64,000 nt of DNA. Source: an uncultured Gammaproteobacteria bacterium (GTDB lineage: Bacteria; Pseudomonadota; Gammaproteobacteria; UBA9214). The translations under genes and the position numbers were made by a program. Numbering within the stretch: the stretch's first letter is position 1; the number at the start of each line of letters is the position of its first letter. Below, piece by piece: positions 1 through 64,000 of this stretch. The stretch lies in contig CAVVHS010000006.1 of the NCBI GenBank assembly GCA_963748215.1, forward strand, positions 448,001 through 512,000, given 5' to 3'. A model generated the notes under the pieces. That model saw only the letters and a program-made list of their open reading frames with translations. It made no database searches and was not told the DNA's origin.

Positions 1-316
1 GCTGCAGCAATTTCGAGAGCTGTTCGTAATCCTGGTTGTCGCCTTGCAGTGGCAGGCGCTTGATGAGCCCGCCGTCACGATCTCCTACTTCAATGCCATC
101 CGCGCGCACCACTATTTCCAGATGAAATTCCCGGGGCTCGTCCTGGTTCGACGCGCTGGCAGCCGCCGGCAGGTTGAGTTCCAGGATTGTGATGCGCGAA
201 AACACTGCGGTCATCAGCAGGAATGGTACCAGGATCACCATGAGGTTCATGAATGCGGTGATATTGATATCACCCGGATCCTCTGAACGACGGCGGCGAT
301 TGAAGCGGTTCCTCAT
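1..316 (-). CDS. ExbD/TolR-family protein (runs off the window edge)
   Basis: Hand translation from ATG at 316: MRNRFNRRRRSEDPGDINITAFMNLMVILVPFLLMTAVFSRITILELNLP; basic N-terminus, one TM helix, LNLP motif; ATG overlaps the stop of the upstream ExbB-like gene. Confidence 0.9.
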   Translation of the reverse strand, partial: MRNRFNRRRRSEDPGDINITAFMNLMVILVPFLLMTAVFSRITILELNLPAAASASNQDEPREFHLEIVVRADGIEVGDRDGGLIKRLPLQGDNQDYEQLSKLLQ

Positions 317-963
317 CAGGCCTTACCTTCCAGCGGCTTCTCGGTAATGCTGTTGATGAACTTTACCGAGGCCATTTCCAGGCTGTCGATCAGCTGCGTG
401 GTCTTGGTCTGCAGCACGGCGTAGATCAGCAGAAGCGGGATGGCAACCATCAGGCCGAATGCCGTGGTGTTCATTGCGACCGAGATGCTGGCGGACAACA
501 TGTCTGCTTTTTCGGACGGGTTGGCCGAGGCCACCGCGGTGAATGCCTGGATCAGGCCGATAATGGTGCCGAGCAGACCAAGCAGTGTGGCGATGTTGGC
601 GAAGGTCGCGAGGTAAGGAGTGCGTTTTTCGAAGTTCGGCACGGTCTCCATCAAGCCCTCTTCCATCGCAATCTCGACATCGTCGCGTCGACGCGAAGAC
701 CGGGCGCGGCTCAATCCGTAGCTGAGGATGTGACTGATGGCCGAGCGGGACTTTTCAGTCAGCATGGCCACCTGCAGGTAATCGCCCTTGGCAAGATGCG
801 GGGCCAGCTTTTTCCACAATCGGTGGTTGCTGCTGCTTGCCGCGCTGAGGTAAATGTAGCGTTCAACGGCAATAGCCAGGCCCAGCGCCAGCACCAGCAC
901 AATCGGGTACATAAAAAAACCTCCCGACTGAAAGAAACCGACAAATGTAGTATAGAAATCCAT
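316..963 (-). CDS. MotA/TolQ/ExbB proton channel family protein
   Basis: 215 aa; GGFFMYPI, ATLLGLLGTIIGLIQAF, ISVAMNTTAFGLMVAIP motifs. Confidence 0.95.
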   Translation of the reverse strand: MDFYTTFVGFFQSGGFFMYPIVLVLALGLAIAVERYIYLSAASSSNHRLWKKLAPHLAKGDYLQVAMLTEKSRSAISHILSYGLSRARSSRRRDDVEIAMEEGLMETVPNFEKRTPYLATFANIATLLGLLGTIIGLIQAFTAVASANPSEKADMLSASISVAMNTTAFGLMVAIPLLLIYAVLQTKTTQLIDSLEMASVKFINSITEKPLEGKA

Positions 964-1074
964 GGTTATGCTCCTGTAGCTTCCCCGGTAATTAGTGAGT
1001 CAATACACTGCGGTGCAGGCTTTTCTGCCCATCGGCATGCTGCGCAAAAAGTTCAATTACCTTACATTTACTGA

Positions 1075-1359
1075 TCATTTGGAACTGTGAACTGCTTCGT
1101 AGTAATCAAGTTCCCTGAGAAACACGTCACGGTCGATGGGTGCAAGAATCTCGTCGACGAGGCTGTTCATCGGGCGTGCCGCCAGATCACCTGCCTCTGC
1201 TGATTTCCAGGGTACGATGTGCAAGGCCTTGGGTAGTTCCTGGTTGCCGGTGATGGTGGTGCCCTCCAGATCCAGCCTGTCGGCGGCATATGCACAGGTT
1301 CCCGCGAGGAAATGCCCTAGCAGGATGCCAATAACAGTCAAACTGGCAGTGTGTTTCAT
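1075..1359 (-). CDS. small exported conserved protein (positional GltF-like candidate)
   Basis: 94 aa with signal peptide; LEGTTITGNQELPKALHIVPWK; start overlaps the stop of the preceding TPR gene. Confidence 0.75.
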   Translation of the reverse strand: MKHTASLTVIGILLGHFLAGTCAYAADRLDLEGTTITGNQELPKALHIVPWKSAEAGDLAARPMNSLVDEILAPIDRDVFLRELDYYEAVHSSK

Positions 1360-1982
1360 CGTTTTTCTCCGGTAGCGACATTGACCTGGCTGGTTTGCTC
1401 GCGTAGTGCATCAATCCATGCAAGCAGCTGTTTGTCATCCGACTGAGTCAGTTGCTGATATCGCTCGTAGTGGAGCAACGCCTGCGCCGGGTTTGGCAGG
1501 TAACGGTCGTAGAGAACGCCGAGGTTCCAGTGGATATCCTCATTGTTCGGGTTTATTTTCAGTCCCTCGTTGTATACAGCAGCGGCTGCCTCCAGTCGCC
1601 CGCTACGACGGTAAATGATACCCAGCTCGTTATAGGCAACAACCTGGCTGGCATTGGCCTCGATGGCTTTATCGAATGCAAGCTCTGCACCTGCGGTATC
1701 GCCAATCTTGGAGCGTGCAATACCGAGATTCGTCCACGGACCTGAAAGGCGTGGATCATTTGCAGTGATTGCATCGAGTTTTTCCATGGCGGTATACCAG
1801 TCACCGGCTTTCATAAGCTGCAAGGCGGCCTGAAATTCGCCTTCGACATCTGTGATCGTTTTGGTTGTGGTAACCGGCGTATCAAATCCGGTCGACAAGG
1901 CCTGTTCACGCGGTGTGGTGGCACATCCGCCCAGCGCGATGAGAAGCATGAAAACTGTTACATTAACGTAGCGATGCGACAT
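1356..1982 (-). CDS. TPR lipoprotein (GltE-like)
   Basis: Probable start MSHRYVNV at 1982; lipobox LGGC; TPR repeats (GPWTNLGI, AYNELGII, IHWNLGVLYD). Confidence 0.85.
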   Translation of the reverse strand: MSHRYVNVTVFMLLIALGGCATTPREQALSTGFDTPVTTTKTITDVEGEFQAALQLMKAGDWYTAMEKLDAITANDPRLSGPWTNLGIARSKIGDTAGAELAFDKAIEANASQVVAYNELGIIYRRSGRLEAAAAVYNEGLKINPNNEDIHWNLGVLYDRYLPNPAQALLHYERYQQLTQSDDKQLLAWIDALREQTSQVNVATGEKR

Positions 1983-4761
1983 AGTCTGTGCTCCTTTCCT
2001 GCTTCGCGTACTTGCCCGGGACCAGCCGAGCCAGCTCATGCAGGCTCTTCTCGATCCATGCGTCAAACATGCCGGACTCGGTACGGGCTGCATTGGTTTC
2101 ATGCAATGCAATGGCCTGCTCTTCGAACGGATACGCCTGATCTTCCAGCAGGATACTGTATTCTTCCAGTGCCTCGGCATTCAGGTTCTTCGGACGCTCG
2201 GATTCCATCAGTGATCTGCCAAGATGCATGTACAGTTGTGCGGTATGGTAGGCGGCTGCCGTGGTAACTATGGCCACGTCATAGGCGGCGGCCTGTTCAT
2301 ACTGTGACAGGGTTGCTTCCAGCAGGCGTTTCTTGCTGGCCAGCGTCTTGTTCAGCGGAAGCTTCAGGGCAACAGCCTGGTACTTGGCGTTCTGTGCATC
2401 GGCCAGTGTCAGGCGTGCGTGTGCGGCGAGATAGCGTGTGCGATCGGTGCGGTTGTTGCCGGCCTGCGCATCGGCCGTGATAATTGCCTGCAGCCACTCG
2501 TGCCATTGCCGCGTATCACCGAGCGACTTGTATTGATCTGCAACGCGTTGCCGTGCCTCGATGGCGGTCGCTACCGGTTGCGGGAATTGCTTGATATAGT
2601 AGATATAAATTGCTGTCGACTGATCGCTGCGCCCGGCCCTGGCATACAGCTCGGCGGCCTGCCACAGGGCGTCACTGCGCAGCTGTGCATCAGCGTCACT
2701 GCGTCCGATACGTTCGAATTCCTGCGCGGCCTGAAGCGGACGTGCGCTGGCAAGATAGGCCGTCGCCAGTCGCCGCGTCACTTCCTCCTGGCGGGGATCA
2801 TCCGGATAAGTGCTGCGGAACTGCTCGAGAGTACTGGCTGCAGCGCCGAAATCATTCAGGTGCATCAGCCCGGCTGCGGCATCATATTCCGCGGTGGCAA
2901 CAATGCTTGCTGTCGGTGCGGCATTACGCACACGCTGGAAATGCCCAACAGCAGCGCGGGTGTCGCCGACCGCTTGCGCAGCTTCACCCTGTTTGTAAAT
3001 AGATGCCGCAAGTCTCTCTGTTAATTGATTAATATCCTTGTTATTTGCGGCCGTTCGCGCGAGTACCTGCTGGTAGGCCTGCTCGGCATGCAGGAAGTCC
3101 TGCAGGTCAAAGTAGGCGTGTGCCTGGACCGTCCAGCTTACCCGTTGCTGATCCCGGGTGGCGCTGGCATCGTCGATGACCAGCTGCGCCACCTGTATGG
3201 CACGCGTGTTTTCGTTGATCGCCAGTAATTGTTCCGCGGACCGGGTCAGCACGGCGAGGGATTGCGGATGTTTAGGGAAGCTGGCAGCGAAGCGAAGCGC
3301 ATTCTCTATGGACTCACGATGCCATACAGCCTGATCAGCTCCGGAGAGTCGCGTTTCTTCCTTGCCATACGCGAGCACCGAGGCATAGCCGGCCTCGGCA
3401 GCCTTGTCATGATCACCGTAATCATAGGCGGTGCGCACGAATTCCATGCTGGCTTCCCGGTAGTTGCCCGATTCGTCGAGTAATTCAGCCAGCAAAAAGT
3501 TCATCCCTGCTGCTTCGGGATCCTTGGCAAACGAACCGAGCCAGGTGCGATACCAGTGCGTGGCTTCGGCGTAATCTTCCTGCTTGCGGGATTTTTGTGC
3601 CTGGGCATGATAGTGTCGCGACAGATCGGTCATCGTGACCTTAAGGAAGCCCAGCACCTGGCCTGCTTCGGCCATATCGTGATGCTGCCAGTATTCGCCC
3701 TGCAGATTGTAGCGATCGACGAAATCCTTCTTGCCCTGTAATACCAGTGAGGGGAATTTTCCGGCCTGGTAGGCGTCGATTACACGCATTTGGAAGGCAG
3801 GCGCCTGGCGGTGAATCAGGTTGTTCGAGACGAATGCCCCGAATGTCTCGGCGGCATCGGTGTATCGTTCCTTGTCCAGATACAGCTTGCCCAGGTGGTC
3901 ATACACGACATCTTCGTAGTGACGTGTGCCATGCTCTGCATAGTATGCCGCTACTGAGCGGGCGCCCTCTTCATAGGAGAAGCTCAGGCTCATTACACGC
4001 AAGGTGTCCTCCACCATTTCCCTCTCCGCGCGTTCAAGCCCGGCCAGCCTGTCATTGTCATCCAGATTGTTTGCGAGTTTGCGGTCAAGCAGGTCGGTAA
4101 AGGCGTCGAGTCCTTCGGTAAACAACCCCTGCTTGAAATAACACCAACCCAGCTTGTAGATTGACTGCTGAAAGAACGGATTGTCATCACCACTGTCAAC
4201 AACTGCCTGATAGGCGAGCTCGGATCCGCGGTAATCCTTCTTGATAAAAAGTATTTCTCCCATCCGGAATTGCGACTCGAGTCGATGGTTGCTATCCGGG
4301 TATTGCCTTACAAGCTGATTCAGTTTAACCAGCGATTTATCCGGTTCCCCGCCCATTTCATAGGCGCGTGCCAGTTGATAGAGTACGGAATCATTGTCCG
4401 GGCGATCCGGGTAGTTTTCCAGTACCTGCTGGTAGAGAAGAATCGAGTCTTGTACCTGTTGCGGGTATTGAACCACCAGTTCAGGTTCTGTCGTTTCTGC
4501 TTCCGGTAGAACGTCAGACTCGAGGTTGATATCCGCCAGGCGGCGCATGGCTTGTGGGCGGGCCTCTGACCGGTCACTGGTTTCCAGGAAACGTCGATAC
4601 GCATTCATCGCCTGCTGTTCAGTCGATTCAATCGGCACATCATCCAGCCTGACCGGGCGACTGCCAAGATCAGCGATTGTAGGCGCGTCGTCACCACGAA
4701 ATATCGAGCAACCAGTGCTAACGTATGCAAAGGTCAGCAGTATCGGCAGACAGCGTTTCAT
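1963..4761 (-). CDS. large TPR lipoprotein (GltD-like)
   Basis: 932 aa; lipobox STGC; many TPR repeats (VLYQLARAY, SQFRMGEILF, SIYKLGWCYF); C-terminal LLEDQAYPFEEQAIALHE. Confidence 0.88.
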   Translation of the reverse strand: MKRCLPILLTFAYVSTGCSIFRGDDAPTIADLGSRPVRLDDVPIESTEQQAMNAYRRFLETSDRSEARPQAMRRLADINLESDVLPEAETTEPELVVQYPQQVQDSILLYQQVLENYPDRPDNDSVLYQLARAYEMGGEPDKSLVKLNQLVRQYPDSNHRLESQFRMGEILFIKKDYRGSELAYQAVVDSGDDNPFFQQSIYKLGWCYFKQGLFTEGLDAFTDLLDRKLANNLDDNDRLAGLERAEREMVEDTLRVMSLSFSYEEGARSVAAYYAEHGTRHYEDVVYDHLGKLYLDKERYTDAAETFGAFVSNNLIHRQAPAFQMRVIDAYQAGKFPSLVLQGKKDFVDRYNLQGEYWQHHDMAEAGQVLGFLKVTMTDLSRHYHAQAQKSRKQEDYAEATHWYRTWLGSFAKDPEAAGMNFLLAELLDESGNYREASMEFVRTAYDYGDHDKAAEAGYASVLAYGKEETRLSGADQAVWHRESIENALRFAASFPKHPQSLAVLTRSAEQLLAINENTRAIQVAQLVIDDASATRDQQRVSWTVQAHAYFDLQDFLHAEQAYQQVLARTAANNKDINQLTERLAASIYKQGEAAQAVGDTRAAVGHFQRVRNAAPTASIVATAEYDAAAGLMHLNDFGAAASTLEQFRSTYPDDPRQEEVTRRLATAYLASARPLQAAQEFERIGRSDADAQLRSDALWQAAELYARAGRSDQSTAIYIYYIKQFPQPVATAIEARQRVADQYKSLGDTRQWHEWLQAIITADAQAGNNRTDRTRYLAAHARLTLADAQNAKYQAVALKLPLNKTLASKKRLLEATLSQYEQAAAYDVAIVTTAAAYHTAQLYMHLGRSLMESERPKNLNAEALEEYSILLEDQAYPFEEQAIALHETNAARTESGMFDAWIEKSLHELARLVPGKYAKQERSTDYVASLR

Positions 4762-6626
4762 TGCACGACTCCCTTGCCAGGATACAGTGCATTATCGAAG
4801 GTCTGTGCCAGCGAGAATCGTGCCTGCACGATATAGGTATCAATGCGCTTTTTTTGCTGTTCAAGTTCCGCCACGGCCAGCTGCTCGATAAGCTTGCCTT
4901 GAGCGAGATGCAGCGACCCGGTTCGCTTCAGCAAGGCATGAATAAGGCTATTGTTTGTGTCAATGCGTTGTTTGAATGAGTTGAAGCCGGCGGGTGTGGT
5001 GATGCGGGCAGTGTTGAGTGACTCCAGGCCGGCTTCAGACTGCTCCAGCAGGCCGGAGACCTCGCCGAGCTGGCGTTTTGCCTGCCACAGGCGCGGTTTG
5101 TACACACTACTCAGTTGCCAGTAGAGTGCGCCTTTGACCCGAGCCAGGCGCACACGTAGTGCGCCGGTATCAGAATTTACAGGAAGTGTATCCAGCTTCC
5201 TCTTGATATCCTGTATTTTATACCATTGAGCAACTTCCTCGTTGTTGGCCAGACCGATCGGATCCCCTGCGTCCTCGATCTCTGACAGGCGGTGCCTGAG
5301 CTGGTGATGCTGTTGTTCCAGGCGGTCACGGTCATCGGAACGAAGGGCGCGCTCGGCCACAGGGCGGTTGTTTGCGAATCGATTCCGGCGTGCGGTTAGC
5401 ATGTCGTCGTATGCATCAATATTATCGGCCCAGGTCTCCAGATTATTCTGCAGCACCAGCAGGTCGCGGTAGTTCTTGACCGCTTCCTGAAACTCATGTG
5501 CCGCCATCAGAGTGACCTGATAGCGAAGTGCCGGTGACTGGGTATCCAGCGTCAGTTCCTGAAGCCAGCCGGAACCGCTGCGTAAATCCTGTCCCTGCAA
5601 TATTTCGAGTAATTCACCATTCCTGATGGCGGAAATTGAACCATCGAGTTTGTCCTTCTCATCGAACAGGGAACCGATTGCCTCGTTATAATGCTGCACA
5701 GCACGACCATGCAGGTTCATCCTTGTCATGGCGTATGGCATTGCCAGCAAGGCTTCCTGGACAGCAGGATCGGTAACATCACGCTTTCCGAGTTCCGTCC
5801 AGGGTACCAGTGCATGACCGTATTCGTCTGCTTCAGCATTGGCCCAGCCCGCACCAAGCAGTGCCTTGTTGGAAAGTGGCCCTTCCAGACGAACACGATC
5901 AAGTGAATCACGCGACTGTTTTGTAGCCCCTTCCTGCAGATAGCTGTAGCCTAGCGCAAGATTGGCCTTGTCCCGCAACAGTCGGATTTCCTCGTTGCGA
6001 CCGGACATTTCACCCAATGTGTCGAGTTCCTTTGCGCCATGGTCCAGTTGACCGCTGCGAATATAGGCAACGCCAAGGTTATAGGCGAGATAGGGAGACC
6101 ATGCCCTGGCGTCTTTTGATTCCTGCAGTACCTTGATGGCCGCATCATTCTGGCCGAGTTGCAATAACAAAAGGCTATGCAACTGGGCGGCCTCTACGCG
6201 CGTGGCCCGTGTCATGTTGCCATTGACGCGTGATAGAGCCTGAAGGGCATTGGCCGGGTCGCCGCGCTGGAATGATATCTTTGCTAGATAAAACCAGGCA
6301 CGGTTACGCGTTTGTTCGTCGCTATGTTCATCCGTCAGCATACTCTCGAAAATACGGCTGGCCTCATTACGCAACCCGTAAGAGAGATCCAGTCCACCCA
6401 GCAGCAAGTCGGCTTCGTCACCATGATTGGGGAGACGTTCCTGTTGCTGTGCAATTTGCAGACGTACGATGCTGTTGAACCAGTCATCCTGGAAATAATA
6501 AAAGAGTGTTTCTCCGTACTGGAGGTCCTGTGCAGTAGAAGGAAGATTGCGCTCAGTAGCGCATGCTGTCACCGTTTGAAGTGTCAGAACTACCGACAGG
6601 ATGCAGCTGCAGGCAATACGCAGCAT
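4758..6626 (-). CDS. exported TPR/coiled-coil protein (GltC-like candidate)
   Basis: 622 aa; signal peptide; TPR motifs (RAWFYLAKI, AYNLGVAY, ANLALGY) then coiled-coil; 4-nt overlap with the next gene. Confidence 0.85.
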   Translation of the reverse strand: MLRIACSCILSVVLTLQTVTACATERNLPSTAQDLQYGETLFYYFQDDWFNSIVRLQIAQQQERLPNHGDEADLLLGGLDLSYGLRNEASRIFESMLTDEHSDEQTRNRAWFYLAKISFQRGDPANALQALSRVNGNMTRATRVEAAQLHSLLLLQLGQNDAAIKVLQESKDARAWSPYLAYNLGVAYIRSGQLDHGAKELDTLGEMSGRNEEIRLLRDKANLALGYSYLQEGATKQSRDSLDRVRLEGPLSNKALLGAGWANAEADEYGHALVPWTELGKRDVTDPAVQEALLAMPYAMTRMNLHGRAVQHYNEAIGSLFDEKDKLDGSISAIRNGELLEILQGQDLRSGSGWLQELTLDTQSPALRYQVTLMAAHEFQEAVKNYRDLLVLQNNLETWADNIDAYDDMLTARRNRFANNRPVAERALRSDDRDRLEQQHHQLRHRLSEIEDAGDPIGLANNEEVAQWYKIQDIKRKLDTLPVNSDTGALRVRLARVKGALYWQLSSVYKPRLWQAKRQLGEVSGLLEQSEAGLESLNTARITTPAGFNSFKQRIDTNNSLIHALLKRTGSLHLAQGKLIEQLAVAELEQQKKRIDTYIVQARFSLAQTFDNALYPGKGVVQ

Positions 6627-6629
6627 GGT

Positions 6630-7178
6630 TTATTCCCATTCCTTGATACTGAAGTCCGGTTGTTCGCTGCTCGGATTGTCGACGATTTTTACTTCGACAT
6701 ATTTCGCGCCGAGACTCTTGTTGATAACAAGACTGGCACCACGGCGATAGTCACGGCCCTTCGGGCCCATGCCGGTATATACTGCAACGAGTTCGTGTTC
6801 ACCAGCCTTGAGATTTCCCATATACAGGCGCTGGATCCCTCCCCTGTGCAGGGCATCGACCTCACGCTGGGTGTAGAGATAATTGCTTACAACCTTGTCA
6901 TCGACCTTGAGCTGCACCGAGTCAAGCTTGAAAAATTCCCCGACATCAACAGACACGAATACGGCCAGTTGTGTGTTGGCCGGATACAACAGTTCCTCTT
7001 CAAGGATGAACAAGTCACGGTTTAGTGCGATAACATCCTGTTTCAGCGATTGAATATTTTCATCCAGGCCGGCGGCGGCCGGTGATTCTGCCTGCGCAAC
7101 ATTGAGTAACAGCATCATAATAATGCCAACGATGACAAATTTGATTGAACGATCGGGAAATTCTGGATGCAACATCAT
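6630..7178 (-). CDS. conserved exported hypothetical protein
   Basis: 182 aa; signal peptide, short coiled coil (IQSLKQDVIALNRDL), then beta-rich domain; 3 nt from the next gene. Confidence 0.8.
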   Translation of the reverse strand: MMLHPEFPDRSIKFVIVGIIMMLLLNVAQAESPAAAGLDENIQSLKQDVIALNRDLFILEEELLYPANTQLAVFVSVDVGEFFKLDSVQLKVDDKVVSNYLYTQREVDALHRGGIQRLYMGNLKAGEHELVAVYTGMGPKGRDYRRGASLVINKSLGAKYVEVKIVDNPSSEQPDFSIKEWE

Positions 7179-7308
7179 GGACCTCGAAGTATCAGCACTG
7201 AAATATGCTGTCTATCTGCAAATATGTCGGTCCCTGCTGGAAAATATTGACTTAATTTTGTCGTTTAAGTGATTGCAGGAAAGTCTGCGCCAGACGGGGC
7301 ATGGAGAG

Positions 7309-7324
7309 TGTGCGCCGGTTCACA
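7309..7324. promoter_or_regulatory. CRP-like site
   Basis: TGTGC-GCCGGT-TCACA (9/10 match to TGTGA-N6-TCACA) in the intergenic region upstream of the TPR/ExbBD operon. Confidence 0.4.
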
Positions 7325-7385
7325 ATTCGGGTCGTGCTAGCCTGTTTATGCTAACGACGGATAGCAGACAGGTACACCCGGCTGT

Positions 7386-8366
7386 CTAGTGCGTGAGTTG
7401 TTCCAGGCCATCCGAATAGTGCATTTTTCCCTGGTTGTCGATAATGACTGCCTCGGTGTCCGGCAAGGTATTTATCAATGACAGCCCCTTGGTGACGCCT
7501 AGTACAAAAACGCTGGTCGACAGCGCATCCGTATGTGTGGCATTGGTGCCGATAATTGTCGTGCTGTGCACCTCGCGGGGAGAGTCCCCCGTGCCGGGGT
7601 TGAGAATGTGGTGATAACGTATGCCATCCTGGTCGAAAAAGCGTTCATAATCGCCGGAAGTTGAAATTGCCGCGTCTTCCAGCGGAATTCTTGTGATTAT
7701 GCCATCGTGTTTGCGCGGGTCGCGGACTCCGATCATCCAGGGATGTTTCCAGCGTCTGCCGATTACCCGGGTATCCCCCCCGGCGGTGACCAGGGCATTA
7801 CTGATACCGGCTGCCTGCAGCATGGCAATGCATCGGTCTACGGCATAGCCCTTGGCAATACCGCCGAGATCGATGCGCACGCCGGGTTGTGTGAATCTGA
7901 CAGATGAATGTGTCTTGTCCAGTATTACGTGACGATAGCTGATTGCCGGCAGCGCCGCAGCAAGCTGCTGGTCGTCAGGTTTCCTGCCGGTTCGATAATC
8001 GTAATATTGTCCGGCACTGGCATAGGTGATATCGAAGGCACCATCGGTTATGTCCGAATACCGAAGAGCCTGCTCGATCAGGGCGAATAGTTCAGTGCTG
8101 ACAATGACGGCTTGTGTAGCAGACTCTGCATTGACGCGTGACAATTCGCTCTCGGCCTTGTAGCTACTCATCAGCTGATCAATACGGCGCATTTCATCCA
8201 TGGCAGCGTCGATCAGTGACCTGCCTTGATGTTCGTCGTCATGCCACAGTTCCACATTCACGGCCGTGCCCATGATGGCGGCTTCGTCGCGAAACCAATC
8301 GGCACATGCCAGGCCTGGTAGCAAGAGCATGGTCAGAACAAACGCATGATATTTCAGCTGCCTCAT
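7386..8366 (-). CDS. apbE: FAD:protein FMN transferase
   Basis: IMGTAV, TDGAFDIT, IDLGGIAKGYAVD, AGGD, AISTSGDYER, YHHILNP, DALST motifs; probable start MRQLKY. Confidence 0.95.
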   Translation of the reverse strand: MRQLKYHAFVLTMLLLPGLACADWFRDEAAIMGTAVNVELWHDDEHQGRSLIDAAMDEMRRIDQLMSSYKAESELSRVNAESATQAVIVSTELFALIEQALRYSDITDGAFDITYASAGQYYDYRTGRKPDDQQLAAALPAISYRHVILDKTHSSVRFTQPGVRIDLGGIAKGYAVDRCIAMLQAAGISNALVTAGGDTRVIGRRWKHPWMIGVRDPRKHDGIITRIPLEDAAISTSGDYERFFDQDGIRYHHILNPGTGDSPREVHSTTIIGTNATHTDALSTSVFVLGVTKGLSLINTLPDTEAVIIDNQGKMHYSDGLEQLTH

Positions 8367-8510
8367 GGCTGACGTTATCGGCACATGGCAGATTAGATTG
8401 ACTGGAGGCAGCCCGGATGAAAAGCCCGTAAGCAGGGGGGATGGCTGCAATGACAACCCCGGATTACGGAATTACTGCCCACATCCGGGCTGCAGGGAAA
8501 GGATGGCCGG

Positions 8511-10124
8511 TTAGATCACACCATTCACAATCGGGTTGAATGCAGTCAGGCTGTCCATCAGTGTCGCGTTGCCCAGGCCGTGGCCGGGGAACAGCGTCGG
8601 GAAACTCGCGGCCTCACCGTGCAACGCCATGTAGTTGAGGATTACTGTTTCGACCAGCAGGTTGACCTGTAGCGCAGCGGGCGTGGCATTGGTCTCGACC
8701 GAGGCGTCGGGGCGCATCCAGCCGATTTGCTGGTGCATGGCCTGTTCGGCAGCCCCTGTACCCAGCAGGACGGGACGACTGCCGGGGTCGTAGACCAGAA
8801 AGAACGACGCCGCGGTGGATGAGTTGTCGCCGGTCCAGACGCCTTTACCGCCGGCGTTGCCATCCGTCATGCCGTTACTGAATACCGAACCGTCACTGAA
8901 TACATACACCATAAGCGGTACGCCATTGCCGTTGTTGGCACGGGCCGCATATTCCAGGCAGGCACCGATACAGCGTCCAGCGCGCAAATCACGTGCTTCG
9001 CCCGTGGCACGGTCACCGGTGTGGTAATCGAAGCCGCCCATGGTAACGGTACCGGCACCGGCAAAGCCGTTGACGACCATCTTCATGATTGAGGCGGTCT
9101 TGCGGAATTCGCTGTCATTATCGAATTCGTTTTGCGTAAAGATACCACTCGGACCGACAATATCCGGATCCTGTGCCGGGTCCAGCGAGGTAGGGTCACC
9201 GAAGCGATCGGCAATGTCTGCGGACTTCACGTAACCGCACTGCACCAGGTCCTTGATAACAGCGTCAGCGGTGACCTGGGTGTTGACGTTATCGAGTTTC
9301 TTCTTGCTGATGCGCTCAATGGATTCCATGACAGCCACGGCATCTGCCTGGCTCAGCACACCAATCAGGTCGCCGGTATCGACCATGCCGGTGACATCGC
9401 TTGGCCGGTCCACCTTGGTGGGTCGCAGGGTGGGGTCGACCATCATAGCCGGGGACATTGAATTACCGCCAGATTCCGAACTGCGCGAACCAATGAGGTC
9501 TACCACGCTGCCAAAGGCGCTGATTGTCGGGTTTGACAGTACATATTTGGCCAGACCATACATCGGGTTATGAGGATTGTTACCGGTATCGTTATCTGAA
9601 CGGGCCGGAATGATTGCACCGTTGATAGTGCCGGCGCGGGCAATTGCTTTCTCTGAAATGCCTTGCAACATGGCGCTGGTGGTGTGGAATGCGAGCCCGA
9701 AATCGGTATTGATGAAGCCGAGTCCCGTATTCGGGTCGATGGAAGCCGGTGTCATGTCACCTGGCAGACCGAGCTTGCTGTAACCCTGCGTGCTGAGGAA
9801 ATCCAGCTGCCCGCCCTGCTGACCTACCAGTACGTTGGAACCGGAGATATTGGCGCCACCTGCGAGGTCAAAGCAGATAAACGGGATCTTCCCTGCACCC
9901 AGCGTGCTGATCCCGCATGCCGACTTGAGGAGCTCAATATCTGAAGAAAGCGCAGCGGCAGCGCTACGTGGATTGGCAAACAGGCTGAACAGCGTCGGGC
10001 CTGTCAGCAGCCCCAGGCCTGCGGTCAGGCCCTGGCCAAGGAATTCACGACGGGTCCGTGGCCGGCCATGATCGTTCAGGCGTAGCGGCTCGTTGACATC
10101 GCGGAATTTACGGTTTCTGGCCAT
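8511..10124 (-). CDS. Tat-exported DUF1501-like protein
   Basis: 537 aa; TRREFL twin-arginine signal; FICFDLAGGAN, GGFDYH and VYVFSDG resemble DUF1501 motifs. Confidence 0.7.
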   Translation of the reverse strand: MARNRKFRDVNEPLRLNDHGRPRTRREFLGQGLTAGLGLLTGPTLFSLFANPRSAAAALSSDIELLKSACGISTLGAGKIPFICFDLAGGANISGSNVLVGQQGGQLDFLSTQGYSKLGLPGDMTPASIDPNTGLGFINTDFGLAFHTTSAMLQGISEKAIARAGTINGAIIPARSDNDTGNNPHNPMYGLAKYVLSNPTISAFGSVVDLIGSRSSESGGNSMSPAMMVDPTLRPTKVDRPSDVTGMVDTGDLIGVLSQADAVAVMESIERISKKKLDNVNTQVTADAVIKDLVQCGYVKSADIADRFGDPTSLDPAQDPDIVGPSGIFTQNEFDNDSEFRKTASIMKMVVNGFAGAGTVTMGGFDYHTGDRATGEARDLRAGRCIGACLEYAARANNGNGVPLMVYVFSDGSVFSNGMTDGNAGGKGVWTGDNSSTAASFFLVYDPGSRPVLLGTGAAEQAMHQQIGWMRPDASVETNATPAALQVNLLVETVILNYMALHGEAASFPTLFPGHGLGNATLMDSLTAFNPIVNGVI

Positions 10125-10142
10125 GGGGGTTTTCCTCGTGAT

Positions 10143-12683
10143 TTATTGGAGCAACATGGCAGCACTGCCAAGTATCGCGGCACAGGCTGCCTTGACGACT
10201 TCCTCGGTCCGTTGCGTGGTTGCGCAGGTCGGTGATGGACCCGACGCACACGCGGTGAGGCGCGTAATGAGGCTGTCAAGTTCACCTGTCACATCGGCTG
10301 TAGCGGGCTGATCTGTCAGATTCGTATTCATGACATTGTTCATCAGCGGTACGATGATCATGTCGCGCTTACCCGCAGTATTGAATGCGGTGTTCGCGGC
10401 CTCCGGTGGCAGACCTGGCAGGAAGAAGCCCGGGAAGTAGACATCACGACTGGTCATGCCGTTGTCCTCCACCAGTGCATTGCAGTACTCGATCGCCATT
10501 TGTGAGACTGCCATCTGGTGAGCGGACAGGAAGCCTTCGATGCTTTCCACGCTCGGCAGCTGCTGTTTGACGGTCAGGTATACACCCTCGACATCCGCCT
10601 GTTCCTTGCTGACTCTGGTGACCTCTGCCATGGTGGCGTTGATCTCGTCGAAGTTGCGCAGACCGATAACCGGGGCCGGCGGTAAATTCGGGGGTGAGGC
10701 CGGCGCGACTACGGGCGGTTCGCTGAAGGCATGAGTACTGCCACCAAGCTCCTCGAAGGTCAGGAAGAACTCGTCGAAGCTCGCACCTATTTGTAATGGA
10801 ATGACTGTCCCCATTTGCGACAGCGGTTGTCCCGTACCCGGCGTATACAGGGAGCTGCTGATGGTGGTATTGATGTTTGTATAGGCCTGCCCGACTGTCG
10901 CCTCGCTACCATTAATACCGATGCGCATACCGGTAAACGCGATACCATCCGGTATTACATTCGGATCCAGGCTGATGTAACGCGGACTGTTAAACAGGTA
11001 GCTGTAGCTGTCGAACTGGCTTACCTCAAACAGGATGTAGTCCTGAGGGTTGCCGCTGTGCGCACCCACGTTGAACAGCAGGAAGAATTTCTCGCCCACG
11101 CCCACGTTGAAGTTCTGGGTAATCGCCGCCTGATCCAGCGCACGGTTATGGATCGCGACGAAGCGAATCGTGCCGGCCCAGGGACGGTCATTGGAGACCT
11201 CGTTGCCCATTACAAAGGCAAAGCTGTTATCCCAGTCAACCAGTGTGCCGCCGGCAATCGGATCGATATCATCGGTGAAAATACCATTGACATAGATGCG
11301 ACGGCCGTTGGCCGGGTCGTAGGTGACGACCACGTGTTGCAGCGTCGCCTGCAGGTCTTCATCGGCATCCGCCGTCGACAGCGTTGGTTCGCCGTTCAGG
11401 TCGGTTGTTGTGCTCCGGTGCATGAAATCATAGTTGTACAGGCTTTGACCAAGCGTGAAGTTACGCTGCGCAGTGCCGGCGGAGTAGCTGACAATGCGTG
11501 CCGTGTTGTCCTGGCTAACATTGGCCGGCGCAACCCAGGCCTCGATGGTGTACTCACCGGTGGCAGTAATCATATTGTAGAGCTTCACACTGTCACCCGT
11601 CAGCGCCTGCGCCTTGCCATTGGTGAGGTCGATACCCCATCCGCCGACCCAGTCGTAGCCGCCACTCAGGTCAAGGTGCATGTCAGGCGATACGCCGCTG
11701 GTATCGAACACCCGCGTGCCGGAGCCGGTCTTGAATTCGTATTTTGCGATGACATTGTCCTCGATGCGGCTGCCGCCACTGGATACGATGCCGTCCATCG
11801 CAAGAATCATGGCCTTGCTGGTCACCGGGTGGGTGACCGCTGTGGTCTGTACCTGAGCGGCGAAGGCGGTGATGGCGTTCAACATCACGGTGGTCGATGC
11901 CTGACAATCCGAACTGCCGGTCGCATTCGGGTCCCAGCAATTATGGAATTCATCGCGCAGGCGGATGACGAAACGCGAATCCGACGGGTCGTTCAAATTG
12001 ATCTTCGCCTTGGCAGCCTCGTAGGCAGAATCAGGGTTACTGTCGGCAAAGAAAGGTGACTGGGCATTGGCGGCAGAGTCGACGTGACAGCCTGTACAGT
12101 TGGCCATCAGCACCGGGTGTACGGTGCTGGCGAAAAGTGCCGAGCTGCTCGGGAAATTCTTGAACGCGCCCGGGTTTTTCAACGGGCTCGGCGGGGTCAA
12201 TGTAATGACATTGCCGCCACTGGCCGCGCCGCCGGCCCAGGCCGTAATATAGGCAGTGATGATATCCGCACAGGCCTGTGCCTGTGCGCTACCCAGCCAG
12301 CAATTATGACCGCCCCCAACCTTGGTGACAAGTTCGGAATTGGCCGGTGTTTGCAGGTCAACGAGCGTGTTGGTCGCGGCGTAGGCCAGGTTGACGTCAT
12401 CCATACGCATGAACGGGATCGGTGCCTGTCCACCCACATCGTGGCAATCATTGCAGCGATTGGCCGGATTCAGATTGTCCCAGACATACAGTTTGAATGC
12501 CTGCACATCAGATGTCGCCGGGGCCGGACCGGTATATGTTGAGGTAATGCCGACGCCGCCGGTGTTCTGATTTTGCGCGGTGCTCTCACCGCCACCGCAG
12601 GCAGCCAGTCCGGCGCTCATCATGATGACGAGCGACAGTTGCAGGGTATGGATACGCAGGATTTTCAGAATTGAATATTTCAT
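10143..12683 (-). CDS. di-heme c / LamG-domain lipoprotein
   Basis: 846 aa; lipobox LAAC; CNDCH and CTGCH; LamG motifs YTIEAWV, HVVVTYD, RIYVNG, WAGTIRFVAIHNRAL. Confidence 0.85.
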   Translation of the reverse strand: MKYSILKILRIHTLQLSLVIMMSAGLAACGGGESTAQNQNTGGVGITSTYTGPAPATSDVQAFKLYVWDNLNPANRCNDCHDVGGQAPIPFMRMDDVNLAYAATNTLVDLQTPANSELVTKVGGGHNCWLGSAQAQACADIITAYITAWAGGAASGGNVITLTPPSPLKNPGAFKNFPSSSALFASTVHPVLMANCTGCHVDSAANAQSPFFADSNPDSAYEAAKAKINLNDPSDSRFVIRLRDEFHNCWDPNATGSSDCQASTTVMLNAITAFAAQVQTTAVTHPVTSKAMILAMDGIVSSGGSRIEDNVIAKYEFKTGSGTRVFDTSGVSPDMHLDLSGGYDWVGGWGIDLTNGKAQALTGDSVKLYNMITATGEYTIEAWVAPANVSQDNTARIVSYSAGTAQRNFTLGQSLYNYDFMHRSTTTDLNGEPTLSTADADEDLQATLQHVVVTYDPANGRRIYVNGIFTDDIDPIAGGTLVDWDNSFAFVMGNEVSNDRPWAGTIRFVAIHNRALDQAAITQNFNVGVGEKFFLLFNVGAHSGNPQDYILFEVSQFDSYSYLFNSPRYISLDPNVIPDGIAFTGMRIGINGSEATVGQAYTNINTTISSSLYTPGTGQPLSQMGTVIPLQIGASFDEFFLTFEELGGSTHAFSEPPVVAPASPPNLPPAPVIGLRNFDEINATMAEVTRVSKEQADVEGVYLTVKQQLPSVESIEGFLSAHQMAVSQMAIEYCNALVEDNGMTSRDVYFPGFFLPGLPPEAANTAFNTAGKRDMIIVPLMNNVMNTNLTDQPATADVTGELDSLITRLTACASGPSPTCATTQRTEEVVKAACAAILGSAAMLLQ

Positions 12684-12686
12684 GCC

Positions 12687-13886
12687 TTAGTTACCCATGC
12701 AGTAGATAGCGGTATCAGCGAACACCGTTTTCATGTTGTAGTTGCTCGCTATGAAGTTGTCCGTGATAGTGTCGACTTCGTTCCGGTCGGCAGTATTCCC
12801 CGGTTCACGCAGGCAGACGGTCTTGAATACTTTTTTCACCTGGCATGAAGCAAAGGCGCGACTGTTGGCAAGCTCGATGCCCAGTTCCTTGGCGCCACTA
12901 CCGCTGCCGGCCAGGTTCATGCCATTTGTATCCCAGCCCAGCAGGGAGTTCTGACCGTCACGCCAGTAGTTATCCCAGCGGTCATCCGGTGTCACGTAAC
13001 CATGCTTGAAAGTATCCGAATTAATAAAGTATTTAGGTTGCACGATGCCGGGCGTGTACTCGATGCTGCCGGAGTTCTCGTCGAAGTTGTAATAGGCGAA
13101 GGCCTGTGCCATCGGGTCCATCCCGCTGTGGCAACCGACGCAGGAGTTGAGGAAGAGGCGGCTATCGCCGCCAGGGCTGCGCGAGATATCCTGTCGAATA
13201 CGGTCGGTTGGTCGGCTGGTGTCTTTTACTTGCTCGAGATCGTTGCAGAGGTGGTTCAGAAGCGTGAATCGAAACATGGCCCGATTGGTGCCGGCTACAA
13301 AAAAGGCCTCGGCTGCGCCGCGCGTGGTCATGACGCCTGCTGTCGCATTTGAAGGTAAACCTGTGACGACCGACTGCACGTCCGGCACCAGCGCGGTCAT
13401 CAGATCATAACCGCCATCTTCAAGCTCCTGGTAGTGAGCATTACTGGTCGTCGAGTAGCCGGATATCGGCAGTGACGGGCTGCCGGTATAGATGATGTCT
13501 GCGGACAAGAGCTGGTTGAATGGCACGTTGTCGCGAATCATGCCAATGACCGTCGCGGTATAATCATTCAGCGGTACGAACACGTTTTGGTCACGGTTGG
13601 ACCACGGTGCTGCGAAATTCTTCAGCGTAACGTTATAAAACGCACTGTTGGCCATCGCCATGCCGGCTGCGCCAATAGCATCGTTACTGCCGATAGCGGC
13701 TTCCATGGCATCCAGCACGGTATTGCTCGGCGGCACACCTGCGATCCGGTCGTGGATACGCTTCGCCTGACGGCGTTCCAGGTCGCCGGCGGTCGCCGGA
13801 GATGCCATGGATAGCAGTGACCCCAGGCAAAGCGTTGCGATCAGGCTGCGTGTGAATAGTGTGAATGCCGTTCTTTGATAGCTCAT
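12687..13886 (-). CDS. exported mono-heme c protein, DUF1588/DUF1585-like
   Basis: 399 aa; signal peptide; AGVMTT, CVGCHSGMDP, C-terminal FASCQVKKVF..REP. Confidence 0.75.
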   Translation of the reverse strand: MSYQRTAFTLFTRSLIATLCLGSLLSMASPATAGDLERRQAKRIHDRIAGVPPSNTVLDAMEAAIGSNDAIGAAGMAMANSAFYNVTLKNFAAPWSNRDQNVFVPLNDYTATVIGMIRDNVPFNQLLSADIIYTGSPSLPISGYSTTSNAHYQELEDGGYDLMTALVPDVQSVVTGLPSNATAGVMTTRGAAEAFFVAGTNRAMFRFTLLNHLCNDLEQVKDTSRPTDRIRQDISRSPGGDSRLFLNSCVGCHSGMDPMAQAFAYYNFDENSGSIEYTPGIVQPKYFINSDTFKHGYVTPDDRWDNYWRDGQNSLLGWDTNGMNLAGSGSGAKELGIELANSRAFASCQVKKVFKTVCLREPGNTADRNEVDTITDNFIASNYNMKTVFADTAIYCMGN

Positions 13887-13967
13887 CCGTCTCGCCCCGG
13901 TATTACTGCATTAACTTTCAGCCTTCGGCCGCGTAGATAAATCCTGAGCGTTGCGGAGCACATTTTC

Positions 13968-14053
13968 TGTGACGCAAGTCTCGTAATTACATGCCTGCTC
14001 GATAATCGAGAGAAATACCCTGAGTTGTGACCAGAACGGGACGCAGGTCACAA
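13968..14053. promoter_or_regulatory. two degenerate CRP-like sites in the divergent promoter region
   Basis: TGTGA-CGCAAG-TCTCG at 13968 and CGGGA-CGCAGG-TCACA at 14037; inverted repeat TTGTGACC/GGTCACAA at 14025-14053. Confidence 0.3.
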
Positions 14054-14206
14054 TTAACTGCACAAAATCACTACAAAATTTCGTATGTACCGCTGATTTC
14101 TACGGTGTGCAGAATGGTTCGGCCAGTCGTGGCCCGCGTCACTGCCCTTGTTTACATGAAATTCGACACGTTCCTTAAGGTTTGCCGGACGGAGAGCCGA
14201 TCACAC

Positions 14207-16826
14207 ATGAATATGAAAATACACACTCTGACACGTTATCTCCGTTACCCGGATAACAAAGCAGGCATTGCCTTTGTTATGACCCTGCTGCTGGCAGCCT
14301 GCGGCGGTGGCGGGAGCCAGGACCCGGACCCGCTGGTCGAGGACTTTGGTATCGCCTTCGTTATGCGGCCGCTGGAATTCAATATGGCCGGCAACTTCGT
14401 GCAGCCTGATATCCGCGAGATCGAGGGTTTCACATCCGGGGGTGATCTCTACTACCGTGACCTGGCGTCCCCCAGCGCTTCGACCCGCAACATCACCGGT
14501 GCACTGACCGGTGGTATGGGTGATGTCAAGGACGTGGAGGTTTCCTACGATGGCACCAAGCTGCTGTTCTCGCTGCGTCTGGACGATATCCCGAATGTCA
14601 TGCGTGATCAGCAGAACAAGTGGGATCTTTATGAGTATGACATCGTAGCTGATACGCTGACGCGTCTGACAACGGCAAATACCTCCCTGCTTGGTGACGA
14701 TGTCGCACCTCATTACCTGCCGGACGGCAGGATCATCTTTTCCTCAAATCGCCAGCGCCAGTTCCGTGCAACGCTGACTGACGAGAGCAAGGGTACCGGA
14801 CCATTCTATGCGCTTGATGAAAACCGCAATGAGCACGCCATGATGTTGCATATCATGAACGCTGACGGCAGCAATATCAGACAGATTTCTTCGAACCCGA
14901 GCCACGACCTGGATGCGATTGTTCTCGAGAGCCAGAACAATCCACAGGAGTCAGGCAAGGTAGTATTCAGCCGCTGGGACAACATGGGCGGTCGTGAACA
15001 GATCAGCCTGTACATGATGAATCCGGATGGAACCGACCTGCAACCATTGTATGGTGCGCACAGCCACGACACCGGTACCAATGGTTCCACGGTGCAGTTC
15101 CTGCAACCGCGAGAGATGCCGGATGGCCGGCTGATGACCGTGATGCTTCCCTTTGCGAATTCCAGTCGTGGCGGCGACCTGGTGCTGATCGATACCCAGA
15201 ATTATATCGACAATACCTTCCCGACCGCAGTCAATGCCGGTGTGCTGTTCGGTCCGGCACAGACGCCGGCGACAACCAATATCATTCATACCGACAACAC
15301 CATTTCACCGGGTGGCCGTTTCATGTCGGCCTGGCCGTTGCTCGACGGGACCAACCGTGCACTGGTCAGCTGGAGTGCCTGCAGGCTGGTCGAGAATACC
15401 CAGATCGTGCCCTGTACTCCGGCACGGCTTGCCGATCCGGCGGCTGTGGAGGCCGATCCGATCTACGGCATCTACATCCATGACATGGACAACAGTACGC
15501 AGATCCCGATCGTGGTGCCGCAGGAAGGCATTCTGTTCACCGACGTGATTGCGGTTGCCCCGCGCACGGTCCCCAACTTTATCCGGGACAGGGTTCCGGG
15601 TGTTGATCTCGATCTTGCGGCAGCAGGAGAAGATGTCGGCATCCTCAATATTCGCAGTGTCTATGACATCGATGGCGTCGACACTGCGATCCCGGATATC
15701 CCTACACTTGCAGACCCGGGACTGACAACATCAGCAGATTTGCGACCCGCCCGCTTCCTGCGCATCGTCAAGAGTGTCGGTATTCCGGATAACGACACCA
15801 AGCAGATCCCCGGCACGGCCTTCGGCGCGAGTGCGCAGCAGTTAATGCGCGAGATCGTCGGTTATGTGCCGGTTCAGCCTGACGGTTCGGTACGCACCTA
15901 TGTACCGGCCAATGTCCCGTTGGCCATCAGTGTGGTCGATCGTGACGGTCGGCGTCTTCCGACCTCGCCCCGGCACCAGAGCTGGTTACAGCTCAAGCCC
16001 GGTGAGGAAGTCACCTGTAACGGCTGTCATGATCACACCAGCGGTACACCACATGGCCATCCGGAAGCCCCGCTGTCGGCCTATGCCGGTGCACCTGCCC
16101 TTGGCGAATTTCCGAACACCAACAATCCGCCCTACTTCGCCAACTTTGGCGAGACCATGGCCGAGACCCTGACGCGTGTCGATCCGAACGCATTGCGACC
16201 GTCGATGGACCTGGCCTATGTTGATCTCTGGACCGACCCGGCCAAAGCCCTGCGTGCGGCGGACCTCAGCTACTCACTCAGCTATGCTGCCCTGACTACG
16301 CCGGCACCAAACACGGCCGCCTGCGAGCAGTCACCGCCGCCTGCGTGGACCAGCCTGTGTCGCGCGGTCATCCACTACGAGACCCATATCCACCCGTTGT
16401 GGAGCGTCGACCGCGGTGTCGAATACCTGCACCAACTGTCACACAACCGCCAACAATACGATGGTGCCCGCCGGCCAGCGTCAGATCGACCTGACCAATG
16501 GACCTGACGCGCAGGTCCCGGAGCACTTCAAGGCCTACCGCGAACTCCTGTTCTCGGACAACGAGCAGGAACTTGTTGGCAACGTCTTGCAGGACCGGTT
16601 GGTGCCCGGCCCGATTGATCCGATCACCGGCCTGCCGACCATGGTGCCGGTCCCCATTAACCCTCCCATGTCCGCTGCCGGCGCCCGTGCCAGCAATGCG
16701 TTTTTCGCGCCTTTTGACGCGGGTGGCGCACACGTCGGATTTTTGACTCCTGAAGAATTACGGCTACTGGCCGAATGGCTGGATATCGGTGCGCAGTATT
16801 ACAACGATCCATCAATCGTCCCGTAG
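14207..16826 (+). CDS. hydrazine-synthase-alpha-like beta-propeller/heme c lipoprotein (one apparent frameshift near 16420)
   Basis: Lipobox LAACGGGG; TolB/PD40-like repeats (VSYDGTKLLFS, YLPDGRIIFSSNR); PDGSVRTYVPANVP...CNGCH; continues in the next frame with CTNCH and ends LLAEWLDIGAQYYN. Confidence 0.8.
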
Positions 16827-16865
16827 CAGTAACTGCGCCGTAACTTTTAAAAAGTTGATTGATTT

Positions 16866-17639
16866 GTGACGACTCATGCCGTTTGCAACGCATTCAGGGT
16901 GCGCTTCATTGTCCTCGTGGCATGCATGCTGCAGTGCCTGGTCACCACGGTGGCGCAGGCCGGGGAGCACTATTTCTCGGTGCGTATCGCCGAGCCTTAT
17001 ATCGAGCTGCATACCGGACCAGGACGCGGTTACCCGGTGTTTCACGTGGTGGACCGGGGTGAACTGGTCGAGGTCATCAAACGACGCACTGACTGGTTCC
17101 TGTTGCGCACGGCAAAAGGCAGGGAGGGTTGGGCAAAACGTTCCGCGATGGAACTGACGCTGACGCCGGAGGGTGAGGCGACCGCGTTTGCCGAAGCTGG
17201 CTTTGGCGATTTCTCGCGGCGCCGCTGGGAGGTCGGCGTGATGGCCGGTGATTTCGAAGGCGCCGATCTCATCACAACCTATGCCGGCTACATGGTGACG
17301 CAGAACCTGTCGGCGGAAGTGCAACTGTCGCAGGCCTTCGGGAATTTTTCAGATGCGCTGATTGGCAGCATCAACCTGCTGGCACAACCATTTCCGGAAT
17401 GGCGGGTGTCGCCCTACTTCCTGCTCGGTACGGGTGCGATCTATACCGATCCGAACGTGACACTGGTGAACGAGGAAGACCGGTTTGAACAGATTACCAA
17501 TGTCGGGGTCGGCCTGCGCGGATATATCACGCGGCGCTTTATTGTCAGGGCCGAGTATCAGAACCACGTCATTCTGCAAAACACGAATGACAATCAGGAG
17601 ATAAACGAATGGAAAGCAGGGGTTGCATTTTTCTTCTGA
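16866..17639 (+). CDS. SH3-like domain plus outer-membrane beta-barrel protein
   Basis: ELHTGPGRGYPVF...KRRTDW...GREGW bacterial SH3 motif; amphipathic strands; C-terminal Phe. Confidence 0.8.
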   Translation: MTTHAVCNAFRVRFIVLVACMLQCLVTTVAQAGEHYFSVRIAEPYIELHTGPGRGYPVFHVVDRGELVEVIKRRTDWFLLRTAKGREGWAKRSAMELTLTPEGEATAFAEAGFGDFSRRRWEVGVMAGDFEGADLITTYAGYMVTQNLSAEVQLSQAFGNFSDALIGSINLLAQPFPEWRVSPYFLLGTGAIYTDPNVTLVNEEDRFEQITNVGVGLRGYITRRFIVRAEYQNHVILQNTNDNQEINEWKAGVAFFF

Positions 17640-18283
17640 GGTCGGTGGCACTGCTGGCGCTGCTGGGAATGACCTGCGGCTGTTCCCTGCTGCGCACTGC
17701 CGAGGAGCCGGAGGTATTCAGCGAGTCCGAGCCCGTGATCAAGCCGGATATCGAACGTCGGACGATAACCGAAGCGGATATCGACAGCGAGGATTTCGAG
17801 GTCGGGGCGTTTGTGGGCGTGATGAGTATCGAGGACTTCGGCAGCAACGTGGTGTATGGCGTAAGGGCGGCCTACCACACCACCGAGGACTTCTTTTTCG
17901 AGGTCGGTGTCGGTGCTACCGAAGCTGGCAAGACGAGTTACGAGACCCTGAGCGGTGGCGCGCAGTTACTGACCGACAGCCAGCGTAAACTTTATTACTA
18001 CAATATCTCACTCGGGTACAACATCCTGCCGGGCGAGGGTTTTATTGGCAGCCGCTATGCCTTCAACAGCGCCCTCTACCTGATAGCCGGAGCCGGAAAT
18101 ACCGAGTTTGCCGATGACAGCCATTTCACATTCAACGTTGGTGCAGGCTATCGCCTCCTTTTTAACGACTGGATCGACCTGCATGTGGATTTCAAGGACC
18201 ATATTTTCGAGTCGGACCTGCTTGGTACCAACAAGTATACCCACAATCTGGAAGGGACTATTGGACTGTCCGTGTTCTTTTAA
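17609..18283 (+). CDS. outer-membrane beta-barrel protein (GltA/GltB-like candidate)
   Basis: 224 aa; signal peptide, amphipathic strands, C-terminal GLSVFF; overlaps the previous gene. Confidence 0.8.
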   Translation: MESRGCIFLLRSVALLALLGMTCGCSLLRTAEEPEVFSESEPVIKPDIERRTITEADIDSEDFEVGAFVGVMSIEDFGSNVVYGVRAAYHTTEDFFFEVGVGATEAGKTSYETLSGGAQLLTDSQRKLYYYNISLGYNILPGEGFIGSRYAFNSALYLIAGAGNTEFADDSHFTFNVGAGYRLLFNDWIDLHVDFKDHIFESDLLGTNKYTHNLEGTIGLSVFF

Positions 18284-18293
18284 GGAGCCTGCT

Positions 18294-18800
18294 ATGCGAT
18301 ACACACAATCCCGTTACATCAGACACACACTGGCAAGCCTGCTCGTCCTGTTCGCAACGACGGTTGCAGCAGGTGTAGCCCAGGCACCGGCGCCGGATTT
18401 CACTTTGAAGAGTGCCGATGGCGAAAACCTCCGTCTCAGTGAACTGCGTGGCGATGTCGTGATGATAAATTTCTGGGCGTCCTGGTGCGGCCCATGTCGA
18501 CAGGAGATGCCGATACTGAGTGAATTGCATGACAAGTACAAGGCGATGGGCTTTACCGTGCTGGGTGTGAATGTCGAAGAAGATTCTTCCAAGGCAAAAA
18601 AACTGTTGAAAGAAATGCCGGTCAGTTTCCCGATACTGTTTGATAACGAGAGCGTCGTAAGCAAGCAGTACGACGTGGTGGCCATGCCCAGCACGGTACT
18701 GGTCGACCGCGACGGCAAGATGCGTTTCCTGCATAAAGGTTACAAGCCGGGTGAGGAAGAAATCTACCTGGAAATGGTCCGAAACCTGATCAGGGAATAA
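18294..18800 (+). CDS. TlpA-family thiol:disulfide oxidoreductase
   Basis: APDFTL, INFWASWCGPCRQEMP, AMPSTVLVDRDG; AAGGAG RBS upstream. Confidence 0.93.
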   Translation: MRYTQSRYIRHTLASLLVLFATTVAAGVAQAPAPDFTLKSADGENLRLSELRGDVVMINFWASWCGPCRQEMPILSELHDKYKAMGFTVLGVNVEEDSSKAKKLLKEMPVSFPILFDNESVVSKQYDVVAMPSTVLVDRDGKMRFLHKGYKPGEEEIYLEMVRNLIRE

Positions 18801-18808
18801 TCCTCAAT

Positions 18809-19033
18809 ATGAGACATGCTTACTGCCTGATCATACTGCTCGCCGGCCTGCTGGCTGGCTGCAGCTCTATTGAGCCCTGGGTGAAACCCTATGAACGTGC
18901 GCACCTTGCTGACCCGATCATGAGCTTCAGCCCGGACCCTGTGTCATCTGCATATATCAATCATGTCTACCAGGCCCGTGAAGGCGCGCGTGGCGCCGAG
19001 GGTGGCAGTGGTGGTGGTTGTGGCTGTAACTAG
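18809..19033 (+). CDS. DUF4266-family small lipoprotein
   Basis: 74 aa; lipobox LAGC; VKPYERAHLADPIM...REGARG...GGGCGCN. Confidence 0.85.
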   Translation: MRHAYCLIILLAGLLAGCSSIEPWVKPYERAHLADPIMSFSPDPVSSAYINHVYQAREGARGAEGGSGGGCGCN

Positions 19034-19050
19034 GAAAGTCTGAATCAATC

Positions 19051-20239
19051 ATGATTTACCGCAAAGACACCAAGACCGCAATGAACCTTGGCGCGCACTG
19101 CACCTTCACGCTGTGTGCCGGGCTTGCCCTTTTGCTTGTCTGTGCGGGAGGCGATGCGGCCGTGCTGCCAGAGGACCGTGCCGATGCCCTCTATCATTCT
19201 TATGACGGTGGCGGTGTTGAAATCAGTGGCCCGTCACTGCTGGTGCTGAAGAAGCTTGGACAGAATGTCGCCGTGACGGGCAATTACTACGTCGACTCGG
19301 TGAGCAGCGCGTCGATCGATGTAGAAGTTATCAGTGGCGCTAGCACGTACACTGAGGATCGTACCGAATTCTCCGGCGGGATTGATTACCTGCACGGCAA
19401 TTCGATTATGAGCCTGTCCTACACCAACAGTAGCGAAAACGACTACGATGCAAACACCGCCGGCTTCGGCATCAGCATGGACATGTTCGGCAATATGACT
19501 ACGCTGTCACTGGGCTATGCGCATGGCTGGGATACGGTCGGGAAGAATGGTGACTCCGGCATTTTCCGAAGATGTAAGTAGGCATAACTACCGCTTGGGT
19601 GTCTCGCAGGTGATCACCAAGGACATGATCCTGGAGGTCAATTACGAGGGTATTACTGATGAGGGTTTCCTGAATAATCCCTACCGTTCGTATCGATACG
19701 ATGATGGAAGCGGTGGATATATGCTCGACGACGAACTATACCCGCGCACCCGTACCAGCAGTGCGGTCACGCTGCGCTCAAAATACTATCTGTCCTGGCG
19801 TGCGGCGCTATCGGGCGAGTACCGCTTCTTTGCGGATACCTGGGGTATCGATGCACACACCCTGAAATTCGGCTACACGCACCCGCTCAGTGGCGGGTGG
19901 CAGGTGGAAGGCACATACCGCTACTACACGCAGACTGCCGCTGATTTCTACAATGACCTGTTTCCGTTTGCAGGATCACAGAACTTTCTCGCGCGCGACA
20001 AGGAACTCAGCACGTTTACAAGCAATACACTCGGCGCCAAGCTGAGCTATGACTTCTTCAAGAACGGCTGGCACGCTATCGACAGTGGCAGTGTCAACCT
20101 GGCCTATGATCTGATCTGGTTCGACTACGATGATTTCCGTGATGCGCGTCTTAACAGTCCCAGCGTACCGGCCGGTACCGAGCCCCTGTACAGTTTCACG
20201 GCCGGCGTGCTGCAGTTGTTTGTCTCACTCTGGTTCTGA
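19051..20239 (+). CDS. DUF3570-family outer-membrane beta-barrel protein (one apparent frameshift near 19556)
   Basis: LPEDRADALYHSYDGGG, VDSVSSASIDV, GFLNNPYR, YRYYTQTAADFY, RDKELS; two ORFs join into one protein ending SLWF. Confidence 0.8.
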
Positions 20240-20329
20240 GAAAGCATGCCTGACTTGCTGTTGTGGTATAGATGCAGGCGCGATCATCTAACCGACAATT
20301 ACGTGTCTGCAAGATAGTTTATCGCTCCC

Positions 20330-20617
20330 TCATTCGTGCGCTATCGTCTTTTCCGTGAAAAGATAATCTTTCAGTTCCTTGTCGAAGGACGGATCATGGC
20401 GACGGATCCATTCCAGTACCATGGCGGCGTGTTCCTTTTCCTCGTCCCTGTTGTGTGCCAGGATAGCCTTCAGCTCACGGTCCTTGCATACGTCGACACG
20501 CTGGTTATACCAGTCCACGGCCTCCAGTTCCTCCATCAGCGAGGTGATGGCGCGATGCATGTCGCGGGTTTCATCCGAGAGTTCGTTGACGGGTTCGTGA
20601 TAACCTTCGTTTGCCAT
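20330..20617 (-). CDS. encapsulated-ferritin-like protein (EncFtn family)
   Basis: MANEGYHEP...HRAITSLMEELEAVDWY...HNRDEEKEHAAM; GGAGA RBS. Confidence 0.92.
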   Translation of the reverse strand: MANEGYHEPVNELSDETRDMHRAITSLMEELEAVDWYNQRVDVCKDRELKAILAHNRDEEKEHAAMVLEWIRRHDPSFDKELKDYLFTEKTIAHE

Positions 20618-20662
20618 GGTGTGTTCTCCGTTTAGGTCTGTTATCCCGATCAGGGGTCGCTT

Positions 20663-21667
20663 GTGAAGCGATGGCTGCTGTCGCTGGCCGGGGTCTGCCT
20701 GGCTGCATGCGCCGGACCGCAACTCCAGCCTGTCCTCGATACTACACAGGCTGCAATTCTATATCCAGATGTCGCGGTCATGGCCGACGGCTATCGTTTG
20801 CCGCTGGTCGTACACGGCCCGCCGGCTGAACCGAAGGCGATCATACTTGCACTGCATGGCTTCAATGACTATCGCAACGCTTTCAGCGAGACAGGCAGGT
20901 ATTTCGCGGAGCGCGGCATTCTGACAGTTGCCTACGACCAGCGGGGCTTTGGTGAAACCGCGCAACGCGGTATCTGGCCAGGCCAGCAGCTGCTCCAGCA
21001 GGATGCTGCAACCCTCGCCAGACTGATATGCCAGCAGCATCCGGATACGCCGCTGTATCTGCTCGGTGAGAGCATGGGCGGAGCTGTCAGCATGCTGGCC
21101 GCTCTTGAGAATAACGGCGATTGTCTGCATGGTGTAATACTGCTCGCACCTGCAGTATGGGGCTGGCAGGCCATGCCCTTCTGGCAGTCCACCATGCTGA
21201 AGATCGCCGCATGGTTTTTTCCGGCACACGAGGTAACCGGCGAAGGACTGAAAATCAGGCCGTCCGACAACATAGAGATGCTGCGTGCATTGGGACGCGA
21301 TCCACTGGTCATCAAGGCGACACGCATCGACGCGATTTACGGACTCACTGATCTGATGGAACAGGCCTATAAAGCAAGTGCTGAAATTACCCTGCCCGTA
21401 CTGCTGTTGTATGGCGAGCATGACGAGGTGATACCGAAACCCGCCCTGTGCAGAATGGTAGCCGGACTGCCGGAAAATCCCGGTTCAACGTGGCGCATGA
21501 TGCTGTATACGGATGGCTACCATATGCTGACGCGTGACCTCCAGGCGGCGACTGTGCTCGGTGATATTGTCACGTGGGTAACTGCCGGGAATCGCCCGGA
21601 ATTGCCCTCCGGTTACGCTGTGGGTCGTGGGGCGGACCGCTTCGAGGCCTTCTGCGCCGGGGTATGA
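20663..21667 (+). CDS. alpha/beta hydrolase, lysophospholipase-like lipoprotein
   Basis: LAAC lipobox; LHGFNDY, YDQRGFG, GESMGG, YGEHDE, GYHML. Confidence 0.9.
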   Translation: MKRWLLSLAGVCLAACAGPQLQPVLDTTQAAILYPDVAVMADGYRLPLVVHGPPAEPKAIILALHGFNDYRNAFSETGRYFAERGILTVAYDQRGFGETAQRGIWPGQQLLQQDAATLARLICQQHPDTPLYLLGESMGGAVSMLAALENNGDCLHGVILLAPAVWGWQAMPFWQSTMLKIAAWFFPAHEVTGEGLKIRPSDNIEMLRALGRDPLVIKATRIDAIYGLTDLMEQAYKASAEITLPVLLLYGEHDEVIPKPALCRMVAGLPENPGSTWRMMLYTDGYHMLTRDLQAATVLGDIVTWVTAGNRPELPSGYAVGRGADRFEAFCAGV

Positions 21668-21689
21668 AGCATGTCGACAGACCCTGTAG

Positions 21690-21703
21690 TTGATCTGTAT
21701 CAA
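21690..21703. promoter_or_regulatory. FNR-type box
   Basis: Perfect TTGAT-CTGT-ATCAA, intergenic, 150 bp upstream of the sulfur globule protein gene. Confidence 0.6.
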
Positions 21704-21852
21704 TTAACGCATATATTCCTGCCGGGTCGTGGGGCGCAGCAGCTGACAGTAAGCGGGTCCGGTTTATAATGAAGCCGACGCTATGCATATCTTATAGGTA
21801 TGCAATGTGGTTTGTGATAAATTGAAATAGTATCGAGTTGGAGGAATAACCT

Positions 21853-22215
21853 ATGAATAAGGTATCGAAGCTCATTGCCTCAACAGTGATTGCCGGTTCT
21901 GCAGCCCTGGCAGCAGGTACGGCAAATGCGTGGTGGGGTAACGACTATTATGATGGTCCCTGGGGTTATCCAGGCTATGGCTGGGGCGGCTATCCCGGTT
22001 ATGGCTGGGGTGGTTATCCCGGTTATGGTGGCTGGGGTGGTTATCCCGGTTATGGTGGCTGGGGGCGTTATGGTGGCTGGGGTGGTTATCCCGGTTATGG
22101 TGGCTGGGGTGGTTATCCCGGTTATGGTGGCTGGGGCGGCTATCCCGGTTATGGCTATGCCGCACCGGTTGCACCGGTTGCACCGACCGCACCGTCAAGC
22201 AGTACCGCCAAGTAA
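21853..22215 (+). CDS. sulfur globule protein (SgpA/B-like)
   Basis: Signal peptide ending ANA, then WWG...GPWGYPGYG and tandem GGWGGYPGY repeats, Ala/Pro tail; GGAGG RBS. Confidence 0.8.
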   Translation: MNKVSKLIASTVIAGSAALAAGTANAWWGNDYYDGPWGYPGYGWGGYPGYGWGGYPGYGGWGGYPGYGGWGRYGGWGGYPGYGGWGGYPGYGGWGGYPGYGYAAPVAPVAPTAPSSSTAK

Positions 22216-22236
22216 GCTGGCATACAGCGGTAACGG

Positions 22237-22267
22237 AAGGCGCGCCCGGCCGGGCGCGCCTTTTTTT
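22237..22267 (+). terminator. intrinsic terminator
   Basis: AAGGCGCGCCCGGCCGGGCGCGCC palindrome followed by T7, between convergent genes. Confidence 0.8.
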
Positions 22268-22272
22268 ATGCG

Positions 22273-23943
22273 CTAGTAGGGTTTCGGTGTTGGGTAATCG
22301 CGGAACACATCCACGCCGCGCATCGGCGGCGCCTGCAGCAGCTGCCACGTGAACAGTTCCTTGGGCTGGGGCAGTTTGCCATCCTGGTAGGCCGACAGAC
22401 AGGCACGCAGGCGCCTGATCTCCGTTGGCATTATCCAGATAGCGTCCGATACCAGCGCCTGCTGCAGTGTTACAGCTTCGTCAAAGTCACCCTTCGCGGC
22501 CCTGGCCAGTGCGAGCAGTTCACGGTGTGGTGGTATCGGTTGCCGTTCGACCAGTTCGCTCGCCAGGTCCAGCGCCGCGGTGGAATCACAGGCCTGCTCT
22601 GTCTCGGGACAGGCTTGCAACTGGATCAGCAGGTAGCGCAATACCGGCTGATCCGGAAAGCGCTTCAGGGCGGCCTCGACCAAGGCCAGGATCTCCGTTT
22701 TCTTATTGCCGGCCTGCAACAGTGCACCGGTGTACGGCAGATATGCCGCCAGATTCCCCGAATCAGAAGCGATCGTGGTGGCGTAATGCTGCTCTGCCTT
22801 GTCAAGTAGTCCGTCTCTGTAATACCGGTTGGCCAGATAGAAATTAGCGCCTGCGTGCGACGGTTCCTGTGCGATCACACGCTGGTACAGGCCTGTTGCA
22901 TCGGCGGCATCACCCTCTTCCTCTGCCAGGATGCCCAGCAGGTACTGTGCCAGCACATTGGATGGAACGCGCGACAGTACGTCTTCTAGTTGCTGTTTTG
23001 CACGCGACTTGTCACCGGTCAGATACAGCGCGCGAGCATAGCTGATGCGGGCCTCGACATTGTCCGGTTCCCGTTCCAGTCCGCGTGCAAAGGCATCACG
23101 GGTACCCACATAGTCCCGTTTCTTGATGGCCTTCATGCCCAGACTGAAATCCACCCGGGATCCCTGCTTCAGTGACTGCAGGCTTTCTATCTGTGGATCC
23201 TCGATGATCGGCAGCCGATCACCCATCTGCTGCTGTTGTGCCTTGGCGGCCTCACTCTGACCGCCCGCCCGCAATGCCTGTGCCAGCGTGTAATGAATCC
23301 GGGTCGCCTCAGGCTGCAATGCCAGTGCACGCTCAAAATAGTCGATGGCACCGGCGAAATCACGCCGCAACACGGCAATCTGGCCGAGACCATACAGTGC
23401 CGCCGCTTCCAGGCCAGCTATCTCGGCAACCTGCCGGTAAGCGGCCTGCGCCTTGTCCAGTTCGTTGAGTTCGAGCCAGGCATCCGCAAGACGCAGCGTT
23501 ACAGGCGGATAGTCGGGACGAAGTCGCCGCGCCTGTTCGAAACGTACGACGGCCTGTTCGGTTTCGCCGGTCACGGCCGTCAGGTAGGCGTGATAGTAGG
23601 CCCAGCGAAAGTTGTCGGGCGCCAGCGTGCGAGCATTGCTGTAACAGGCCATGGCCGCTGTGTATACGCTATGTACCTGATAGAGTGCTCCCAGTTCACC
23701 ATAGGCTTCCGCGATTTCCGCATCCGGCAACTGCCGGTCCACGGCATCGGAGACATGCCGGCGGGCCTCTGCGAGCTGTTCCCGTGTATCGGAGTCCAGC
23801 ATGTCCAGGCTGACCGCGGCGACCAGCTGAAGTCGGTCGATCAACGCTGCAGGTAGCGTGGACAAACTGTCAGCACGCGCAGCCTGGGCGAAAACGAGCA
23901 ACAACAAGGCAAGGACCAATGGGCAGCGGATGACAACAGGCAT
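22273..23943 (-). CDS. exported TPR protein
   Basis: 556 aa; signal peptide; multiple TPRs (AYGELGALY, ALYGLGQIA, AQYLLGILA). Confidence 0.88.
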   Translation of the reverse strand: MPVVIRCPLVLALLLLVFAQAARADSLSTLPAALIDRLQLVAAVSLDMLDSDTREQLAEARRHVSDAVDRQLPDAEIAEAYGELGALYQVHSVYTAAMACYSNARTLAPDNFRWAYYHAYLTAVTGETEQAVVRFEQARRLRPDYPPVTLRLADAWLELNELDKAQAAYRQVAEIAGLEAAALYGLGQIAVLRRDFAGAIDYFERALALQPEATRIHYTLAQALRAGGQSEAAKAQQQQMGDRLPIIEDPQIESLQSLKQGSRVDFSLGMKAIKKRDYVGTRDAFARGLEREPDNVEARISYARALYLTGDKSRAKQQLEDVLSRVPSNVLAQYLLGILAEEEGDAADATGLYQRVIAQEPSHAGANFYLANRYYRDGLLDKAEQHYATTIASDSGNLAAYLPYTGALLQAGNKKTEILALVEAALKRFPDQPVLRYLLIQLQACPETEQACDSTAALDLASELVERQPIPPHRELLALARAAKGDFDEAVTLQQALVSDAIWIMPTEIRRLRACLSAYQDGKLPQPKELFTWQLLQAPPMRGVDVFRDYPTPKPY

Positions 23944-23948
23944 GGGTA

Positions 23949-25787
23949 TTACTCGACAGCCGTCTGGAGAATCGTGAGGGTGGTATCGACACGGTCCACT
24001 GCAACCGCCTGAACCTGACCACCCGGCCAGGTGACACGCAGTGCATCGATCCGCTCGTTTTCGCCGAGCCCGAAGGTCACCGGTAATTCGACCTGTGACA
24101 GATAACTGCGTGTCGGCATGACTACGCGGCGCTGGGTAGTACCACCGGCCTGCAATTCGAGAACGGCACCAATGGCGCTGCGGTTCGCGTCACGGCCTTC
24201 CAGTCGCACACGCAGCCAGTGATGACCGAGTTGCTGGTTATTACGGAACAGTATAGCCGTACGCCCGTTCTGGTTGACGGCGATATCGAGATCGCCATCA
24301 TTATCAATGTCGGCATAGGCAGCTCCCCGGCCGACCATGGGTTCGTTGAGGTCGCCGGGGTCGGCGATCAGCTGGAAACGGGTGCGGCAGGCATCGCCGC
24401 AGTTCCAGAACAGCTGGGCGGGCTGCGCGTAGGTCTGGCTGGGCTGTACCACGTTGATCTCGGTTTCCAGGTGACCATTGGCCTGGAACAGGTCAAGTCG
24501 GCCGTCCAGGTCATAGTCGAAGAAGAACAGGCCGAAGGTCAGCGCCAGGCGTGAAGCGGGACCAAAGCCTTCCAGGACTGCTTCGTCGGCAAACGGCGGC
24601 TTGCCGTCGGCCGTGACATACAATGAACTCATCTCGTTGGCGAAGTTGCCGATGCCGATGGCCAGGTCGTCGTCGTTGCGGTACCAGGCGCTGTCGATAC
24701 CCATGGCGCCGGTTGCTTTCCCGTTGCGATCGTAAGCGATGCCCTCCAGTACACCGATTTCCTCGAACCTGCCCTGCCCCAGGTTGTGGTAGAGAAAATT
24801 ACGGGTGGTGTCGTTGGCGACGAACAGGTCGACCAGTCCGTCATGGTCGTAGTCCACCGGTGCGACTGCCAGCGCCTTGCCGACCGCGACACCCGTTTTC
24901 GGGTCCCTGACAATCATGCCGGCGGATTCCGTGATGTCGGTAAACGCGCCGTTCCCGTCATTGCGGTACAGGTGGTTGAGAGTGCCATAGAAGTGATTGG
25001 GGGCGCCGATCGCCCGGCCGACCCCGGTCAGTCGAAAATCGATTTCCAGGTCAATCTTGCGCGACCATTCGACATAGTTACCGGCAAACAGGTCGAGGTC
25101 GCCGTCGTTGTCTATGTCGATGAAGGCGGCAGCGGTACTCCATTCGGCCGACGTGCCGGCCGTGTTGCTGCCTGGCGTGACATCGCTGAATGTACCACGC
25201 ACGTTTCTGAGCAGGTGGTTCTCACCCAGCGCAGTCAGGTACAGGTCGGTCCAGCCATCATTGTCGAAGTCGCCAACGGCGACGCCCATGCAGTAACAGG
25301 TCAACGCGAGACCGGACGGTTGCGTAACATCGGTAAAGTTGCCGCTGCCGTCATTGCGGTACAGGGCCTGGGTCGGGGCCTCGCCCTGGTGCTGGCCGGG
25401 AAACCAGTCCGAGTTGACCAGCAACAGGTCCTGGTCGCCGTCATTGTCATAATCCAGGAACGCGATGCCACTGCCAATGGCCTCCGGGATGAGTTTTTCG
25501 CCATAGGCACCGTTGGTGTGTGTAAAAGCGATGCCTGCGCTTTTCGTGATGTCCTTGAATGACGTCGCTGGTGCCCGGGGTTCGCCGGTCTTGTCATCGA
25601 CGACCGGACCCGTGGGTGTGGCCTCGACAACCGGCAGGGGTGTTTCGTCTTCCTGGCGCAGGTACCACATCACCCCGGCCGCGATCACCGCCAGTACCAG
25701 TATGATAACCAGAGAGCGGTAAAATGCACCACGTATGATGGATTCCCCGTGATGCTGGTCGTGCCCGGGCTGTCTCTGTTTATTCAC
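23949..25787 (-). CDS. CRTAC1/ASPIC-UnbV family protein with FG-GAP repeats
   Basis: Repeated DYDNDGDxD motifs; C-terminal NRSAIGA...SYLSQ...FGLG..VTWPGG; N-terminal TM; probable GTG start overlapping the upstream stop. Confidence 0.9.
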   Translation of the reverse strand: MNKQRQPGHDQHHGESIIRGAFYRSLVIILVLAVIAAGVMWYLRQEDETPLPVVEATPTGPVVDDKTGEPRAPATSFKDITKSAGIAFTHTNGAYGEKLIPEAIGSGIAFLDYDNDGDQDLLLVNSDWFPGQHQGEAPTQALYRNDGSGNFTDVTQPSGLALTCYCMGVAVGDFDNDGWTDLYLTALGENHLLRNVRGTFSDVTPGSNTAGTSAEWSTAAAFIDIDNDGDLDLFAGNYVEWSRKIDLEIDFRLTGVGRAIGAPNHFYGTLNHLYRNDGNGAFTDITESAGMIVRDPKTGVAVGKALAVAPVDYDHDGLVDLFVANDTTRNFLYHNLGQGRFEEIGVLEGIAYDRNGKATGAMGIDSAWYRNDDDLAIGIGNFANEMSSLYVTADGKPPFADEAVLEGFGPASRLALTFGLFFFDYDLDGRLDLFQANGHLETEINVVQPSQTYAQPAQLFWNCGDACRTRFQLIADPGDLNEPMVGRGAAYADIDNDGDLDIAVNQNGRTAILFRNNQQLGHHWLRVRLEGRDANRSAIGAVLELQAGGTTQRRVVMPTRSYLSQVELPVTFGLGENERIDALRVTWPGGQVQAVAVDRVDTTLTILQTAVE

Positions 25788-28668
25788 CTGTATTTGTCTC
25801 TCCGGCTGTTGCAGGTGAAAGTGTACCGTCCCGGCCGTCATGGCGTGTTTGATCTGCATCAGGTTCGCGTGCAAGTGCCAGCTGCTGTGCACTGCAGGCC
25901 GTTCCTGCTGCAGGTAAGGTCATGTCGTCCGCCTGGACGCGATTCAATTCGTAGATGGCGATGGCCGCCGCGGCATGGTCGGCGGCCGGATTGGCGGTGC
26001 GATGGCGGGTAACCGCCTGTTCGATCGCGCTGTCATCACGTCGGAACTGTTCGTGCAGTGTGCGATGGTGGTCCGCGAGTTCGGTATTGCCCTGCTGCGC
26101 GTACACCAGCGCCAGGTTGAAATGCGCGGCCGCGTCTTCGGGATCGATGACCAGCGTCCTGTCGAACCATCCACGTGCGAGGTCCAGCTGTATCTTGCGG
26201 TCCTGCTGATGCCGCTCTCCGCGCAGCTGCCGCGCCCGCTCGTACAGCGCGCGACCGAGTTCGTTGAGCAGGCGGGTGTCGCGCGAAAAATCGTAGCCAC
26301 GCTGACGGGCCAGGTTGAACCGGTTGTCGACGATGGATTCCAGGGTCGCTATGGCTTCCTCGAGGTGACCGTTCTGGCGATCGATGAGGGCGCTGTACCA
26401 GGCGACCGTCCAGGGTACGGCAGGCTTTGCCGCCTTGCCTGCGCGCACCAGCGCCGTGGCTGCATCATCCAGGCGGCCTTCCTTGAAGTAGACGCGTGCC
26501 AGGTTGAGAGCACCGTACCCCTCTCCCAGCGACTCGACCTCGCGAAAGGCCTGTTCCGCCTGGCGCAGTTCTCCCTTGCCGGACCCGCTGTCGCCCTCGC
26601 GCAGCAGTCCGATGCCGTAATCGTTCCAGCGTTCGGTGAGTGCTATGTCCTGTGACTGTTCCGGCAGCGGCTGCGTACTGCCGGCTATCGGGATGCGCAC
26701 CGAGTCACGGGCCATGACCGTGACCGGCAGCGTATTGCAATCGAAGGCGTCGCCCTGGATGTGCCTGAGATAGGTGGTGTCGAACTTGCGGTAATTGAGA
26801 CGTGCGTCCAGCGTCACCTCGCCGCTGGCATCTGCGGGCACCTCCAGCAGGTAATGCACCACCGTGGCCGCCCCGGGTGGTATCTGGTGGTTGTACAGGG
26901 GTACGAAGATGTCCTGCGCGTTGCGCCGGTCTATGCGGTTGCCATCGCGGTCCAGTACGTAGGCATTGGCGAAGTAAGACCAGGGATCGACCATTCCACT
27001 CTTGTCCAGTGCCCCGCTACGGCCGATCAGGGTTTCCCCGTTGCGGGCTGCAAGCTCCAGCCAGAGTTCATTGGAATCCGCGGTGCCCTCGGTCATGGCA
27101 TGTCCCATCCCCGTGGTGCGGATCACGACCTCGACGAGGTAGCGACTGCCCGGCTTGAGTTCGGGCAGTGTCGGTCTTAACGGCGCATGCAGTATCCCGT
27201 CGATATGACCTTCCTCCTTGATGCCGAAAATATCGATGCGTGCGGCCTTGCGTAACTGTTCCTGCTGGGTCTCGATGACGGCACCGGGCAGGTCCACCAT
27301 GCTCGCAACACCGGTATTCGCGCCCGGGAACTGGTGACTGTGGATGCTGCGCTTGCCACTGGCGTCGAAATCACGCGCGGCCGGGTCATCTGACGCCTCG
27401 AGCGGCATGTGGCACTGGCTGCAACGTGGCACGGCACGTGGCGGGTAGTAGAAACTGTCGACCCGGTGACCGGATACCCCGCTCTGCAGGAAGCTGTCGT
27501 AGTGGTCCTGGCCGCGCAGCCAGCGGTAGTGGTTGATCTCCTCCGTCAGGCTGACCTTGTGGCAGACCGAGCAGAACTCGGCCGACTGGTGCAGGGGTTT
27601 CAGCAGGGTCTTCTTGTGCAGTTCCGGCTTGGCCCTGATCAGCAGATGATTGATATTCGTGAGCAGCGTGGCGTCGCTGAACGCAAACGGGTAGCGCAGC
27701 GGATCGACCAGGGTGTAATCGCCGTTGCCGCGCGGGCTGTTGATGCGTTCGATGGCATGACAGGCCATGCAGGTGATACCGGCCAGTCCGGTCGGGTCAT
27801 TGACCAGGTCAAAGTCCGGATCATCAAAGCGGCCGCTGAACAGCGGCACGGGGTCGTGACAGGCGGCGCAGAAGCGCGACATCCGTACTGAACCGTCTCG
27901 CTCGAGGGCGACCTTGCGGGTCTCCTCGACGCTGAACTTGTAGGCAGGGTTGTTCATGGAACTGAAGCGATGCATGCTGTGTTCATGCGTCTTTGCAATG
28001 TTCTCGTGGCAGACGGCGCAGGCCGCGTCCGTCATCAGGTGCTCCGGCGGTATCGATTCCGTACCGGCAAGCCGGGCGAACGAGGGCGGGAATTCGGCGC
28101 TGGTCTCCACATGCTCCTGCATGACCGGGCCTGCCTGCAGTATGACCATCATGGCAGCAAAGCCCAGTGCGGCCAGTGACCAGCGCATGCCGCTGCGCCA
28201 GTGTATGGGAGGGCCGGCCAGGCGATGCAGTACGAACAGCCAGATCACCGCAAACGGGCTGATGACATGGAGCCAGTAGCCGGCACGCCGGATGGTCGGG
28301 TCATTGAGCTCAAAGAATTCGAACCGGGTCAGCAACAGGCCGGTCAGCAGCAGGACCAGCGTGCTGGCGAACAATGCGAAACCGGCACGAATGGCGGCGC
28401 GGTTCGGTCGTCGAACGGCGCGCCGCATGTGGCCGGTTGCGAATGCGAGGAACGGCAGGATCAGCACCAGGCCCAGCAGCAGGTGTACCAGGAACATCAG
28501 CAGGTAGAAGTAATCCTGATAGAGCCGGCCGGTGAATTCCTCCAGTAATGTGATCGAGACCAGGTAGACCGAGTTGACCGCCATCAGGGCGAACAACAGG
28601 AACACGGCGGTCAGCAGCTTGCCGAGACGAGGGGTGATTACCGGGTGGGTGGTTTCCATGATTGTCAT
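25780..28668 (-). CDS. membrane-anchored pentaheme cytochrome c with C-terminal TPRs
   Basis: Probable start MTIMETTHP; about 5 TM helices; CAVCH, CAACH, CMACH, CSVCH, CSQCH; TPRs (RWNDYGIGLL, AHFNLALVY). Confidence 0.88.
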   Translation of the reverse strand: MTIMETTHPVITPRLGKLLTAVFLLFALMAVNSVYLVSITLLEEFTGRLYQDYFYLLMFLVHLLLGLVLILPFLAFATGHMRRAVRRPNRAAIRAGFALFASTLVLLLTGLLLTRFEFFELNDPTIRRAGYWLHVISPFAVIWLFVLHRLAGPPIHWRSGMRWSLAALGFAAMMVILQAGPVMQEHVETSAEFPPSFARLAGTESIPPEHLMTDAACAVCHENIAKTHEHSMHRFSSMNNPAYKFSVEETRKVALERDGSVRMSRFCAACHDPVPLFSGRFDDPDFDLVNDPTGLAGITCMACHAIERINSPRGNGDYTLVDPLRYPFAFSDATLLTNINHLLIRAKPELHKKTLLKPLHQSAEFCSVCHKVSLTEEINHYRWLRGQDHYDSFLQSGVSGHRVDSFYYPPRAVPRCSQCHMPLEASDDPAARDFDASGKRSIHSHQFPGANTGVASMVDLPGAVIETQQEQLRKAARIDIFGIKEEGHIDGILHAPLRPTLPELKPGSRYLVEVVIRTTGMGHAMTEGTADSNELWLELAARNGETLIGRSGALDKSGMVDPWSYFANAYVLDRDGNRIDRRNAQDIFVPLYNHQIPPGAATVVHYLLEVPADASGEVTLDARLNYRKFDTTYLRHIQGDAFDCNTLPVTVMARDSVRIPIAGSTQPLPEQSQDIALTERWNDYGIGLLREGDSGSGKGELRQAEQAFREVESLGEGYGALNLARVYFKEGRLDDAATALVRAGKAAKPAVPWTVAWYSALIDRQNGHLEEAIATLESIVDNRFNLARQRGYDFSRDTRLLNELGRALYERARQLRGERHQQDRKIQLDLARGWFDRTLVIDPEDAAAHFNLALVYAQQGNTELADHHRTLHEQFRRDDSAIEQAVTRHRTANPAADHAAAAIAIYELNRVQADDMTLPAAGTACSAQQLALAREPDADQTRHDGRDGTLSPATAGETNTGE

Positions 28669-28811
28669 ATCTTGCTGATTTAGCCGGTAAATAATAACTT
28701 CATGGCGCCGGCGGATACTTGATTTAAAGCAAATGACGATGATGAAAGACACAAGCGCGGGTTTACAGTCGGGGTTGGCGTGACGTCGTGATATTTCAGC
28801 CTTGCGCCGTT

Positions 28812-29060
28812 TGGCCCGAGCCCGCGTGGCTGCTCTACATCCCGACCCGGATAAACAAAAAAGCCCCGCAAGAGGCTGATTCATTTGCGGCGGAGAGGGT
28901 GGGATTACTCGGCCTTTGGCCTCGCCCCTGCGGGGTCGCCGTCGCGACGGCCGCGACGGCGCTGTCTCGCACTGCTGCGCAGTGCTCGGCTCGAACCCGC
29001 GTGGCTTCTCACCCACCCTGCCCCGATAAAGAACAAGCCCCCAAAGGGGCCTGTTCATTT
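28812..29060 (-). repeat. RtT-like tRNA-linked repeat (duplicated tRNA 3' end plus terminator)
   Basis: GGCGGAGAGGGTGGGATT at 28889 copies the tRNA 3' end at 29062 (offset 173), followed by a hairpin-rich insert and TCGAACCC; terminator-like hairpins near 28861 and 29035. Confidence 0.7.
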
Positions 29061-29148
29061 TGGCGGAGAGGGTGGGATTCGAACCCACGGACCGTCGCCG
29101 GTCAACGGTTTTCAAGACCGTCGCTTTCGACCACTCAGCCACCTCTCC
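29061..29148 (-). tRNA. serT: tRNA-Ser (anticodon TGA)
   Basis: GGAGAGGTGGCTGAGTGGTCGAAAGCGACGGTCTTGAAAACCGT...GGTTCGAATCCCACCCTCTCCGCCA; 88 nt, long variable arm, encoded CCA. Confidence 0.97.
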
Positions 29149-29621
29149 TGAACCTGCTACTTTCGCTGTCTGGCAAGCTGCTATCGGCAACGTCACGACG
29201 CGACTCCCCCGCCGCTTTGCTCGGCACATCCCTGTGCCTCACCCCTGCGGGGCCGCCGTTGCGGGCTCCGGCGTCCTGAATCGCTCCCGGCGATTCAGTC
29301 GACCACTCAGCCACCTCTCCTGAACCTGCTACTTTCGCTGTCTGGCAAGCTGCTATCGGCAACGTCACGACGCGACTCCCCCGCCGCTTTGCTCGGCACA
29401 TCCCTGTGCCTCACCCCTGCGGGGCCGCCGTTGCGGGCTCCGGCGTCCTGAATCGCTCCCGGCGATTCAGTCGACCACTCAGCCACCTCTCCTGAACCTG
29501 CTACTTTCGCTGTCTGGCAAGCTGCTATCGGCAGCGTCACGACGCGACTCCCCCGCCGCTTTGCTCGGCACATCCCTGTGCCTCACCCCTGCGGGGCCGC
29601 CGTCGCGAGGCTCCGGCGTCC
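29127..29621. repeat. 172-bp tandem repeat (~2.9 copies) containing the first 22 nt of tRNA-Ser
   Basis: TCGACCACTCAGCCACCTCTCC... recurs at 29127, 29299 and 29471 with near identity. Confidence 0.95.
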
Positions 29622-29857
29622 GCGCCTGCAGGCCCGATAGACAGGCCTGTGTTCTCGACCTGCGGGCCACCATCATCATCGCTGGATGCCGCGCAAGAAT
29701 ACCGGAAGCCAGCCGCTCCTGGCCAGTGAATTGCCACAAAAAACTCATGTTTATCAAGTTGCTGTTTCCGGGCGGGATGTATATCCTTAGTGAACTGCTA
29801 GGGTATTGAATTGTCATACCCGGTACCAAACTGTTACAGCCAAGGAGTTAGCAAAAC

Positions 29858-30526
29858 ATGAGCATGATTGAAAAGACCGTTATTCGTTCTGAACAATCGG
29901 TGCTGGCCACCAACAAGGTGCTGCGCAATACCTACGCCCTGCTGTCGATGACGCTGATCTTCAGCGCGCTGTGTGCAGGTGCAGCCGTTGCACTCAGTAT
30001 GCCGCCAATGGGCATGATCGTCACCCTGGTCGGCTATTTCGGTCTGCTGTTCCTGACCACGCGATTCAGCAACAGCGGCCTGGGCCTGCTGTTCGTCTTC
30101 GCCCTGACCGGCTTCATGGGGCTGACGCTTGGGCCGATCATCAGCATGTATCTGTCCATCCCGAACGGTAACCAGCTCGTGATGACCGCCATGGGCGGGA
30201 CCGGCGTCATCTTCCTGGGCCTGTCAGGCTACGTACTGACCACGCGCAAGGATTTCAGCTTTATCGGCGGCTTCCTGATGGTTGGTATCCTGGTGGCGTT
30301 CCTCGCCGGTATTGCCAGCATGTTCCTGAGCATGCCGGGACTGTCGCTGGCCGTATCTGCAATGTTCGTCCTGCTGATGTCGGGCTTGATCCTCTACCAG
30401 ACCAGCGAAATCATCCATGGCGGCGAGACCAACTACATCCTGGCCACGGTGACGCTGTTCGTTTCCATATACAACCTGTTCCTGAGCCTGCTGCAGTTGC
30501 TCGGGGCGCTGGGTGGTGATGATTAA
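29858..30526 (+). CDS. yccA: Bax inhibitor-1/YccA family membrane protein
   Basis: TNKVLRNTYALLSMTL, IIHGGETNYILATVTLFVSIYNLF. Confidence 0.95.
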   Translation: MSMIEKTVIRSEQSVLATNKVLRNTYALLSMTLIFSALCAGAAVALSMPPMGMIVTLVGYFGLLFLTTRFSNSGLGLLFVFALTGFMGLTLGPIISMYLSIPNGNQLVMTAMGGTGVIFLGLSGYVLTTRKDFSFIGGFLMVGILVAFLAGIASMFLSMPGLSLAVSAMFVLLMSGLILYQTSEIIHGGETNYILATVTLFVSIYNLFLSLLQLLGALGGDD

Positions 30527-30546
30527 CCGCCTTAGCCTATACCTGT

Positions 30547-30576
30547 ACAGGCCCCGCTATGCGGGGCCTGTTTTTT
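30547..30576 (+). terminator. intrinsic terminator
   Basis: ACAGGCCCCGC-TAT-GCGGGGCCTGT plus T run. Confidence 0.75.
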
Positions 30577-30588
30577 ATGGATGTCGAC

Positions 30589-30990
30589 ATGCACGAATCA
30601 TTTGACGCACGCAACGAGCTGGAAGAGAAACTGCTGGCCGCCCAGGAAGGCCAGATCAGCAGCGAGGAGTTCATGCAGTACCTGATGGATAACCAGGTGT
30701 TCATGCCGGTGAAGGACTCGATCGGTATCGGCGGGTTCACGGCCAGCAACAAGGCGGTACCGCTGACGCTCAGGAGCGACGACAACACCGAGGTGCTGAT
30801 CCTGTTCACCAGTCCCGATCGGGCCAAGGATTTCGTGAGTGAATTTCCCGGCTACGAAGGCGGCCTGCTGGCCGAGTTCAGCTGGGTGCTGGAGCGCACC
30901 GGCAGCGGCATCGGCATTTCCATCAATCCGAACTGGCCGGTCGGCTTCGATCTCGAGCCGGAGATGGTCCAGCAGCTGAAGCACAACTGA
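30589..30990 (+). CDS. SseB-family protein
   Basis: RNELEEKL...VFMPV...LILFTSPDR...ISINP; start uncertain (30577 or 30589). Confidence 0.75.
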   Translation: MHESFDARNELEEKLLAAQEGQISSEEFMQYLMDNQVFMPVKDSIGIGGFTASNKAVPLTLRSDDNTEVLILFTSPDRAKDFVSEFPGYEGGLLAEFSWVLERTGSGIGISINPNWPVGFDLEPEMVQQLKHN

Positions 30991-30995
30991 CCTGC

Positions 30996-31442
30996 TTGAA
31001 AGCGATAACCCCGCCGGCAACGGATTACCTGTTCTATATCGCGCTGCTGGCGGGGCCCGCCAGCTGGCTGGCCCTGTACCACCTGCTCGACCCCACCCTG
31101 CGCCTGGACTGGCCGCTGCGCCAGCCCGGGCTATTCCTGATGCCGGCACTGGTCTATCCGGTGTTGGAGGAAATCGCCTTTCGTGGCCTGTTGCAGGAGC
31201 TGGTGCGCGAACACATCAGCCGCGCCTCACTCGGGCCCCTGTCGTATGCCAACCTGCTTACCAGCGTGGTGTTCACTGCCCTGCACTTCATCTATCACCC
31301 GCCGCTGTGGGCCGCGCTGGTGCTGCTCCCTTCCCTGGTATTCGGTTTCTTCAAGGACCGTACCGGCGCGCTAGCGGCTCCTGTTCTCCTGCACGTCTTT
31401 TACAACGCCGGTTTTCTCTGGCTGTTCTCCGCGCCCGGGTAA
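30996..31442 (+). CDS. mrtJ: CAAX-type (CPBP) glutamic intramembrane protease, JDVT-CTERM/MrtJ-like
   Basis: PVLEEIAFRGLLQ, ANLLTSVVFTALH, PSLVFG, LLHVFYN; short 148-aa form. Confidence 0.7.
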   Translation: MKAITPPATDYLFYIALLAGPASWLALYHLLDPTLRLDWPLRQPGLFLMPALVYPVLEEIAFRGLLQELVREHISRASLGPLSYANLLTSVVFTALHFIYHPPLWAALVLLPSLVFGFFKDRTGALAAPVLLHVFYNAGFLWLFSAPG

Positions 31443-31523
31443 CGGGCTTCCCGAATTCGCGAAGGTAATCGATGCGGTCCGCAAGCTCACCGCATCCTGC
31501 GACGCTCAGGAGCAAGTCGTGTT

Positions 31524-31606
31524 GTAGGAGCGGATCTCATGCGCGATGGGGTCATACAGACACGAATGGTTGTAGATCTTCATTCGTGGTCCGCGTCCGC
31601 TCCTAC
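31524..31606. repeat. GTAG-type REP doublet
   Basis: GTAGGAGCGGA ... TCCGCTCCTAC inverted ends with inner hairpin CACGAATG/CATTCGTG, between convergent genes. Confidence 0.7.
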
Positions 31607-33021
31607 CGCAATGTTTGCAAAATTCCGACAAACCGGTTATGGCGGGCGCGCAGTCGCGGATTCTCGCGTGGCGTAAAACGTGCGACTGGTCCCGACGCCG
31701 GCCAGGCCGCGGATGCGCCGGACGCCTGCCAGGCAATGCCGCGGGCCGTGGCCTCGACCTGTGGCGGACGCTGCACCTCGAGCCCGGACAGATCGGCCAG
31801 TCTCTGGCACAGGGCGTCGAGGTTGGCCAGTCCGCCGCTGATACGGATGGTGCCGACGGATGGGGCTGCCTGGCACATCAGACCGATGTTGGCCTGGATC
31901 AGGAACAGGATGCTCTCGATCACTGCCACCATGGCCTCAGGGGCGGACGGACTGCTGCTTTCGAAATACGGTTCCGGTGCGGTACGCCACCACGGCGCAC
32001 CCAGTCCGCCGACGGTGTTGATGAACAGTGCAGGTTCCGTTATGTCATCCAGCCAGCCCGGCAGTTTTTCTTCCAGGCCGGTGAATGCGAAACGCTGTGC
32101 AGCCCAGGTCAGCGCCGCGGCCGCCCCGTTGACCGTACCCTCGATGTAATAGCGACCACCGCCGGCGTCGCTGTGCGAAATTCCGGCCAGCAAGCCTGCC
32201 GGGCGCGTCGCGGGATCTGCTACCGGCAGCAGCACGAAGGCGCCGGTGCCGATGTTGACCAGGATGGTGTCGTCACGCGGTGCGCCGAGCGCATACAGCG
32301 CCGCGGTCTGGTCACCGTTCACCGCGCGCAGCGGGATATCACCGGGCGCGGTATGGCCATAGTCGGCGCAGACAGGCCGGCATTCGGGCAGTACCGGGCG
32401 CGGAATGCCGAACAGCTCCAGCAGTTCATCGTCCCAGTCACGCGTGTGCAGGTTCCATAACAGGGTGCGCGAGGCATTGGCATGATCCACGCAGGCGGGA
32501 CGGTCCTGCAACAGGTGGAACAGCAGGTAGCTCGCCAGCGGCCCCATCAGCAGTCGCTCGTTGCGTGCGGCTTCCGCCACCGCCGGAACGTTGTCGAGCA
32601 GCCAGCGCAGCTTGCCGGCACCGTAGTGCGGCGACAGGCGCAGGCCGGTGAGATGCGTGATGCGCTGTTCGTGCGATGCCAGTGTGGCGATCCAGGGCGC
32701 GGTACGGCGGTCCTGCCAGCTGAGGACCGGGGCCAGTGCCTGTCCCGTGCTGCGGTCCCAGGCCACCACGCTGGATCGCTGCGTCGCCAGGCCGGCGCAG
32801 CCGACCGGCCGTCCGTCCAGCGCAGGGTCTGCCAGCACCTGCTGCACTACCCGGTTCAGGGAGGCGAGAATCTCGTCCGGGTCCTGCTCTGCCTCGCTGT
32901 GACTGCGTGCCTGCAGGGCAACGGCCTGCCGGGCCTGTGCGACCACCCTGCCCTGCGCGTCGAACACGATGGCGCGCGTCGAATGCGTGCCCTGGTCGAT
33001 GGCAAGGATCAGGGCGCTCAC
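31603..33021 (-). CDS. glpK: FGGY-family kinase, glycerol kinase-like
   Basis: ILAIDQGTHSTRA, ATQRSS, SWQDRRT, NASRTLLWNL, GDQTAA, GTGAF. Confidence 0.8.
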   Translation of the reverse strand: MSALILAIDQGTHSTRAIVFDAQGRVVAQARQAVALQARSHSEAEQDPDEILASLNRVVQQVLADPALDGRPVGCAGLATQRSSVVAWDRSTGQALAPVLSWQDRRTAPWIATLASHEQRITHLTGLRLSPHYGAGKLRWLLDNVPAVAEAARNERLLMGPLASYLLFHLLQDRPACVDHANASRTLLWNLHTRDWDDELLELFGIPRPVLPECRPVCADYGHTAPGDIPLRAVNGDQTAALYALGAPRDDTILVNIGTGAFVLLPVADPATRPAGLLAGISHSDAGGGRYYIEGTVNGAAAALTWAAQRFAFTGLEEKLPGWLDDITEPALFINTVGGLGAPWWRTAPEPYFESSSPSAPEAMVAVIESILFLIQANIGLMCQAAPSVGTIRISGGLANLDALCQRLADLSGLEVQRPPQVEATARGIAWQASGASAAWPASGPVARFTPRENPRLRARHNRFVGILQTLR

Positions 33022-33022
33022 A

Positions 33023-34195
33023 TCAGCTTACCGGCACCAGCTTGATATCCGCGGTGTACGCCACGGCCGTGCGTGGCGGCAGTGTGTGCCGTAGCATGTG
33101 CATCACCTTTTCCGCCGTCGCGCGGTAACCGGTCAGCTTGCCGCCATAGATCGATACCAGCCGTGGCCGTTTCGGGTCGTTGACCGTCAGCATGGTCTCG
33201 CGTGAGCGCCGGAACGCCGCGTTGGTCGAGGCCGGCAGTACACGCAACCCGGCAAAGCGCTCGATGACCGTGGCCGGCCGCCGCGGGAAGTAATGTGCGA
33301 GTACTTCCAGCAGATAGCTCTCCTCGTCCGGTCGCACGGCGACCGATGCGGGATCGCCGCTATAGCGGTGTTCGGTGGTGCCGAGCAGGGCATGCTCGCC
33401 CCAGGGCAGCAGGAACACGGCGCGTCGGTCCTGCGGGGCTTCCATGTAGTAGCAGCCACGCGTCAACCTGCCGGGTACGACCAGGTGCGCACCCTGTACC
33501 AGCTCGACCGGGTTGTGTGGCGGTGCCGGGTTGATGCATTCATCCACCTGGCCGGCCCACGGACCGCCGGCGTTGATAATGACGTCCGCGCTGCAGTCCT
33601 TGTCGATACCACGATGCCGGTACTCGATGGTGCAGCGCTGTGCATCGATTTCCGCTGCAGTGAACTTGGCCGGGCATGCCAGCGTGGCACCCAGGCGGAT
33701 GGCCGAGTGCATGACGGCGCGGGTGAGTTCGGCATCGTTGGTCTGGGCATCGAAATACTGGAACACCGCCTGCAGCCGGCGGGTGTCCAGGCCATCCAGC
33801 CTGTCCCATTCGCGGCGCGGCAGCGAGCGGAAGCGGCTCGAGTGGTGGATGCCGCCAAGCAAGGCATACAGGGACAGCCCGGTACACAGCATCAGCGGGC
33901 GGCGCGTGGTATCGGGGTCGACCGGGATGAAGAATGGCTGCAGTCGCACGAGGTCAGGCGCGATCCTGAGCAGGAGGCTGCGCTCGTGCAGGCTTTCCCG
34001 GACCAGGCCCCAGGCGTGCCCTTCGAGGTAGCGCAGGCCGCCGTGGATCAGCTTGCTGGAGCGACTGGAGGTGCCGGCCGCCAGCGCGGTCTGTTCCAGC
34101 ACCAGCACGGAATAACCCGCGCAGGCCGCCGCCTGTGCCACGCCGACGCCGTGAATGCCGCCACCGACGACCACGACATCGAAATGCTCAGCCAT
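33023..34195 (-). CDS. glpD: FAD-dependent glycerol-3-phosphate dehydrogenase/oxidase
   Basis: Start MAEHFDVVVVGGGIHG; GTSSRSSKLIHGGLRYLE; GGKLTGYR. Confidence 0.88.
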   Translation of the reverse strand: MAEHFDVVVVGGGIHGVGVAQAAACAGYSVLVLEQTALAAGTSSRSSKLIHGGLRYLEGHAWGLVRESLHERSLLLRIAPDLVRLQPFFIPVDPDTTRRPLMLCTGLSLYALLGGIHHSSRFRSLPRREWDRLDGLDTRRLQAVFQYFDAQTNDAELTRAVMHSAIRLGATLACPAKFTAAEIDAQRCTIEYRHRGIDKDCSADVIINAGGPWAGQVDECINPAPPHNPVELVQGAHLVVPGRLTRGCYYMEAPQDRRAVFLLPWGEHALLGTTEHRYSGDPASVAVRPDEESYLLEVLAHYFPRRPATVIERFAGLRVLPASTNAAFRRSRETMLTVNDPKRPRLVSIYGGKLTGYRATAEKVMHMLRHTLPPRTAVAYTADIKLVPVS

Positions 34196-34949
34196 TCGCG
34201 GTCCCGGTGAATTCGGGGTCGGAGAGCAGCTGGCTGATGCGGTTGGTTTCCACCAGTCGGAAACCGCGGGCCAGAAACGGTTCGATTTCACCGGTCGCGT
34301 TGATCGTGTATACCACCCATTGCCAAGGTCCCGGCCACAGCGGTTCGGGTGCCGGTGGCAGTCGCGTGCGGTTGCAGAACAGGAAATCCGGTGCCAGCGC
34401 GGCCGCCCTGGCGGCGCTCGCCTCCGACCATTCGGAGAGCACCCAGCCGACCCTTGAATGCCGGCGTTCGCGTGCCGCGGCGAGGACCGCGTCATCGAAC
34501 GAGATCAGGATGCACTGTTCGATCACCGGTGCGAGGCACTCCAGCACGGTATCGAGCACGACCTGCGTGCCGAACGCCTCCAGGCTCTCGCGCTTGAACT
34601 CGACGAAGGCCTGTGCATGCGGCCAACACTGCAGCAATGCCACGAAATCGTCCAGGCGCGCGATGCGCAGGTCGCTGAACGCGATGCCGAACTGCTCCGG
34701 CTGCCCGGCAGGCAGGCCGGCGATCTGTGCCCAGTCGGTACTGACGACTTCCAGGTCCTGCCCGGTAACCCGCAGCAGTGTCGGATCATGGACGAGTATC
34801 GGAACCCCGTCGGCGGTGAGCTGAACGTCGGTCTCGAGGTAGTGCGCACCGGCCGCCAGCGCGGCGCGGAAGCCTGCCAGTGAGTTTTCCGGCCAGCTGT
34901 CCGGCTCGCCGCGATGCGCAATCAATATCGTGTTCACGTCTCTTTCCAC
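34188..34949 (-). CDS. glycerophosphodiester phosphodiesterase
   Basis: IAHRG, PENSLA, ETDVQLTADG, HD, ISFD, YTIN. Confidence 0.92.
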   Translation of the reverse strand: MERDVNTILIAHRGEPDSWPENSLAGFRAALAAGAHYLETDVQLTADGVPILVHDPTLLRVTGQDLEVVSTDWAQIAGLPAGQPEQFGIAFSDLRIARLDDFVALLQCWPHAQAFVEFKRESLEAFGTQVVLDTVLECLAPVIEQCILISFDDAVLAAARERRHSRVGWVLSEWSEASAARAAALAPDFLFCNRTRLPPAPEPLWPGPWQWVVYTINATGEIEPFLARGFRLVETNRISQLLSDPEFTGTANG

Positions 34950-35827
34950 CAGTCCGCGATAACTCTCGCCACGTGCGGGTTGACCAGGTAGCCATAGGAC
35001 TTGTGTACGTTAAGTCCGCGGCTGTCCCGGTAATAGTTGTAAACGCCGTCGGTCATGTCCGTGATGCTTTCCACGGCCTTGTGCCGGACCATGCCGCCAA
35101 AATCGTCGGACAGCGTGGGGTCCAGCGCGACCAGGTCGCCGCGTGCCGCGATATTAACCCAGCGGCGGATGTTTTGCGGGTAGATTCGCGGTCTGCTGTG
35201 GCCCAGTCCGATCAGGCGACGTTGCACGTAGTGCATGCCGAGCGGGCTGCCGATGGTCAGGAAACAGTCCGCGCACCGCTGCAGTCCTTCCAGGTGATCG
35301 AGTTCCCACAACGAATCATAGGCGATGACCGAACCCATGCTGTGACCGATAAGCAGCACCCGTTCACCACAGGCTGCCGCCTCGCGCAGCGGCTGTTTTT
35401 GCAGGTTGCGGATCCGGCAACCGATATTGCCGTGGTTGCTGAAATAGATTTCGGTCTCGCGGATGGATAACTTGACCCGTCGATCGGGGATCAGCGGTAA
35501 CAGCCAGGGGATATGATCAGCGACCTGGTACATGGCCCGGGTCAGCGGATACCTGACCGGACGCGCCTCGCGGATATCTGCGTCACGGTAGCTTTCCTGC
35601 AACAGCAGATGATCGACCCAGTGCCTGTCGTCGTCGATATCACGCAGTGTGTCATACAGCAGGCCATTCCAGGCGACCAGGGAAAAGCTGTCTCTGGCCG
35701 CGATGGCGTCGGCCACGTCCGGATCGATGCGCCTGACGCCGTGCAGCAGGCAGCGCAGCAGTTGTTGACGGTGCAGGTCAGGCGGTGGCTTGGGGTTCTT
35801 GCCCGGTACAAAAATGATCCTGTTCAA
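34934..35827 (-). CDS. alpha/beta hydrolase-like protein
   Basis: LIGHSMGSVIAYD, LTIGSPLG, WVNIAARGDLVA, NVHKSYGYL. Confidence 0.8.
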   Translation of the reverse strand: MNRIIFVPGKNPKPPPDLHRQQLLRCLLHGVRRIDPDVADAIAARDSFSLVAWNGLLYDTLRDIDDDRHWVDHLLLQESYRDADIREARPVRYPLTRAMYQVADHIPWLLPLIPDRRVKLSIRETEIYFSNHGNIGCRIRNLQKQPLREAAACGERVLLIGHSMGSVIAYDSLWELDHLEGLQRCADCFLTIGSPLGMHYVQRRLIGLGHSRPRIYPQNIRRWVNIAARGDLVALDPTLSDDFGGMVRHKAVESITDMTDGVYNYYRDSRGLNVHKSYGYLVNPHVARVIADWWKET

Positions 35828-35864
35828 AACACGGCATCCGGCTGACGTTCTTCATGCTTGTTAT

Positions 35865-37253
35865 TCAGAAGGACACGAGTTGCTCGCATGTCGGCTCTGC
35901 ACAACAATACCAGTTCTCCGACAGGCGTGGAACCGGCGTGCCGGTATGCGCCAGTGCCAGGGCCGGTGCCGCCTGGCCGGCCTGTTCCCAGGCCAGTTTC
36001 CAGATGCCCTGGAATATTTCCGCGCGGGGTTCACCGGCCGCCTCTGCCCGGGTGATCCAGGCCTGCACGGCCTGCTGCAATGCGTCGATTCGCGCATCGG
36101 GATTTCGCCACGGATGGCCAAGGGTGGCCGGATCGAAAGCGCCGACGTGGTCTCCGATACCATCGATGTTGAGGATGTGCGAGCCGGCGGGAACCAGCAG
36201 GCGGATCGACAGCTGGACCGGTGCCACGGCCTCGACCAGTTGCAGATCGGCCACATGTCGCAGCAGGTCGATGTAGCCTTCGAGTGTCGTCCACGGGGTG
36301 AAGGCGACGAAGGTCGGCGCCAGGTCGATGCCCAGTTCGCGCATGAGCGCCAGTGCGGCGAGGAAGTCCGCGCGCGTATGACCCTTGTCGAGTTTTTCCA
36401 GGATGTCATCATCCACGGATTCCACCGCCGACAGGATGAACAGGCAGCCGCACTCGCCCAGCTCCCTGATCTGCCCGGGGTACTTCACAAGATGTTCGAT
36501 CTTGATGGTGGCGTCGAAGGTGAGCGCAGGGAATTCCGCATGCATGGCACGCACAATGCGCAGCGCATGGCCCGGGCCGTTGAAAAAATCGGGATCACCG
36601 AACGAGATGTGTTGCGCCCCGGCAGCGACCTGGCCACGGATATCGGCCAGTACGATGTCGGCCGGCACGACGAAGAACCTGCCGCGGTAGACCGGTACGA
36701 TCGGGCAATGACGACAGAAATACTTGCAACCGCGGGTCGCCTCGGCGAAACCGACCGTTTTGTGTGTACCATCCGGCATGATCAGGCTGGCATATTTCGC
36801 AAGGGGCGGCAGCTTGCTGCGGTCCGGCAGGATGAAATCAGTCTTGCCGAGATTGATCAGTGGTATGCCCTGGCCTGCAGGCTCGCCGGACTGCAACTGC
36901 CTGACCATCTCCACCAGGCCGGTTTCGTATTCTCCACCGATGACGGTCTGCACGCCGAGCGAGCGGAACAACTCGACATTCATCGGTGCGTACAGCCCGT
37001 AAACGCACAGGTGCGCGCGTGGCGCGAGTTGCCTGATCCTCGGCAGCGCCTCGACGGCGATACGTGTCGCGGTGTGCATGGCAACATAGATGGCAACGAC
37101 ATCGGTTGCCGGGTCCAGGCACTCGTCGAGCTTCTGTATCGACAGGTCGCAGCAGTCGACGCTGCAACCTTCCCGCGCCAGCCAGGCCGCCGGTTCAGCC
37201 AGGCCGAACGGCTGGCGACCCAGTTCGTAGGGATTGATTAACGCAATTCTCAT
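35865..37253 (-). CDS. CUAEP/CCAEP-tail radical SAM protein with B12-binding-like N-terminal domain
   Basis: TRGCKYFCRHC (CxxxCxxC); YELGRQPFGLA N-terminus; C-terminal WYCCAEP. Confidence 0.9.
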   Translation of the reverse strand: MRIALINPYELGRQPFGLAEPAAWLAREGCSVDCCDLSIQKLDECLDPATDVVAIYVAMHTATRIAVEALPRIRQLAPRAHLCVYGLYAPMNVELFRSLGVQTVIGGEYETGLVEMVRQLQSGEPAGQGIPLINLGKTDFILPDRSKLPPLAKYASLIMPDGTHKTVGFAEATRGCKYFCRHCPIVPVYRGRFFVVPADIVLADIRGQVAAGAQHISFGDPDFFNGPGHALRIVRAMHAEFPALTFDATIKIEHLVKYPGQIRELGECGCLFILSAVESVDDDILEKLDKGHTRADFLAALALMRELGIDLAPTFVAFTPWTTLEGYIDLLRHVADLQLVEAVAPVQLSIRLLVPAGSHILNIDGIGDHVGAFDPATLGHPWRNPDARIDALQQAVQAWITRAEAAGEPRAEIFQGIWKLAWEQAGQAAPALALAHTGTPVPRLSENWYCCAEPTCEQLVSF

Positions 37254-37290
37254 TTTAAATATAATTCAATCAGTATGTTATGTGTCGGCT

Positions 37291-37335
37291 CGCGTGTGGC
37301 GCGTGTGGCGCGTGTGGCGCGTGTGGCGCGGGTGG
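37291..37335. repeat. 9-bp tandem repeat (CGCGTGTGG), 5 copies
   Basis: Four perfect copies and one with a mismatch, just upstream of the radical SAM gene. Confidence 0.9.
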
Positions 37336-37589
37336 CGGGAATAGCAGTAGTCCGGTGTCCGGCAATGACGGTTAACGTTGCACCAGTGTAGCGCGTTTGC
37401 ACACCGTACCTGTACCTGTAGTTACCTGCTGATTGCTTGTACCATACGCACCTGCCGTCTGCTTAGACAACGCAGATGACGACGGAGTGGCAGAAGCGTA
37501 TTCGCTGCACTCGCCATAACGAGACACATGAACATATCCTGGTTACCCAAAGGAAGGTGCTGTTTGAATAACTGCCCGCGTGGTGTGCT

Positions 37590-38741
37590 GTGAACGACGA
37601 TACCCCGATCCAGTACATCGACACCGCTGCCGGGCTTGCTGCTTTTTGCTCGCGCCTGTCTGCTGTCGACTGGTTTGCGCTCGATACGGAATTTCTGCGC
37701 GAGAAGACCTACTATCCCAAGCTGTGCCTGCTGCAAATCGCCACCACGGATGAGGTCGCCTGCATCGATCCGCTGGCGCTCGACGACCTCGGTCCGCTGC
37801 TCGCGGTGCTTGCCGACCCGCGTATCACCAAGGTGATGCACTCCTGCCGCCAGGATATGGAGATTTTCTACCAGCTTGCCGGCCGGGCGCCCGCCCCGGT
37901 ATTCGACACCCAGGTCGCTGCTCCGCTGCTGGGTTATGCGGACCAGATCGGTTACGCCAACCTGGTGAAGGAAATCGCCGGTGTCGCACTGGACAAATTG
38001 CACACGCGTGCCGACTGGTCGGTGCGTCCGCTGACGCAGGCACAGATCCGCTACGCGGCGGATGACGTGATTTACCTGGTGGACATCTACCGCACGATCG
38101 TTGCGCGACTGCAGGAGCTCGGCCGGCTTGACTGGCTGGCGGAGGATTTCCGGGAGTTGTCCGAAGCGGGGCTTTATGACATGGCACCGGCCAGCGCGTG
38201 GCTGAAGGTCAAGGGTGCCCATCGCCTCAAGGGTGCGAGCCTGTCGATACTGCAGGCGCTGGCGCAGTGGCGCGAGGAAACCGCTCGCAGCAAGGACCGG
38301 CCGCGTGGCTGGCTGCTGCGCGATGATGCCATGCTGGATATTGCCCGCCACAAGCCGGACACCCTGGAGGCACTGAAGGCCATTCGCGGCCTGAGCGACA
38401 GTCTGCTCAACCGCTCCGGTGAGGAATTACTGGGTATTGTCGAACAGGCGACCACGCGCAAGCCGTCGCCTTTTCCGGATGGCGGCACGCGGACAAAACT
38501 GTCGGCGGCGCAGGAGGCCCTGGTCGACGTGATGATGGCAGTGGTGCGCATCACGGCGGACGAGAACCAGCTGAACCCGAGTGTGCTGGCCGGACGCAGG
38601 GACCTCGAGGCACTGCTGCTGGGCGATCCTGCCAGCGCCGTGCTACACGGCTGGCGTCACCGGCTGATCGGCGAGCGCCTGCAGCGGCTGCTGGCCGGGC
38701 AGCAGAGTCTCACGGTGCGGGATGGCAGGCTGGTGCTGTGA
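37590..38741 (+). CDS. rnd: ribonuclease D
   Basis: ALDTEFLREKTYYPKLCLLQIA, VFDTQVAA, DWSVRPL, YAADDV; HRDC domain. Confidence 0.96.
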   Translation: MNDDTPIQYIDTAAGLAAFCSRLSAVDWFALDTEFLREKTYYPKLCLLQIATTDEVACIDPLALDDLGPLLAVLADPRITKVMHSCRQDMEIFYQLAGRAPAPVFDTQVAAPLLGYADQIGYANLVKEIAGVALDKLHTRADWSVRPLTQAQIRYAADDVIYLVDIYRTIVARLQELGRLDWLAEDFRELSEAGLYDMAPASAWLKVKGAHRLKGASLSILQALAQWREETARSKDRPRGWLLRDDAMLDIARHKPDTLEALKAIRGLSDSLLNRSGEELLGIVEQATTRKPSPFPDGGTRTKLSAAQEALVDVMMAVVRITADENQLNPSVLAGRRDLEALLLGDPASAVLHGWRHRLIGERLQRLLAGQQSLTVRDGRLVL

Positions 38742-39108
38742 GACGTGAAAAGAAGAATGGCCATGGAACCACACGGAAGAACGCGGAATAACAGATTATT
38801 GCAGTAATCTTAGGGTGCGTTTTACGCACCGGGAATGGTGCACGAAGTGCACCCTACGACTGAATCAGAGGAAGTGAGACGTGAGACGTGAAAAGAAGAA
38901 TGGCCACGGAACCACACAGAAGGACACGGAAAAACAGATTATTGCAGTAATGTAGGGTGCGTTTTACGCACCGGGGATGGTGCACGAAGTGAACCCTGCA
39001 ACTGAATCAGAGGAAGTGAGACGTGAGACGTGAGACGTGAAAAGAAGAATGGCCACGGAACCACACGGAAAAACAGACTCGAGTCAAGCTATACCTTTCA
39101 CGTTTCAC
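38738..39108. repeat. composite intergenic repeat, ~2.3 units of 143-149 bp
   Basis: Units start at 38738, 38881 and 39030 with GTGAGAC heptamers, CACGGAA motifs and (G)TAGGGTGC..GCACCCTAC REP doublets; inverted CTTTCACGTTTCAC at the right end. Confidence 0.85.
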
Positions 39109-39115
39109 GCGCTGT

Positions 39116-39889
39116 TCAGGTGCGTATGCCGTGTCCCGTACGCAACAGGTAGAGGCAGAACAGGTACAGGGCGACGATGAAGCCGCAGCTGATTGAATAG
39201 GACGTCAGCAGGCTGATGTCGGATATGCCGAGAAAGCCGTAGCGGAACGCGTTGACCATGTACAGGATCGGATTGAACAGCGATGCGCCCTGCCAGAACT
39301 CGGGCAGCATGTTGATCGAGTAGAAGATACCACCCAGGTAGGTCAGTGGCGTCAACACGAAGGTCGGGATGATCGAAATGTCGTCGAAGCTGTTCGCAAA
39401 GACGCCGTTGATCAGGCCCGCGAGCGAGAACAGGACAGAGGTCAGCAGGACCATGCTGATCATGACCGGCAGGCTGTGGATATTGAGCGGGTTGAACAGC
39501 AGCGAGACGATCGTCACCGCCGTGCCCACCGTCAGGCCGCGCATGACGCCGCCGCTGATAAAGCCCAGCAGGATGATGTAGTTCGGTGTCGGCGAGATCA
39601 GCATTTCCTCGATGTGGCGCTGGAACTTGGAGCCGTAGAAAGACGAGACGACGTTGGCGTAGGAATTCGTGATCACCGCCATCATGATCAGGCCGGGGAT
39701 GATGAATTCCATGTAGGCGAAACCTTCCATGTTGCCGATACGCGGGCCGATCAGGTTGCCGAAAATAATGAAATAGAGCGCCGTGGTCACTGCCGGCGGT
39801 AGCACGGTCTGCACCCAGATACGGGCGAAGCGCAGCGTCTCCTTGGTGACGATAGTCTGGAGTGCGATCAGTTTTTCGCTTGTGTTCAT
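39116..39889 (-). CDS. yadH: ABC-2 type permease
   Basis: RIWVQTVLPP, PGLIMMAVITNSYANVVSSF, FDDISIIPTFVLTPLTYLGG. Confidence 0.93.
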   Translation of the reverse strand: MNTSEKLIALQTIVTKETLRFARIWVQTVLPPAVTTALYFIIFGNLIGPRIGNMEGFAYMEFIIPGLIMMAVITNSYANVVSSFYGSKFQRHIEEMLISPTPNYIILLGFISGGVMRGLTVGTAVTIVSLLFNPLNIHSLPVMISMVLLTSVLFSLAGLINGVFANSFDDISIIPTFVLTPLTYLGGIFYSINMLPEFWQGASLFNPILYMVNAFRYGFLGISDISLLTSYSISCGFIVALYLFCLYLLRTGHGIRT

Positions 39890-40821
39890 GGCTGTCCCCC
39901 GCCGTCGCCACCATTATCCACCAGGCGCATGAACAATTCCTCGAGGCGGTTGGTCTTGTTGCGCATGCTCAGTACGCGAATACCCTGCCCGGTCAGTTCG
40001 GTAAAGAGTGAATTGATGGATTCATTACGGCAGATCTCCGCCTCCAGGGTGTGTTCGTCCACCAGCTGCAGCGTGTGCTGTGGCAGCACCGGGGCGGCAT
40101 GCAACGGCTTTTCGACATCGAGAATGAAGGTTTCCTTGTGCAGCGTATTGAGCAGCTGCTTGGTGCTGGTGTTACTGATGAGCACGCCCTCATCGATGAT
40201 CGCGATATTCCGGCACAGGCTTTCCGCCTCTTCCAGGTAATGCGTGGTGAGTATGATGGTGGTGCCCGCCAGGTTGATGTCGCGCAGGAATTTCCACATC
40301 GAGCGGCGTATCTCGATGTCCACGCCGGCAGTCGGCTCATCAAGGATCAGCAGGCGCGGCTCGTGCACCAGGGCGCGGGCAATCATCAGCCGGCGTTTCA
40401 TCCCGCCGGAGATGTTGCGTGCCATCACGCGCCGCTTGTCCCACAGGTCAAGGTGCTTGAGGTACTTCTCGGCACGCCGGAACGACTCCGCGCGCGCGAT
40501 GCCATAGTAGCCGGCCGCATTGGCGACCACCTCCACCACCGGTTCAAACATGTTGAAATTGAATTCCTGCGGCACCAGTCCGAGGCAGGCCTTCGCGGCG
40601 GCGGGTTCCCTGACGATGTCATGGCCGAAGATGAAAACCGAGCCCTCGCTGCGGTTCACCAGCGAGGCGATGATACCGATCAGCGTGGTCTTCCCGGCAC
40701 CGTTCGGCCCCAGCAGTGCGAAAAAATCGCCCTGGGCGACGTCGAAGCTGACACCCTTCAGGGCGACGTGACCGCCCTTGTAGGTCTTTTTCAGGTCGCG
40801 AATCGACAGTGCAGGCGTCAT
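39886..40821 (-). CDS. yadG: ABC transporter ATP-binding protein
   Basis: GPNGAGKT, ISGGMKRR, LILDEPTAGVD, NKTNRLEELF. Confidence 0.93.
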   Translation of the reverse strand: MTPALSIRDLKKTYKGGHVALKGVSFDVAQGDFFALLGPNGAGKTTLIGIIASLVNRSEGSVFIFGHDIVREPAAAKACLGLVPQEFNFNMFEPVVEVVANAAGYYGIARAESFRRAEKYLKHLDLWDKRRVMARNISGGMKRRLMIARALVHEPRLLILDEPTAGVDIEIRRSMWKFLRDINLAGTTIILTTHYLEEAESLCRNIAIIDEGVLISNTSTKQLLNTLHKETFILDVEKPLHAAPVLPQHTLQLVDEHTLEAEICRNESINSLFTELTGQGIRVLSMRNKTNRLEELFMRLVDNGGDGGGQP

Positions 40822-40823
40822 GC

Positions 40824-41015
40824 TCAGACCAGCTTGATCAGAAACAATACGAACAGGATCACCAGGGCGATCGGCAGCAGGAAGCCGGTCCAGTCCCTGG
40901 ACTCGGCCTGCCGGCTCTTTTCCAGAGTCGCCTTGATGCCGGGGCCGAACCAGAACAGCACCAGCAGGACCAGCACGCCGAGCAGGAGCATTTCCCAGGT
41001 TGATGGCTGTTGCAT
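40824..41015 (-). CDS. small two-TM membrane protein
   Basis: MQQPSTWEMLLLG...DWTGFLLPIALVILFV; ends 2 nt before yadG. Confidence 0.75.
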   Translation of the reverse strand: MQQPSTWEMLLLGVLVLLVLFWFGPGIKATLEKSRQAESRDWTGFLLPIALVILFVLFLIKLV

Positions 41016-41128
41016 AGGACGGTTTCGCGTGTCAGGGCATCGGGAATGCAGCGCCTGCAGGCATCTGACAGGGCTGACGGGATTTGCGCTATGATAAGTC
41101 ATTTGACGTTGGCGGGTGAAGCGGGAAT

Positions 41129-41449
41129 ATGCATGATGGATATGTGGTAGTTGGCAGGCTCGACGAGATCAGGCCGGGTGCGACGAAACGTGTCGTGGCG
41201 AACGGAACGCCTGTCCTGCTCGCCAATGTCGGCGGCATGGTCTATGCCGTTGACGATCGGTGCACGCACGAGGATTCCTCGCTGTCGCTGGGCTGCCTCA
41301 AGGGTGAGCTGGTCAGCTGTACCCTGCATGGCAGCCGTTTCAGCGTGATCACCGGCGAGCCGCAGGAAGAGCCGGCCACCGAGGCCTTGCGTACCTGGGC
41401 GGTCCGTATCGAGAGCGATCGCATCCTGGTGCAGGCAGGCACGCGATGA
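41129..41449 (+). CDS. Rieske-type ferredoxin
   Basis: CTHED...CTLHGSRF. Confidence 0.92.
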   Translation: MHDGYVVVGRLDEIRPGATKRVVANGTPVLLANVGGMVYAVDDRCTHEDSSLSLGCLKGELVSCTLHGSRFSVITGEPQEEPATEALRTWAVRIESDRILVQAGTR

Positions 41450-42195
41450 CGGCCTGGGTCGATGGCAGGGTCGTCAGGCTGCGCCGCTGGACGGAAGAAC
41501 TGTATTCGATCCAGATGACGGCGGAGATCCCGCCGTTCAGGGCCGGCCAGTTCACACGGCTTGCGCTCGAGATCGACGGCGAGATGGTGGCGCGTCCCTA
41601 CTCGTTCGTGAACGGACCGGACAACCCGTTGCTGGAATTCTATTTCATTCGTGTGCCTGGCGGCCCGCTGACCGCCCGCCTGATCGAGCTCGAGCCCGGT
41701 GATCCGCTGTTCATCGCACCACGCAGCGCAGGCTTTTTCGTGCTGGATGAAGTGCCGGCGGCGGATGTGCTCTGGATGCTGTCGACAGGGACGGCAATCG
41801 GGCCGTTTCTCTCTATTCTGACTACCGCGCAGGCCTGGCACCGGTTCCATCATATCGTGCTCGTGCACGCGGTACGCTTCGTGTCGGAGCTGACCTACCG
41901 TGACGAGATCGATGAGCTGCTGGCCGCCCATCCGCAACAGCTGCAGTACATTCCGTTCGTCAGCCGGGAGCCGCTGGATATCGCACTGCCCGGGCGGGTC
42001 ACCGCCTCGATAGAGAACGGCACGCTCGAGGCGCGTGCCGGGCGGAAACTGGCTGCAGACGTTTCGCAGGTCATGATCTGCGGTAACCCGGACATGGTCA
42101 CAGATACCCAGCAGGCGCTGGAGGCGCGCGGGATGCAAAAGAACCGCCGCCGCGAACCCGGCCATATCACCACCGAGCAGTACTGGAAAACCTAG
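41446..42195 (+). CDS. fpr: ferredoxin-NADP+ reductase
   Basis: FRAGQF, RPYS, STGTAIGPF, MICGNPDM, EQYW. Confidence 0.94.
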   Translation: MTAWVDGRVVRLRRWTEELYSIQMTAEIPPFRAGQFTRLALEIDGEMVARPYSFVNGPDNPLLEFYFIRVPGGPLTARLIELEPGDPLFIAPRSAGFFVLDEVPAADVLWMLSTGTAIGPFLSILTTAQAWHRFHHIVLVHAVRFVSELTYRDEIDELLAAHPQQLQYIPFVSREPLDIALPGRVTASIENGTLEARAGRKLAADVSQVMICGNPDMVTDTQQALEARGMQKNRRREPGHITTEQYWKT

Positions 42196-42279
42196 ATTGC
42201 CCGGAATGTCCGTGTTATTCAAGTCCGGATATACCGGGCATGGCTACGCAGGTACGATCAAAGGATAAACAGATTAATA

Positions 42280-42484
42280 GCCACGGAATCCACGGAAGAA
42301 CACGGAAAGATTTCCAGCATCCTGATCCCAGGTCGCCCCCACTTATTTTGATGGCTTTTTCTGTGTTCCCAGGCTAGACGAACAAATCTGAGTGACCAGG
42401 CGAGCGCAGGATGCAGAAAATTCGCACTAGCCTTGCCTGCTCATTATTTTTTATTTTTCCGTGTTCTTCCGTGGATTCCGTGGC
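42280..42484. repeat. MITE-like element with perfect 29-bp terminal inverted repeats
   Basis: GCCACGGAATCCACGGAAGAACACGGAAA (42280-42308) and its exact reverse complement (42456-42484). Confidence 0.8.
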
Positions 42485-42507
42485 CGTTATCATGGTAGGT
42501 ATGCTGG

Positions 42508-43638
42508 TCAGATAAACAGCGTCAGCACCCCGGTGTAGCCGTACAGGCGATTGTGCGAGATCTCGCCGTTGGCGAAAAAACCGACCAGCGGAAAATCACC
42601 GAGCGTATCGCGTATCATGCTCAACTCCGCGGAGTCCTCGCCGAACTGGTGCCGGCCGCGCCCAAGGCAGCTGAAATACAACCCGCCGCGGATGTTACCC
42701 CGCGCGCGCTTGCCCAGATCGTCCAGCATGCGCTGCATGTCCTGGCGTGCTGCGACGCCGTCGCGACGGCAGAACATCAGCTGTGCGTCTTCCTCCAGGT
42801 TGTCGCCGACGGCCAGCAGTTTTTCCTGCGGATCAATGCCGATCAGGTTGCGCACCAGGTAGTCACCGGTGTCTGACCCGGGGACCGGCAGGCCGGCAAA
42901 GATATAACCGGCGACACGCGACATGTCCCTGGCCATCACTTCGCCGATATCTTCCTTGAAGACATCGAGCGCCGGCCGGTGGTCGAGCTCGGCAAGCAGG
43001 TTGCCCTGGCATTTGGTAATCACGTGCTTGTTTTGCAATGGCGTGCAACCCTGGGTCAGGCTGCTGATCACCGGTATATCCGATGCCAGCAGCACGCCGG
43101 ACAGGCCGCCCTGCTGAATGCTGCCGGCCACTTGGAGCAGCGACTGATCGGAATCGGCCGACGATAGTCCCCCTACCAGAAAACCCGGATCGAGCTGGGT
43201 CGAAAGCGAGTCGATGACCTGTGCGATATGCCGGTCGCGCGGATCGCCATGCATCACGCCGAAATGCACGTTGCATTTGTCGAGCCAGGCGCGATCACCG
43301 GCCAGCATATCCGTGAGCGCGCTGATGCCCGCGGGTACCAGTCGGTAGCTGTCCGGCGGCAGATCGGTGAGCATAACGGCGGCAGCCGGTTCGTCATAGA
43401 TCTCGCGTCCCGTACAGCAGATCGCGCTGCCAACGCTGCCGACCCAGTCCTGCACGCCGGTGGCATCACGCAGTGCGTCCAGCACGCCGTTCAGGTAAGG
43501 TGCGAGCGGGTCGGTGAGGTACAGGAACCCCAGGGTAGCGCTATCCGGCGTTGCACCAAGGGTAGCGATCGTGGCCGATATCACCGACTGCCAGTCGGTT
43601 CCGGTGCCGCAAGCCATGCTGAATGAGTTGCCGTTCAT
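42508..43638 (-). CDS. FIST N/C domain protein
   Basis: TQGCTP, ELDHRPAL, DYLVRNLIGID, SCLGRG, PLVGFFANGEI. Confidence 0.92.
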   Translation of the reverse strand: MNGNSFSMACGTGTDWQSVISATIATLGATPDSATLGFLYLTDPLAPYLNGVLDALRDATGVQDWVGSVGSAICCTGREIYDEPAAAVMLTDLPPDSYRLVPAGISALTDMLAGDRAWLDKCNVHFGVMHGDPRDRHIAQVIDSLSTQLDPGFLVGGLSSADSDQSLLQVAGSIQQGGLSGVLLASDIPVISSLTQGCTPLQNKHVITKCQGNLLAELDHRPALDVFKEDIGEVMARDMSRVAGYIFAGLPVPGSDTGDYLVRNLIGIDPQEKLLAVGDNLEEDAQLMFCRRDGVAARQDMQRMLDDLGKRARGNIRGGLYFSCLGRGRHQFGEDSAELSMIRDTLGDFPLVGFFANGEISHNRLYGYTGVLTLFI

Positions 43639-43915
43639 GCAGCCATTGTACTAGATGCAATCGACGACTCACGAAGAATATTTGCAGGAAGTCCAGTGGC
43701 CGTGTGACCGTCACAATCGCTGGCGGCACGCGCCATGAACGGATCCTGCCCGAGACCCCCGGAAATGATCCCCGGGTCTGCTGTGGCTGGATGTTTTCGA
43801 CTGCCGTTTCCGTCGATTTGTCGACAGTTGATTCCTGTTTGGGATAACATCAGGGACATCCATAAGACCATTCCTTGACTGCCGGCAGGTGTGGACGGCA
43901 GGTTGCCCGTGCCCG

Positions 43916-46540
43916 ATGACCCGAACCAACCTGATAATCGCCGCGGTGATCGCCGCCATCTCCATCAGCCTCTGGGCACTGGTGAACCGTCCTGAACAGG
44001 AACCGGCCTGGCCGGCGGTGATACAGGGGTTTTCATTCTCGCCCATGCGCCTGCATCACGATCCCCTGAAGCAGATCAATCCCACGGTCGAGGAAATCGA
44101 TGCCGATCTTGCCCTGCTGGCCGGCAAGACCAATGCCGTGCGAACCTATACGCTGGAAGGTGCGCTTGCCGAGGTGCCGGCGCTGGCGCGCAAGCACGGA
44201 CTCAACGTGGCGCTGGGTGCCTGGGTGGATGGCCGACGTGAAAAGAACCTGCTGGAAGTCGAGGAACTGGTCCGGGTTGCCGACAAGAACAGACGTAACG
44301 TGGTACGGGTCGTGGTAGGCAACGAAGCCCTGCTGCGCAACGATGTGTCGATCGATGAACTGATCGGCTACCTCGATTATGTACGCACAGAACTGCAGTT
44401 GCCCGTGAGTACCGCGGAGCCCTGGCACATCTGGCTCAAGTACCCGGAGCTGGTCGAGCATGTCGACTACATCGCGGTGCACATGTTGCCCTACTGGGAA
44501 AACATACCGCTCGACATGGCGGTTGATTACGTCGTGACACGAATCGACGAGCTGAAGTCCGCCTACCCCGGCAAGCCAATCGTGATCTCGGAAGTGGGCT
44601 GGCCAAGCAACGGCCGAACTCGCGGCGCTGCCGTTGCCTCGGAGGCGAACGAGGCCACCTTCCTGCGCCGCTTCCTGAAGGTGGCCGCGGAGGAAAACTA
44701 CATCTACTACATTATGGAGGCCTTCGACCAGCCGTGGAAGGCACAGGTCGAGGGTGCGGTCGGCGCCTACTGGGGGGTGTACGACGTACTGCGACAGCCC
44801 AAGTTCACATTCACGGAGGCCATCGTTGACATTCCGGAGTGGCGGCTGCTTGCCGGCATTTCCGTGGTGATTGCCCTGATTACCTTTACCCTGTTGCTCA
44901 CAGATGCGATTTCACTGAGTTCCCGGGGCCGCGGTTTCCTGGCTGTCGTTGCCTACGTGCTGGCGACGGCCGCGGTGCTGATCGTCTATCGCTACCTGCA
45001 GCGATACCTTTCCGTGAGCGCCATCGTGGTCGGCGTGCTGATGCTGATCGGCATGATCGGTGTGATTATCGTGGTGCTGGTCGAGGCGCACGAATGGGCC
45101 GAAGCGCTGTGGGCCAGCGGGCGGCGACGCCTGTTCATCCCGTTGCCGGCGAACGATGTGGACCTGCCAATGGTGTCTATTCACGTGCCGGCGCACAATG
45201 AGCCGCCGGCCATGCTGATCGAGACGCTGAACGCCCTGGCGCAGCTGGATTATCCACGCTTCGAAGTCATCGTCATCGACAACAATACCAAGGATCCCGC
45301 CGTCTGGCAGCCGGTCGAGGACCATTGCCGTACCCTCGGCGAGCGCTTTCGCTTCTTCCACGTGGACCCCCTGGCCGGGTACAAGTCAGGCGCACTCAAC
45401 TTTGCCCTCAGGCACACGTCGCCCGAGGCCGGAGTGATTGGCGTGATCGACAGCGACTACGTGGTCGCGCCGAACTGGTTGTGCGACCTGGTACCGCAAT
45501 TCGGACAGGACGAAATAGCCATTGTGCAGGCGCCGCAGGATTACCGCGATGCCGGCGACAATGCCTTCAAGGCCATGTCCTATGCCGAGTACCGCGGTTT
45601 TTTCTATATCGGCATGATCACGCGCAACGACCGCAATGCCATCATCCAGCATGGCACCATGACGCTGGTGCGGCGCACGGCCCTTGAGGAAGTCGGTGGC
45701 TGGAGCGAATGGTGTATCACGGAGGATGCCGAACTGGGGCTGCTGATCCTGCGCCAGGGTCACGAGGCGATGTACATTCCGCGAAGTTATGGCAAGGGCC
45801 TGATGCCGGATACCTTTACCGGCTATCGCAACCAGCGCTTTCGCTGGGCCTATGGCTCGATGCAGATCATGCGCCGCCACGCAGGCGAACTGTTCGGCCT
45901 GGTAAAGAGCCGGCTTACTTCGGGTCAGCGCTATCACTTCATCGCCGGCTGGCTGCCATGGATTGCGGACGGTGTGAACCTGCTGTTCAATTTTGCGGCG
46001 CTGTTCTGGTCGTTCGCCATGGTATACGAGCCGCTTTCACTCGATCCGCCGCTGATCATCTTCGCCGTCCTGCCGCTGGTGCTGTTCTGCTTCAAGATGG
46101 CCAAGGTTTTCTATCTTTACCGTGGGGTACGCATCGTCGGCACTCTGCGCCAGACGCTGGCGGCTGCACTTGCCGGCCTGTCCCTGTCGCACACCATCGC
46201 TCGTGCGATCTGGCTGGGACTGTTTACGCGCTCCATACCCTTCATACGTACGCCGAAACTGGAACAGACCAGTGCATTCTGGCGCGCACTGTTATCGGCG
46301 CGCGAGGAAACACTGTTTGCCGTTGCCCTGTGGACGGCAGCTGCCGCAATCGGCTGGAAAAGCGGGGTAGGCATGCTCGACCTGCTGCTCTGGATCATCG
46401 TGCTGCTGGTGCAGTCGGTGCCCTACTTCGCCAGCCTGCTGGTGTCGGTAATCAGCGCTTTCCCGCGCCTGCCGGCGCGGCTGATGTGCGGCGGGGCATG
46501 TGACGAACATACCGCGGAGGTAGTTGATACCAGGTCCTGA
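43916..46540 (+). CDS. ndvB: GH17 + GT2 membrane glucosyltransferase (NdvB-like cyclic beta-glucan synthase)
   Basis: GH17 VVGNEA, STAEPW, ISEVGWPS; GT2 HVPAHNE, KSGALN, IDSD, ITEDAELG, QRFRW. Confidence 0.85.
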   Translation: MTRTNLIIAAVIAAISISLWALVNRPEQEPAWPAVIQGFSFSPMRLHHDPLKQINPTVEEIDADLALLAGKTNAVRTYTLEGALAEVPALARKHGLNVALGAWVDGRREKNLLEVEELVRVADKNRRNVVRVVVGNEALLRNDVSIDELIGYLDYVRTELQLPVSTAEPWHIWLKYPELVEHVDYIAVHMLPYWENIPLDMAVDYVVTRIDELKSAYPGKPIVISEVGWPSNGRTRGAAVASEANEATFLRRFLKVAAEENYIYYIMEAFDQPWKAQVEGAVGAYWGVYDVLRQPKFTFTEAIVDIPEWRLLAGISVVIALITFTLLLTDAISLSSRGRGFLAVVAYVLATAAVLIVYRYLQRYLSVSAIVVGVLMLIGMIGVIIVVLVEAHEWAEALWASGRRRLFIPLPANDVDLPMVSIHVPAHNEPPAMLIETLNALAQLDYPRFEVIVIDNNTKDPAVWQPVEDHCRTLGERFRFFHVDPLAGYKSGALNFALRHTSPEAGVIGVIDSDYVVAPNWLCDLVPQFGQDEIAIVQAPQDYRDAGDNAFKAMSYAEYRGFFYIGMITRNDRNAIIQHGTMTLVRRTALEEVGGWSEWCITEDAELGLLILRQGHEAMYIPRSYGKGLMPDTFTGYRNQRFRWAYGSMQIMRRHAGELFGLVKSRLTSGQRYHFIAGWLPWIADGVNLLFNFAALFWSFAMVYEPLSLDPPLIIFAVLPLVLFCFKMAKVFYLYRGVRIVGTLRQTLAAALAGLSLSHTIARAIWLGLFTRSIPFIRTPKLEQTSAFWRALLSAREETLFAVALWTAAAAIGWKSGVGMLDLLLWIIVLLVQSVPYFASLLVSVISAFPRLPARLMCGGACDEHTAEVVDTRS

Positions 46541-46550
46541 GGCGATGCTC

Positions 46551-47267
46551 TCAGAATTTGACGAACACGCCTGCATAGGGGCCACTGAACTCGATGTCAG
46601 CGCTGTATGAGTCGAAATCCTCAAGGCCGAGTTTCAGATGCCGGTAGCCGAGATCGGCGCCGGCATTCCAGGGCGTGGTGTAGCTGGCTTGCAGCGTCAC
46701 ATCGTACAGGCGATTACCCTGGTAGCCGATAAAAGATCCGTTGGCGCCAAGTGACAGGCCGTTCAGTGGCAGGTCGACACCGAGGCCGGTATACAGCAGT
46801 GGTATCCAGCCCGTCACATCCGCGGTTTCCATACCTCCGCTGACGCTGCCAGGCACCCTGCTGCTTTCGATGTATCTTGCATTCAGGCCGATGTCGATGC
46901 TGGCACTGGTATCGAGGATGCTGTAGTAGAAAATGACGTCGCTTTGCCGGTATTGCACGCTGCTGTCGACATCCCCGCCAACGGTGAAGCTGCTGCCGCC
47001 GGAAACAAAAGTACGCGACAACCTACCGCGTGCATTCTCGTCGATACTGTGCTTGCTGACCATGGCGTGCGGCAGAAGTGGCAGCGAATGCACCAGCCGC
47101 AGGTAGTGGTTGCCGGAATTGAAGCTGCCGTACCCCTGATCGGGGTGCAGCTCGATGCTACTGGTAGCGTCATCGACGGGATCGCGCGCCAGGCCATTGG
47201 CATCCTCCGCGCTGGTCACGTCCGGCAGCAGCAATATGGCGATTATCGTTACCAGATTCACGCGCAC
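46551..47267 (-). CDS. outer-membrane beta-barrel protein
   Basis: Signal peptide; amphipathic strands; DLGYR...FSGPYAGVFVKF terminus. Confidence 0.75.
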   Translation of the reverse strand: MRVNLVTIIAILLLPDVTSAEDANGLARDPVDDATSSIELHPDQGYGSFNSGNHYLRLVHSLPLLPHAMVSKHSIDENARGRLSRTFVSGGSSFTVGGDVDSSVQYRQSDVIFYYSILDTSASIDIGLNARYIESSRVPGSVSGGMETADVTGWIPLLYTGLGVDLPLNGLSLGANGSFIGYQGNRLYDVTLQASYTTPWNAGADLGYRHLKLGLEDFDSYSADIEFSGPYAGVFVKF

Positions 47268-47439
47268 TTCGTGTCTCCCTCAAGCTGACTGCTTGCGACA
47301 CTAGCACGACCTGTCAGGCAATAACCGGACGTGGTTCACGCCCGGGCACGGTAGCGGTTGCGGCTGTCAGGATGCTTGCCCGTGTCGTAAATTTGCTACA
47401 CTGGGCATATGTCTGTCTATCTGCAGAAGGAGTCCAGCC

Positions 47440-47931
47440 ATGCACAAACGTATTCTGATCGCCCTGCTCGCCTTGCCGTTGCTGTTCGCGGGCCCGGAAA
47501 AATCCCATGCTGTCGACGGGGATGACCTGGCCAGGGTTGTCTACCATGCCGATTTCGCCGATCCCCGACGCTTCAGCGCCATGCTGACGAGCATCAACAA
47601 CATGGTCACGTATTACCAGAACGACCTGATCGAATACGATGTGCGCATCGTGTTCGTTGCCCACGGTATCCGTTTCCTGACTGATGAGAAGCTTGCCGAT
47701 ACACCGTTTGCGGCTGACGCGGCACTGGAGGAACGGCGTGACAACATCAAGGGCCGCCTCGTATCACTGAACAGTGTGCAGGGGGTAAAGCTGGAGCTGT
47801 GCGACATCACCCGCAGCGGCATACGTCTGCCTGCTGACAAGTTGTACAAAAACGTGGTGCCGGTTCCCTCCGGTGTGGTGCGTATTGCCGAACTGCAACA
47901 CGAAGGTTTCGCCTATATCAAGATCGAGTGA
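47440..47931 (+). CDS. periplasmic DsrE-family protein
   Basis: Signal peptide; VVYH, IVFVAHGIRFL, ELC, VPSGVVRIAELQHEGFAYIK. Confidence 0.85.
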   Translation: MHKRILIALLALPLLFAGPEKSHAVDGDDLARVVYHADFADPRRFSAMLTSINNMVTYYQNDLIEYDVRIVFVAHGIRFLTDEKLADTPFAADAALEERRDNIKGRLVSLNSVQGVKLELCDITRSGIRLPADKLYKNVVPVPSGVVRIAELQHEGFAYIKIE

Positions 47932-47971
47932 GTATCAGGTCGCCCCTGCACAGCCTGGCGGCGAATTGCCT

Positions 47972-49000
47972 TCACTCGGGATGCGAGAATCGTGCAGCGA
48001 AACGCCAGGATTCCTCCGCTGCGTTGACCAGCGTGGTGTCGGGCCCCAGCAGTTTCCGGCGCAGGCGCGGCGCCTGCACTCCCGGCCAACCATGGCCGCT
48101 GCCGCTCAGGCGCAGGTGTTCCACTGCACCGCCGGCCTGGCAGCCGGTATACACGAGACGCGTCACCGTTTGCCCGGCATCAGGACCTCTGCCCTCGCTG
48201 GCCGCCTGCGTCAGCGGTTGCGGCTGGCAACCATTGAATTGCGCCCAGCGTGCCAGACCCTGGCTGACCGGCTGGTGCTCGACGCGGTGATTGGTACCCG
48301 GGAAGTTCGGTCCCGTTCCGCCGTCGTACAGCGCACGCGGATCGTCCACGCTGTGGATGTGCAACACGGCGACCGGCCGTGCCGGGCTGAAGTGTGCCAG
48401 GTCCATGGCACCGCCAACCGGGATGATGGCACTGACACGCCCGGCCTGTTCGCTGGCGAAGCGGTAGGACATCATGGCGCCGTTCGAATGACCGGTCACA
48501 TAGATACGTGCCTGGTCGATGGATGTGCGTGTTGCCAGGTCGTCAAGTACGGCGAGCAGAAATCCGCTGTCGTCCACGCCATGCCCGCGGGCCCAGCCGC
48601 AGCAGTGATCGCCGGCGTTCCAGGTCAGCAGGCGCCCCTTGAGGGGGCCGGTGCCGTCGGGATAGACCGCCAGAAACCGTTCCCGGTCTGCCACCGGATC
48701 GAGTGCATTTTCACGCTGGAATTGCCGGCCGCTGCCGCCACCGCCGTGCAGGGCCAGCATGACCGGCAGCGGCTGGCCGCGACGGTGCGGCGGGACATGC
48801 ACATGATAGCGGCGCTGCAGCTCACCTTGCTGCAACGTGATGGTGTGATCGCCCGCTGTCAGCGGTTGCGTAACCTCCCCTGACAGGCCGCTGCCATGGC
48901 CGGCCGCCATACAGCCGGTTAGGCAGAACAGGCAGAAGCACAGCGCAATACCCGGGTTACGGCTCCGGGCGGCAATGCGGTCGTTCTTGACCGATGGCAC
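47972..49000 (-). CDS. PHB-depolymerase/LpqC-family esterase
   Basis: LALHGGGGSG, AVYPDG, WNAG..CCG, VDD, TGHSNGAMM, GHGWPG. Confidence 0.88.
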   Translation of the reverse strand: MPSVKNDRIAARSRNPGIALCFCLFCLTGCMAAGHGSGLSGEVTQPLTAGDHTITLQQGELQRRYHVHVPPHRRGQPLPVMLALHGGGGSGRQFQRENALDPVADRERFLAVYPDGTGPLKGRLLTWNAGDHCCGWARGHGVDDSGFLLAVLDDLATRTSIDQARIYVTGHSNGAMMSYRFASEQAGRVSAIIPVGGAMDLAHFSPARPVAVLHIHSVDDPRALYDGGTGPNFPGTNHRVEHQPVSQGLARWAQFNGCQPQPLTQAASEGRGPDAGQTVTRLVYTGCQAGGAVEHLRLSGSGHGWPGVQAPRLRRKLLGPDTTLVNAAEESWRFAARFSHPE

Positions 49001-49003
49001 GGC

Positions 49004-49411
49004 TTACTCGGCGTTAAAACCGAACCCCCGGTCGTGCACGTACACCAGCTTGCAGTCTTCCAGGTACTTTGCGTCATGGATCCTGCCGGCCCTGATATAG
49101 CCCGTGTCACCCTGTGCGAGCACCAGCGGCTCGCCATCAGCGACCAGGGAGTCACTCTTGCGGATGAAGAACTGGACGGCCATCCTGCCCTCCACCACCA
49201 CGGTCATGTCGTCGCCCGGATGCGAATGTGGCGGTTCCGCACTGCCGGCATCCCAGCGCTCCAGCATGACTTCCACGCCGTCCGGATTGCCGGGGTGCGT
49301 GGTCCTGACCGTGAAGCCGGCCGGGGTATCGGGCACATTGACATGGTTTTTCCAGATGGCGCTGGTTTCCGAGGTGACGGTCGTGCCCTTGCCCATGTTG
49401 TCCCGGGACAT
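49004..49411 (-). CDS. cupin-domain protein
   Basis: PPHSHP.D...VVEG...IRAGRIH. Confidence 0.85.
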   Translation of the reverse strand: MSRDNMGKGTTVTSETSAIWKNHVNVPDTPAGFTVRTTHPGNPDGVEVMLERWDAGSAEPPHSHPGDDMTVVVEGRMAVQFFIRKSDSLVADGEPLVLAQGDTGYIRAGRIHDAKYLEDCKLVYVHDRGFGFNAE

Positions 49412-49570
49412 GTTGATCTCCTGTGGTTTTAAATTAAGGTGCTGAAGCTAATCCGATTTTTACGATAGCGCAAGCAGCACGGCTGCCAAGCTGTTAATCT
49501 CCTGTTAAGTTTCCACACGTACACTAGCTGATTACGCTGTTACGGGATTGGCCTCCGGGGCCGGGGCCGC

Positions 49571-50203
49571 ATGGAACACTGGACTGAATACACCCGCTTC
49601 ACGACCGCCTTGCTGGTCATTCTCGACCCCTTTATCGCTATCCCGTTGTTCCTCACGCTGACCCAGGGACAGGATAACCGCCAGCGCATGCGCATCGCCT
49701 TCATCACCAGTGTCAGCGTGGGGGCGGTGCTGATTGCTGCGGCGCTATTCGGCGACAGCCTGCTCGCCTTCATGGGCACCAGCCTGGCTTCGTTTCGCGT
49801 GGGCGGCGGCATTGTACTGCTGCTGATGGCGCTGGCCATGTTGCGCGCCGAGTCTGACAACTTGCGCACCACGTATACCGAGAAGAAGACCGCCGAGGAA
49901 TTGTCCAGTATTGCGGTCGTGCCGCTGGCGATACCGATGCTGGCCGGCCCCGGCGCCATCAGTACCGTGATTATCCAGATGCAGCGTTCCGCCCTGCCCC
50001 TGCACCCGTTCGTGGTTATCGGTTGTATCCTGCTGGTCTGTGTGGTGCTGTGGTTGGTCCTGAGCCTGGCGATGCAGATCGGCACCAGGCTGGGGCGGAT
50101 CGGCATGAGCATCATCGACCGCCTGTTCGGGTTGCTGCTGGCGGCGATATCGATAGAGATCATCGCCAACGGCCTGCGCGGGCTGTTTCCGGTTCTGGGG
50201 TAG
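49571..50203 (+). CDS. MarC-family membrane protein
   Basis: LDPF, SFRVGGGIVL, VVPLAIPMLAGPGAI. Confidence 0.93.
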   Translation: MEHWTEYTRFTTALLVILDPFIAIPLFLTLTQGQDNRQRMRIAFITSVSVGAVLIAAALFGDSLLAFMGTSLASFRVGGGIVLLLMALAMLRAESDNLRTTYTEKKTAEELSSIAVVPLAIPMLAGPGAISTVIIQMQRSALPLHPFVVIGCILLVCVVLWLVLSLAMQIGTRLGRIGMSIIDRLFGLLLAAISIEIIANGLRGLFPVLG

Positions 50204-50206
50204 GAA

Positions 50207-51850
50207 ATGCGAATTGGTATCCATAGTTTACTCTTGCTGGTGCTTGCAATGGTCGGCCAGGTGCAGGCAGAGAGTGCGGCGATGACGGATTATGATCCGC
50301 TCTCCCCCGCCTACCTGGAAGCAATCGATGCGAGGATCGGCGAGGTCACTATCGAGAACGCGAACATCTTCGATCTTGATGACCCAAAGGAAAACAATCT
50401 GCTGTTTCGCACGGCGAACCGGCTGCATATCCGCACGCTGCAGAGGATTATCCGCCGTCAGCTGCTGTTCAAGCCGGGTGACCTGTACTCGCAACGACTG
50501 GCTGATGAATCGGCGCGCATCCTGCGCAGCAACAATTACCTCGCGGATGCACAGATCACGCCGCAGCACTATGCAGATGGCACGGTCGATATTCTCGTGC
50601 ACACCACCGATGTATGGACACTGAAGCCGAGACTCGATTTCGGTCGCAATGGTGGCAAAAACACCGGCACCATCGGCTTCGAGGAAAGCAATCTGCTCGG
50701 AACCGGCATTTCGCTCAGTCTGTTGCATGAGTCGGATATCGATCGTGAATCCAACAGGATCGAGTATCGGGATCGTGAGCTGGGTAACACGCGCTATGGA
50801 TTGCTGGCCGCCTACTCCGACAGCGATGAGGGCAGTGGTTATCAGTTCGACCTGGGGCTGCCGTTTTATGCGCTGGACAGCCGCCGTTCGCACGGCCTGG
50901 CGGTGCTGAACGATGAACGTACCGATTCCCTGTATGACCGTGGTGATCCGCAGGCAGAATTTGGTCACCAGGAAGACAGCTACCGGTTATATGCCGGTTT
51001 CTCATCCGGCCTGCACGCCGGCTGGGTGAAACGCTACAGTGGTGGCCTCGGTTTCGAGGAAGACCGCTTCAGTCCGGGTGGCGACGCCACACTGCCCGCG
51101 GCGGGGATATTGCCGACTGACCGGAAATTCGTGTACCCGTTCCTGGCCGTTGAATTACTTCAGGATGAGTTTTCCGTGCTCAAGAATCACGACCAGATCG
51201 GGCGTGTGGAAGATGTGTTCCATGGCACGCGGCTGAATCTCCAGCTTGGCTATGCAAGTACCGGTCTTGGATCGCTCGACAATGCCGTGCTGCTGGACGC
51301 CGGTGCACACAAGGGCTTCGGCGAGCCGGGTGTCGACAGCCTGTTTACTTCGGCCGACCTGTCGACACGCTGGCAGGACGGGGAGGCGCAAAACCTGTTA
51401 CTGAAGACTGCCGCCAGCTGGTACCACCGTCACTCGCCGCGCCGGCTGCTTTACAGTAGTCTGAACGCCGACATCGGCTCGAATCTCGACCTCGACAACC
51501 TGATTTATCTCGGTGGTGACAATGGCTTGCGTGGCTACCCCCTGCGCTATCAGGGTGGCGACAGCAGCATGCTGTTCACCGTCGAGGAGCGCTATTTCAC
51601 CAACTGGTATCCGTTCCGGCTGTTCCGGATCGGCGGTGCGGTGTTCTTCGATGCCGGTCGTACCTGGGGCGATAACCCGGTGGGCGCGGCAAACCTCGGC
51701 TGGCTCAAGGATGCCGGCTTCGGTCTCAGGATAGGCAATAACCGCAACGGTTCCGGCAGGGTGATCCATGTCGACCTGGCATTCCCGCTCGACGGCGATA
51801 ACAGTATCGACAGCGTGCAGTTCCTGGTCGAGGCCAAGGGATCATTCTGA
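50207..51850 (+). CDS. Omp85/BamA-TamA-like outer-membrane protein
   Basis: POTRA-like IIRRQLLFKPGD; ESNLLGTG; LGGDNGLRGYP; FFDAG; C-terminal Phe. Confidence 0.85.
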   Translation: MRIGIHSLLLLVLAMVGQVQAESAAMTDYDPLSPAYLEAIDARIGEVTIENANIFDLDDPKENNLLFRTANRLHIRTLQRIIRRQLLFKPGDLYSQRLADESARILRSNNYLADAQITPQHYADGTVDILVHTTDVWTLKPRLDFGRNGGKNTGTIGFEESNLLGTGISLSLLHESDIDRESNRIEYRDRELGNTRYGLLAAYSDSDEGSGYQFDLGLPFYALDSRRSHGLAVLNDERTDSLYDRGDPQAEFGHQEDSYRLYAGFSSGLHAGWVKRYSGGLGFEEDRFSPGGDATLPAAGILPTDRKFVYPFLAVELLQDEFSVLKNHDQIGRVEDVFHGTRLNLQLGYASTGLGSLDNAVLLDAGAHKGFGEPGVDSLFTSADLSTRWQDGEAQNLLLKTAASWYHRHSPRRLLYSSLNADIGSNLDLDNLIYLGGDNGLRGYPLRYQGGDSSMLFTVEERYFTNWYPFRLFRIGGAVFFDAGRTWGDNPVGAANLGWLKDAGFGLRIGNNRNGSGRVIHVDLAFPLDGDNSIDSVQFLVEAKGSF

Positions 51851-51943
51851 ACGGCTTGCTGCAATAGCTTGTCCGGACTACCTGACCACGGTGACGGTAC
51901 AGGACGCGTGTGTGTCTGCACGCGCCACGGCAGCGGCGGTCAG

Positions 51944-52837
51944 TCAGCCGGCAACGAGCAGTGCCAGGGCCAGCAGTAACGGTGTCAGCACCGCGGCCCC
52001 GGCATTGGCGGCCAGGTAGAGCGGGTAGCGACCGATGTTGCCGTGATGCCGGACGGCACCGACCAGTGCCACGAACGCCAGCGCCAATGGCGCCAGCGCG
52101 GCCAGCGCCAATCCGGGCAGGAGTTCATAACGCACACCCAGCAGCAAGGTGGCGACGGCCGCACCGGCAGACAGGCCATAGACGACATTGGCTGCCGCCG
52201 TGCCATAGGCTATCGGAAAGTGGTTACGGCCGGCATTCGCATCGGCCTCGATATCGGGATACTGGTTCAACAGCAGCAGGTTGTTGACCAGTAAGAACGG
52301 CACCAGCGCCGTTGTCACCGACGCCGCGGATACGGCACCGGTCAATACGAAATGGGAGCCGATAACCATCAACAGCCCGAATCCCACGCCGGGCGCCAGC
52401 AGGCACAGCCAGGGCGAACGGTTGAGCCAGCGCGTGTAGGTGACGACCACCAGCAGGCCGGTCACGCCGGCGGGCAGCAGCACGAGGCCGCGCAGGTACA
52501 GGAACCAGGCGCCGGCCAGTATGACCACGCCCAGCGACAGCAGGCCGGTGTACAGCACGGTAGCAGCCAGTTCCGGGTGATCCGGCAAGGCCCCGCTACC
52601 GCCGCTGAACGGTGTCCTCTGCGTCTGCAAATCCAGTCCGCTGGTGAAATCATGATATTCATTCAGCGTGTTCACGCTGATATGCGCGAACAGGGCGGCG
52701 ACGAACACCGCGAGCAGCAACGCGGGTTCGATTTGTTCCTGCATGCTGTGTGCCGTGGCATATCCGAGCAGCACGCAGGCCGGTGTCAGCAGCAGGAACG
52801 GCGGGCGCAGGGTCTGTAACAGGGGTGCGATTTGCAT
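51944..52837 (-). CDS. UbiA/MenA-family prenyltransferase
   Basis: RPPFLLL, NTLNEYHDF.SGLD, FSGGSG, NQYPDIEAD. Confidence 0.88.
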   Translation of the reverse strand: MQIAPLLQTLRPPFLLLTPACVLLGYATAHSMQEQIEPALLLAVFVAALFAHISVNTLNEYHDFTSGLDLQTQRTPFSGGSGALPDHPELAATVLYTGLLSLGVVILAGAWFLYLRGLVLLPAGVTGLLVVVTYTRWLNRSPWLCLLAPGVGFGLLMVIGSHFVLTGAVSAASVTTALVPFLLVNNLLLLNQYPDIEADANAGRNHFPIAYGTAAANVVYGLSAGAAVATLLLGVRYELLPGLALAALAPLALAFVALVGAVRHHGNIGRYPLYLAANAGAAVLTPLLLALALLVAG

Positions 52838-52943
52838 GAGCCGAAAGCGGATCTGACCGGGCGTGTTCAGCGCGTCACAGCCTGGCTGTGGCGACAGTCA
52901 CGTACCCGAAACCGTGTGAATCGTGTTACCGGTCGCGGCACTA

Positions 52944-54275
52944 TCACTTGCCGAAACCGGTCAACTGGTACTTTTGCAGCTTGCGGTACAGGGTGCGTTC
53001 ACTGATACCCAGTTCCTCCGCTACCTTGCGCCGGTGGCCGCGGTACTTTTCCAGCATGAACGAGATTTGCTCGGATTCCATCTGCTTCAGCGAGCGCGCG
53101 TTGCCACTTCCCGGTGGAGGCCTGGTCTCGGGGCGTTCGTCGAACCGGATGTGTTCCGCCTTGATATGCCCGTCGGTACACAGCGACACCGCCCGTTGCA
53201 GGGTATTGCGCAGTTCGCGGATATTTCCGGGGTAGTCATGATTCAACAGGATATTGCGCGCATCCTCGTTGATATGGCAGCGGTAGGCAGCCGGATTCCG
53301 CATGCGCACCAGCAGCGCATCGGCAAGCGCCGGGATGTCATCCGTGCGCTCGCGCAGCGACGGGATCTTGTGCACGATGCCTGCAAGACGGTAATAGAGG
53401 TCGGAGCGGAAGGTGTTCTCCTGGATCTTTGCCAGCAGGTCATAATGCGTGGCAGTGATTATCCGTACATTCGATTTCAGCAGTTCGCGACCGCCGACCC
53501 GGCGAAAATGACCGGTTTCAATGGCGTTGAGCACTCGCCCCTGCAATCCCAGTGGCAAGTCGCCCACCTCGTCCAGGAACAGGGTGCCACCGTCGGCCTG
53601 GTCCAGCAGGCCGCGTCGGCGACCGACACAGCCAGCGAAGGCGCCGCGTTCGTGTCCGAACAGCTCGCTCTCGAACAGTGCCTCGTTGATTGCGCTGCAG
53701 TCAACTGTGATAAAGGCCCGACCGCTCCTGCCGGAGCGGTTGTGGATGTAGCTGGCAGCGAGACTCTTGCCCGCGCCGCTCTCGCCGACCAGCAGGATAT
53801 TGACGTCCGAGTCCGCCGCGGTCGACAGTCCTTCGATGCAGTGCCTGAAGGCCACGGATCTGCCGATCAGTTTCTGCTCCTCGCAATCGAGTTCGGTGGC
53901 CTTCGCCAGGCGGATGACTTCCTCGCCAACATAGCGCGTGCCATCCGCACCGAGGATCGGATGGCCCTTGATCCGCACATGTTCGGGTTGATTGTGCTGG
54001 TCGAAATGTATATGCAGAACCTCGTAGCGTTCGTTGGTCTCCATAACCTTGGAGAGCGGACAGTCCTCGTTGTTCATGAAACACGGCGTATCGAAATGAT
54101 GGGAGACCCTATGGCATTTGTGCCCGACCACCTTGTCATCGGTGGTTGCGTAGGAATCGCGGTAGGCCCTGTTGGCGGCAACAATGGTGAAGTTCTCGTC
54201 TATCAGGACAAAGGGATTCGAGTGCGAGTCGATAATTGACTGCAGGCTCAGGTCGGGCTTGCGTGGTTTATCCAT
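52944..54275 (-). CDS. PAS + sigma54-type AAA+ + Fis-HTH transcriptional regulator
   Basis: GESGAGKS, ESELFGHERGAFAGC, FLDEVG, FRSDLYYRL, PGNIREL, LGISERTLYRKL. Confidence 0.93.
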   Translation of the reverse strand: MDKPRKPDLSLQSIIDSHSNPFVLIDENFTIVAANRAYRDSYATTDDKVVGHKCHRVSHHFDTPCFMNNEDCPLSKVMETNERYEVLHIHFDQHNQPEHVRIKGHPILGADGTRYVGEEVIRLAKATELDCEEQKLIGRSVAFRHCIEGLSTAADSDVNILLVGESGAGKSLAASYIHNRSGRSGRAFITVDCSAINEALFESELFGHERGAFAGCVGRRRGLLDQADGGTLFLDEVGDLPLGLQGRVLNAIETGHFRRVGGRELLKSNVRIITATHYDLLAKIQENTFRSDLYYRLAGIVHKIPSLRERTDDIPALADALLVRMRNPAAYRCHINEDARNILLNHDYPGNIRELRNTLQRAVSLCTDGHIKAEHIRFDERPETRPPPGSGNARSLKQMESEQISFMLEKYRGHRRKVAEELGISERTLYRKLQKYQLTGFGK

Positions 54276-54523
54276 GGCGGAACATCCCCCGGATATTCGT
54301 CAGAATGCTTATTCTCAAAAAAGCATAGCCCCAATTCCGCTAACTGACAAATTGACAGGATGCCGAGGCCAGTATGAATATTATAAATCTGAAATTACTG
54401 TGTGTTGCAGCAATTTATTCGAATCTTCATGAAATATGGCGGGGTTGCAGATGGCCATCCCGGCAGACACTCGCTATGCTGCTGCCATGCCTGCCCGGAC
54501 GGGATAGGGTCCGGGGCGCGCCA

Positions 54524-55069
54524 TCAGTCGGGGTAGATGGCCAGTTCGCGTTCGTGCTGATGCTGTTGCGGGTCGGCTATGGATTCGATACCGCGGATGG
54601 TGGCGATATAGGCATCCTGCAAGCCGTGTTCGATTGCGCCGCGCAGAACGTGTTCCCGGTACCAGTGAAAGGGACGCAGGCGTGCATCGATCCGGGTGGC
54701 GCAATAGGTGAAGGCTCGGTAATTCGTGCCGTTTTTACCGAGCACGGTTACCGTTTTCACGTCGTAACCGTTTCCCAGTCCTTCACATTCATCCAGGCAC
54801 GGCTTCTCGGCTGCGGCGATCCTGTACACCACGCCGTGGAGCTCGTCGTGATCCTGACCGGTATAAAAGGCATCACATTTAGCCGAGCCATCCCTGCCAC
54901 GCTTGTGGAAGCGCAAGGCATGCGCCGGCAGGCAGGCCACGGCAACGGCGCGTGCGGAGACGACGCGATTGAGCAGTCGCGGGGTCGACATGTTCGAGCC
55001 ATAGGCGAAGTAGAACAGCACGGGCGGATCATGCTGTATCTCATGCGTATTCAACTCGACGTGATTCAT
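54524..55069 (-). CDS. gamma-glutamylcyclotransferase family protein
   Basis: YFAYGSNM, DGSAKCD, LDECEG; start uncertain. Confidence 0.85.
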   Translation of the reverse strand: MNHVELNTHEIQHDPPVLFYFAYGSNMSTPRLLNRVVSARAVAVACLPAHALRFHKRGRDGSAKCDAFYTGQDHDELHGVVYRIAAAEKPCLDECEGLGNGYDVKTVTVLGKNGTNYRAFTYCATRIDARLRPFHWYREHVLRGAIEHGLQDAYIATIRGIESIADPQQHQHERELAIYPD

Positions 55070-55177
55070 GTCAGTCGTGCCGGTCATCGGCATACGGTAG
55101 CACAGCGGACTGCCGGCGTGCATGGCTGTATCGGGATCAGACGGCCCTTGCAGCCGCACCGATCCGGCGCGGTGCTG

Positions 55178-55654
55178 CTAGCCGGATTTGCGATAGGTAC
55201 CGATCACTTCTGCCTGTGCGATAACGTGCCCCTCCATGGCGGCCTCTACTTCGCTCTTCGCGGGCCTGGGCATGACGGGCAGGACGACATCCAGTGCATA
55301 GAGCTTGTGGAAATAGCGGTGCTGCCCTACCGGCGGGCAGGGGCCGCCATAGCCGGTGCGGTTCCAGCTGTTGATGCCTTCCTGTGTGCCCGGTGGCAGG
55401 TCTGATGGCATGCAATCTTCCGGCAGGCCGCGCGTGCCGGGTGGCATGTTATACAGCACCCAGTGTACCCAGGTCGTACGCGGGGCCTCCGGGTCCGGCG
55501 CATCCGGATCATCGACGATCAGCACCAGACTGCGCGTCGTGTCGGGAACGCCGCTCCATGCCAGTGGTGGCGCGCGGTTCCTGCCTTCACAGGTGTAACG
55601 GGCAGGGATTTCACCACCCGGTATAAAGGCAGCAGAACCGAGTGTCATTGCCAT
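55178..55654 (-). CDS. YbhB/YbcL (PEBP) family protein
   Basis: DDPDAP, WVHWVLYN, YGGPCPP.G.HRY. Confidence 0.93.
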   Translation of the reverse strand: MAMTLGSAAFIPGGEIPARYTCEGRNRAPPLAWSGVPDTTRSLVLIVDDPDAPDPEAPRTTWVHWVLYNMPPGTRGLPEDCMPSDLPPGTQEGINSWNRTGYGGPCPPVGQHRYFHKLYALDVVLPVMPRPAKSEVEAAMEGHVIAQAEVIGTYRKSG

Positions 55655-55728
55655 GGCCGCCTCCGCAGGATTCGGGTCGACACCGGAAGCATAGCTCAAA
55701 ACACTGCCCGTGATATGCCTGTGCCGAT

Positions 55729-56034
55729 TCAGCGCTGCGGCTTTCTGCCGTACAGCAGGCGCAGTTCATCCTTGGCCCGTTCCAGGATGCGTCGCTGTTT
55801 CCCGTCCAGCTTGCTGCCGGCGCGATTGATGTAAAACACCAGCATCGACATGGCCGAGCGAAACGGCGGACTCTTGCGCCGGCTGCTCGATTCGGCCGAG
55901 CGCTGCAATGACCGGGCGATCTTTTTCGGGTCCGTCCACGTGAACACGCCCTCCTCCAGCTCCAGCGCATTGCTCTCCCGGGTAACCTTGCCGGACCAGC
56001 GCGTGACGGGGGCTGTTTTCGGTTTGCTTGTCAT
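55729..56034 (-). CDS. DUF3175-family protein
   Basis: WSGKVT..SNALELE.GVF, SAMSML.FYINRAG. Confidence 0.85.
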   Translation of the reverse strand: MTSKPKTAPVTRWSGKVTRESNALELEEGVFTWTDPKKIARSLQRSAESSSRRKSPPFRSAMSMLVFYINRAGSKLDGKQRRILERAKDELRLLYGRKPQR

Positions 56035-56070
56035 CGGTCAGGACCCGGCGCTGGAAACCGGCCGCCGGGA

Positions 56071-56601
56071 TCATGAAATAACACGATAACCGCCGACCGG
56101 AATAGCATCCAGTGACCACTCCCCCACCCGGTAGCGGATAAGCCGCAGCGTCGGATATCCGACGTGTGCGGTCATGCGCCGCACCTGCCGGTTGCGGCCT
56201 TCGGTTATGGTCAGGTCCAGCCAGCTGGTCGGGATGGCCTTGCGACTGCGGATCGGCGGATCGCGCGGCCAGATGTCGGGAGGCTCGATCAGCGTCACTT
56301 CGGCCGGGCGCGTCATGCCGTCCCTGAGCGCTACGCCACTGCGCAGTTTTTCGAGTGCCTGCGCATCGGGTATCCCCTCGACCTGCACCCGGTAGCCTTT
56401 CGCCTTGGCGAACCCGGGATTGCTGATGCGCTGTTGCAGGCGGCCGTCGTTTGTAAGCACCAACAGGCCCTCGCTGTCGTAGTCGAGCCGCCCGGCGCAG
56501 TAGACGCCGGGTATGTCGATGTAGTCAGCGAGCGTGTTCTTGTCACCCTCGCCGGTGAACTGCGACAGCACCCTGAAGGGTTTGTTGAACAGGATAATCA
56601 C
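56071..56601 (-). CDS. rluE: 23S rRNA pseudouridine synthase
   Basis: [34 protein letters not shown]. Confidence 0.9.
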
Positions 56602-56845
56602 AAATGATGAATGAGCCGGTCACAGCATGGAACGGCATGTAGACAAAAGTCTAGCTGTCGAGTTTCGCCGCAGGTATTTCGTACAGGCATCAGCCATATA
56701 GCCGTGAACGCATGACGCCATGTTTGCCCGAAGCATCCGGTTGCAGCATGGAACATAGCGATGCGTCATAGATGCGTCATATTTGTCAGGGGTTGTAACG
56801 GATGCGTCAGGGTTTAGAATAACACGCGTTTTGTTGATACAGGAC

Positions 56846-56859
56846 TTGACCAATATCAA
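56846..56859. promoter_or_regulatory. FNR-type box
   Basis: TTGAC-CAAT-ATCAA (9/10), about 60 bp upstream of the 105-aa membrane protein. Confidence 0.5.
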
Positions 56860-56917
56860 TGAAAATATTGCACTGACTGGCATTATCCACACACCAATTC
56901 ATGCAAGGAGATGAGAT

Positions 56918-57235
56918 ATGGGTGAAACAGGCAAATTGGCGAAACTGCTGAGCACCAGCAGGGACCGCCATGAAATCGAGGACTGGATGTTCACGCTGAC
57001 CCCGCTGGGTGTTGCGTTCGTGTTCTTTATCGTCTTCATCCTGAGCTCGGATATCACCAACAAGAGTCTCGTCATGGTGGTTGGCACCGCGGCAGGATTT
57101 GTCGGCCTGCAGAGCTACTGGGTCTTCAGAGGCTGGCGCAAGAATCACGCAATCACGGTACTGATGGGCCTGCTCAGTATCGCACTGGTACTGGGGCTCG
57201 TCTGGTTCTATACACAGTTCAGTCTGCTGGTGTAA
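56918..57235 (+). CDS. hypothetical three-TM membrane protein
   Basis: 105 aa, AAGGAG RBS, three hydrophobic segments. Confidence 0.8.
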   Translation: MGETGKLAKLLSTSRDRHEIEDWMFTLTPLGVAFVFFIVFILSSDITNKSLVMVVGTAAGFVGLQSYWVFRGWRKNHAITVLMGLLSIALVLGLVWFYTQFSLLV

Positions 57236-57330
57236 ATCAGGGCGGTGACGGCCGGATCCGGCCGTCACGCCCCTTCCTCCTTCATGCGGCCGTCGTCGCC
57301 GTGCCAGGCGCCGGGATATCCTGACGGCAA

Positions 57331-57912
57331 TTACCGCTTTTCATCGACACAGGGGCAAACCGCCGTGCCACCCCGTTCGATCCAGCCATGGAGCATTCGC
57401 CCGGGCGTGAACCGGCTGGCACATCGGCCGGTGGCATCGATGACGATAACACCGCCCCGTCCGCTGACTTTTCGTACCAGGTAGTCGATACCGGCACTGG
57501 CCGCGCGGGCGGCGTCGTGGCCCTGCAGTTCGATCAAGTCGGCGATGGTCTTCGCCAGCACGGTGCGCATGAAATCCTCGCCGTGGCCGGTCGTGGACAC
57601 GGCGTAGCTGGCATTGTCGGCATACACGCCCGCGCTGAGGTCGCACCCGTCCATGATGGCCGCATCCATTTCGACCTTGCCGTGTTCGTTGAGCATCGAC
57701 CCGCGGCCGGCGTTGAACAGCGGATCGTCCTCGAGCAGGCTTGCACAACGCTCGACTGCCTGCAGGGCGGTGCCCCCGGTGGCCAGGATGCCCGGGCCCT
57801 GCGCCAGTATGCCTTGTACACAGTCCATGCAGGCAGCACGATCCACGGCGCGCTGTGCTTCTTCCGCGGTCACGGCGCCGCCATGGATCATCAGCGAGTA
57901 GCTTGCTGTCAC
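57331..57912 (-). pseudogene. isoaspartyl peptidase/L-asparaginase with in-frame internal deletion
   Basis: IHGGA, LEDDPLFNAGRG, EMDAAIMDG joined directly to VYADN..AVSTTGHGE; the catalytic TVG/TSTGG/GRVGD segment is absent. Confidence 0.8.
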
Positions 57913-57960
57913 GTCGACGGCCCCGCAGTTGATGCCTGCAGGTGATATAGCACCGCGCTG

Positions 57961-58233
57961 CTAGGCTTTGAGCAGGGTCCAGACACCGATACCGATAAAG
58001 CCCGCCGCGGCGACATAGCGCAGGACTTTTTCGCTGATGTATTCGGCCACCAGCCCGCCGGCAAGCACGCCGATACCGGATGCCACGATCAGGGCCAGCG
58101 AGGCCCCGAAAAACACCGTCAGCTTGCTGACCTCCCTGTCGGCCGCAAACAGCATGGTCGCCAGCTGGGTCTTGTCGCCGAGCTCGGCGATGAAAACAGC
58201 GCTAAATACGGTCAGCAGGATTTTATAGTCCAC
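57961..58233 (-). CDS. TMEM165/GDT1 family protein (single repeat)
   Basis: FIAELGDKTQLAT motif; probable GTG start. Confidence 0.92.
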   Translation of the reverse strand: MDYKILLTVFSAVFIAELGDKTQLATMLFAADREVSKLTVFFGASLALIVASGIGVLAGGLVAEYISEKVLRYVAAAGFIGIGVWTLLKA

Positions 58234-58653
58234 GACATTATTTTCTCCGGAAATGCATTGCACTCGCGACTCGTCCGGTAGTGACCTGTTGTCCCTGTAC
58301 AGGCTGTCGCGCAGCCGGTGGCAGCAGGTCCCGGCGCACCGGTCGCTTGCAGTATAGCCCCGCTGCGGCGCCATGGTTACCCGTTAAGCGGGCGCATCAC
58401 TGTCGCAGAGCGCAGCGCTTCGAAGCGCTGCCTGCTTTGATCCCGGGCAAGCCAGCCAGCACCGTTCGCTGGTCAGGACGTTTGGCGGGAGCCGCGTGCC
58501 GGCCCGGGTTGAGTACGGCGCATGTTGGGTCGCGTGCCTGGCCAGGCGGATACGGCTGGCAGGGCGGGGATCAGGCCAATTGCACCGAAACCATCCGCGG
58601 AAGGTGCCGGTAACCTTTGGCTCCCGTTGTTCTGTTAGCGGCCCTGTTTTCAG

Positions 58654-59085
58654 TTACGGATAAATGCGCCGGTAGCGGTAGCTGACGTCAGGCCGCATCT
58701 GTTCATATTGCTTGCTGCGCGCCTCTGCCATGTCGCGGTACCACTGGCTGCGCGCCTTGTTCCACTGCCGGCGCTCCTCTGCCGCGGGGTTATTCCACCA
58801 GCGGCGCTGGCTCTGCCAGCGTTCCATGTTCTCCCGCCGGACCCTGGCGGCTTCCCTGATTTGCGCAATGCGCCGGTTTTGCTCGGCGTGCCTGCTGTAG
58901 CGATGACGGGTGCGCGATTGCTCCTCCGTCGCGGACGACTCCGCGGCGGGGGCTTCCGCCGCAGGCTCTGCGGCGGTGCCGGTCTCTGCGGCCAGGGCTG
59001 TGTGCAGCGTAGCGCCGCTGCCGTACAGGGCAAGTGCGACCAGCATAGCGGTCAGGGTGGATGTCGATTTGTCAGGTTTGTTCAT
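58654..59085 (-). CDS. hypothetical exported protein, Arg/Glu-rich helical
   Basis: AGGAG RBS; signal-peptide-like N-terminus; Ala/Glu linker; charged helix. Confidence 0.65.
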   Translation of the reverse strand: MNKPDKSTSTLTAMLVALALYGSGATLHTALAAETGTAAEPAAEAPAAESSATEEQSRTRHRYSRHAEQNRRIAQIREAARVRRENMERWQSQRRWWNNPAAEERRQWNKARSQWYRDMAEARSKQYEQMRPDVSYRYRRIYP

Positions 59086-59336
59086 GATGTTCTCCTGGCT
59101 CGACGCCGCGCCGGGGCCGGGCAATAGTGACTGGGACGATACGACCCTACCGCCAACCGCTCCCTGATATCCTTGACGCGCATCAAACCGGGACGGTTTC
59201 AGCCCGTGAACGGCAGCCGGTCAGGGTCCAGCAGCGAGAGGCCGCCGCGTTGCAGCCTGGCCAGTTCACGCTGTTCGTATTCATTCAGCAGTCGACTGAT
59301 ACCCCGCTCCAGGTTGCTGTGCCGAGAGTGCCGGGT

Positions 59337-59918
59337 TTATTGTGCGGCAACCAGCCGCGCCAGTTCATCCAGGGCGAGGCTTGACCTGTTCAGGCTGAAG
59401 GTAGCCCTGGTCTGTCCCCAGGGCCAGCGCAGAAAGGTCACGTTAAGTGCGCGTCCCGTGCGTATCTGTTGCAGCAGGTTGTTATCGGCAATCACGCAAC
59501 CGGTAGCGTTTTGTGCGCCGAGCTGAATGGGCGGGTTGCTGTCGACCTGCAGGCTGACGCCTTTCACGGGATAGTCATGTCCGAATATGCACACGGAACG
59601 GGTGGGCCTGGGTTCACCCTTCAACCAGGAGATCCAGAGCACCGGTGTCGGATGATAGATCTCGTCGCCATAGGACTCGGTAATCTTGCCGTAGGTTTCA
59701 GCCGTGCATTGGGTCGAGAAGTTGACCTCCTCGTAGAGACAGTCCACGCGCCAGTTGCCGAAATTCACCCTGCGCTCGCGTACCCCCTGCCGTTTTGTTT
59801 GCACTGTGCGCTCTTGCGCGGTACTGGCCGGCTGGTCTTCGGTGGCAGTACCGGCCGGGAAATTGGCGCAACCGGTGGCCAGCAGGGAAATCAGAAACAG
59901 GCTTGCAGGAAATTTCAT
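59337..59918 (-). CDS. hypothetical lipoprotein
   Basis: Lipobox ATGC; FGNWRVDC...C pattern loosely IalB-like. Confidence 0.75.
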   Translation of the reverse strand: MKFPASLFLISLLATGCANFPAGTATEDQPASTAQERTVQTKRQGVRERRVNFGNWRVDCLYEEVNFSTQCTAETYGKITESYGDEIYHPTPVLWISWLKGEPRPTRSVCIFGHDYPVKGVSLQVDSNPPIQLGAQNATGCVIADNNLLQQIRTGRALNVTFLRWPWGQTRATFSLNRSSLALDELARLVAAQ

Positions 59919-60065
59919 GGCTCACTCCAGCGCGACGGAAATCAGTAAAATGGGGGCAGAACCCGATTATTTATCAGATTGCCGGATTCATAAAGGCGCC
60001 GGGACATATTTTTAGCTATATTTCGGGTTACCGATCCTGAACTCACTTATTCCCGCGGAGGAACC

Positions 60066-60848
60066 ATGTTGCGATTCTTATCGACATTCCTGCTGTTGCT
60101 GGCGTGCCTGCCGGTCCAGGCGGCCGTCATTGGCCAGGAAGTCTCCTACCAGGCCGGCGATACCGGGATGAAAGGCTATCTGGCCTGGGATGATGCCGTG
60201 CAGGGCAAGCGTCCGGGGGTGCTGGTCGTGCACGAGTGGTGGGGGCACAATGCCTACGCACGCCGGCGTGCCGAGATGCTTGCTGCCCTGGGTTATACCG
60301 CGCTGGCGGTCGACATGTACGGTGCGGGCAAGACCGCTGACCATCCCGAGGACGCCGGCAAGTTTTCCGGTGCCGTGCGCAAGGACCTGCCGCTGATGAA
60401 GGCACGCTTCGATGCGGCACGCCATTTTCTCGATGAACAGCCCACCGTGGACCCGAAAAAGAATGCCGCCATCGGCTACTGCTTCGGCGGCAGCGTCGTA
60501 CTGGAGATGGCGCGCCAGGGCGAGGATCTCGCCGGGGTGGTGAGTTTCCACGGCAGCCTCGGCGGGCTTGGCCCGGTCAGTGACAAGGTGAAGGCGAAGA
60601 TCCTGGTTGCCAATGGCGCCGATGATCCGTTCGTGACGGCGGAGCAGATCGAGCTCTTCAGGCAGGACATGGATGCCGCGGGCGCGGACTACGAGTTCAT
60701 CAACTATCCCGGTGCAAAGCACAGTTTCACCAACCCGGATGCAGACGGCATCGGAAAAGAATTCGGCTTGCCGCTGGCCTACAATGCCGACGCCGATGCG
60801 GCATCGTGGCAGGCGATGCGGGATTTCCTCAAGACTATCTTCAAATGA
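60066..60848 (+). CDS. dienelactone hydrolase family protein
   Basis: VVHEWWG, GYCFGG, SFHG, YPGAKHSF; signal peptide. Confidence 0.93.
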   Translation: MLRFLSTFLLLLACLPVQAAVIGQEVSYQAGDTGMKGYLAWDDAVQGKRPGVLVVHEWWGHNAYARRRAEMLAALGYTALAVDMYGAGKTADHPEDAGKFSGAVRKDLPLMKARFDAARHFLDEQPTVDPKKNAAIGYCFGGSVVLEMARQGEDLAGVVSFHGSLGGLGPVSDKVKAKILVANGADDPFVTAEQIELFRQDMDAAGADYEFINYPGAKHSFTNPDADGIGKEFGLPLAYNADADAASWQAMRDFLKTIFK

Positions 60849-61138
60849 CAGTGCAGCGGATCAGGGGCGGTTATCGCGCCGGCCGGTTGCACGTACAACC
60901 TGCCCCGGGTTGTGCCGGCGATTTCAGTTCGAGACCCCCGTCTGGCCGGTTCACCCGCGAGACCCCCTCTCTGCATACAGGGCCGCTGCCCTGTCCTGCC
61001 TTCCCGGAGTGCATTTGCCCGGCGGGCGGTCATTACAGGCGATTTACAGCTGAAAATACCGTCTTGTGTTGAGGTTACATGCCGGTTACGACACTATTGA
61101 CGGTATGCGGCTGACAATACCGAGAGGAGCGAGACCCC

Positions 61139-61633
61139 ATGGATAAAGGCGTGACCAATATCGCTGTTTTGTTGCTGATACTTGTATGCTTCTGGATTTT
61201 CTTTCTCTGGAAGAACTCCCGCAAGCTGAACAGCGACATCAAGCAGGTCGCACAACAGCACAGTCTCATCCGGCATGACGACCCTGTGCGCAATCTGTGC
61301 AGGGCGATCCACCTGATCAATCCGAACGTCTCGGCCGGCGTCGATTTCGTTATCCGGCATGATCACCCGGACCGGGACCCGGTCATCGCCCAATGGAATG
61401 CCGATGCCCCGCGACCGACAGACGAGCAAATAAGGAACGCACTGAAAGAGGTCGCGAGTACCTACCACGAGCAGGAATACGCCGACATGCGCCGGGCCGA
61501 ATATCCGAGCATGGAGGAGCAGCTGGAGGCGGCCTACGAGGCACGCCAGGGTAACAACGCCAGGCAGCTCGAGGTCGACGAGAAGATCCGCCGCGTCAGG
61601 GAGAAATACCCCAAGTCGGACGAGTGTGGGTAG
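61139..61633 (+). CDS. membrane-anchored protein with XkdW/phage tail-chaperone-like domain
   Basis: N-terminal TM; DFVI...IAQWN...PRPT..QI; RRAEYPSMEEQL...VREKYPK; GAGGAG RBS. Confidence 0.65.
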   Translation: MDKGVTNIAVLLLILVCFWIFFLWKNSRKLNSDIKQVAQQHSLIRHDDPVRNLCRAIHLINPNVSAGVDFVIRHDHPDRDPVIAQWNADAPRPTDEQIRNALKEVASTYHEQEYADMRRAEYPSMEEQLEAAYEARQGNNARQLEVDEKIRRVREKYPKSDECG

Positions 61634-61702
61634 ACTGGCGCGTGGGCATGCGCTGGCCTTGTATGTCCTGCCAGCGCCGGTCCGGACATCAGTCGCACGA
61701 CG

Positions 61703-62296
61703 TCAGAGCAGCACCCAGCTGCCATCCTGCTGCCGGCAGGCACGGCCGTACACCTGCTCCAGTCGTCCACCGATCGAGGCGCGCGTGCTGTACTCACGGC
61801 AATAGCGGCCATCCGGGGCGCGGTAGGTGTTCTGCGGTGTAACCTGGTAATCGGCGCCGTTGTCCGGATTGCGCCAGCGGACCGGGGTCCGGTCCGGCGC
61901 GTGCTCCAGGGTCTGACCGATGCATTGCTGGTCGCTGGCATTCATGCTGCGGCCGATTGACCGGCCGACCAGGATGCCGATAACCGTACCGGCGATAGTT
62001 GCTGCGGTACGGCCCGATCCCTTGCCGACCTGATTGCCGGCAATACCACCGACCACGCCGCCCAGCAAGGCACCGAGCGTGTCGCGATCGCAACGTCCGC
62101 CAAGAATGAATCGATTCTCGTACTCACGACCGTGCCAGGGCAGGATTGGTGGGTAGTCATGCTGATCCCGGTGCTTGTTGCGGTAGCCGTGCGCGGGCGC
62201 CCACGGTGGCGGCTTGGCCAGCACTGGACTGGCGATAGTCAGTACCAGTGTTGCGGCCAGTGCTGATTTCACGATGCCTTGCAGTCTCTGATTCAT
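61703..62296 (-). CDS. glycine-zipper 17-kDa surface-antigen-like protein
   Basis: PPPWAPAHGYR; GALLGGVVGG...GRSIG; WRNPD; YCREY...GRACRQQDGSW. Confidence 0.88.
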   Translation of the reverse strand: MNQRLQGIVKSALAATLVLTIASPVLAKPPPWAPAHGYRNKHRDQHDYPPILPWHGREYENRFILGGRCDRDTLGALLGGVVGGIAGNQVGKGSGRTAATIAGTVIGILVGRSIGRSMNASDQQCIGQTLEHAPDRTPVRWRNPDNGADYQVTPQNTYRAPDGRYCREYSTRASIGGRLEQVYGRACRQQDGSWVLL

Positions 62297-62526
62297 GATT
62301 GCCCTGCTCCCGATAAAGCTGGTCTTGAATGGTCAATTGAAACACGGGGTGAATACTGTGCGCTGTCGCCGGTTTCATCCTGTCCTGGCGGCAGAATTGA
62401 CGCCAACCTGAGTCGCGTTGGTAGTACCCGGCCCGGAATCCGGCAGCTGTCATACAGCACGCTGACCGTACCGTCCGGCTGTGACGGGATGGCGGACGAG
62501 AGCGATCAGGGAACGTGCCCGTTGCG

Positions 62527-64000
<1,474 letters not shown>

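Follow-up and report, generated by a model that had tools for sequence, protein, structure and literature searches.

An Agl/Glt-like motor encoded beside haem, flavin and thiol proteins: a candidate envelope system conserved in Gammaproteobacteria

The nearest known systems to the locus described here are the Agl/Glt 'core complex' and, grouped with it, the Agl-Glt gliding and Agl-Nfs spore-coat machines of Myxococcus. The core complex is reported from Gammaproteobacteria, Geobacter and Fibrobacter (Luciano et al. 2011, PMC3169522). In the available text of the literature, the gammaproteobacterial core has been treated since 2011 as a standalone unit of unknown function (PMC3169522). Maqu_1807-1814 code for proteins of 324, 166, 170, 235, [one tag skipped], 189, 952 and 648 aa, assigned as GltG, AglS, AglQ, AglR, GltE, GltD and GltC (PMC3169522). 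According to the available parts of the Myxococcus literature, two adjacent barrels that are paralogues, GltB (275 aa) and GltA (256 aa), bind the TPR protein GltC. The motor works via GltG/J on an outer-membrane platform of GltA/B/C/H/K that controls the surface exposure of the lipoprotein CglB, and a TonB-box pull was proposed.

Two further published modules are related to the locus. Flavinylation clusters termed 'DsbD systems' contain ApbE, DUF3570, DUF4266 and thioredoxin-like genes, and ApbE flavinylates DUF3570 at two motifs (Méheust et al. 2021, PMC8238504). That survey covered five genes on each side; neither a motor nor the haem proteins described below are mentioned in its available text. 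In the PVC superphylum, Tat-signal DUF1501 proteins are found in modules with PSCyt/PSD cytochrome-motif proteins, some with Laminin_G_3; the available text of that study gives their function as unknown (Kamneva et al. 2012, PMC3542564).

The window is the whole stretch of 64,000 nucleotides that was analysed. The open-reading-frame listing and scans against Pfam and NCBIfam reveal 17 cluster genes at positions 1–20239, 11 on the minus and 6 on the plus strand (Table 1). The original prediction had described 16 tightly packed genes, almost all for exported or membrane proteins. One of p94 and p182 had been missed, and ApbE and p182 are 207 bases apart. All cluster genes, including three further ones just before the window start, code for exported or membrane-bound proteins. 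The content assigned to positions 1–20239 is correct, but the system extends beyond them, with the rest of the first ExbD, a second ExbD and a TonB-like protein. The scans confirmed five CxxCH motifs in three proteins, three barrels and the absence of a TonB-dependent receptor domain from this region, all of which had been predicted. Among 80 related loci, 57 carry these genes together; thus, the arrangement is not due to chance.

Table 1. Features of the cluster, with coordinates in the window unless a locus (L001) is given.
Feature	Position	Strand	Basis
TonB/GltG-like transducer, 315 aa	L001:16351-17298, outside window	-	NF033768
Second ExbD, 166 aa	L001:17301-17801, outside window	-	ExbD family
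ExbD/AglQ-like stator subunit	2..316	-	PF02472 E 1.4e-09; C-terminal end cut off by window start
ExbB/TolQ/AglR-like proton channel, 215 aa	316..963	-	PF01618, 101 bits
p94, small exported protein	1075..1359	-	between ExbB and TPR lipoprotein
Small TPR lipoprotein, 208 aa, GltE position	1356..1982	-	TPR Pfam families
TPR932, 932 aa, GltD position	1963..4761	-	TPR families and YbgF-like repeats
TPR622, TPR and coiled-coil, 622 aa, GltC position	4758..6626	-	TPR families
p182, anchored adaptor	6630..7178	-	first gene in every motor module examined
ApbE, FAD:protein FMN transferase	7386..8456	-	PF02424, 279 bits
Tat-exported protein, predicted alkaline-phosphatase-superfamily fold	8511..10124	-	twin arginine; AlphaFold2 model
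LamG lipoprotein (Laminin_G_3), 846 aa, 2 CxxCH	10143..12683	-	PF13385, 73.6 bits
Exported cytochrome, 399 aa, 1 CxxCH	12687..13886	-	CxxCH motif
Two candidate CRP-type sites	13968-13983 and 14037-14052	.	TGTGA-N6-TCnCn and its mirror form
HZS-alpha-like lipoprotein, beta-propeller and HZS-alpha middle domain, 2 CxxCH	14207..16826	+	PF18582, 55.6 bits
SH3 and small outer-membrane beta-barrel, 257 aa	16866..17639	+	SH3_3 37 bits; OMP_b-brl 28.3 bits
Small outer-membrane beta-barrel, 224 aa	17609..18283	+	TIGR04565, 172.5 bits vs cut-off 60
TlpA/ResA-like periplasmic thiol-disulfide oxidoreductase	18294..18800	+	AhpC-TSA and Redoxin, 108-109 bits
DUF4266 lipoprotein, C-terminal GGCGCN	18809..19033	+	PF14086 E 5.6e-23
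DUF3570 outer-membrane barrel, known ApbE substrate family	19051..20239	+	PF12094, 123 bits

The HZS-alpha-like and DUF3570 genes are each split across two frames in the window. In the contigs of all four public runs that were compared (two studies), a single base is missing at 16421 and another at 19554. Removal of these bases restores open reading frames of 872 and 395 aa, respectively, which equal the orthologue lengths. Both frame breaks are assembly insertions.

The motor half agrees with Maqu_1807-1814 and Sfri_1223-1230 in its genes, their order and their sizes (in order 315, 166, 172, 215, p94, 208, 932 and 622 aa in the cluster). The 172 residues are those of the complete ExbD that is truncated in the window, and the full ExbD copies match PF02472 with E-values of 4.7e-16 and 7.2e-16. 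For the motor proteins, the equivalog models of TolQ, TolR, ExbB and ExbD all scored below their own cut-offs. The TonB-like protein is Pro-rich and anchored and carries the AgmX/PglI C-terminal domain (NF033768, 64.8 bits, cut-off 40). TPR proteins occupy the GltC, GltD and GltE positions; published counterparts have 550–648 aa for TPR622 and, in Marinobacter, 939–952 aa for TPR932 (PMC3169522). The small TPR lipoprotein, with a lipobox-like motif in 25 of 36 orthologues, reaches 35 bits against the GltE model NF033758 (cut-off 225). No Pfam or NCBIfam match was found for p94. Its position is kept in related loci and corresponds to that of the 'additional gene' described for the core complex, where the Marinobacter locus tags skip one gene. 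The AlphaFold2 model of p182 (mean pLDDT 88.9) comprises a transmembrane helix, a long helix and an Ig/transthyretin-like sandwich. Pfam and NCBIfam gave no family match for p182, and the structure search returned generic sandwich folds only (Z at most 9.0).

On the redox side, the gene of the 224-aa barrel overlaps that of the preceding SH3 and barrel protein, which also matches TIGR04565 (E 7.3e-10). These two adjacent barrels are likened to GltB/GltA by size and adjacency. CxxC is present in 80/80 orthologues of the TlpA-like protein and the CxC tail in 82/82 of DUF4266. The two DUF3570 motif positions read SSAS and SGAS in the window. The canonical [S/T]GA[S/T] flavinylation motif is found in only 12 of 36 full-length orthologues; the other 24 have S-S-A-S or T-T-A-S at the aligned positions. 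In related loci, ApbE often lies 10 kb from the DUF3570 group and adjoins the Tat gene or the motor.

The haem motifs are conserved: two CxxCH in 89/91 orthologues of the LamG lipoprotein and in 73/77 of the HZS-alpha-like protein, and one in 94/94 of the cytochrome. A lipobox is present in most orthologues of the two dihaem proteins (lipobox-like motif in 66/76 for the LamG lipoprotein). The cytochrome scores 20.5 bits against PSD2, below the cut-off of 25.8. In the Tat protein, the twin arginine (Arg25 and Arg26) is invariant in 29/29 aligned orthologues, and identity across families is 58–73%. Pfam yielded no family even at E-values up to 10, and no modelled family was found. In VIA-align, the best 50 matches to its AlphaFold2 model (pLDDT 73.9) are all chains of the alkaline-phosphatase superfamily (Z 8.8–11.1); Foldseek returned nothing significant.

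Between the divergent operons, the candidate CRP-type site TTTCTGTGA is invariant in all eight genus members. Such a site was found in 28 of 82 divergent intergenic regions of this kind, with a density of 0.72 per kb versus 0.022 per kb elsewhere in the same loci.

Co-occurrence was analysed in a class sample of 300 genomes of Gammaproteobacteria, with the motor scored by TPR932. The Tat protein was found in 37/301 genomes, TPR932 in 59/300 and the HZS-alpha-like protein in 38/300. The motor is present in 35 of 37 Tat-protein genomes and 37 of 38 HZS-alpha-like genomes versus 24 of ~263 Tat-negative genomes, counts that overstate the association because related genomes are not independent. The original prediction had named independent occurrence of the halves across genomes as evidence against it. 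The motor family is indeed found by itself (in 24 of the 59 genomes with a motor, the Tat protein is missing), whereas the redox half is almost never found without a motor. One complete genome (G068) carries a fragment of the HZS-alpha-like gene and the trio of cytochrome, LamG lipoprotein and Tat protein, and no motor. In some families (G310, G128 and a Kangiellaceae chromosome) the parts are scattered.

The motor lay within the fetched region in 14 of 20 Tat-positive genomes, mostly of different families. Among these 20 genomes it is placed after the Tat gene, after ApbE or after DUF3570, in one long operon, or inverted. Both halves thus remain adjacent through at least four gene orders in many families. 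The motor adjoins the trio in 23 of 80 named loci (22 directly after the Tat gene, one just upstream of the cytochrome gene), and in four of five further records it lies 3–5 kb past DUF3570. Even in Tat-negative genomes, the motor is linked in 6 of 20 loci to at least DUF3570 and the two barrels. The full run from the HZS-alpha-like gene to DUF3570 is present in three of these; TlpA and DUF4266 are missing from two, and the HZS-alpha-like gene and DUF4266 from the remaining one. Gene placement is also complementary: the redox unit of G261 lacks TlpA and ApbE, both of which adjoin its motor on another contig, and that of G285 lacks ApbE, which adjoins the motor.

A tree of p182, ExbB and both ExbD proteins from 47 loci places 25/25 linked loci in one group of 28 (SH-aLRT 83). 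Support for this group is only moderate, and one of its members (G032) is unlinked. On the weakly resolved tree of TPR932 only, the linked motors are not one clade (13 changes). The p182 of linked loci is 44–86% identical to the window copy, and that of most unlinked loci does not exceed 45%. The four-protein tree lends moderate support to one distinct lineage of linked motors.

Co-occurrence, adjacency through at least four gene orders, the shift of TlpA and ApbE to the motor and the single motor lineage favour one system over two neighbours, and comparative genomics thereby supports the core of the original prediction, a single system. Export or movement of surface haem lipoproteins, or electron transfer coupled to the motor, had been put forward as its candidate functions. 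Judged from these sequence comparisons, the cluster probably functions as a single system. With a probability of about 0.5, it is one conserved envelope system of ~20 genes, in which a dedicated paralogue of the Agl/Glt 'core complex' is combined with an outer-membrane redox module. The motor side would comprise the ExbB/2xExbD-type proton motor, the TonB/TolA-like transducer, three TPR proteins, p94 and p182. The redox side would comprise two GltA/GltB-like barrels, the flavin-carrying DUF3570 barrel with DUF4266, TlpA and ApbE, the HZS-alpha-like dihaem propeller lipoprotein, the monohaem protein, the dihaem LamG lipoprotein and the Tat-exported alkaline-phosphatase-fold enzyme.

Because this outer-membrane haem, flavin and thiol set is fixed beside the motor in many Gammaproteobacteria, its proteins are the best candidate for the target of a proton-driven envelope motor that, outside gliding bacteria, has lacked an assigned task since 2011. 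Tentatively, the motor may gate the redox platform. By analogy with Myxococcus, proton flow through the stator would make the TonB-like protein pull the barrel/TPR platform, and this pull would assemble, gate or expose haem and flavin lipoproteins at the outer membrane. Electrons may then follow two routes: a thiol route via TlpA and DUF4266 to the DUF3570 flavins, and a haem route leading to or from a substrate that the LamG domain would hold and the Tat enzyme would process. The sequence comparisons show gene content, conservation, co-occurrence, one motor lineage and cofactor motifs; physical contact between the halves, the direction of electron flow and the substrate are inferred.

Energised import instead of exposure is possible but unlikely. 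Here a substrate, e.g. a metal, would be taken up through DUF3570 or the small barrels, opened by the TonB-like transducer; flavins and haems would reduce it first, and the Tat enzyme would release it. Such uptake would be analogous to TonB-dependent transport but receptor-less. The gene set fits this reading, with ExbB, two ExbD and a TonB-like protein that is Pro-rich, in the absence of a classical TonB-dependent receptor. AglRQS-GltG has been called a putative TonB-dependent-transporter-like unit (Islam 2020, available text), and the available text of the flavinylation survey links such clusters to iron assimilation, with 25 DUF3570 clusters containing a VIT1 transporter (PMC8238504). However, neither a plug domain nor a TonB box was identified in the cluster. 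Comparison of related loci revealed no conserved inner-membrane importer, as the NodI/NodJ-like ABC pair is kept within the genus only. Furthermore, a Fur box match of at least 15 of 19 is found in just 2 of 82 divergent intergenic regions; the conserved site is of the CRP type.

That two or three independent envelope systems stand together only through shared ancestry, regulation or a need for envelope biogenesis factors is improbable. The trio does occur alone (G068, G310, G299 and G174), DUF3570 clusters exist in other phyla (PMC8238504, available text), standalone motors have unrelated housekeeping genes as neighbours, and a gap of 207 bases separates ApbE from p182 in the window. Synteny of the whole region within the genus is uninformative on function. 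Against independence, in addition to the co-occurrence, rearrangements and relocated genes described above, linked motors form their own lineage beside a second, unlinked paralogue in the same genomes (e.g. G136, G315, G299, G109). Some of these otherwise unlinked copies have a TlpA-like gene directly adjoining p182 (G136_C41, G315_C26; also G047). An extra TlpA lies between the Tat gene and p182 in L164, L172 and L182, and ApbE alone adjoins the motor in G274 and G285. Such placements would fit the reverse relation, in which the redox genes serve the motor: TlpA, ApbE and DUF3570 would maintain the proper redox state of a Tol-like envelope-integrity machine or of its platform, with the haem proteins as bystanders. 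This is very improbable: p182 contains no cysteine, most standalone motors have no redox neighbour, and the strong joint conservation of the three haem proteins and the Tat enzyme would be left unexplained.

The preferred reading, a single motor-redox system, departs from each known counterpart. It shares with TonB-ExbB-ExbD and Tol-Pal the MotA/TolQ/ExbB channel, the ExbD/TolR subunits and a Pro-rich anchored transducer, but lacks a TonB-dependent receptor, TolB and Pal. In contrast to the PVC modules, which in the available text likewise place a Tat protein of alkaline-phosphatase fold beside CxxCH proteins, one with Laminin_G_3, its Tat protein has no Pfam match, PSD2 and PSCyt3 are matched below cut-offs only, and a gammaproteobacterial host carries one copy per genome, not many. 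All four families of the 'DsbD systems' occur together and the CxC tail of DUF4266 is present, but DsbD is not co-located (410 kb distant) and the motif glycine of DUF3570 is mostly Ser or Thr in this clade. Compared with Agl/Glt, the GltG-like protein has no FHA domain, cytoplasmic AglZ/MglA-type parts are missing, the proteins score far under the cut-offs of the GltE, GltG and GltJ equivalog models, and p182 is an extra conserved first gene, absent from the 2011 table (PMC3169522). The claim that the combination has no characterised counterpart was too strong for the parts, as both halves had been published as modules with no known function. The constituent parts are already-described modules; the novelty lies in their link, one core lineage tied to haem, flavin and thiol proteins.

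ORF listing and scans with Pfam and NCBIfam models identified 17 genes, eleven of them on the minus and six on the plus strand (see table). The ORF and domain scans agree with the parts named in the original prediction; its count of 16 genes is corrected to 17. The window corresponds to C6:448001-512000 in a 3.5-Mb genome of 9 contigs, and the ORF listing of the preceding stretch (L001) shows that the cluster extends three genes beyond the window start. No domain of a TonB-dependent receptor (plug, 22-strand barrel) is present in any of the scanned proteins. For ease of comparison, ExbB, both ExbD proteins, the TonB-like protein, the TPR proteins, p94 and p182 are referred to as the motor half and the remaining genes as the redox half; TPR932 is the 932-aa TPR protein.

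Genes of the cluster in order of transcription on each strand
Gene product	Position	Strand	Characteristics
Monohaem protein	first in minus-strand transcription order from 13886 down	-	399 aa, CVGCH
LamG lipoprotein	second on minus strand	-	846 aa, CNDCH and CTGCH, Laminin_G_3 domain
Tat protein	third on minus strand	-	537 aa, twin-arginine signal, no family
ApbE	fourth on minus strand	-	PF02424, 279 bits
p182	after ApbE across a 207-base gap	-	begins the motor genes
Three TPR proteins	after p182	-	622, 932 and 208 aa in that order
p94, ExbB, ExbD	after the TPR genes, in that order, to position 1	-	ExbD completed before the window start
Second ExbD, then TonB-like protein	before the window start, after the first ExbD	-	TonB-like protein 315 aa, Pro-rich; ORF and domain scans
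HZS-alpha-like lipoprotein	first plus-strand gene	+	propeller, HZS-alpha middle domain, two CxxCH
SH3 and barrel protein	second plus-strand gene	+	257 aa, TIGR04565 match
Small barrel	third plus-strand gene	+	224 aa, TIGR04565 at 172 bits
TlpA/ResA-like redoxin	fourth plus-strand gene	+	Redoxin, 108 bits
DUF4266	fifth plus-strand gene	+	PF14086, 82 bits; C-terminal GGCGCN
DUF3570	sixth plus-strand gene	+	PF12094, 123 bits

An ABC-2 exporter pair resembling NodI/NodJ lies directly after the TonB-like gene (L001:14417-16131). A redoxin and a thioredoxin-2 are encoded farther on from this pair, also ahead of the window. The transporter is not counted among the components of the system since it is conserved within the genus only and is absent from other families. 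On the other side of the cluster, window 20663-25892 encodes an alpha/beta-hydrolase lipoprotein (Hydrolase_4), a 556-aa TPR protein and a 647-aa FG-GAP/ASPIC-UnbV protein. The synteny of these three genes is limited to the genus.

The genes of the HZS-alpha-like protein and DUF3570 each change frame within the window and are single frames in relatives. Contigs from four public runs (two studies) were aligned to window 16300-19700. The window contains one extra base at position 16421 and another at 19554, both of which are omitted in the contigs of all four runs, and the C at 16414 is a G in the contigs of all four. Minus the two extra bases, the ORFs encode 872 aa (HZS-alpha-like) and 395 aa (DUF3570), both inside the length ranges of the orthologues. 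As these independent contigs are free of the extra bases, pseudogenisation of the two genes is rejected. Both frame breaks are errors of the assembly, and the genes are intact in the population. Similar indels may be present in other genes of this genome.

The divergent intergenic region contains two CRP-type sites of the form TGTGA-N6-TCnCn (window 13968-13983 and 14037-14052). The sequence TTTCTGTGA is unchanged in 8/8 members of the genus. Across families, a CRP-type site is present in 28 of 82 divergent regions. The density of sites is 0.72 per kb in these regions and 0.022 per kb elsewhere in the loci (~30-fold enrichment). This pattern hints at control by a regulator of the cAMP-CRP family. 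A scan of the divergent intergenic regions revealed no Fur box. For window 1-20000, neither predicted sigma-70 promoters (11, mean of shuffles 12.9) nor terminators (16, shuffles 16.6) are in excess.

Within the genus, the entire 30 kb, flanks included, is syntenic, which shows vertical descent only. A class-wide survey was based on one fixed 300-genome sample, with thresholds of E ≤1e-20 for TPR932 and E ≤1e-30 for the HZS-alpha-like protein. The Tat protein was found in 37/301, TPR932 in 59/300 and the HZS-alpha-like protein in 38/300 genomes. The motor is present in 35 of the 37 Tat-positive genomes, the exceptions being G026 (a partial match at a contig edge) and the complete genome G068, and in 37 of the 38 HZS-alpha-like-positive genomes, with G068 again the exception; these counts treat related genomes as independent and are thus overstated. 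The original prediction of a single system, to be abandoned if its halves occurred independently, is supported for the redox half, which lacks the motor in 2/37 and 1/38 genomes, respectively. It does not hold for the motor, which occurs without the Tat protein in 24 genomes of the sample.

The motor genes lie within the fetched region in 14 of 20 Tat-positive genomes, in several arrangements. The motor directly follows the Tat gene (G206, G193, G315, G200), follows ApbE in a window-like order (G305, G087, G176) or is placed on the far side, after DUF3570 (G209, G136, G083, G312). A single long operon runs from the HZS-alpha-like gene via DUF3570 and ApbE to the motor in G220 and G186, and in G280 the motor is found 9 kb off on the opposite strand. 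Six genomes have no motor in the fetched region. In two of them, G174 and G299, only the trio of cytochrome, LamG and Tat genes is present at the Tat site, and a motor is joined to the run from the HZS-alpha-like gene to DUF3570 elsewhere. The redox unit of G261 is devoid of TlpA and ApbE, both of which immediately precede p182 of a motor on another contig. In G285 ApbE adjoins a motor ~18 kb from the redox unit, in G310 the parts are scattered, and the complete genome G068 contains no motor.

Among the named public loci, 57/80 contain the full divergent unit, that is DUF3570, DUF4266, TlpA, both barrels and the HZS-alpha-like gene on one side and the cytochrome, LamG and Tat genes on the other. 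The remaining 23 comprise 18 loci whose upstream flank is shorter than 10 kb and five with full flank yet without the unit. The motor directly follows Tat in 22/80 and is upstream in one. In four of five records without a motor after Tat (Paraglaciecola arctica, Shewanella phaeophyticola, Colwellia sp. RE-S-Sl-9 and S. maritima), a TPR932 homologue is located 3–5 kb past the end of DUF3570. Three motors are encoded in the fifth record, a Kangiellaceae chromosome, but each at a distance. In Steroidobacteraceae-type loci (L164, L172, L182 and also L162), a second TlpA-like gene is inserted between Tat and p182.

The Tat-negative set consists of 20 motor loci from 19 genomes. In six of these, the motor is still linked to both barrels and DUF3570 as a minimum: three have the full run from the HZS-alpha-like gene to DUF3570, two are without TlpA and DUF4266, and G047 is without the HZS-alpha-like gene and DUF4266. 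ApbE is present in 1/20 and none of these redox genes in 13/20.

Many genomes contain two motor copies. The p182 proteins of linked copies, i.e. those joined to redox genes, are 44–86% identical to that of the window, and most unlinked ones reach 45% at most. The tree calculated from TPR932 alone has weak resolution and does not unite the linked loci, with 13 changes of the label "linked" compared to a mean of 25.2 after shuffling. A tree of concatenated p182, ExbB and both ExbD sequences was calculated for 47 loci; loci missing any of these at 70% coverage were dropped. It contains one group of 28 loci (SH-aLRT 83), consisting of all 25 linked loci, two loci with ApbE/TlpA only and the unlinked motor of G032. 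The other 19 loci are outside this group. Around 26 unlinked motor loci, the adjacent genes (47 proteins) are unrelated housekeeping genes except for an occasional TlpA-like gene or barrel, so that no alternative cargo emerged. Since the linked motors group together and the neighbours of the unlinked ones are unrelated, the redox unit has, on sequence grounds, a dedicated paralogue of the core complex.

TlpA-like genes adjoin p182 of the otherwise unlinked copies L203, L206 and L101. The window's genome has the linked motor copy only. Three genomes of the same genus (G004, G021, G015) additionally contain an unlinked paralogue with ~37% identity in TPR932, and four TPR932 matches across these genomes are interrupted by a single TAG.

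The Tat protein family is present at no fewer than 579 loci of the species-representative genome collection. Named hosts are Shewanella, Colwellia, Paraglaciecola, Microbulbifer, Thiodiazotropha, Steroidobacteraceae, Cellvibrionaceae and a tubeworm symbiont. In a draw of 400 genomes from the phylum, all five further matches fall inside the window's own class. Two metagenome bins with the cluster are titled Klebsiella pneumoniae (L133) and Enterobacteriaceae (L130). These labels look doubtful because the list neighbours of both are marine Gammaproteobacteria. Ordinary genetics could show whether outer-membrane redox proteins are under the control of a proton motor, as several genera that carry the cluster are in culture (Shewanella, Colwellia, Paraglaciecola, Microbulbifer).

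The cluster is a real, conserved composite system assembled from known kinds of modules. A literature search, with subscription journals mostly outside its coverage, found no paper joining the motor to these redox genes. According to the accessible text of Méheust et al. 2021 (PMC8238504), ApbE, DUF3570, DUF4266 and a thioredoxin-like protein form a flavinylation cluster, in which ApbE flavinylates DUF3570 at two [S/T]GA[S/T] motifs; its function was left open, and 316 such clusters are without DsbD. DUF3570, a CxC-tailed DUF4266, a thioredoxin-like protein and ApbE share one neighbourhood here as well. DsbD is not co-located, the sole DsbD_TM match of the genome being at C6:38975 on the same contig, ~410 kb off. 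The two motif positions of DUF3570 are conserved. They read SSAS and SGAS in the window and mostly S-S-A-S and [ST]-[ST]-A-S in orthologues, with at least one canonical [ST]GA[ST] motif in only 12/36 full-length sequences. Because these conserved positions are mostly non-canonical, flavinylation of DUF3570 in this clade is rated as likely only. The CxC tail of DUF4266 is present in 82/82 and the CxxC of TlpA in 80/80 orthologues.

The trio of cytochrome, dihaem LamG protein and Tat protein resembles modules of PVC bacteria that combine DUF1501 with PSCyt/PSD and in some cases include Laminin_G_3 (accessible text of Kamneva et al. 2012, PMC3542564). A Laminin_G_3 domain is present in the dihaem LamG protein. 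The monohaem protein scores 20.5 bits with PSD2 (cut-off 25.8) and E 0.12 with PSCyt3. For the Tat protein, no match to a Pfam family, and hence to DUF1501, was obtained up to E 10; it has the fold class alone in common with these modules. Its AlphaFold2 model, calculated from 29 orthologues, has a pLDDT of 73.9, and the top 50 matches in VIA-align 2 are all chains of the alkaline-phosphatase superfamily (Z 8.8–11.1). Foldseek gave nothing at E ≤0.001 for this model, and nothing useful was found by comparing the sequence with solved structures. The HZS-alpha-like protein is not a hydrazine synthase alpha subunit by these models: a passing score is restricted to the middle domain (55.6 bits), the equivalog NF052339 reaches 35 bits with a cut-off of 800, and the locus contains no gene for a beta-gamma-like partner. 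CxxCH counts are kept in 94/94 monohaem, 89/91 LamG and 73/77 HZS-alpha-like orthologues. A lipobox-like motif is found in 66/76 LamG, 57/71 HZS-alpha-like and 64/82 DUF4266 orthologues, compared to 4/103 to 13/94 in non-lipoprotein controls.

The motor half corresponds to the Agl/Glt core complex. The accessible text of Luciano et al. 2011 (PMC3169522) describes seven genes (aglR, aglQ, aglS, gltG, gltE, gltD, gltC) clustered with one extra gene in Gammaproteobacteria, Geobacter and Fibrobacter, where their role is unknown. Its supplementary table lists Maqu_1807, 1808, 1809, 1810, 1812, 1813 and 1814 of Marinobacter (324, 166, 170, 235, 189, 952 and 648 aa; one tag is skipped) as counterparts of MXAN_4867 (GltG), MXAN_6860/6861/6862 (AglS, AglQ, AglR), MXAN_4869 (GltE), MXAN_4870 (GltD) and MXAN_2541 (GltC), respectively. 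The motor genes of the cluster (315, 166, 172, 215, p94, 208, 932 and 622 aa) have the same order and similar sizes, and thus comprise the seven clustered genes with one extra gene. The TonB-like protein has the traits of a GltG homologue, namely a membrane anchor, a Pro-rich linker, visible as a Pro-rich stretch in the sequence, and a C-terminal domain of the AgmX/PglI type (NF033768, 64.8 bits, cut-off 40). The full-length GltG equivalog NF033760 yields 42 bits versus 650, and the GltE model yields 35 bits versus a cut-off of 225 for the 208-aa TPR lipoprotein. In its model, p182 combines a transmembrane helix and a second, long helix with an Ig/transthyretin-like sandwich. Its structural matches are generic β-sandwiches with nothing specific among them, and a search of a protein atlas returned only clusters with an uninformative automatic name.

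Later papers, in their accessible parts, repeat that the role of the core complex outside Myxococcus is unknown, still so in 2020. The question dates back to 2011; DUF3570 flavinylation and the DUF1501-like cytochrome modules also lack an explanation in the accessible literature. One motor lineage tied to both redox modules provides a shared, testable context for all three.

In Myxococcus, according to the accessible literature, the AglRQS motor acts via GltG and GltJ, both TolA-like, on a platform at the outer membrane that is made up of three barrels (GltA, GltB, GltH), the TPR protein GltC and the lipoprotein GltK. Whether the surface lipoprotein CglB is exposed and retained is controlled by this platform, and a TonB-box pull was proposed. 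The adjacent, paralogous OmpA-like barrels GltB (275 aa) and GltA (256 aa) bind GltC. The same logic is seen in the cluster, with a motor that has a TonB-like arm, TPR proteins and two adjacent small barrels. These barrels (257 and 224 aa, both TIGR04565) are close to GltB and GltA in a comparison by size alone. Complex prediction for the C-terminal domain of the TonB-like protein and both barrels scored 0.00 (mark 0.32) and carries no weight either way. Because the cluster shares the logic of the Myxococcus platform, its motor may gate or position a haem-flavin platform at the outer membrane. The proposal builds on the observed gene content, conservation and motor lineage; contacts between motor and redox proteins, an electron path and a substrate are inferred. 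With a probability of about one in four, the native cargo of the gammaproteobacterial core complex would be an outer-membrane haem-flavin conduit, with the motor mechanically gating or moving surface redox lipoproteins, possibly as the ancestral function on which myxobacterial gliding was built. If true, this would be an energised extracellular electron exchange without a described counterpart. The cluster also has a third, probably flavin-bearing barrel, and its possible cargo lipoproteins carry haem.
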